Shown: positions 1 to 28,898 of the stretch, in pieces | Layout: every line of letters begins with the position of its first letter | How positions within the stretch are numbered: position 1 is the stretch's first letter | Origin: Elusimicrobiota bacterium | Lineage (GTDB): Bacteria > Elusimicrobiota > UBA8919 | Length of the DNA stretch: 28,898 nt | Direction: 5' to 3' | NCBI GenBank assembly: GCA_043816185.1 | Contig: JBDRIG010000101.1 | Span: 1-28,898 of the forward strand | Notes under the pieces: model-generated | Seen by the model: only the letters and a program-made list of their open reading frames with translations | The model's database searches: none | Told to the model about the DNA's origin: nothing | Program-made: the position numbers and the translations under genes

Positions 1-2
1 AG

Positions 3-710
3 TATTATTTAGCATTATCGATAGTAGCAAAAGAATATACTCCGAATTTGAAAAATAAATATCCAGAACTCGATAGTTTTTTTGAGTATATACGACTAAA
101 TTACAGTATAAATCCAATATATTTAATATTAGAAGAGAAAGCACTTACAAGAAACATTCTTAAGCGATATACTGGCAAGCAGTTAGATAACGAAGTACTG
201 TTTTTATCAGAGATGGGCGAGCATCTGAGAAATTTCTTAGATTTGAAAATTACATACGATGAGTTTAGTTATTTTAGTTCAAATGTTAGCACATTTAAGG
301 TATTACTAAAAAAATATTTTGAAGATGTTGAGGTGGATGATGTAATAAAGTTCGTAGAAAATGAAGAGATATGTTCGTTTTACAAAGTGAATATAGAAAG
401 AGACAATATATTTTATGAAACATTAAGTAAGGAAATAAGTAAGGGAGTTCAGAGTTCAGAGTCCGGAGTTCAGGGTAGTGGTGGTAAGATAACTTTATCT
501 AATGTGTCAAACCCTCAACTTAACGCAGGCGATTACACAGATGTAATAAATAGACTTAAAGAATTTAACGAGATAGAAATAATAGTTACAGGTGGATTTC
601 ATTTCAACCTAACAGAGATGTTGAATAAAAAAGGCATTTCTTATCTCACTATAATTCCTAATGCAACAAAAAAATTTGATGAATCTATTTACGAAAAAAT
701 TATAACTGGT
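3..710 (+). other. C-terminal part of a ChaN/EreA/TraB(Tiki)-like domain, of the type seen near the N-terminus of giant proteins
   Basis: FYKVNIERDNIF (378-413) followed by IIVTGGFH...L...GISYLTIIP (582-659) matches the R-D/N...(hydrophobic)-G-x-x-H ending of this superfamily. The N-terminal catalytic motifs lie outside the window. Confidence 0.5.
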
Positions 711-3700
711 AAAACGGATTTAATAGATTTTATAACATCAGCATTTGCAGCAATGTTGATAAGTGTGGATGTGAATTCTGAATCGCAGCGTGGTTTGATT
801 TTAAGCATAGCAGCATTCTATATGCTGAAGAAAGGCTACTCCAGCGATAAGATCAAAAATATCATAGATGAATGGCGGGAAGTCAACAAAATAGAAGAAG
901 AACTCGTTGTTAATAAGGAAAAACATAGTGTAAAAATTGGAGATGAAGTTTATAAATTTGAAATAAAAGATGGTAAAATAGTGAATATAGTATTAGAAGG
1001 TAAAAGTAAGAGGTTAGAAGAGAAAAAGGTTTCGTTGTCCAATCGTATAGGGGTTAGTGCCTTTATAATCTCAGTTTTTGGTGGGATTGCAACGCTTGTA
1101 TTAAGTAGTCCACTTGGTTGGTTTGTTGGCGGTATATTCGCAGCATTACAAATTGCACAGATTTATTTTATAACCGAAGTGAGTCGAGAAATAGGACAAG
1201 AAGTTGGTTTGATTAATGAATTTGGTGAACTTCCACCACAACAAAAAGTGCGTACTAATAAATTTGTGCCTGCAAAAACAATAGGTGGAGAAATACATAT
1301 TAATTCTGTATTGATGTCCCGCCTACCAGAATGGCTGCAAAGAGTGTATTGGAAACATGAAAATAGACATCTCCAATTTGCTAAAAGCAAATTTGCCCAA
1401 AAACGTCCATTAGCATATAAAATATTTTCCTACGAATTCCTGCCAGATTTATCTATTGAAGAAATTTGTGTCTCATTATTGGAAGTAATTTTTTTAATCA
1501 GAACTACTGATAGTAAATATTGGCCATTGGTTGCTGAAAAATTGGTTGCTGAAAAGTCTGTTGTCGAAAAACGAGCTGCCGAGAAATCGATTGTCAAAGA
1601 GCAAGTTGTCAGAGTATTAAAAACGCTTGGCACAGCACTACGTTCTCCTGTTTTACTTGGTTTGGTTTTGTTATGGGCAATCGCCGCTCAAACGGAATCT
1701 GTTTTGTTAGGTGCTGGTGTTTTTTCAGATAGCATTATTGGCGGCTTGGCTATCGGTATGACTTCATTGTCTGCGGGTAAAACTAAAATTTCAAAAAAGG
1801 AAGCGCAGAAAATTTTAGCAGAATTTGTTCCGAATGATGAAGGTTTTAAATGGCTAAGAAAACCCAATATTGATAAAGAAGAAACAGTATCTGTTACAAA
1901 TAGTAAACCTGGTTTATCGGGATTTTTGAATGAAATCAGTGAACTTTGTCTTAAGGGAGATGAGGGAATTTGGAGTTTACTTTACCATTCAGGACGCGGT
2001 GATATATTAAACTATTTAGTAGACTATTTAGATTTTCTCTCAAAAAAACACCCATATTTTAAAGAATTCAACGATGCTATCAACAATCTTAAAACTGCCG
2101 CAGCGGCGACTGACAACCTGCACGAAAAAGTTGTTTTAAATATAGAAGCAATTTTACTCGCAAATAATCTTGTTAACCGTCTCAACCCTACCGATAAGAG
2201 TGCTAAAGCGAAATTACCGCAATTAGGTGAAGTTAGAATACACAGTCCGCCCGAAAAATTAAGTTTTGGTTATAGAAAAGAGCAATTTAGAAAATTTTAC
2301 GAAAATAAGGATGATAAAGATTATGCAGCATCCGTGGCGGAAACTTTATTTTATTACGGAGGAGATAGCAATGTAATAGATGCTGCCTTACTCCACAAAT
2401 TATCCAAGGAAAAAATTGACGCTGCTTTTGAAGAAGTTGGATTGTCGAGCAAAGACAGAAAAGAAATTTTAGAACTCATCGCCATCTTAGATAGAACCAT
2501 TCAGATTCCATATGGACCTTCCAGAGGTGCTCCGTCAAACACAATTGAAAATCAAATGCTACTTATTTTCCAATCTGTGAAATCCTCGAATGGGTTTCTT
2601 TTAGTAGTGGCGGAGCGATTGTATGCACTTAAAACCGCAGAGAAGGATGATTGCGATGATATTGAAAGTTCTATCCAATTGCAGATTCGGCATATTTATG
2701 GTCCCATAGCAGAAATGCTTGATTTAAAAAATATTTCCAAAGAATTATGGAATCTTTCTTTAGAAAAATTAATTGGAAAAGAAATTTTAGATGAAATAGC
2801 AAAGAGAATTATAGGTGTTTACAATGATAAGGCAATTGAAGAGCAGGTAAGAGATTGGTTAAAAAATAATAACATTTCAAAAGCAGATATTTATGTCCGA
2901 TTAAAAGAACCTTCCAGTATAATAACTAAAATTACCAAAAAGAATATAGCTGAAATAGCAAATGAATTTATCATCAATGATCTTGTTAGTGTGACAATTG
3001 TTTTACCTAATACTGAGGAAGTAGGAAAAGTACGGAAATCAATAGAAGACGACGAAACCATAGGTATACCCGGCAAAAAATTTGTTGAAACTAAACCAAC
3101 AGTCTTGGATTTTACACAGTTTCATTATGAATGTAAAGGAATAGAAGTTAGATTAATGACCAAAGGAGATTATGATAAATATCTGCATGGAAATTATGCT
3201 CACTGGAAATATAAATTATCAAGGGATTTGAGTGCTACAAGACGATTCAAGAATCCTCAAGAGTTTGGTGGTTTTTTGATAGAACTGGGAAAAAACTTTA
3301 AAGAAAATTTTGATAAAGTATACGAATCTGTAAAAGATAAACCAGTTGTTATTAAATATTTAGAAGATGAAACGTTCTTTCCGATTATTGAATTGGAGCA
3401 ATCGCAAGAAGACCAAGGAGACGAATATGATGTTTTTAAACCTGCACAATTTGAAAGATTGAATGAAAAGATTAAAGAATTAAGAAAGAAACAAAAAGTA
3501 GATGTGGAAACTTATTATGATGCTAAAAATGGAAATAGTACGATGTCTATTGAGATTAGTATAAAAAATGATATTCCAGGCTATCTACTTAAAATCTTAA
3601 ACGTGATATTACCGGTAGAACATCTTTTGTCGTATCGTATGTTTATGTCAAAAACAAAAGGAACGGCTGAGATAAGAATTACTATTCCTCATGATATAAA

Positions 3701-6700
3701 AGATGAAGATAAGCGTGCTAAAATAATAAAAGAACTTGAGGAAATTACAGCAAGTAAAGAACAAACAATATATGCTAAAGAATTGATAAAAGAAACAATA
3801 AAAATAGAGGTTATTGCTGATAAGCTCGATAATGTTCGCAATATTTTAGAGGGAATTGCTGGTATAGACAAGCGAATTAATATCAATCATATTGAGGTTG
3901 GAGAATCCGAAAAGGTTGCAATCAATAGCTTCTGGTATATTATTAAAACTGCTGCCACTATTGCGAGAAATGCATTCGGAATTACTCCAGGAATTTCCAA
4001 GAGCGAGAAAATAAGTTTTACATTTGATTTAGGCCTACCAGAAGGAGTAGATTTTGAGACAATTAAAACATCGTTAGAAGAAATTGCTGTAATTTCTGAG
4101 GTTAAGAATTTATCTAAAAAAGAAGAACAAGTACAAAATCCTATTGTTGCAGGAATATTGCCACTCTTAGTAGTTTTCAAAGAATTTCAAAATATATCAG
4201 CAACACTTGCAGGGAAAATACGGCGTTTGTTTGAAGAAGCAACGAATGTTACATCTGAAAAATCATATTACAAAAATTATGCAGATATTTTAAAAGAAAT
4301 TGCTGGTTCTAATGGCATTTTCGTGATATCAGATGCCATAATAATAGAGACAAAGGAGAATCTCAAAGATATATACCCACTTATAACATTGGACGGAAAA
4401 GGAGTTTTAAAAATTGTTAATCTATTCGCAGATTTCATACATAATAATGGCCCACCGCAAAAGTTTGTTGAAATGTCTGATGGAAACGAAAAAGAAGCAC
4501 TTAGAAAATTATTTGGAGCAATACTAAATCATGAACAAATAGAATCGTTTGCCTTAGGTATCATTGATGGTGGTACTAAAAACAAAAGTTTATATGATGC
4601 CTATTCAAAATATCTGGAAGAAATCTCCGAAATTAAGGACAGAAACCACGTAACATTCCATAAATTTCTTGAATATCTTGTCAAATCAGAAAAAAACGAC
4701 GATCAAAACCTCGCAAAGTTAATTAATGCTTCCGACCAGATTATTCTTTTGGAATATGCTGCTGACTTCCTTTGTGAAAAATCAGTAGGTGATATTAGAT
4801 ACAGACTACCAAATGGACAAATTTTACAAATTGGTGCATTAAAAGGTTATGACAAAGTACATAAAAAATTAGGAGTAAAAGCAGCGGATGTTCTTGTAGT
4901 TCAAGATGAGCTCGTTTCATCGTCTAATGAAAATTTATTTCCAGTAATTATGAATATGATATTCGACTACGTGTTTGATATTTATGCTGGCCGCATGTTT
5001 GGGCCTGTATCAGAAACTGACAAACGACCCTGCTTTGTTGTGTTTAATGAAACAGGCGAATGGCCACAAGGAGGTCCACGACTAACACTCGTTGTAACAC
5101 AAAAACAAAAAGAAAAATTAGAAAAGATGATTGCTAATGCCTTTTTGGGACCTGAAAGTGAAAGACCGGAAAAAACATTTTTTAATGTTAACCATATTGT
5201 GAAATTTATTGTAGAAAAAGAAGGTGTTGCTGATTTAGGTAATGATGTAAAATTAAAAGTAGAAAGACAGGAAGATAAAAAAGTTATCTGCAACGTTGAG
5301 GTTAAAGGTGAAACTAAGAAAAAATTGGACTTCGAGAATGCTGTTAAATTTGATTTAGAACTTGGCATAAAACTTGAAAAACCAATAGTTCCACCTGCTT
5401 CAGGAATGGTTGCAGTAACTGTCGGTGCTGGCTCTTTTGGTTCAGAACTTGGAACTATTTTAAATACTTCTCTTCTTGTAATTATAAGAAACAAAGATGG
5501 TTCCTTGACAAGGATTGCTGTTGATCCGCATGGATACTTTGATAAAGTTTTAGAGGAAATGGGTTTATCAACAGATATTGATTATATTATAAATACCCAT
5601 ACACATCCTGATCATTTTGAAGGAACGCTAGAGCAGTCTGCGACCAAAGGTGCTAAACTTATAGCAGCAGGATCTGACCTCAATGGAAAGCGTGATGTAA
5701 AAGAATGTATAAATAATGAAATCGACATACTGTCAAAATTGACAAAACGTAGTATAAAAGATCATTTGCGATTTCTGGAAGGCAAAAAAAATACTGAAAC
5801 TGGGGTTTGGGATTACGAATTGCCTAATGGGACACATATAAAGTTTATGCACGTTGTGCATAGTATTCCTACAGCAGCAATAAGAATAGAGACACCAAAA
5901 GAATTAGGCGGCGGGACATTGATTCATGCACCCGATTTTAAGGAAGCAGAAAAAGATAAAAAATTAATGGAGTTTTTATTTGGTGATGGAGAAAATATTC
6001 CAGATTCAATTTTTATTGATGGAAAAGTAGGCGACCTTGTTCACCAGGACTTAGAAGTACTAATTAAAGAAATTTATTCAAAATATGGTGAAGAAGTTGC
6101 GAAGAAAATATTATCTAAGACGCGACTAATACATTATAGGAATGAAGAAGGACTAAAAAAATATGCAGAGAAAAACAATCTAACTTTGCCGAGTCCGCTA
6201 AAAATTGGTGAAGTTGTTGATGTAGGTGAGGTGGTTCATACTGGCGATGATACAGTTTCAATATTAAAAAGATCAGGTGGGGAAAAAGACGCAGAGCTTA
6301 AGGTAAAAACGAAAGAATTATCGGCATTAACCACAGATGAATTAGTGGATAATTTAAAAGAGAGTATGCCTCCATGTGACGAGACAACTGGTAATTGGGT
6401 TGAATTCAATGAAATAGTAAAGATACTAAAAGACAGAGGGGTACCCATAATGATTGTCGGTACACCTTCTGCAAGAGAAAAATTCGAAGACGCAAATGTG
6501 AATGTAGATGTAGATTATTATCTTCCTAAATACGCATATAAAAATTTTTATAGTTTTCACAATATTGTTTTAGAGATGCTAACTTCGTCAAACAAAATTT
6601 GGGTTGATTCCAAAGAGACAAAAGATTTTCTGCGTTATGCGTTAGAAAATGTTGTTCAGCATGTTGGTGGTGGTATTGTTGCGGTTATAGGGCAAGAACA

Positions 6701-9700
6701 AATTATTGAAAGTGGATATAAATATAAGAAGATTTCCGTTATTGATAATGGTAAAGGGTTTACTTACAAAGAGAGTGGCAAAGAAGTACCGATTAAAGAA
6801 GCAATTAGGCCTAGCACACATCCTGGTGGGCCAGATGGCAAAGGGCTTGGTCTTACCTGTGCGATGGTACCCAACTTAACTGTTGTTAAAACACAGCATG
6901 AAATGGCAATTATAACGCGAATTATGGGCGAAGATGGGTCTTTTTCAATGGTACCCACGGTAGTAAAAAATGTATATTTAGAGCGAAAACAAAAAGGTAC
7001 GGAAATTGTCGGATATTTTTCCAAGCTTGTTGATCTCAAGGAAGAAGAAGCAGCGAAAAAAGAATTATTTTTAGAACTTGAAAAAGAACTTGAAAAAATT
7101 GAATCTGTGGGTGGGGAAAAAGTTTTAGATTTACCAAAATCCGAAAAATCCGAAAAATCTGAAGACAAAAAAGGTAAAAAAATAACAGGTATAATACTTG
7201 CGGCATTAACCACAGTTGGTGCGACATTGATGTCGATGATGTCAGCTGGGACTGTGATGGCGGCGGATGTGGTTACTCGCGGTGCGCAGGTTATAGGGAT
7301 AGTTGAGAAAGGTGATTCGTTGTGGAGTATCGCAAAAGAACGTTTGATAGAGCAGGGCGGAAATCCGACAAATCATCAAATTTGGGATTTTGTTCAAAAC
7401 ATTATTTCACGGAACCCTCAAATTGCTAAGAATCCTAACTCGATTAATATTGGAGCTGAACTTGATTTAGACACAGTTCAACAAGCGGCACGACAAGTTG
7501 TTGAAGTGGGGCAAGATGTTTCAGGAGCGGCACAACGGGCTGTTGAAGTGGGGCAACAGATTCCAGGAGTAGGGCAACAAGCAGTAGAAACGGTTTTGCA
7601 GACTGTTGAACAGGTTTCGCAAACAATTCAAGAACCGTCGTTTGTTCAAAACATTATTTCAACAGTATATTCATATATCGACAGTATATCTTCGTCAATA
7701 CAATATCTTATTAACACAGGAGATATTTGGTATGTAGTGGGGACATTTGTAACAATAGTAGTAGCATTTTTTGGCTGGAAAGCATACAAAAAATATAAGC
7801 AACGCAGGACGGAAAGTCGGGAGATGGAAAAAAAGGTCGGGGGAGAAGTAAAAGAAGAAACTAAAGCGGAAATCAAAGAAAAAGTCGAAGAGAAAAAACA
7901 AGAGATTGAAGAGAAAAAGCAAGAAATTGAAGAGAAAGATAAAATCGAAGTATCTTCGCAAGAACCTCAGAAACAGTCAAAGAAGACCAATACGACTACT
8001 AAAATTATTATTGGTGCTATTATTGGTATTTCGATAGCAGTACTTTTATATTTTACTTTGCCTGAAATAGTTTCTGTTATAAAATCAGCAGTAAACACCA
8101 TTACATCATTTACACCATTCGTAAATGTATCGGTATCAGGTAGTGGTAGCATCTTGCTTGAGATAGGTAGCAATCTTGTCACCACACTATCAGGTTATAT
8201 GCCAACAGTGTTAAAACTTACAGGGTTCACAATAGTTGGCAGGTCAATGTACTATATTTATGATAGGAAACAGATAGAAAAACAATTTGGTTCCGATAAA
8301 GATGTTCCTAAGATAGGTACAGTTGGCGTGTTGTTAAAACTGTTTGGATTCGGGAAATTAGATAAAGATTTAGTTGTTAAACGCCTGGCAAAGCAGTCAG
8401 GTTGGAATGACGAAAAGATAAATGAAACAAAAGAAAATATAAAACGAATAGTGAAGAAAAAACAAAAAGAATCTTCAAGTATTAAAAATGAGAAAGTTCG
8501 AGACATTGCCCTGATTTTAGAGATAGACGAGAATCTCAAAAGATTTGGATTGAGATTTAATGAAGAAGAAATAAAGGTTTTAATAACAAACGCAGAAGAC
8601 GAAATCATTAACGCAAGATTAACCGAGGAGTTAAAAAAACAACACGGTAGATTAACAGAAGAAGAAATTAAAGAAATGACAGGCGGTGTCGAATTGAATC
8701 TATGGTCATGGTTGAAAGTTTTTATTGCTATGAAAAAGCAGCAACTTGACACGCGCGTTAAAATGCGTAAAGCAGCCCGTGAAAAAAGACATGAGGCAGT
8801 AAGAAGCGTTCAGTGGCTCTGGTATTTACTATACGATTTTGGTATTTATGCAATAGACAATGTTGTAGACTTTAAGTTATTTGAAAGAACAAATTTTTTA
8901 GGTAAAAATGCTTACAAAGAAGCATTAAAGTCAGCAATTAAAGGCGAGATAAAATCTCGGAGTAGATATTTTAGTTCCGTTAGGGATATCATTTATGTAT
9001 TAGGATCGACACTGTGGAATTCGTATTTGTTTATTGTGCCTAATGCGGGGATAACATTTATTCGTCAGAGATGGTCATTGGTTGTTCAATCTGAAATAGC
9101 AAGACGTGTTTTTGAGGCAGTAATTACAAAATCTGTTGGCGTAGGGGCTGCCGGTAAAATATTAGGATTTAGTTTTATAGGTAGTCCGTTAGGGATTGCT
9201 CTATTTGTTTCTATTTTTTCTGTGCTATACTTTATTCATACAAGACATGCAAAAGCAGAAATAGACGAGAGTGTAAAAAAAGGTGAAAAGATTACCCCTT
9301 ATATGAAGAAGTATTCAAGATATGTGGTTATGGCAATATTTTTGATTACTATTACACTGTTTTTCCTTCCTACAAATCTATTAGCAGATGTAGTGTCATC
9401 TCCGGTAGCGTCAGATGGAGTTAAGCAGTTTTTTACTATAATCAGTTTAGGTGGATGTTTATCGCTTGGGTTTTTAAGAACATTTTCGCGTTCCTATCGT
9501 GACCATAAATTAAACATAATGTCCAATAGTAGTGAATTTAATCCTACATTGTCTAAAACATATCAGGGAAAAGAAAAACAGGGAGAAGAAAAACAGGGAA
9601 AAGAAAAAAAACCAAAATTGGAGCAGTTATCGTTCAATAAGATACTTGAATTTTTAAACGAAGATAATAAGAAATCATTTTCACAAGAACAAAAGATAGA

Positions 9701-12700
9701 AGTAATTGTAAAACTAAAATTAGCATTGTTAAATAATTATATTAAATTAGATGATTCATATCTTATACCGCAATTAGCCAGAATCGCTATTGAGTCAAAA
9801 ATTGATGAATGGGAGAAATCATTACCCAAAGAATCAGAATTAAAAATATCTCAAATTTTTAAATCCGCGAGCAAAAAACAGAAATTTTCTGAGTTTTTAG
9901 TTGTTCTTTATGCTTTATTGAAAACACCATTCTTCCCGATAAAAGACCAAAAAGGACGAAATACTTGGTACGTTGAAAATTCGATAATATCAGGATGGCA
10001 CTTAGCGTTAGTTTCACCTGAAATTTCAGGAATTTTAGACGGTTCTGAATGGATTGACGAAGAAATTGGTTTACCTGTATTATACCCTGGCGTTAGTTTG
10101 ATTGATGGGCCAGATTCAAGCGTGATTTCTATTGGTGGTGAAATTATGAATAGTATCACGAGTCCGCTTGGGTTCACAATCGGCGATGCAATATTTCTTG
10201 GAGCAGGAATTGACGGTATTTCTGCCACTGGACTTGATGCACTTGTTATGGCACAACAAAATTTGAAAGAAGTGTCTGCTTATGGTGATAAATTAGATAA
10301 GATAATAAAAGACGTTGAAGACAACAAAAAAATAGATGTCAAAGGAAACAAGGAATTGTTTGATAAATTTATTAACGGAAATATAAGAAACTTACGCGGA
10401 CAAATAGAGCAAACGAAGGATAAAATTGAAAAAGAAAAAATTGAAGAAACAATAAAGCATTGGGAAAAAATAAAAGAAGATTTAGAAAAAAATAAAATAG
10501 ATAATTTAACAGTAATGGAATTGTTGATGGATGAATTTATAAAGATAAGGCAGTCTCGACAAATATGTTTAATAACCCTGTTGAGGGATTTAAAAATAAA
10601 AGATAAAGAACAGAGTGTAATTTTAGAAGACCCAGAAAAAATTAAAAAAATAGTCAGTCAAGCACAATCCGAGGGAAAAATAACTAAAGAGCAGGCAGAA
10701 GAAATAACATATAGTTTCTCTAAGGATCCGAAAATCATACAATCGTTATGTATCAAATTAAGTTTAGAGAAGGAGTTAGTCGAGACAAACAATCTAATTA
10801 AAATTAGTGATGGAATATTAAGCAAAATAGATAAGGATAAGAAATTAACAGAAGAAGATAAAAAATTGTTAATCAAAATAATTGATGGAGAAATAAAATT
10901 AAACGAACAAAACAAACAAAAAATAGAGCAAATGGAAAAACTCAAACTGATTTCAAAGGAGAAGCAACAAGGAATTATCGAGAGCACAAACAAAAAAATT
11001 ACTTATTTGAAATCACTATCCGAAAAAATAGTTGAAGGATTGACATTGGATGCTAATGATAAAAAAGAAATAAAAAATTGTATTGGTAATCTGAAAACGA
11101 GAAAAGAAGAGATTGAAAAACAACTGTTGTTTATTAAATCACAAAAAAAGAAACAAGTGGAGGAAGCAAGCCAAGTAGTTTCACCGCAGGCCTCACAACT
11201 GACTCCATCAGGGACGAAGAAAATAGTTCCATCAACGATTTTATCACCAGAGACGAAAGAAGTAGCTCCACCGGTTTTACCACCGGTTTTACCAGAGATA
11301 AAGGAAGTAGTTCCAACAATGGAGAAGGAAATAGTGGGTGAGAAAAAAGAAACTCAACCAGAAAAACCAAAAACTAAAAAACAAAAAGAAACAACTGCCA
11401 CTGCTGTTGGTGTAAAAGAAGGAAAAACAAAAATAGAATCAGTGTCATATGATAAAGAAGGTCGAAAGGTTGAAACCAGTATAGTAGGAACCGAATGCGA
11501 TGAAATAAGAAAAACAGCTATTAAAGTTCTTGGCAAAGGATATACAGTCAAAATAGATGCTGTTGATGATAAAGATGAAGAAGAGAAAAAAATTAAGTTG
11601 ACTATAAATTACGATGTTGGTGGTAAGGGTTATCTTATTCTTACTCCAGAAATAGAACTTAGGCAAAAACTAATTGAAGAAATGGTGACGGAGGAAATCA
11701 CAAAATATAATTTAGAAATGCGTGGTAAGTTGAAAAGTGTAAGTTATGAAATTCGATTTGAAGATGCAAAAAATAAGAACAAATTCTATGTTAATAAATT
11801 TATGCTTGATTTTTCTAATTTAGAAAAAAATAGAGTTTTAGCGTTGAATATATACGATCCGTTGGGTGAATTGGGCGATCCAAGAATATGGTTGGTGGGC
11901 AGTAAAACAGTGGTGAAAAAGGAAGGAGTTTCTTTAACTCCGCATATAGAGTTACAATACAAGGGCAATGAATTTATAAATGCTATCGTAGGATTTGCAA
12001 GTAAAATTAAACTTACAAAAAAAGATACAATTAAGTTAGATCTTAATTATTATGGTGATAAAAATGATGATAAAAGTGGTGTAGGTGGAACGGTAGCGTT
12101 GACGCACAAACTCATAGAAGGTAAAAAAATAAAAGTAAAGTTTAAGAAAGAGCACGAAGATAAAAAAATAATACCATCTATTGAACTTGAAACTAAAAAT
12201 AATGGACTTATAATAGCACTTACAAAAGGTGGAAAACTGGCTGTTAAATATTCAAAAAAATTTGCTGGTGGTTCCGCAATTGATATTTCTTGTGAAGCGG
12301 GACGGGTTGCTGCAAATTATTTTGCTCCCGAAGGTAAACATGGATTTACTTATTCGGCAAAGGATATAGGAGAGCCTGCAAAAGATGTTAGTGTAGGAGT
12401 ATTTAAAAACGCGTGGGGCGGTATTTTGAAAGTGTTTGGCTATACAGGAAAGGATAAAGAGTTTAAGGGAGCTGGTGCTGAGTATAATCGTGGAAATTGG
12501 AGCTGGGAAGTAATATACGACAAATTTGAAAAAGTAAAAGCAGCATTTAATTTCTCATATGGTTTTGGTCCCGGCGGTGATAAACCCAGTGATAAACCAA
12601 AATCTGGTTTTGGGCGGAGAGGGGAAACGGAAGCAACGAAAGAGACAACTGAAAAACAAAAGAAGGAGATAGAAAAAAAAGAAAAGCTACTACCAGAGAA

Positions 12701-15700
12701 AAAACTACAGATGGCGGTTTTCGATTCTGCTTCGGTTTCTGAAAACTCTCAACTCGTAGATGCTCATTCATTAGTGAAAACAAGAACCAATGCCTTGCTC
12801 AAAGCATTAGAAGAAGCAGAAAAAATTATTAAGGAAGGCAAGGCACTATCAGATAAAATTAAGAAAGAGATAGATATGGAACGGAAAAAATTGAGCGATG
12901 CAATAAATATAGTTAACGAATTATCGAAGTCAAGGGAAAAAGAATTTAAAGAGTTTCAAGAAAATTATAAACCGATTGAAGAAAAATGTAACGAGTTTCT
13001 TAGTAATTTGGGTTCTGAGATGAAGAATATAGAAAGTGCTATAACATTCACAAGACAATTACTTAACAAGGTTGACAGTGTTGTTGATGAATATACATTA
13101 AAGGTAGGTGCTAGTCAAATAATATTTAATTTATACAGTTCTTACGAGGAAAAAATAAAAAAGATAGATGAGACGAACAAAAAGGTTGGTGAATTTCTGG
13201 AAGGATTAGAAGCACATTTGAATAAGTGTGATGCTTGTTTGTCAATGATAATGAATTTCATAACCGATACTGAAATAAATAAAGTTTCGGATACTAAACT
13301 TAGTGATGAATTTGAAAGTGATACAAGATATCGGGATTATCTCAATGCTTTTGATAAGCTTGGCGAAAAAACCAAAAAAGAAGAAAAAAAGTTTTACCTT
13401 GCTTATAGCAAGGAAAAAAATGGGTTGGCAGGGACAATCGTTAAAAATCGCATGTTATTATGTAAAGATCTAAAACAATATCTTGGATTTAATAGTGTTG
13501 AAGAACTGCTTGAAAGCGAAGAAGGTCGCAAGGAACTTCTTTATTTTGCAAATATGGCCAGTTGGGAAAATTTAGGTTTGGATAAAGTAAAAGAAAAAAT
13601 ATCTCGTAGGATAGAGTTAAAACAATTAGTGGCTAACTTAATAGATATAGATGTTCGTAATTTTGATGTGCTTGAAAATGCCAATCACAAACTGCTCTTA
13701 GAATTTTATGCTAATCTGGTAGATTTTGAATATTGTGATTATGCTGATGTGAAAAAATTATTAGAAAATATGAATGAGTTTAAGTCGTTAGTTGGTAATT
13801 TAGTTGGACACGAATTGGTCTTAACTAACCCATATGGTAACGATACTAATCTACTACTTAGTTGGGCGATTAGACCACTATCAACATTAAAAATCTCATC
13901 GGAAGAAATAAAAGATAATATTAATTTTATGATTGGTATAAAACAATTAGTGAAAGAAATTGTAGGTCGTGATGATTTAGATTTAACGAATCCCTTTGGA
14001 AATGATTCAATCTTACTTGCATTTCAGGCGGCATTAGTGTTCCACGGTAAATATAGTGAATATTTCGTAAAGGAATTATTAAAAAATGCTGGAAAAAATC
14101 AGGAAGAAGTAAAGAAGTTTCTTGAAGCTACGGAGAAAGACTTTAAACTAGATGATGTATCTAACTATAAATTATTGCTCGGTAATTGGTTGAGAATCGA
14201 TGAATCAAAGTTAGACCAATCGAATAAAAATTACACAAAATTGTTAGGATATTTAATGGTAGCACGTAGCGTTTCTAATTTTACGGAATTTAATTTAAGC
14301 GATTACAGCGATCTAAGAACAGCGATTGAAAAATTAAATGGCGATAAAGAGTTAAAGTTTACGGACGATAAGGATTTTGATCTATTTATTTTCCTTGTCG
14401 AACTGACTATAGAATTAGGATGGCAACAAGAGAAGATGGTAGAATTAATAAACAAATTGAGTACAGTTCAGGGAACTGTAAATGGAATGGCTATAAAACA
14501 TTTCACTGAGGAAGAAATAGAAAATTTACTTGGCGATGCCAGCGGTTTAACTCAAGCAAATATCGAAGAAATACTTAGTAGAAAAACTGGTACCGAAATT
14601 AAACTGGATTTATCGAAGGACAGTGATAAATATGTTTTACTTTATTATGGTATGTTAGCGGGTATAATTTCAAGAAATCTACCTGCCGACGTTACCGACG
14701 CTGATAAAAAAAAATATATTAAGAATTTTTTCAATCAGATGGCTGAAATTTTACCATACCAAGAGTTAATTAATAGCAGGCCGATAGATATAACAAAACC
14801 ATCAGAAGCTAGAGACCTCAGTATAGAGGCCACTATATCATTAGAGTTAGAAGGTTATTTCGAAGGAAAACAGTGGGCAAATTATAAAGTCACAATACTT
14901 CTTAACGGCGTAAAAGTGATAGAAAAATTAGCAGAATTGTACGATGATAAATCAAAAGAAGATATAGCAAAGGATAAAGACATATGGAAAAATTGGGTAA
15001 TTTCTGCAACCGTAAAAGATAAAGATGGTAAAGCAATTGGTATAGGTAATACATTAAAGCACATTGATAATATGATAGAACTTAAGGGTTTGGTTCCTTT
15101 TGAATCGTTGGATTTCTTTGCTGGTTTAATAAGTTTCGGTGGATTTGATATAGCAAAGGTAAAAGAGTTGATTGCCAATATAAAAAGTGCAGAAGTGCCG
15201 ACTGAAAATTTCTTAAATGCACAAGGATTAAAAGGAATGCTAAATAACGAAGATCTTTCAAAACTTACGATAGAAAATTTTAAAAATTATTTTGGAGAAA
15301 AGGGAAATATAGACTTAGATATAAATAATCCACAAGACAGAGTTAAACTTATGTATTGGGCAGTTGTATTTGATGCAGTAAGCAAGCATATCAAGGGCAA
15401 GGGAATTAATTTGATAGATGCTTTAGCAGAACTTAAACCCTATATCCAATTAGTTATAGGTGACGAGACAGATATTACAAAAGTAGATTTAACAGATCCT
15501 GAAAATGCGTATTTTGATCTCTCATTCTTTAATGCTGTCCTATCTCTTTCAGGTAAATTAAGTCTTGAACAAGTAAAACAGATGTTAATCAATGCAGCGA
15601 GAGTAAAATCACTTGTAAAAGAAAGATATAAATTGCAGAAAGAAAATTTAACAGATGCTAAACTTGCAAATACACTATTTAAATGGTCAATGGTACCGAT

Positions 15701-18700
15701 ATTAACAGATGCTGAAAAGGAAATTATTAAAAAATTTACTTCGGAGCAAATAGAAGAACATCTAAAAACAGTAAACGAAATTGATAGGCAAGCAAAAAAA
15801 GAAAACATTAATATTGAGGAAATCAAGGGGACGGCGGCAATGGATTATTTAGCTATAAGCGTGTCGCAGGAAGCAATTAAAGGTGACAATATTCCCACTA
15901 TACTTAGAAGTATAAATGCTTCATTGGCGCAGAAAGAATTATTATTAAAATTATTTCCACCAACTCAAGGTTCGCCACAGGAAATCGATTTAAACAATTT
16001 AGAACACATTCATTTCTTAATTCCTTTCATAGACCAACTTAACCAAAAATTCTCTTCTCAACAAGTCCAAAATAATACCGAAAAAATATTAAAAATCGCT
16101 ATAGCTGTAGTTGAAGCAACAAATGGAGACGCCGACTTAAAAAGGGCACTTCTAAGAATACCAGTAAACCAACCCGTCCAACCCGTAAATTTATCTAACC
16201 CGCAACAAAGTGAAATAATTCTAAGTATCGCTAAGATGATGTTGTTTAGAAAAAAGTTGGGGGAAGGGGAAGATTTGTACGATATTAAGTCAGAAATGGA
16301 GATTGTAAAATCTTTAATTGAACTTTATAACAAATCTGGTTTAACGCTGGATTTAACAACACCGGAAGGTAAAGGTGTGTTAAGTTATTGGTTGGAACTA
16401 GACCTGACTGGAAAAGTTAAATGGAAAGATGAAAATGAGAAGGAGCAAACATTAGATATTGGTGTGGGTAAAGCAGGAGACCTACTTGAGAACATCGTAT
16501 TAATAAAAGCCAGCGCCGAGAAACTCCATGGACAAAAATTAGATCCAACAAACAAGAACGATTCAGGAATACTCTCATATTGGGGCCATATCAATATGAC
16601 TGGAAAGATAAACTACACCGACGAAGGTGGTAAACCACAAACATTAGATATTGGTGTGGGTAAAGCAGTAGAATTTTTATATCGCCTCAATAAAATTATT
16701 GAACCATTTAGACTAGAGTTTAACGAAAACAAGGAGTTTCTTAAAATAATTAATGGTGGAGAAAAATTTGAATGGCATAATAATTCATCAGCATATCTTT
16801 TTGGTTTAGTTGACTATGTTGGTTCTGAAACGGATTATAAGATACCTGAACAATATATTAAGACAGTGAAAACAGCACATAAATTATCTCAGAATCAGGG
16901 GATATTAGACATTTTCAATCTTTCTCATGATATCAAGTTTAGTAATCCGAAATATAGTAAAGAAGTGGGGCTTTTAATGGCGTTGTCTAAATACATTGGT
17001 GATAGTTTACTATCATTTAATTTTTATGATTATTTGGATAATACAGATGCCGCAGATGAACATATTACAAAGTATATTACCGATATAAGAGGGTCCCTTA
17101 CGGATACAGAAAGTAAAAAACTGAATAGCCAACTTAAAGCATTCTTAGAAAGTAATGGTCTTAAAGAACCGTATCAGAATGTTGAGTATTTTATTGTTGT
17201 TTCTGTTTTATCAAAATTTTTACGGCCATACATAGAAAAATATCGCGACAGACCATATATTCTTACGGATGATAAAGATAGATCTGAACTTGAATACTAT
17301 GCTAAAGGAATTGTCGAAGGTAAAGAAACGCTAAAAAGCGTAATTTGGACTCTTAAAGCGAAAACGGCTTTAAAGGAAATGATTGATAAAAAATTTTCAG
17401 CAGAGATAGCTACTTATGGTGAAGCATATGAATATGCATGGCAAAAATTCTTAGAAGATAAAAAAATAGAAAAGCCAGCACTCACAAAAAATAAAAAAGA
17501 AATGCTAAGATTAGAATTCGAAAATGAATTAAATAAGGATTGGATTATATCGTATTATGCAGAATCTTTCGCTAAGGAATACAAAAAGAGATTAGGGTTT
17601 GCAGAAGAAGGAGCCAAAAATAAAAAACTTACTGATGAAGAAAAAAATACATTATGGAACAATTTATTGGGAGAATTTGATGTACAGTTTAAAATTGGTA
17701 AAAACTTGGATATTAGTGTAAAAAAATTATCGGAATTATCGCAGAACGATAAAATACTTGCAGAAGCAATTGAAGCCAAAACAAGAATAAAGATTGATAA
17801 GTTTGAAATAACCAGATCCAACACTGGACAAATAATAGAAATAATCGGATTAAGAACTGAAATAAAAGACGGAAAAAAAATTGACTTGCGACAATGGAAA
17901 ATAGATTCGCTTGGGGTTCAAACTACAATAGAAATCTATAATTATAAGATTGACTCTAAACTCAAAGAAGAAAAATATGCTGCTAAAGGCGAAATTTACG
18001 AATTTGATCCCGTAACAAACAAAATTAGTGATAGGTTTCGCGGCGAACGGTACTATAGAATTGCTGAGTATAAAGGTGCATTAGAGTGGCACGATTACAG
18101 AGGAATGAACACTCTACCTAATGGGAATAAAGAAACATATACTCGGATAGATACTGATGATAGTTATACGAGAGTTTATTCTCGCGGCGAACGTAAAGAT
18201 CGTGAAGAAATCTACAAGTCACATCTTAAAGAAGAAGTACCGTTGCAGAAGATATTTTATGCTTCCGAGTTTGGTGTGCCAATAATAGAAATTTACACAG
18301 GTGCTAAGAAATTAACGAGTAAAATTTATGCATATAATCCCAATGCACTTCTTCGAAAAAGAGGCGAACATTTATATGATGTAATATATCAATACGATTC
18401 CAAATCCAGCAGATTTGTAGAAACGAAAACTAATGTAAAGAATGGAGTATATGAAAATGTAACAATTGCTGAACAACAAGGTGAACAACAAGATAAAATT
18501 GTTTATACAACCAAAGTGTTTACACCTAATCGTCAACTACTGTCTACAAAAGAAACCACATTAAAAAGAAACAGTCATACAATTACCGAATCAACTGAGT
18601 TTAGCAATGGCAAAAAAGAAGTGGTAGAAAGTGATACATGGACAGATAATAAAAAGTTGACCCAATATGATTCGCTTGGTAGAGAAGTTTTTACTGAGGA

Positions 18701-21700
18701 AAGTACGATTTCAAAAGATAATCCATACATAGAAAATACAGTACGAAAATATGCTGCTGGACAAATAGAAATTGGTAAAGCTGATACATATACAAAAGAA
18801 TCTTCCTTAATTAAATGGGCTGAAACAGATAAACATGGCAATCCTATTGGCGATCCAATAGAAGAAATTGCTTATGATAAAGTTAATATTGATTTTACTC
18901 AAGCATATTTAACATATACAAATAAAGATATTGCAAATAATACATTTTCCAATGGTAAAATAAACATACTAACAAGTGCTGAGGAGTTTACTATATACGA
19001 TGCTAAAAAAAATAAAATACTAAAAACCGTCAAAACAGCCATTGATTATTATACACTTAGACAAGGGGTAGAAACAAAAAACTATCAAGAAAAATGTATT
19101 GAAAAAGGATTTGTTAATCCATTGTATGGTGTCGGTAATTCTATAAAAACACTTGCTGATGGTAGAATAAAAGAGCAAACAACTTCATTGAATGAGAATA
19201 ATCAACCGTTAGAAGAGTTGATAAAAATCGAAGGCGAAAAAGATCGTCATCAATATTATCAACGTGTTGAACATTTGCTGGAGCACAAAGTATCTAAAAT
19301 TATTTTTGATTCTCCGTGTGGTGATAAAAAAGAAACTATAAAATATGCCATCAATCCTCGTAGAGAGTCTATGGATTGGATTGAAAAAATTCAACATAAT
19401 ATAAAAAATGAAGATGGTAAATATTATAACGAAACTACCTTCCACGATACCAGATTTGCTTCGAAAAGCGATGGCAGATTTGCTTCGGAAAGGTTACTTT
19501 ATAAAGATGGCCCGATGGTAGAAAGAGATGAGTGGGATGAAGGAGTAAATGTTTCGCATACCACAGTGGAAAAAGTTGGTAACGAAATGGTTACAACAGT
19601 AAAAATGCTTAAAGACAATGTTACAATCGAAATTTATAGGGATTCGAGGTATGGGTTTATAACGAAAATTAAAGCTAAAAACAGCATAATTGGGGAGGAA
19701 ACTTTAGTTTTAACATCAGAAGATGGTCAACATTTTGTCGGCGAAAATAAAGAAAACGGTCAAACTATTATAAAAGATTTATTGTTTGTCAACGGCCCTG
19801 AGATAAGTTGTATTATTAAAGAAAGAATGGGCGGGCTGTTAGAAATTGTTAGCAAAACAAGTACAATTACTAATCCTGATGATGGTACAATAGAACAAAT
19901 TATTGATAAACCAAAAGACAATGAAAGAACCACTATCAAACTTCTTTGGTTAGAAGGGCCAGGCTATGAAAAAAATACAATCAAAAATAGTATACATATT
20001 GCTCATTTAGAAAGCAACGATTTTGGTATGATATGGGAAGGGCATAATCCGTCTATGTCTATCAAAGATTCGAAAATTGTAGAAAAAGCAAGATATTATG
20101 GTGGAGCATTGGTTGAGGGTTATACTGAGATACTTGGCGATAGAGTAAGCGAATGGAAACGAACAGATAACGACGATGGCTCCACAACATTTATAACGAA
20201 TGATCCAGTAAAAGATATAGAGACAAAAATTAGATTTACGGCTGGGTGTAAGAATTCGTATCGCAAAACAATAACTGAAAAAGGAGTCATAGAAGCAGAT
20301 TTATCAAGTGAAAATTCAGGATTAACATGGTCTGGTAAAAATCCATATACAAAAGAAAAGATCTTTGAATCTGCGATTTATACTGGTGGTGGAAATGTAG
20401 AGGGATATAGAGAGATCAACGGTACAAGGACTTTCGAATGGCAGAAGGTTAATACCGATACAAAATCAACAGTTTATTCAAAAAATTTCAGAACATCGTT
20501 GAGTATGATACAAGATTTTCTTTATGACAGCGGACAGATGAAAAGCGAATCGGAAAAAGATTGGACTGGTAAAACTCGGTCCAGATTAGAATGCGATGGT
20601 TACGGTAGATATGAAATTAAACGCAATTTTGGTAAACTTAAAGGGTTGCAAAGTGAAGAGATGTATAGATATAACAAGATGCATTTGAAGCAAGTAGATA
20701 CAACCGATAAAACAGGTGAAGGTAAAAAAATACCAGTATCAGTATCAGCATTCTATGATAATGTTGGCAGAGTAGAAAATGGCGAGGAATTTTTTTATGA
20801 TCCGCAGACAGGAAAGTTAGAAGGAAAATACACATTTAACAACAAATTTGACGGTAGATTTTTGATTGAAAAATCTGGGAAAGACAACGCAGAAAATGAT
20901 GTATATAAAATACAATATAACAAATTTCAAGAACCCGAAGTATTACAATTTTTTAACAAAGGTGGCGGCTTGATAGAAAACAAGATTTTCGCATATACAC
21001 AGGGAATGGTTTTATCGGGGATTAGTACTTATGATGGGATAAGCGGAGCAAAAATTGCTGAAGATAGATGCAATAATCGCGGACAAATAACCGACAGTTA
21101 TATTATTTACTATGATAACACCACAAAAATAGAAATTGGTAGGGATAGAATTAAGCATTTTTACGATGGTTATTATAAAACTGGTTGGAGCGAGTTTGAT
21201 AACGAGAATAAAAATACTGCGAACGGAATTTGTGACCAGTTTGAGAGACCGAAAACCAAGACTGTTTTAGGATTTGAAGAAGAGGTAAAAGAGGAAGTTT
21301 GCTACAGCTACAATCAATATAATGGTATGATTGAATCAGTAACCGATGTGTTTGATAAAATAAGTCCTACTGGGAAAAAAACTAGGCAAAAAATTCGTCA
21401 AACGGAAAACAATGGCTTCGGTAAAGTGAAGATAGGAAGTATTTTTGAGTACAATGACGCCACAGGCGAGCAGGAAGGGAAAGTACTCAACAAATATGAG
21501 TACGATGGTTTTTTTACGAAATCTTCAAATGAAAAATATGTAGATAAATCGGGTAATAAATTTGATGTTTCAGAAACAACGTTTGATTCCAATAATAGAG
21601 AAGCAAACAAAAAACTTTTTGATCGCGATGGAAAAACAAAAATAAATTTCACCTATGAATACAATAATTTCAATAGCACAATAAAGGCAAGAACCAAGGG

Positions 21701-24700
21701 ACGAAACGCCCACGACAAACTTATTTTTGTGGGAGAACACAATTTCCGTGGTCAAGAAGTAAGAGCACAAGAATTGCATTATTTTAATAAATTAATATTT
21801 GACAGTCTTCCTCAAGACGAGAAAGAACTCTACGCCGCCTGTTTTGGTATGTCAGCCGAAGGAATGGGGCAGTTGGAAAATGGTAGCGGGTTTTCTCCAA
21901 AAATTGTTACAAAGGACTACAAGGGAAAATTTTTGAGAGCAGAAACACATTATAATACCGACGAAAAAAGTTTGGTAATGATGAAAATAGGATACGATCA
22001 ATATGAAAGACGAATAAATGTTCAAAAACCGTATCTTGAAGTAAAGGATGATAAGGTTGTTCCAGTCACCCGTGCTTATAGAGAAAGTTTCTACACAGCA
22101 GAACAACCTACATATAACAAATACAACAGTATGATTCCTTCTGAAATATTAAAAAATGTATGTCATGAGAGTGCAGATAAAAAGATAGGATTCACTAAAG
22201 AAGTGGCTAAATGTAATTCTCATGGTTCACCAGTGAACGAATATAAAATTGGTAATGATGGCAGAGAAGTTATATTTGCCAAAACTACTTATTTAGGTAT
22301 AAACAAAGAAAAAAGAATAGAATATGAAAATAGTAGAAATATTAAAACTTCTGATGACGGAAAGAAAAGTGTCTCGTATGATAATGATCCACTGGTACCA
22401 AATGTAATTTTGTCACGGGTATCAAATGTAATTTTGTATGATGCGCAAGAAAAAGACGATTCTTTCACAAAATTTGTATATGGTATAGCTGACGAAAATG
22501 GCAAGATTGTGATAGTGGATGGGTTAGGAACATCGGTAATGGATGAGGATGGGGGTGGAAAGTGGAAAGGACACACTGTTGTTAAGATTGGCGAACAAAA
22601 AGGAAAAAATTATTACAACAACGATGGTTCGTTAGCGTTTGTAATGATTGACTGTTTAGTTGACAAGACGAAAAAAGATATTATTTATTATGACAAAAAT
22701 AGACAAGTAACACATATTGTGAGAACACAAGTAGAAAAACAAGATATAGATAAATTGCCTACTCGTATTGGAACAGGAGATATACTTGTTGAAAACACAA
22801 ATGTTGATGGATTCAGGGTAGGACAAAAAGAGTATAATTTTGAAGATCTTAGGCTCCTTGGTTCCTACAACGAAGGTTGGTTTAGCCCATATGGTGATTT
22901 AATAGAGCTTAGGTTTAACAAAAACACCTTGAATGAAAAATCCGAAATACCACTTATTTTACAGAGATACATACAACATCATGATGGAACAAGCGAAATC
23001 TGGACGTACAATAAAAATGTGTTAGAAGAAATAACATACATTGACGAATTTGGTTGTATGAAAGGAAAAAAATATGTAAAAGAAGGAAGGAGTGAAGATG
23101 TTATTACTGCATATGGTTCGTATCCAGTGGCAACAGTATCTCGCAATGGAGAAATTTTAGAAGAAACAACTTTCAAAGCAATAGTAAGAAATAATAAAGT
23201 TCTCACAGAACCAGATACTGTAAAAAAAAGTGGCATCGTAAGAGGGGCTATTGCAGGAGCTGTTTATGGAGCAATTGTCGGTGCTGTAGGATGGTTTGTC
23301 ACTTGGTTGTTTAATATAAATCGTCTGCAAAAAGGAACAAAAACTTCTGCACTCTTTTCTCGCGGATTCTTTTCTACTTGCTTATCAGTTGCGGTAGGGG
23401 GTGGTTTAGTTTTTGCGGCTGGCTATTTAATACCTGCCAATATTTTCTGGTTACCAACTGGCAAATTGTGTGGTATATGTACTGCCGTAATAATATATTT
23501 ATTAGGTTCATTTGGAATCAAGCATTTTTTGCCAATTATGCCCGAAAAAATGAGAAGACACAATTATCTTCTCCATTGGGCATTACTTGCAGGTGCTGTG
23601 TTGGCATTCTTTGCCGTGCCTGGTTTATTACAAGATAGTATATCTAATGCCCCGTTATCGTTTATTGGTGACTTTTTCAAATATACTAGTGAATCTTTTT
23701 TTGATTTTGTACAACCGCTCATCGATTCCTTGTCCCAATTACAAACCAATGCTTCTCATCCTGTCGTTGGTAATAAAAGTACTTTTCCTTTATTTGCTGG
23801 ATTTACTATTTTCGTAGGAAAAACATTCCAACAAAAAAATAGACCATCAACGATATTGTCAAAAATCCCAGAAACTACAAAAGAGATTGACAATAACAAA
23901 TATATAATTCCAAAACTAAAAGAACATATTTTTTTGGGAACCAGCAAAAAAGCGTTTCCATTATTTCCTGTAATCTTAAAAAATTTATTAGGATTTTTGA
24001 AAATTCAGAGCTATATAACGCCACAGACTGACAAACTTGCGGCCTGTCTATACTTGCAACGTGAAACCAAAAAAATTACAAAAGAGCGAGAAAAAGCCAA
24101 CGAGGTAATATCTGAATTAGAAAAACAAATAATAGAATTAAACAACGAAACTGAAATATTAAAAAAGAATGTTGTGAATGATAAAGGCGAGACAGATGCC
24201 ACAAAATTAAACGATGCAGAGACAAAACTAAAAAAAATTGACAAGAAGCGTAAGGAAGCAAGAAAAGAGAAACTTAAAATACAAGATGAAGAAATCGTGG
24301 CTACGACAAAAAAGTTAGATGAATTGAAGGAAAAAAACAATTTGGAAGAGATTTTGGCCAATGTGCAGAAAAATTTAAAATACACGGAGAAAAAAATACG
24401 GAAATTGAAGGCTAAAGAAATGAAAATAAAAAAAAGTGACAAATATAAAGATCAAAACAGTGAAGTTAATAAAAACAGTAAATTTAATAAAAAAAAAGCA
24501 GAGGTGAAAGCGGTAAATGATAAGATAAAAGCCAGAGAAGAGAGTGGTGTCAAAATAAAAAAAGTAATAGAAAGGATTATTACGGATGAAAAATTTAATT
24601 TTATTACTTCAAAAAAGCGCGAATTAAACGGAAGATTAAAAATATTGCTAAGTAAAAATGTAAAAACTGACGCGAAAGAAACACTTAAAGGGCTTTTAGA

Positions 24701-27700
24701 AGAAGAAGATAAAAAATTAAAAAAACAAGAGTTAGAAATGGCTAAAAAGTTTACAAATAAGATGATACAAGAAATGGATAAAGAAATAGCAAAATCAGTT
24801 GCTGATATTGATAAAGAAACAGATGAGGCAAAGAAACTGAAAATGATAAAAATTCTGGTAGCGAAAGAGCAAGAAAATCAAAAAATAAAATCTGCAATAA
24901 AGAATATGGTGGAAGAAATAACAATTGAAAAGTTGGTTAAATTGAGAAAAGCTTTAATAGACGATAAAGAGTATAAAAATTTAGAAAAACAGCAGGCGAA
25001 ACTTAGAAAAGAACAAAAAACTCTTAAAGATGGAGGAATAAATTATAAGTCAGAAATGATAATAAAGAACAGAGAACTTTATGAGAGAGATTTAGAATAT
25101 TTCAAATCGAAGAATAGTAAGGCCAAATTGGAAGAATATATTGAATCTCTTAAAGAAGAACTAAAAAAAGACACAGGATATAATGAGTTTAAAAAACGGA
25201 TTCGGCTGGCAGATATTGAATTTAAATCATTAGAAAACATCGATGACAAACAAAAATTAGTTGATGTTATGAATCTTAAAATCGAAGAGATTGATCGTTT
25301 ACAACAAAAAATTCCAAAAGTTGGTGTTTTTGATTCATTAGGAGAAGATTTAGAGAGAATATATGGAGAATGTTTTAAGCATATAGCAATCTTATCAAGT
25401 GGCGAGACAGTACAAAAGCAAATTGCTGAATTATTTGACCCTACTGCAAGGTTGGCAACCGAAGAAGAAGAAGTGAAAAAAGAAGAAGAGAGTTTAATTA
25501 AAAAAATTGTACAAAATTTGTCATTATTTGAGAAACATTTGCGAAATACTCCTGAATATTTTGACATAAAAAAAGCAGATGAATTAATAAAACTTATATC
25601 AGGAATCGAAACAATTTTCCAGAAGTCTGAGTTGGAAAAATCAGACATTGAATCTGCTAAAGAATTGTTACAGAAAAACAACGATTTTGTTGGTGGTGTT
25701 TTTGTGCACGTGTCGCAAGTTGTGAAAGAATTTATAAAAACCGAGTATGTTAAAATCAACACTGAGTGCAATAAAATTGATAAATCAGAAATAGAAGTTT
25801 TACTTAAAATTTTAGCAAACTTTTTAGGGGAGGTGGGGTTGCGGCCCGATAATATTGATTCTGCTGAACAATCATTAAAAGGATTTACAAAAATCCTTGA
25901 AAACTTAAATGGAAAAGTTGACGAGTTTAAGTCAGTGAGCGAAGGGTTGGAAGGTTATAAGAAGATACTGGAAAAAGAGATAGAAAGTGCTTCTAAACGC
26001 AGTGTCGCCGAAGTGAGAGAAAAGTTGCAATTCGTTATGAACGATTTTGAAGAATGGGCTGATGGTGGAATACTTCTTCCCGAAGGGCTTATTCCTTCTA
26101 CCAAAACACGATTATTTAGAATACTTCAGTTTGTGTTTCAAGCGGTATTTATATGTGTAATTCTTACTATAAATGGAACTCATTGGTTTGTATCTCCGGT
26201 GTTGTTATTTATTGGTTTCTATATATTGAATGCAGTGATAGAAAAATGGATAATTTCTTTGATGGATAGTGGTTCTAAGGGTTTAGGATCTGCTCCAGTC
26301 GGTCATCCCAGAATTTCTATTGGAGAATTAAAATATAAAGTTGAGCAACACTATCGAAAAACAGAACAACCTTATACAGTCTCCTTGATGAAGGCAAAAT
26401 TTTCTGGCAACAAAAAAGATGTAGATGGTTTAACTAAGTTTTTATATGATGATATAGAAAAAATGAAGCCAACATTAGATTTATTAGGTGATCATTTTAA
26501 GTTGGTTTTTGTTATTCCTGGCAACACAATAGGTAGTCCGAATGATAGTTCAAAATTTGTCGATAGTCTTCTTGATTTAGAACAAAAGAAAGTGCTTGAA
26601 ATGAAGAATGAAATTGAAAGAATTTCCAATAGTAGAGCATCGCTTGTATACCTACACTATAATATGAACAACGACAGTACTGTTTTGTCGAGTATGAAAA
26701 AACCGTTTCAACAAATGATGGCAGCGGACTTTATTGTTAGTGGTGATAGTAAACCAAGAAAATATATAAATAAAAAGTTGCTTGGTGCTTCACAAAATCC
26801 TGATTTGCCAATTTTTGATATAGTAGGAGGCGATGTTTTGTCAATGTTTGGTGGTAAAGTAAAAATTGGAAATAAGGAAATTAAAGACAATGAAGAATTA
26901 ATTGAAGCAATTAAAAAAGGAGAGAAAGTAACAACTTTTGATACACTTGTACCAGAGTTTTGTTTGATACAGGATGATAAAAATATATGGGAACATGGTA
27001 GCATCGAATCAGCGTTGCGAGTAATGATGCATCCAGAAAACAAGCACATAATTATGGGAACACCGTTTATTGAGGTCGATTATCCTACGGATGAATATGG
27101 TGAACCAATGACCTCGTCGTGGCTATCTACCATGAAATATAAACGTTCGTTTCACAACGAGTCAACTGAAGCATCGAGAGCGTGGATATATAATAGGTCA
27201 GGATCGGTTTACGGGAAATCAATTGTGCGACTTCGTCCATATGTTAGAAAGATTGCCAACGAATTACTACTTCCAAAATATTGTCTTTCACATGACTGGC
27301 AAGAAGGGATTTTTTCTTGGGCAGAATTGTTGGGTGGTTCTGTAAATTATAAAATTATAAAGAGGGTGAATGATAAAGACGGGAATAAGGTTGTTGTTAT
27401 AGAAGTAGGAAACGAAATTGAAATCTATAAGTTTAAAAAAGTAAAAGAAGATGAAAAGAACGTTATTAAAATGTCTAGGGTAGTTGCTGATGTAAAGGAT
27501 GGATCGCCATATTCCAAAGAAGTAGAGTTGAGAACTTTTAAGGAATTTTTAGAATTTGAGTATGAAGATTCTAGTGGAGAAAAACATAAAAATGAGTATA
27601 TGGATTTTGATACTACAGTGAATCTTATATCCGACCGTTTCATCCATGATGCTGTTCGTATGACCGAAAGAGATATGTTGTCTTTTATGGCGGTGTTTTT

Positions 27701-28898
27701 AAGAGATGTTCGTTGGCTACCTGGTGATATGCAAATGATAAAAACAGGACAACCATATCTTGATATGCTTCCTCCAAGAGCGGCATTGCATTATGATGGA
27801 CTAGAAAGACGGTTTCTTGCAGATTCAAGTTTTCTTTTATGGATTGTTATTGGAGGTATAGTATTTTACGGTCCAGCCAGTATATCATCCATAAGAACCT
27901 TAGGAAAAGCACTTGATCCTAATTTAGCAATTGCCTCAACGATATTAGCATTGTTTTTAATTATCGGTGTAGACAATCTTGTTGCACCATTCTCTTATTT
28001 TCTTAAAGAGAAAAAGCGTCTCAATGAAGATCTGAGTTTGTCAACGATAAAAGGACTAAAAAATTGGGGGGCTTTAATCTTTAATTCATTATGCTTTATG
28101 CTTGCAGCAACAGTTACCACAACAATTGTTTCGTTACCAAATTTAATTATAGGTGTGCGTGGAGCGTTAAGAGTTATTTGGAAAGATAGAGCAAATCAAA
28201 CACCAGACTGGGGCGAACTAACCAATTCGATTGTTGCCATCAAAGAACGAGCAGGATTCCACTTTAATGAATATATGGAGCATTTTGGTATTGCATTGAA
28301 AGTTGGATCATGGACACTGGGAATAGGGATTATTTTATCAGTCCTTGGCTACGCAAACTTTTCAATGTTTTCTTCACCTGGTGGATGGTTTGTTTATTTA
28401 CTCGTGTTTATAGTGGGACCAACGCTTGGTATGAAATTGACAGGGATAAGTACAAAAGATATCCAAAAACATATGTCTCCTTGGCATTTAGTTTTATTTT
28501 CTATAATTTTAGGTGCTTTAATATGGTCATTCTTCACTTTTTACGGATGGACTTTAATTTTTTCTAATTCAGAAATATTGCCATTAGTCTTTATTGCACT
28601 GGTGGCAGAAGTGTGTGCGTTCCTTGGTATTGAGCGACTAAAGAATGTGAAACTAATGGAAAAATTAAAGAATATAAAACTGTTGAAATGGTTGTTGTCG
28701 AAAACAACCACAACTCGCTCTGATATAACGGCGAAGAAGTCATATTCCTTAATAGGCAACGCAGCTGCTGCGGCAATAAGTGGGTTGGTAGCATTATTAG
28801 GATTGAGTTTAATCCCTGGATTAGGGTTGGTTGTAGGTGTACCATTTGCTTTGATAGGTGGATTTTATGCTGTAATATTGACGACACAGTTGTTAATA
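3..28898 (+). CDS. Giant multidomain membrane protein, partial at both ends (>=9,632 aa)
   Basis: Frame 3 reads YYLALSIVAKEYTPNLKNKYPELDSFFEY... at the start and ...GGFYAVILTTQLLI at the end. I met no stop in hand translation. The ORF track lists no frame-3 + ORF, whereas any in-frame stop would have closed a long one. 30 of 42 minus-strand ORFs, spread from 1163 to 28541, share one register (start = 2 mod 3), as expected for shadows of one unbroken frame. Recognisable motifs occur in this frame throughout. Confidence 0.96.
444..478 (+). repeat. Imperfect 7-bp tandem repeat
   Basis: ggagttc agagttc agagtcc ggagttc agggtag. Confidence 0.75.
1047..1176 (+). other. Transmembrane hairpin
   Basis: IGVSAFIISVFGGIATLVLSSPLGWFVGGIFAALQIAQIYFI. 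Confidence 0.75.
1260..1500 (+). other. Small zincin-like (HEXXH) metallopeptidase domain
   Basis: Strand EIHINS, helix LPEWLQRVYWK, HENRH (1356-1370), and a downstream EE (1458-1463) as candidate third ligand. Confidence 0.55.
1527..1601 (+). repeat. 15-bp in-frame tandem repeat
   Basis: LVAEK LVAEK SVVEK RAAEK SIVKE; ttggttgctgaaaa occurs twice exactly. Confidence 0.8.
2310..3215 (+). other. Degenerate RelA/SpoT homologue N-terminal region (HD-like domain plus (p)ppGpp synthetase-like domain)
   Basis: RSH motifs in colinear order: VAETL..GGD..IDAALLHK (canonical AALLHD), VVAERL (KLADRL), IYGPIAEML (IYAPLAHRL), RLKEPSSIITK (RxKxxxSxxxK), INDLVSVTI (IxDxxxxR), FTQFH (YxSLH), EVRLMT (ExQIRT), GNYAHWKYK (GxAAHWxYK). 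Confidence 0.9.
3540..4110 (+). other. Two ACT-like domains
   Basis: SIEISIKNDIPGYLLKILNVI...AEIRITI (DxPG ACT signature). Then IKIEVIADKLDNVRNILEGIA...ININHIEV...ISFTFDL...LEEIAVISEVK, which resembles the RSH C-terminal ACT/RRM with an insertion. Confidence 0.6.
4790..6230 (+). other. Metallo-beta-lactamase-fold hydrolase (RNase Z / cyclic-nucleotide phosphodiesterase-like) with N-terminal extension
   Basis: Full motif series: IAVDP, NTHTHPDHFEG (HxHxDH at 5598-5615), VVHSIPT, IHAPD, LVHQD, RLIHY. The upstream LQIGA...Q...AFLGP...IVPP segment resembles the extension of cNMP-associated MBL proteins (by-eye resemblance). Confidence 0.88.
6615..7020 (+). other. GHKL / HATPase_c ATP-binding domain
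   Basis: N-box ALENVVQH (6639-6662), G1 ISVIDNGKGF (6732-6761), G2 GKGLGL (6837-6854), terminal KGTEIVGYF. Confidence 0.88.
7299..7469 (+). other. LysM peptidoglycan-binding domain
   Basis: IVEKGDSLWSIAKERL...VQNIISRNPQIAKNPNSINIGAELDL. It lies between a signal-like hydrophobic segment (7182-7262) and a TM (7725-7779) followed by KAYKKYKQRR, so it is likely extracytoplasmic. Confidence 0.9.
7485..7595 (+). repeat. 42-bp in-frame tandem repeat after LysM
   Basis: AARQVVEVGQDVSG AAQRAVEVGQQIPG VGQQAVETV; tgttgaagtggggcaa occurs twice. Confidence 0.8.
7725..9480 (+). other. Multi-pass inner-membrane block
   Basis: Hydrophobic helices IWYVVGTFVTIVVAFFGW, IIIGAIIGISIAVLLYFTL, ILGFSFIGSPLGIALFVSIFSVLYFI, YVVMAIFLITITLFFL and FFTIISLGGCLSLGFL, separated by charged loops. 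Confidence 0.75.
9564..9608 (+). repeat. 15-bp tandem repeat x3
   Basis: cagggaaaagaaaaa cagggagaagaaaaa cagggaaaagaaaaa (QGKEK QGEEK QGKEK). Confidence 0.9.
10255..11390 (+). other. Lys/Glu-rich helical coiled-coil region followed by a Pro/Thr/Glu/Lys linker
   Basis: Heptad-like charged helices to about 11160, then VSPQASQLTPSGTKKIVPSTILSPETKEVAPPVLPPVLPEIKEVVP...QPEKPK. Confidence 0.7.
11391..12566 (+). other. Putative outer-membrane beta-barrel, internal to the ORF
   Basis: About 390 aa of short amphipathic strands with alternating hydrophobic residues and tight turns (YTVKIDA, IKLTINYD, VSLTPHIELQY, IKLDLNYY, GVGGTVALTHKL, VSVGVF, GAGAEYNRGNWSWEVIY). It ends in KVKAAFNFSYGF, a typical terminal Y-x-F beta-signal strand. 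Confidence 0.62.
13420..17780 (+). other. Long degenerate alpha-helical repeat (solenoid-like) region
   Basis: Recurrent motif (L/I/V)DLxxPxxxxxLxY(W/Y): LVLTNPYGNDTNLLLSW, LDLTNPFGNDSILLAF, LDLSKDSDKYVLLYY, LDINNPQDRVKLMYW, VDLTDPENAYFDL, LDLTTPEGKGVLSYW, LDPTNKNDSGILSYW, ILTDDKDRSELEYY. Confidence 0.65.
16347..16680 (+). repeat. 64-aa (192-bp) tandem duplication with an identical 31-nt core
   Basis: caaacattagatattggtgtgggtaaagcag at 16446-16476 and 16638-16668; the protein pattern LSYW....TGK..W/Y.DE....QTLDIGVGKA occurs twice. Confidence 0.9.
17790..23210 (+). other. YD/RHS-like beta-hairpin repeat region (~1,800 aa)
   Basis: Y/T/E/K/G-rich strand-turn-strand sequence with YD-type units: TQYDSLGREV, FYDNVGRV, FYDPQTGKL, YNDATGEQ, LFDRDGKT, GYDQYERR, YYNNDGSL, YYDKNRQV. 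Confidence 0.7.
19700..20490 (+). repeat. Three ~98-aa protein-level beta repeats
   Basis: LTSEDGQHFVGEN (19710), LESNDFGMIWEGHNP (20007), LSSENSGLTWSGKNP (20301); YYGGALVEGYTEILGDRVSEWKR versus YTGGGNVEGYREINGTRTFEWQK. Confidence 0.75.
23232..23820 (+). other. Multi-pass membrane block beginning with a glycine-zipper helix
   Basis: GAIAGAVYGAIVGAVGWFVTWLF, then LSVAVGGGLVFAAGYLI, LCGICTAVIIFLLGSFGI, LLHWALLAGAVLAFFAVPGLL and FPLFAGFTIFVG. Confidence 0.8.
24060..25310 (+). other. Long Lys/Glu-rich coiled coil (~415 aa)
   Basis: Pro-free, highly charged helical sequence (RETKKITKEREKANEVISELEKQIIELNNETEILKK...). Further helical sequence continues to about 26050. Confidence 0.8.
26100..28898 (+). 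other. Membrane-embedded processive glycosyltransferase of the OpgH(MdoH)/Cgs(NdvB) beta-1,2-glucan synthase type, with flanking TM helices
   Basis: TM pair at 26110-26250; FCLIQDDKN (DxD position, 26973); MMHPEN...MGTPFI (Cgs HPLN...LQPRV); VYGKSIVR (Cgs GKGIY); CLSHDWQEG (27282-27308; OpgH LSHDFVEA, Cgs LSHDLxEG); RDVRWLPGDMQ (27702-27734; OpgH RDRRWxxGNLQ, Cgs RxHRWxRGDWQ). Many TMs follow from 27830 to the window end. Confidence 0.8.

Follow-up and report, generated by a model that had tools for sequence, protein, structure and literature searches.

An open frame across a whole contig

The window analysed here (28,898 nt) takes up all of contig C101 in an Elusimicrobiota MAG of 1.44 Mb (G000), and one reading frame runs through it from end to end (Table 1). 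Frame +3 lacks any stop over 9,632 codons and appears in ORF lists only if open-ended ORFs are allowed; because the window is the whole contig, the ORF runs off the contig on either side. An earlier reading made from the letters alone (the sequence-only reading) had claimed a single stop-free ORF filling the window, and this claim is borne out, with no in-frame stop anywhere along frame +3. With bases at A 0.39, T 0.28, G 0.20 and C 0.13, a random codon would be a stop with probability 0.086. A frame of 9,632 codons should then contain about 830 by chance, and the log10 probability of finding none in frame +3 is approximately −377. The five other frames contain 259, 584, 600, 897 and 1,054 stops, and the longest open stretch among them is 291 codons.

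The frame also behaves as coding sequence. In each of ten 2.9-kb segments its codon usage correlated with that of long ORFs in the rest of the genome at r = 0.89–0.96 (0.45–0.69 for two off-frames), and the order GC1 > GC2 > GC3 was found in all ten. GC content is even along the window (0.30–0.37). Only nine DNA tandem arrays, all tiny, and six weak internal repeats of the protein were detected. At the stretch shared with contig C106 the assembly graph branches into two paralogous genes, both with the head, which diverge beyond these 141 nt (46–56% amino acid identity over aa 1–253).

Table 1 Features of the 28,898-nt window; aa numbers refer to the translation of frame +3.
Feature	Position (nt)	Strand	Evidence
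Stop-free frame of 9,632 codons; probable internal fragment of a giant gene, truncated at either contig end	3..28898	+	ORF scan, codon usage
Exact match to nt 1–141 of contig C106	1..141	+	Sequence match
Second half of conserved N-terminal head, aa 1–345	3..1037	+	Alignments, motifs, phylum search, fold
First hydrophobic clusters, aa ~349–392 and ~551–597, with HExxH string between (aa 452–456)	1047..1793	+	Kyte-Doolittle, motif
Divergent RelA/SpoT-homologue (RSH)-like region	2322..3218	+	Sub-cut-off Pfam/NCBIfam, weak PDB matches
Metallo-beta-lactamase (MBL)-fold-like region	5478..5957	+	Sub-cut-off Pfam, glyoxalase II match, motif
Hydrophobic cluster, aa 2394–2412, 2573–2591 and 2668–2686	7182..8060	+	Hydropathy scan
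Hydrophobic pair, aa 3057–3075 and 3108–3126	9171..9380	+	Hydropathy scan
Central region, ~4,600 aa without hydrophobic segments	9393..23222	+	Composition, hydropathy scan, internal repeats
Hydrophobic cluster of four segments, aa 7744–7874	23232..23624	+	Hydropathy scan
Highly charged region (Lys+Glu 0.37 in aa 8001–8400)	23850..26102	+	Composition
Putative membrane-embedded processive glycan-synthase module, aa 8690–9632 (943 aa)	26070..28898	+	HMMER, AF2, Foldseek, motifs

The N-terminal head and its gene family

The product begins within a conserved head of ~650 aa, about the last 345 of which lie in the window. All invariant head columns that fall in this part are preserved in the alignments, and the invariant family motifs FYKxNxxR..F (aa 126–137), TGGFH (aa 195–200) and IPN (aa 217–222) are kept. 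Window residues ~5–390 align with many frames of 520–10,988 aa at 28–37% identity. The head is N-terminal in 27 of 27 relatives, many of them with GGAGG ahead of the ATG, and in all 27 the residue matching window aa ~1–19 lies 288–335 aa past an ATG preceded by an in-frame stop; the homologous position is residue 270 in the head-bearing P0004. Therefore only ~1 kb of 5′ sequence, probably about 290–335 codons, is missing from the gene, as the sequence-only reading had anticipated in placing the start not far upstream.

A profile search detected the head in 51 of 151 genomes of the phylum, in frames of up to 12,656 aa. Among named genomes 299 head stretches were confirmed, the best 80 of which were all from Endomicrobia/Elusimicrobiota MAGs. 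Long contigs carry complete relatives of 9,030–12,656 aa, including one from a genome assembled as a single contig. A complete 1.8-Mb genome has 12 head frames and a 3.4-Mb genome 18 distinct ones, and head-bearing giant genes occupy about 7–11% of two genomes. Sequence comparison indicates that this is a large paralogous family of giant genes conserved only in the ~650-aa head, each paralog carrying a different, mostly unrecognisable body. By a crude test, a small partner gene was present upstream of the head gene at 54 of 72 loci; no homolog of it was found in the bin of the window.

The head was found in 32 of 44 genomes of f4 (Endomicrobiaceae) and in 13 further families, but in f1, to which the window belongs, none of the other 10 genomes gave a match, the same-genus genome G001 among them. 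Therefore the contig, together with C106, could have been mis-binned from another Elusimicrobiota lineage in the sample or recently transferred into G000, the gene itself being real. None of three body pieces searched matched G001, and among the 51 bin contigs of 10 kb or longer the tetranucleotide profile of C101 is 43rd in closeness to the bin mean, within the range of the bin but towards its edge. However, codon usage in all segments correlates with that of the rest of the bin, contamination of the bin is given as 0.54%, and the completeness of G001 is just 78%. Assemblies often miss giant genes. Moreover, in tetranucleotide terms C18, C24 and C99, the other contigs of the bin with giant genes, are still more distant, so that the offset of C101 may reflect giant-gene composition. 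We consider a foreign origin unlikely.

Structure prediction suggests that the head consists of a hydrophobic anchor helix followed by an alpha/beta core that resembles the ChaN/erythromycin-esterase (Ere) fold and is split by a helical insert of ~260 residues. The core gave a structural match to this fold at moderate Z. Compared with the ChaN/Ere (EreA-C) group, the head shows no sequence-level family match, and it differs by its insert, its N-terminal anchor and its fusion to a giant body. The fold class presumably also includes Tiki/TraB/PrgY/GumN-type proteins (Tiki/TraB-type proteases). Such a head might be a processing enzyme or maturation factor, the product being a polyprotein, i.e. 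a one-chain precursor that is cut into working proteins. The conservation of the head alone across hundreds of otherwise unrelated bodies is what a shared maturation or handling function would give, and the core has invariant His, Glu-containing and Arg motifs. In the accessible text of West-Roberts et al. (10.1101/2023.11.21.568195), cleavage by N-terminal C39/S8 peptidases is proposed for Omnitrophota giants. However, sequence searches of the head found no protease family, the solved structures that matched it are a haem-binding protein and esterases, none of them proteases, and the head, if exported, would be out of reach of cytoplasmic blocks. A polyprotein, which can coexist with the reading as a giant gene of a head-defined family, thus appears improbable.

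The body and the terminal synthase module

No close relative was found for the body past the head, and about 82% of the 9,632-codon product has no assignment. A crude Kyte-Doolittle hydropathy scan gave about 21 hydrophobic segments in clusters. The RSH-like region comprises an HD_4-like part (aa ~774–907; Pfam HD_4 22–23 bits) and a synthetase-like part (aa ~966–1072), with RelA_SpoT at 26.5–26.8 bits (cut-off 27), an NCBIfam GTP diphosphokinase match below the curated cut-off (E 2.4e-5) and weak colinear PDB matches (E 0.035–0.24). It is similar to RSH enzymes (RelA/Rel) in a colinear stretch of ~290 residues with HD-like and synthetase-like parts. However, it stays below all curated cut-offs, has H-K at aa 798–799 instead of the H-D dyad, and is embedded in a polytopic giant. 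Read by eye, the synthetase motifs survive only in part: G/R differ in the DxxGxR-like string, as does QxR in the ExQxR-like one. The MBL-like region has an intact HxHxDH string (THTHPDH, aa 1865–1871), with Pfam Lactamase_B/B_2 below cut-off and a match to glyoxalase II (1xm8, E 0.0099). Within the hydrophobic cluster at 7182..8060, a LysM-like stretch (aa ~2433–2488) was detected by NCBIfam LWXIA (E 1.6e-5, sub-cut-off) and Pfam LysM (E 0.02).

The central region is composed of a Lys/Glu-rich part (aa ~3600–4400), a helical-looking, weakly repeated part (aa ~4560–5560) and a beta-rich part rich in Gly, Tyr, Asn, Asp and Thr (aa 5901–7740). No relatives of it were found in the 40 and 150 genomes searched; the Atlas pointed to RHS_repeat clusters (0.84), as a lead only. 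The charged region ahead of the terminal module is probably a coiled coil, judging from its composition.

The terminal module has two TM segments, a GT-A catalytic domain and at least eight hydrophobic segments up to the contig end. The GT-A domain contains the strings DDKN (aa 8991–8994), SHD (aa 9096–9098) and RxxRW..GD (aa 9234–9242); among module homologs the D was conserved in 22 of 22, SHD in 22 of 22 and RxxRW..GD in 15–17 of 17. HMMER found 39 module homologs at E <= 0.001, 14 of them at E <= 1e-30. The AF2 model (pLDDT 76.8, pTM 0.79) includes a beta-sandwich insert in the catalytic domain (model residues ~427–508), and its best Foldseek match was Cgs (8rf0/8rf9; E 2.5e-9 to 4e-8, the former value for 8rf9; TMq 0.42–0.46, ~850 columns), followed by HAS, CesA, BcsA and chitin synthases, with nine matches at E <= 0.001. 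The last 943 aa are thus predicted by modelling to fold as a Cgs/HAS/BcsA-like processive glycan synthase, its activity being likewise a prediction. The module and Cgs (glycosyltransferase plus TM region) have in common the order of TM helices, cytoplasmic GT-A domain and TM bundle, together with an RxxRW-type string and acidic motifs. They differ in that sequence identity is ~10%, the window showed neither a Pfam GT2/GT84 match nor any of the phosphorylase or cyclase domains of Cgs, and the module has the beta-sandwich insert and sits at the end of a giant protein. Of the 39 module homologs, four also carry the head, and genome G064 has head and synthase in one frame of 8,801 aa. The module is not a family-wide feature, since none of the 44 f4 genomes searched has a frame carrying one. 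In some relatives it lies 14–240 aa from the protein end, and in others 650–3,500 aa follow. The frame is still open at its 3′ end, where the contig breaks off within a series of TM helices, which fits the earlier proposal that the gene continues downstream.

We therefore read the window as an internal fragment of a real giant gene, one of the family defined by the head, with a processive glycan synthase at its end. The probability of about 0.8 that we give this reading covers the identity alone and not the mechanism. The class named by the sequence-only reading, a very large multi-enzyme, multi-TM gene, suits the product, which is a mosaic giant with many TM segments, encoded by an Elusimicrobiota genome. 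Its exclusion of an NRPS/PKS and of a simple repeat adhesin also stands, since the window has no such Pfam families and little repetition. Its count of more than ten unrelated modules held in part: five module types have tool evidence (head, RSH-like, MBL-like, LysM-like and glycan synthase), accompanied by TM clusters and composition-defined regions.

The product could instead be purely a surface adhesin or fibre for attachment to cells or particles, with the enzyme-like blocks as degenerate relics. The TM-free centre with its charged, helical and beta-rich parts, the Atlas lead, the LysM-like stretch and the RSH-like region without the HD dyad agree with this, and an adhesion role has been read for published giants, as far as the accessible text goes (10.1101/2023.11.21.568195). 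However, the synthase keeps every family-invariant catalytic string and is modelled with confidence, the MBL string is intact, adhesin, Ig, cadherin and RHS Pfam families gave no match at E <= 0.1, and the protein is not repetitive, which makes a pure adhesin quite unlikely. An assembly artefact, in which two or more different giant genes would have been fused in frame at a common repeat, is very improbable. The bin is split into 112 contigs, with several pieces of giant genes among them, and the 5′ end of C101 is the graph branch common to C106, but apart from the C106 head no part of the protein matches other bin contigs by tblastn, which with the few weak internal repeats leaves no repeat for a mis-join, a random join keeps strand and frame just 1/6 of the time, codon usage and GC are uniform along C101, and complete relatives of such length are known.

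Proposed function and comparison with known giants

As a tentative proposal, the most likely mechanism but at less than even odds, the giant protein may be a membrane-anchored envelope machine that makes a sugar polymer, with an external scaffold and cytoplasmic regulators. The product would cross the cytoplasmic membrane ~20 times, so that its soluble blocks would alternate between the two sides. Those that use nucleotides (RSH-like, MBL-like and synthase catalytic domain) would be cytoplasmic, and the head, the LysM-like stretch and the centre would be outside. By analogy with Cgs, BcsA and HAS, the last module would polymerise sugar from a nucleotide sugar and extrude the chain through its own TM channel. 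The huge external region might, as a guess, serve at the surface as a scaffold or a layer for adhesion, and the nucleotide-signalling-like modules might regulate the machine from the cytoplasm. The number of hydrophobic segments between head and RSH-like region, counted by eye from crude hydropathy, is even and therefore does not fit a head outside and an RSH-like region inside unless one segment is not a TM helix. A sugar theme recurs in the same bin: the paralog on C106 has a UDP-glucose pyrophosphorylase domain (E 1.7e-15), and a frame on C18 has GGDEF (1.8e-41), trehalose-phosphatase, phosphorylase, GH77 and GDE_C domains.

Such giant genes have been reported for Omnitrophota and noted for Elusimicrobiota, according to the accessible parts of these sources (bioRxiv 10.1101/2023.11.21.568195; PMC11573180). 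As described there and in the accessible part of a further report (10.64898/2026.06.07.730766), the Omnitrophota "Archaeovorin"-type giants resemble the window gene in several respects: a single huge ORF encodes many TM segments with soluble blocks between them, the enzyme domains are divergent and include glycosyltransferases, HMM libraries miss most of the length, no domains can be identified in the N-terminal region, and the hosts are PVC-group bacteria with small genomes. The host of the window gene is, however, an uncultured member of Elusimicrobiota, and the 9,632+ aa of the product are below the 30,000-aa threshold for "giant" of West-Roberts et al. SecA_DEAD was not found in the window at Pfam E <= 0.1, and was present in the bodies of one of 14 head-family relatives. 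The ChaN/Ere-like head defines the family of the window gene, whereas the accessible text on Omnitrophota giants holds no mention of one. Their glycosyltransferases are described there as GT5/GT1-type (10.1101/2023.11.21.568195), in contrast to the putative membrane-embedded processive synthase found here. The window gene thus belongs with the already known giant polytopic proteins, and the function proposed for it is putative.

A single open frame and the ends of its contig

Frame +3 of the window is open from base 3 to base 28898 and comprises 9,632 codons without a single stop, as the sequence-only reading had described. This ORF is reported solely when open-ended ORFs are included in the ORF listing. 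About 830 stops would be expected by chance in a random frame of the window's base composition. The remaining five frames contain 259–1,054 stops, and their longest open run is 291 codons. The coding signal was uniform over the whole contig. When ten segments of 2.9 kb were examined one by one, the codon usage of frame +3 correlated with that of long ORFs elsewhere in the genome at r = 0.89–0.96, compared with 0.45–0.69 for the off-frames. The order GC1 > GC2 > GC3 was kept in frame +3 throughout these segments, and the GC content of the window ranged from 0.30 to 0.37. The genome bin (G000) has a size of 1.44 Mb in 112 contigs, with completeness given as 94% and contamination as 0.5%. Contig C101 and the window are coextensive, so that the frame runs to a contig end on either side, with no flanking sequence.

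The first 141 bases of C101 are identical to those of C106, a 5.7-kb contig of the same bin, and C106 is the only contig of the bin that shows a terminal overlap with the 5′ end of C101. Past these 141 nt, the two translations are 46–56% identical over the first ~250 residues, after which the similarity is lost. The common start of the two contigs looks like a branch of the assembly graph, where a near-identical upstream stretch of two paralogs could not be assigned by the assembler. Draft assemblies hide such genes: since the contig breaks exactly where the paralogs share sequence, the gene is absent from ordinary ORF lists.

The tail of C101 did not overlap with any other contig end of the bin, even at 10 nt. 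A candidate for its continuation is contig C18, the frame of which contains a GGDEF domain (E = 1.8e-41), a trehalose-phosphatase, a glycogen-phosphorylase segment, a GH77 4-alpha-glucanotransferase and a GDE_C amylo-1,6-glucosidase. A homolog of the terminal synthase module of the window protein, P0002 (4,980 aa), carries this module at residues 1209–2038. The C18 frame resembles the C-terminal ~1,360 residues of P0002 at 35% identity, and the two sequences share the terminus ...LLGAG. Because P0002 joins the synthase module with a C18-like C-terminus, C18 is possibly the 3′ continuation of the window's gene. Judged from this one homolog, without overlapping sequence, we consider the assignment slightly short of an even bet; the gene would then encode at least ~12,300 aa. 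In several other relatives (P0003, P0006, P0007, P0009, P0011 and a frame of genome G014), the module lies 14–240 aa from the protein end. The other pieces of G000 add a sugar theme, namely the glucan and trehalose enzymes of C18 and a UDP-glucose pyrophosphorylase domain (E = 1.7e-15) in the body of the C106 paralog.

The same bin contains further giant frames, none of which matches the conserved N-terminal domain described below. These are a frame of 7,136 aa internal to contig C99, a 3,419-aa frame running off the end of C24 together with a 1,768-aa ORF on the same contig, and two 5′-open frames of 3,097 aa (C67) and 1,516 aa (C93). A ~200-aa region of the C99 frame (aa ~6480–6720) matches three repeats in P0008, a protein from an Elusimicrobiota MAG.

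Features of the window protein and of two related contig frames of the same bin (aa numbers count from the start of frame +3)
Feature	Position	Strand	Description
C106 frame	L120:3-5039	+	1,679 codons, closed; carries the head's second half, then a differing body
C18 frame	L119:1-7182	+	5′-open; 2,393 aa
RSH-like (RelA/SpoT-homologue-like) block	aa ~774-1072	+	RelA_SpoT 26.5-26.8 bits against a cut-off of 27; colinear weak match to solved RelA/Rel
MBL-like (metallo-beta-lactamase-like) block	THTHPDH at aa 1865-1871	+	HxHxDH intact; aligns with the same string of glyoxalase II
LysM-like stretch	aa ~2433-2488	+	Between hydrophobic segments
Terminal module (synthase-like)	aa 8690-9632 (last 943 residues)	+	Soluble domain of ~520 aa with two hydrophobic segments before it and at least eight after it

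The conserved head and its family

Residues ~5–390 of the window protein showed 28–37% identity to many frames of 520–10,988 aa in genomes of the same phylum. The conserved N-terminal domain of ~650 aa that defines this family of giant genes (hereafter the head; everything downstream is the body) follows a hydrophobic anchor helix in 27 of 27 relatives. The aligned heads consist of a basic stretch, a hydrophobic helix and a domain of ~560 aa, with the motifs IQDLHxH, YLEGA, GRLTGAEY, FYKxNxxRNxxF, TGGFH and ITPN. The half of the head that the window covers contains every one of the 11 invariant columns (F, Y, N, R, F, GGFH and PN), and all are kept. A profile of the head matched G000 with an E-value of 4.7e-79. 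The first half of the head is absent from the window because the contig begins there. In all 27 loci, the point homologous to the window start lies 288–335 residues past an ATG, which is preceded by an in-frame stop and often by GGAGG. Therefore, at its 5′ end the window lacks only ~1 kb of the coding region, in agreement with the earlier expectation of a start not far upstream. The absent 5′ piece was not found in the bin, either by tblastn with the N-termini of seven relatives or by the profile search.

The head is probably an alpha/beta domain of the ChaN/erythromycin-esterase type (ChaN/Ere-like), interrupted by a helical insert. As the fold scores were moderate, this assignment is probable, not proven. 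The ChaN/Ere fold group is akin to the Tiki/TraB/PrgY proteases. A Pfam search with 29 head members (E <= 1) gave no fitting family, and a PDB profile search with the head returned nothing relevant. Matches to DUF1722 were obtained for nine of the 29 members (best E = 1.6e-5) and are located in the helical insert.

Using a 13-sequence alignment as query, we confirmed 299 head-encoding stretches in species-representative genomes. The best 80 of these 299 were all in records titled Endomicrobia, Endomicrobiaceae, Elusimicrobia or Elusimicrobiota, many of them termite-gut or rumen MAGs. One of these stretches is 100% identical to the locus of G018, a genome assigned to the phylum of the window's genome, which places the host in Elusimicrobiota. 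A profile search detected the head in 51 of 151 genomes spread over the phylum. These included 32 of 44 genomes of the Endomicrobiaceae (family f4) and members of 13 further families; the head was found in none of the 45 genomes of another family (f7) and in none of the ten other genomes of the window's own family. The head family takes up about a tenth of some genomes. A complete single-contig genome of ~1.8 Mb has 12 head-bearing frames of 1,976–9,030 aa (44,828 aa in total, ~7% of the genome), and a ~3.4-Mb genome has 18 distinct ones of up to 12,656 aa (122,474 aa, ~11%); the totals are sums of the listed rows, and the genome sizes are possibly rounded.

Among 79 named loci, 63 had frames still open at the locus edge and 11 had frames closed at 1,070–3,840 aa. 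The other five, with frames of 6–221 aa, were left out, as they probably reflect a frame offset or broken copies. By a crude test, a same-strand ORF ended less than 300 nt before the start of the head gene in 54 of 72 loci (L040–L118), and a T-run and GGAGG precede many head genes in this set. Most of the upstream ORFs measure 159–220 aa and have a hydrophobic stretch at either terminus; 44 of the upstream ORFs resemble at least one other. No homolog of this class of small partner genes was found in G000, where the matches returned came from larger, unrelated upstream ORFs.

The body and the terminal synthase module

The body of the window protein comprises 9,287 residues past the head, in which a hydropathy scan detected ~21 hydrophobic segments. 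These are clustered at aa ~349–597, 2394–2686, 3057–3126, 7744–7874, 8705–8746 and 9271–9613, and between the third and the fourth of these clusters, 4,600 aa are devoid of such segments. About 82% of the window residues received no assignment of any kind. When the body was searched in pieces of at most 3,000 aa against 40 related genomes, aa 3001–6000 and aa 8501–9632 each gave one weak match, both inside other giant frames, and aa 6001–9000 gave none. The beta-rich region of aa 5901–7740 had no match in 150 other genomes of the phylum, and a word-indexed search with aa 1–5000 returned no relatives of giant length. In the genomes searched, we found no clear sequence relative of the window protein beyond the head.

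No RelA_SpoT synthetase domain was scored above the curated cut-off (27 bits) in the window, and the position of the HD dyad in the RSH-like block reads H-K (AALLHK, aa 794–799). The Pfam scores of the MBL-like block were also below the cut-off. For the beta-rich region, the first Atlas match was an RHS_repeat cluster (0.84), which serves as a lead only; Pfam gave no RHS_repeat match and the PDB sequence search nothing relevant. The start of this region (aa 5885–6012) weakly resembles the beta-sandwich insert in the catalytic domain of the synthase (aa 9106–9213; 26.5% over 132 aa, E = 0.002). Clear internal repeats in the window protein are limited to two local tandem duplications, at aa 5446–5559 (52% over 50 aa) and aa 6623–6828 (35% over 111 aa). 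An HExxH string (HENRH, aa 452–456, window 1356–1370) is found in a ~150-aa loop between the first two hydrophobic clusters; it matched no metalloprotease family and may be a chance string. A GHKL ATPase at aa ~2230–2330, considered for the G1/G2-like strings DNGKGF and GKGLGL spotted by eye (window 6744–6854, aa 2248–2284), was rejected, as neither Pfam (E <= 0.1) nor the PDB sequence search supported it.

The terminal module gave no hit in a PDB sequence search, and a word-indexed search returned no relatives of ordinary length. A full HMMER scan of 1.84 billion representatives, however, identified 39 relatives (14 at E <= 1e-30), so that the former null result reflects the insufficient sensitivity of the word index. 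Some of these relatives are proteins of ~1,000–1,300 aa and others are embedded in proteins of 4,762–7,397 aa. No Pfam family of the GT2 type matched the window. Among 18 homologs of the module, P0036 alone reached Glycos_transf_2, at a borderline 24.5 bits against a cut-off of 23.3, and the Atlas leads from the module to Glyco_trans_2_3 with a score of 0.75.

An AF2 model of the module based on 26 sequences (pLDDT 76.8, pTM 0.79) was confident to about residue 820 and placed a GT-A domain sandwiched between TM helices. In Foldseek searches, the model came closest to the cyclic beta-1,2-glucan synthase Cgs (E = 2.5e-9 to 4e-8, TMq 0.42–0.46 over ~850 columns). Hyaluronan synthases (HAS), the cellulose synthases of plants and bacteria and chitin synthases ranked next, and the probability was 1.00 for Cgs, HAS and BcsA. 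Membrane-embedded processive glycosyltransferases, among them Cgs (GT84) and BcsA, HAS and chitin synthases (GT2), are characterized by the motif set D, DxD, TED and QxxRW. The strings DDKN, SHD and RxxRW..GD are present in the window and, read as sequence strings, are conserved in 15–22 of 17–22 members of the module family. The Cgs/HAS/BcsA-like fold of the model, together with the presence of all these conserved strings, indicates that the terminal module is a membrane-embedded processive glycan synthase and probably active.

The head profile matched four of the 39 module homologs (P0004, P0017, P0021 and P0039), and an 8,801-aa frame of genome G064 carries both head and synthase module. 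Therefore, the two recur in one chain, with spacers of ~800 to more than 5,000 aa. Within the phylum, the synthase module is rare. Five of 150 other genomes contained it, each time in frames of 3,871–8,801 aa, and none of the 44 Endomicrobiaceae genomes did. P0039 is a 1,262-aa partial sequence in which the head is accompanied by the beginning of the synthase module. It lies on a 3.8-kb contig labelled as a Candidatus Aenigmatarchaeota MAG, which represents either a binning error or a cross-domain occurrence.

The sequence-only reading had regarded the frame as a giant multi-TM mosaic gene and as neither an NRPS/PKS nor a simple repeat adhesin. The former interpretation is supported, and the latter exclusions also hold. 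No condensation, adenylation, KS, AT or carrier domains of NRPS/PKS were detected (Pfam E <= 0.1, NCBIfam E <= 0.01), so the domain content argues against such an enzyme. The nine DNA tandem arrays are tiny and the six internal protein repeats weak, which argues against a repeat adhesin.

Proposed function and comparison with known giant proteins

The window's gene is one frame with the second half of the family-defining head, which is N-terminal in the relatives, many hydrophobic segments and a synthase fold at the end of the window. We propose, with a probability of roughly 35–40%, that the product is an envelope machine that combines glycan extrusion, a surface structure and a modulation resembling nucleotide signalling. 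The chain would cross the membrane repeatedly. Blocks that need nucleotides (the RSH-like block, the MBL-like block and the GT-A domain) would face the cytoplasm, and the head, the LysM-like stretch and the long central region would face outward. The terminal module may make a glycan and extrude it through its own channel, the same protein may present a very large surface structure, and the nucleotide-signalling-like blocks may modulate the machine. However, when the hydrophobic segments that separate the head from the RSH block were counted by eye in the hydropathy scan, their number was even, at odds with an outward head and a cytoplasmic RSH block unless one of the segments is not a TM helix.

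A serious alternative is that the product is a polyprotein with the head as its processing enzyme. We regard this as less likely; it is compatible with the envelope-machine mechanism. A broader scheme, taken as one joint claim, is more doubtful still. In it, the ChaN/Ere-like head would mark a phylum-wide system whose dozen or more paralogous giants occupy 7–11% of the DNA. Each giant would join an exported head with catalytic activity to a body that evolves rapidly, is reshuffled freely and can carry whole cellular machines. The body in the window would contain a complete processive glycan synthase along with nucleotide-signalling modules; if C18 is the 3′ end, the gene would perhaps also encode a diguanylate cyclase and the complete enzymes of alpha-glucan and trehalose metabolism, in ~12,300 aa or more. 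The head would act on the giant chain or its polymer product as a shared maturation step. If true, this scheme would represent a new principle by which bacteria with small genomes construct and diversify their envelope. A head that is a common maturation enzyme, or a body that is a membrane-tethered glycan factory, would explain why about a tenth of a genome is spent on such genes.

Giant polytopic proteins of uncultured small-genome bacteria are recognized as a class, but to our knowledge no function has been tested for any of them. A study of 2023 reported such proteins, polytopic and of mosaic build, in Omnitrophota (10.1101/2023.11.21.568195) and also notes Elusimicrobiota proteins of at least 10,000 aa; a study of 2026 extended this work (10.64898/2026.06.07.730766). 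Another study reports that Elusimicrobiota are enriched in proteins of more than 5,000 aa without COG or functional assignment (PMC11573180). In the literature covered, which included PMC11257099 and had the preprint supplements outside its scope, we found no mention of the ChaN/Ere-like head or of a family defined by it. While the class of giant proteins is already known, the head domain and the complete synthase module offer concrete experimental entry points. The head is conserved, folds well and defines hundreds of genes, and could be used as a search key, an antigen or an assay target. The synthase module, which is confidently modelled and motif-complete, could be expressed alone.

Like the Archaeovorin-type giants of Omnitrophota (West-Roberts et al. 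2023), the window's gene has numerous TM regions along one giant ORF. Divergent SecA_DEAD or SecA preprotein-binding domains are reported for "most" of these giants, whereas a Pfam search at E <= 0.1 with 32 overlapping chunks found none in the window. Archaeovorin-type proteins are reported from Omnitrophota hosts and have a length of 30,000 aa or more, whereas the window's gene encodes at least 9,632 aa, its head family reaches 12,656 aa, and the host belongs to Elusimicrobiota. One of 14 bodies, that of locus L053 from a Ca. Endomicrobium neocapritermitis record, contains a SecA_DEAD/ResIII-like match (E = 7.6e-7) at body residues 294–689 after the head, approximately where the window has its RSH-like block; another locus, L007, gave a weak SecA match. 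The SecA_DEAD match in the head-bearing L053 ties the head family to the SecA-bearing giants of Omnitrophota. The window's gene works like the Omnitrophota giants but without their specific marks.

Follow-up and report, generated by a model that had tools for sequence, protein, structure and literature searches.

Does a strand-rich module in the middle of a giant multi-pass membrane protein sit in the outer membrane as an inserted β-barrel, or is it a soluble domain carried by the chain? The question is raised by a contig of an Elusimicrobiota bacterium, analysed here over its whole length of 28,898 nucleotides (the window), which is filled by one stop-free reading frame that is open at both contig ends. 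Nine further open frames in the host genome (1.44 Mb, 34% GC) reach 1,500 aa or more, and another contig, C106, begins with a paralogous copy of the 5' region of this gene. The frame encodes about 20 or more hydrophobic helices, and a profile search with 24 overlapping 600-aa tiles returned HD_4, RelA_SpoT and Lactamase_B, all below their cut-offs. A LysM-like stretch is found in the same chain at aa ~2430-2490 (Pfam LysM, E 0.012, also below cut-off). In another genome of the phylum, G015, a giant frame of 7,327 aa carries SecA_DEAD and SecA_PP_bind; no SecA DEAD or preprotein-binding domain was found at E ≤ 0.05 in the 24 tiles, although our gene is truncated at both ends and such a domain may lie outside the window. 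Two further regions read by eye, YD/RHS repeats at aa 5900-7743 and a glucosyltransferase-like domain at aa 8754-9270, were not confirmed by profiles (no match in the window for PF05593 and PF25023, or for PF13632, and none in NCBIfam for the latter) and were therefore left out of the topology argument.

The module covers nt 11391-12566 in frame, that is, aa 3797-4188 (392 residues). The sequence-only reading had described a strand-rich segment ending in KVKAAFNFSYGF and followed by more than 5,400 aa, and its coordinates hold: a further 5,444 aa follow up to the end of the window, and they include the hydrophobic helices aa 7744-7874, 8705-8753 and 9271-9613. The linkers announced on both sides, Pro-rich upstream and Gly- and Pro-containing downstream, are likewise present (Table 1). 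In this diderm bacterium the module is placed between flexible linkers, with long K/E-rich stretches outside them, in a 4,600-aa part of the protein that has no clear membrane helices. The outer stretches, read as coiled coils from the sequence alone, have a helix-favouring composition (29-31% K+E, about 1% Pro). In the low-confidence AlphaFold2 secondary structure, the N-part of the module (~145 aa) has four strands plus a helix (segment residues 90-109); it matches Pfam BppU_IgG with an E value of 0.0046, below the cut-off of that family. The C-part, of ~245 aa, meanders up and down in short amphipathic strands, with tight Gly-containing turns between them. In a strand map made by eye all its connections measure 2-10 residues; the longer ones (7, 7, 6 and 10 residues) fall on one alternate side and those on the other side measure 2-5, as in outer-membrane proteins (OMPs).

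Table 1. Position of the module and of the features around it in the window.
Feature	Nucleotides	Strand	Residues (aa)	Remarks
Giant multi-pass membrane protein ORF	3..28898	+		single open frame, 9,632 aa
Hydrophobic helix	9324..9380	+	3108-3126	Kyte-Doolittle 2.21; last clear membrane helix before the module
Borderline hydrophobic stretch	9429..9485	+	3143-3161	Kyte-Doolittle 1.54; followed by SRSYRDHK
K/E-rich helix-favouring stretch, upstream	10272..11213	+	3424-3737	from composition only: K+E 30.9%, Pro 1.3%
Pro-rich linker	11214..11390	+	3738-3796	Pro 16.9%, K+E 37%
N-part of module	11391..11831	+	3797-3943	mixed strands, one predicted helix
C-part of module	11832..12566	+	3944-4188	meander of ~14-19 short amphipathic strands, assigned by eye
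Last strand KVKAAFNFSYGF	12531..12566	+	4177-4188	alternating hydrophobics V, A, F, F, Y, F; ends Y-G-F
Gly/Pro/Lys-rich linker	12567..12647	+	4189-4215	Gly 22%, Pro 11%
K/E-rich helix-favouring stretch, downstream	12648..13442	+	4216-4480	from composition only: K+E 29.4%, Pro 0.8%
Helical repeat modules	13500..17702 (approximate)	+	4500-5900	common to the G015 giant protein
Four-hydrophobic-helix cluster	23232..23624	+	7744-7874	closes a 4,600-aa stretch without clear membrane helices

These 392 codons encode a lineage-restricted, β-rich module without detectable homologue. No relative was found at E ≤ 0.001 by phmmer in 1.84 billion representative proteins, a word-indexed protein search scored 5,314 candidates and retained none at E ≤ 10, and the module was absent from 60 related genomes (0/60). 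Scans of genome and metagenome contigs gave 51 and 111 pattern matches, respectively, none of which was confirmed. Nothing in phage records or PHROGs matched, and no paralogue was found in the genome or elsewhere in the protein itself. A search for tandem small domains within the module gave a best off-diagonal score of 50 against 39.3 ± 6.5 in shuffles; 9 of 100 shuffles reach 50, so the score is not significant. Folding the segment and counting strands had been suggested as a check. AlphaFold2, run twice, returned models consisting mostly of strands, but with a mean pLDDT of 34.5 (aa 3797-4188) and 33.4 (aa 3940-4192); because no alignment could be built, these models are unusable.

We give about an even chance to the reading that the module is a water-soluble up-and-down β domain that lies outside the lipid, with a helical stalk on either side carrying it. 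It would consist of one or two small meander sheets, closed or open, of the lipocalin, fatty-acid-binding-protein or OspA type, with the hydrophobic faces of the strands packing inward and the Lys/Glu-rich faces exposed to water. Carried outward by the helical stalks as a 'head', it would more probably lie at the periplasmic face of the inner membrane than in the cytoplasm. On the periplasmic side its Lys-rich surface or its hydrophobic core may bind an envelope component or a ligand. The aromatic last strand would then be an ordinary core strand and not a signal for the BAM machinery.

The main rival is the proposal of the sequence-only reading in a more specific form of our own, which we regard as possible but doubtful: that the C-part is an internal outer-membrane barrel inserted by BAM, of ~14-18 strands and with short loops on both sides, as in VDAC or OEP24. 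The module would reach the periplasm within a very long periplasmic loop, BamA would recognise FNFSYGF and insert the barrel, and an even number of strands would leave both flanks periplasmic, with the Pro-rich linker and the helical stretches spanning the periplasm as TonB and TolA do. Unless it is cut, the same chain would be an integral part of both membranes. The machinery is at hand, since BamA is encoded in this genome (Omp85 domain, E 6.7e-62, contig C93) and in 41/41 related genomes searched. Furthermore, BAM tolerates a barrel with further protein after it, as in OmpA, according to the accessible part of PMC8987393.

The claim of many amphipathic strands finds modest support: hydrophobicity alternation in the module averages 1.97 against 1.68 ± 0.14 in 500 shuffles, and strongly alternating 9-mers make up 11.5% of its windows against 5.5 ± 2.3% in shuffles, but the models that are mostly strands have very low confidence. 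The hydrophobic faces are short. Alternating hydrophobic runs of at least five residues occur only twice in the 392 aa, which fits a soluble domain, although the BamA barrel of the same genome has only one on the same measure. Several strands have just three hydrophobic alternate residues or a charge in the hydrophobic face, and in our own strand reading four or five carry K or H inside that face, which argues against a lipid-facing barrel. Two related measures were dropped. Coverage by alternating 8-mers was unspecific (the module lies at about the 90th percentile of best windows), and the density of alternating runs (2.04 per 100 aa, where OMPs range from 1.24 to 3.32) was matched in count by 179 of 888 ORFs, obvious cytoplasmic enzymes included. 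Connections point both ways. In bacterial OMPs, periplasmic turns have 2-5 residues and extracellular loops typically 11-25, according to the available part of PMC13067283. The by-eye map of the C-part contains no loop of 11-25 residues, which counts against a barrel, and connections that never exceed 10 residues suit a soluble sheet; the regular alternation of longer connections with short turns is nevertheless OMP-like and favours the barrel.

The last strand contains the sole alternating hydrophobic run of six within the segment, ends in Y-G-F, adjoins a flexible linker, and resembles the C-termini of OMP candidates of the same genome (...MSYKF, ...VGLNF, ...FEYTY), all of which counts for a barrel and against a soluble domain. 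The β-signal consensus of the last OMP strand is GXX-aromatic-X-aromatic (PMC13067283 and PMC8987393, in their accessible parts). Of the last six residues, N-F-S-Y-G-F, the aromatics stand at -3 and -1, but Asn replaces the Gly of the motif at -6. Moreover, the pattern hydrophobic-x-aromatic-x-aromatic-x-[FW] occurs twice in the whole protein (9,632 aa), where 200 shuffles give 1.55 ± 1.4. This chance frequency speaks for the soluble reading. The aromatic end is notable only by its place, at the end of a Gly-rich module and directly before a flexible linker.

With 11.8% Gly and 11.4% F+W+Y, the C-part is as rich in Gly and aromatics as the OMP barrels of this genome (Gly 10.9% in the BamA barrel, 6.2% in the proteome), which supports a barrel and counts against a soluble head. 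Its Lys content, in contrast, is 15.1%, against 2.5-8.3% in nine OMP candidates of the genome, the BamA barrel included, or about twice that of any of them. Exported-like proteins of this genome are themselves rich in Lys (mean 9.8%, n = 117), and therefore a high Lys content agrees with an exported, soluble protein but not with an integral OMP. When a classifier based on composition was trained on the genome (AUC 0.86 in cross-validation), it rated the module exported-like at 0.82-0.86, against 0.61-0.65 for cytoplasmic control regions of both giant proteins, but it is poorly calibrated for giant proteins, having given 0.99 to a short, probably cytoplasmic K/E stretch. An exported module is consistent both with a periplasmic head and with a barrel.

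Searches against known folds were divided too. Neither Pfam, even at E ≤ 10, nor NCBIfam at E ≤ 1 yielded a match to an OMP family, and phmmer against the PDB at E ≤ 10 gave no OMP and one chance match (E 0.88). These results favour a soluble domain over a barrel; however, 4/8 of the genome's own OMP candidates likewise have no Pfam match, and therefore the missing family match weighs little. On the other hand, 24 of the 30 named Atlas language-model neighbours of the C-part are organellar membrane barrels (22 Porin_3 clusters, that is, VDAC/Tom40, and two OEP24, with scores of 0.91-0.93), although the Atlas rates its own family assignment for the C-part as probably wrong, with a low recognition value (1514). 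They favour the barrel and stand against the soluble reading, for which a first Atlas search had offered a lead only, a lipocalin-like cluster among the three nearest (score 0.85).

The membrane topology around the module is ambiguous. No signal-peptide-like stretch lies directly upstream of it, which agrees with the soluble reading, and the nearest hydrophobic helix is ~640 aa away. Charges around helix aa 3108-3126 (five K/R in the 15 aa upstream, one downstream) suggest an in-to-out orientation, and two loops of the aa 7744-7874 cluster, with four K/R each, would be cytoplasmic, which would place the preceding region outside. Both features are in line with a module that reaches the periplasm, as a barrel must. 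The barrel would, however, need ~3,550 more periplasmic residues before the chain re-enters the inner membrane. In addition, the borderline stretch aa 3143-3161, if membrane-spanning, would with its positive tail place the module in the cytoplasm.

This last point leads to an alternative that we consider unlikely, namely that the module lies in the cytoplasm together with the 4,600 aa around it, as a soluble domain of a cytoplasmic scaffold, a reading that differs from the soluble head only in location. The stretch aa 3143-3161 and SRSYRDHK would then form a helical hairpin with aa 3108-3126, and the hairpin aa 8705-8753 is positive at both outer ends. Furthermore, K and E contents in aa 4189-5900 (11.9% and 9.8%) equal those in aa 600-2393 (11.0% and 9.9%), where the RelA/SpoT-like and β-lactamase-fold domains lie, and the single loop bearing the LysM-like stretch has 1.9% K. 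Against a cytoplasmic location stand the charge pattern of aa 7744-7874 and the classifier, in which both the module and aa 5900-7743 score above the cytoplasmic controls; Lys content itself barely separates exported from cytoplasmic proteins here (9.8% against 11.2%).

Finally, an amphipathic β sheet that works on a membrane but is not a resident BAM substrate, be it an AsmA/TamB-like lipid groove or, should these bacteria with small genomes attach themselves to hosts or prey (which has been proposed for giant-gene Omnitrophota), a sheet inserting into the membrane of another cell, appears most improbable: the amphipathic, Lys-rich pattern, the membrane barrels among the Atlas neighbours and the likeness to giant envelope proteins discussed for predatory or episymbiotic bacteria (bioRxiv 10.1101/2023.11.21.568195, in its accessible part) would suit it, but AsmA, TamB and pore-forming-toxin families are absent from the Pfam matches even at E ≤ 10.

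What is at stake differs with the outcome. We know of no protein in which a single chain combines helices in the inner membrane with a barrel in the outer one; if the barrel is real, this would be the first such chain known to us. BAM would then be handling a substrate that is tethered on either side, and the finding would bear on the envelope layout of giant proteins in small-genome bacteria. If the module is a soluble head, it joins the other unannotated modules of giant mosaic proteins, and its chief use would be to warn that strand alternation and an aromatic end do not identify an outer-membrane barrel. On either reading, such giant genes contain domains that neither present homology searches nor structure tools working from a single sequence can reach.

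Among known systems, those closest to the soluble reading are lipocalins, fatty-acid-binding proteins and Borrelia OspA, in which short strands with an alternating pattern are joined by tight turns and the surface is rich in Lys. The module has no Pfam match here, and the likeness is by pattern only. For the barrel, the first comparison is with proteins in which further domains come after a barrel, such as fimbrial ushers. Another is E. coli OmpA, with an N-terminal 8-strand barrel, the β-signal GVSYRF and then a periplasmic domain (PMC8987393, in its available part), so that the view of the sequence-only reading that internal barrels come mainly from inverse autotransporters is too narrow. 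Like the module, OmpA and the ushers have a strand-rich domain, an end strand with aromatic-x-aromatic, a flexible Pro-containing linker and more protein after it. Unlike it, they carry an N-terminal signal peptide that is cleaved off, and they lack helices in the inner membrane, whereas the module has no family match, contains 15% Lys and is followed by over 5,400 aa that include membrane helices. Inverse autotransporters (intimin, invasin) begin with a signal peptide and LysM, continue with a 12-strand barrel and end in a passenger that is threaded through it. They resemble our protein in that the barrel is not C-terminal and that a LysM-like stretch is present in the same chain, but here that stretch lies ~1,300 aa upstream with several hydrophobic helices in between, and no inverse-autotransporter family is among the Pfam matches of the module or of the giant frame.

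VDAC/Tom40 (Porin_3) and OEP24, the nearest named clusters, share with the module the Lys richness, the short strands and the short turns on both sides. They are, however, eukaryotic and organellar, the likeness is one of language-model features only, and neither PF01459 (Porin_3) nor PF28482 (OEP24) gives a profile match to the module at E ≤ 10. Inner-membrane-anchored chains that reach the outer membrane, as the barrel reading demands, are represented by VirB10, TonB and TolA. VirB10 crosses the outer membrane with helices and not with a barrel, the spacer of TonB is Pro-rich, and TolA has a long helix. None of the three has a β-meander module or returns to the inner membrane, and TonB and TolA are not inserted in the outer membrane; VirB10, of type IV secretion, does span both membranes (PMC4182333, in its accessible part).

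In general architecture the protein resembles the giant mosaic proteins of the Omnitrophota type (West-Roberts et al., bioRxiv 10.1101/2023.11.21.568195), with which it shares thousands of codons, many membrane helices, divergent enzyme domains and long unannotated stretches. In the part of that preprint available to us, most of these giants carry a divergent SecA DEAD/preprotein-binding domain, and the barrels described are soluble and of carbohydrate-binding type, not outer-membrane barrels. Within the phylum, the Gly-rich β module of G015 (aa 5125-5575, Gly 11.5%) is equally isolated. It has no Pfam or PHROGs match and no meaningful PDB match, a search for longer proteins was empty, a region search returned only the protein itself, and a metagenome scan gave 134 pattern matches, none confirmed. 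In 401 genomes of the phylum it was found only in G015 itself and in one match in genome G240, which lies in a PEP-utilising-enzyme-like stretch and was judged spurious. The β modules of G015 and of the window are not significantly alike (best E 0.15), but the order of the surrounding elements is the same in both giants: a LysM-like stretch, a Gly-rich β module, a linker (poly-Pro in G015), a helical stretch and shared repeats, the latter matching between aa 4521-4623 here and aa 6029-6137 in G015 with an E value of 1.2e-5. If both modules were barrels, G015 would provide a second, independent case of a chain in both membranes, a prospect to which, taken together with the barrel reading itself, we give well below an even chance.

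The single open frame of this contig, C101, which is the entire window, runs over 9,632 codons (3..28898, +; both ends open) and cannot be a chance product because the DNA is so AT-rich. The genome (1.44 Mb, 34% GC, 112 contigs) holds nine further frames that reach 1,500 aa or more, and an Omp85/BamA gene (E 6.7e-62). All 41 related genomes examined have BamA as well, and by gene content the organism is a diderm. A second contig, C106, is 5,692 bp long and carries a single open frame of 1,679 aa. It starts with 80% nucleotide identity to window positions 1-300, and its protein shares 46% identity with the window start over about 250-295 aa. Its frame belongs to a second, paralogous giant gene; one shared repeat is where both contigs break.

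The sequence-only reading had proposed an outer-membrane beta-barrel in mid-protein. Its position, its terminal strand, the linkers on both sides and the more than 5,400 aa that follow (5,444 aa, with hydrophobic helices) were all borne out, as the table shows. Where that reading saw coiled coils, the flanks are K/E-rich and poor in Pro, a judgement from composition. The amphipathic strands, said to be many, do alternate in hydrophobicity above shuffled sequences, but the excess is only about 2 to 2.6 standard deviations. Nor is the pattern hydrophobic-x-aromatic-x-aromatic-x-[FW] rare (2 in the whole protein versus 1.55 expected); what stands out is its location, at the extreme end of a Gly-rich module with a flexible linker immediately after. 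Mapped by eye, the C-part contains about 14-19 strands of 7-12 residues each, in a meander with connections of 2-10 residues. No significant internal repeat was detected in the module.

Features of the giant protein and of its counterpart in G015, another genome of the phylum
Feature	Nucleotides	Residues	Strand	Observation
HENRH (HExxH-type, by eye)	1356-1370	452-456		flanked by two pairs of hydrophobic helices
HD_4 and RelA_SpoT matches	2322-3218	774-1072		E 9e-5 and 1.1e-5, under Pfam cut-offs
Metallo-beta-lactamase-fold match	5571-5951	~1857-1983		E 2.5e-3, under Pfam cut-off
Internal signal-peptide-like stretch	7143-7259	2381-2419		KKGKK, hydrophobic core 2394-2412, VMA|AD
Loop with LysM-like stretch	7239-7718	2413-2572		Pfam LysM E 0.012, under cut-off; K 1.9%, Q 12.5% (rest of protein K 10-17%)
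Upstream K/E-rich, Pro-poor stretch		3424-3737	+	composition
Pro-rich linker		3738-3796	+	Pro 16.9%
Module	11391-12566	3797-4188		in frame
C-part of module		3944-4188		
Terminal strand KVKAAFNFSYGF		4177-4188		
Gly/Pro-rich linker		4189-4215	+	Gly 22%, Pro 11%
Downstream K/E-rich stretch		4216-4480	+	composition
Repeated helical modules	13500-17702	~4500-5900		about 90-100 aa; motif type (L/D)x(L/N)xNPxGxxxxxLLxxWA
Hydrophobic helices		7744-7874, 8705-8753, 9271-9613		
Domain between helix clusters	26262-27812	8754-9270		
G015 hydrophobic stretch		5045-5074		30 residues, ahead of beta module
G015 beta module		5125-5575		Gly 11.5%, Lys 7.3%, strand-rich

By sequence comparison the module has no detectable homologue. 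Searches with it returned 0 matches among 1.84 billion representative proteins, 0 of 5,314 candidates in a word-indexed protein search, no PDB sequence, no PHROGs profile and, in Pfam and NCBIfam, sub-threshold noise only (BppU_IgG, E 0.0046; SPP1_Dit, E 0.1; L18, E 0.018). It was not found in 60 related genomes (one of the same genus, 78% complete), in phage records or in genome and metagenome contig collections, and its own genome holds no paralogue.

AlphaFold2, run with no alignment, gave no usable model of the module: mean pLDDT was 34.5 over its full length and 33.4 over aa 3940-4192. The barrel reading has been neither established nor refuted. We favour, at about even confidence, a soluble up-and-down beta domain held between helical stalks, because short strands, tight turns, Lys-rich faces and the absence of long loops all agree with it, and it calls for no unprecedented biogenesis. 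The serious rival, on the unlikely side in our judgement, is an internal barrel inserted by BAM. The Gly (11.8%) and F+W+Y (11.4%) contents of the C-part resemble those of the genome's own outer-membrane protein candidates (BamA barrel Gly 10.9%; proteome Gly 6.2%), but its Lys content, 15.1%, is about twice the top value of nine such candidates (2.5-8.3%), and Lys is also abundant (9.8%) in the genome's soluble exported-like proteins. The longer connections (6-10 residues) of the by-eye meander lie on alternate sides, as in outer-membrane proteins, and the last strand, with six alternating hydrophobic residues and a Y-G-F end, resembles the C-termini of the own candidates; many strands, however, carry just three hydrophobic alternate residues, or Lys/His inside the hydrophobic face. 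Alternating hydrophobic runs of at least 5 number only 2 in 392 aa, a count that weighs little because this crude measure finds a single one in the BamA barrel. Named neighbours of the C-part in Atlas, a language-model neighbour search, were mostly clusters of the Porin_3 (22/30) and OEP24 (2/30) families (scores 0.91-0.93), which the tool flags as low recognition with the family probably wrong, making them a lead on pattern class and not on homology. Since four of eight own candidates also have no Pfam match, the missing family match weighs little. Against the barrel, the module adjoins no export signal and, by the definitions in PMC13067283 and PMC8987393 (loops typically 11-25 residues; beta-signal GXX-aromatic-X-aromatic), has no loops of that length and lacks the Gly of the signal in its last strand. 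A membrane-active, non-resident sheet is a minor and quite improbable alternative.

A cytoplasmic form of the soluble domain, differing in location only and counted within the favoured reading, seems rather unlikely. The sub-threshold HD_4, RelA_SpoT and metallo-beta-lactamase-fold matches mark divergent (p)ppGpp-type and hydrolase domains within the giant protein, and suggest that aa 600-2393 are cytoplasmic. The helix aa 2394-2412 has 7 K/R ahead and a signal-peptidase-like site behind, followed by the LysM-like stretch; this predicted site could be cut in the giant chain. Helix aa 3108-3126 reads in-to-out, and the borderline stretch aa 3143-3161 (Kyte-Doolittle 1.54, then SRSYRDHK) could return the chain to the inside. 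The four helices at aa 7744-7874 have a charge pattern that sets the region before them outside, and the hairpin aa 8705-8753 suggests inside flanks, topologies compatible only if an extra weak helix is assumed near aa 7925-7941. When scored for exported-like character by a composition classifier that had been trained on this genome (AUC 0.86), the module reached 0.82-0.86 and two cytoplasmic controls 0.61-0.65, but the classifier is badly calibrated on these giant proteins. The module probably lies outside the cytoplasm. The domain between the helix clusters has motifs that we take to be reminiscent of OpgH-type glucosyltransferases, a likeness that neither Pfam PF13632 nor NCBIfam bore out.

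The sole similarity to the module flanks found anywhere is in a 7,327-aa frame of G015 (loci L017 and L018, G015:C38:2-21982, minus strand) that fills its whole contig and has very long K/E-rich helical stretches. Both proteins share the order LysM-like stretch, Gly-rich strand-rich module, poly-Pro linker, helical stretch and helical repeats. The LysM-like stretches align (E 0.003), and the repeats, which match no family, recur at G015 aa 6000-7300 (E 1.2e-5). The two beta modules show no significant likeness (best E 0.15) and that of G015 is likewise an orphan; the arrangement therefore recurs in two giant proteins without revealing the fold. SecA_DEAD and SecA_PP_bind domains in P0003, the database copy of the G015 frame, connect this frame with the giant genes reported in bioRxiv 10.1101/2023.11.21.568195. 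L020 (G240:C97:18680-22012, minus), part of an 8,068-aa frame in another genome of the phylum that includes a stretch resembling, by eye, the mobile domain of PEP-utilising enzymes, belongs to a further giant mosaic protein.

L008 (G000:C50:1109-1912) and L009 (G000:C53:28366-29088), two small exported proteins of the window's genome, have WFDLYY and WFDLVY as their last residues. Their Lys content is very low (2.5-3.7%), neither has a Pfam match, and they probably form a family of small outer-membrane barrels that lacks annotation. Among known systems, VirB10 passes the membranes by way of helices. A single chain that spans both membranes is described for VirB10 in PMC4182333. The view of internal barrels as chiefly a matter of inverse autotransporters proved too narrow, OmpA being a counter-example (PMC8987393).
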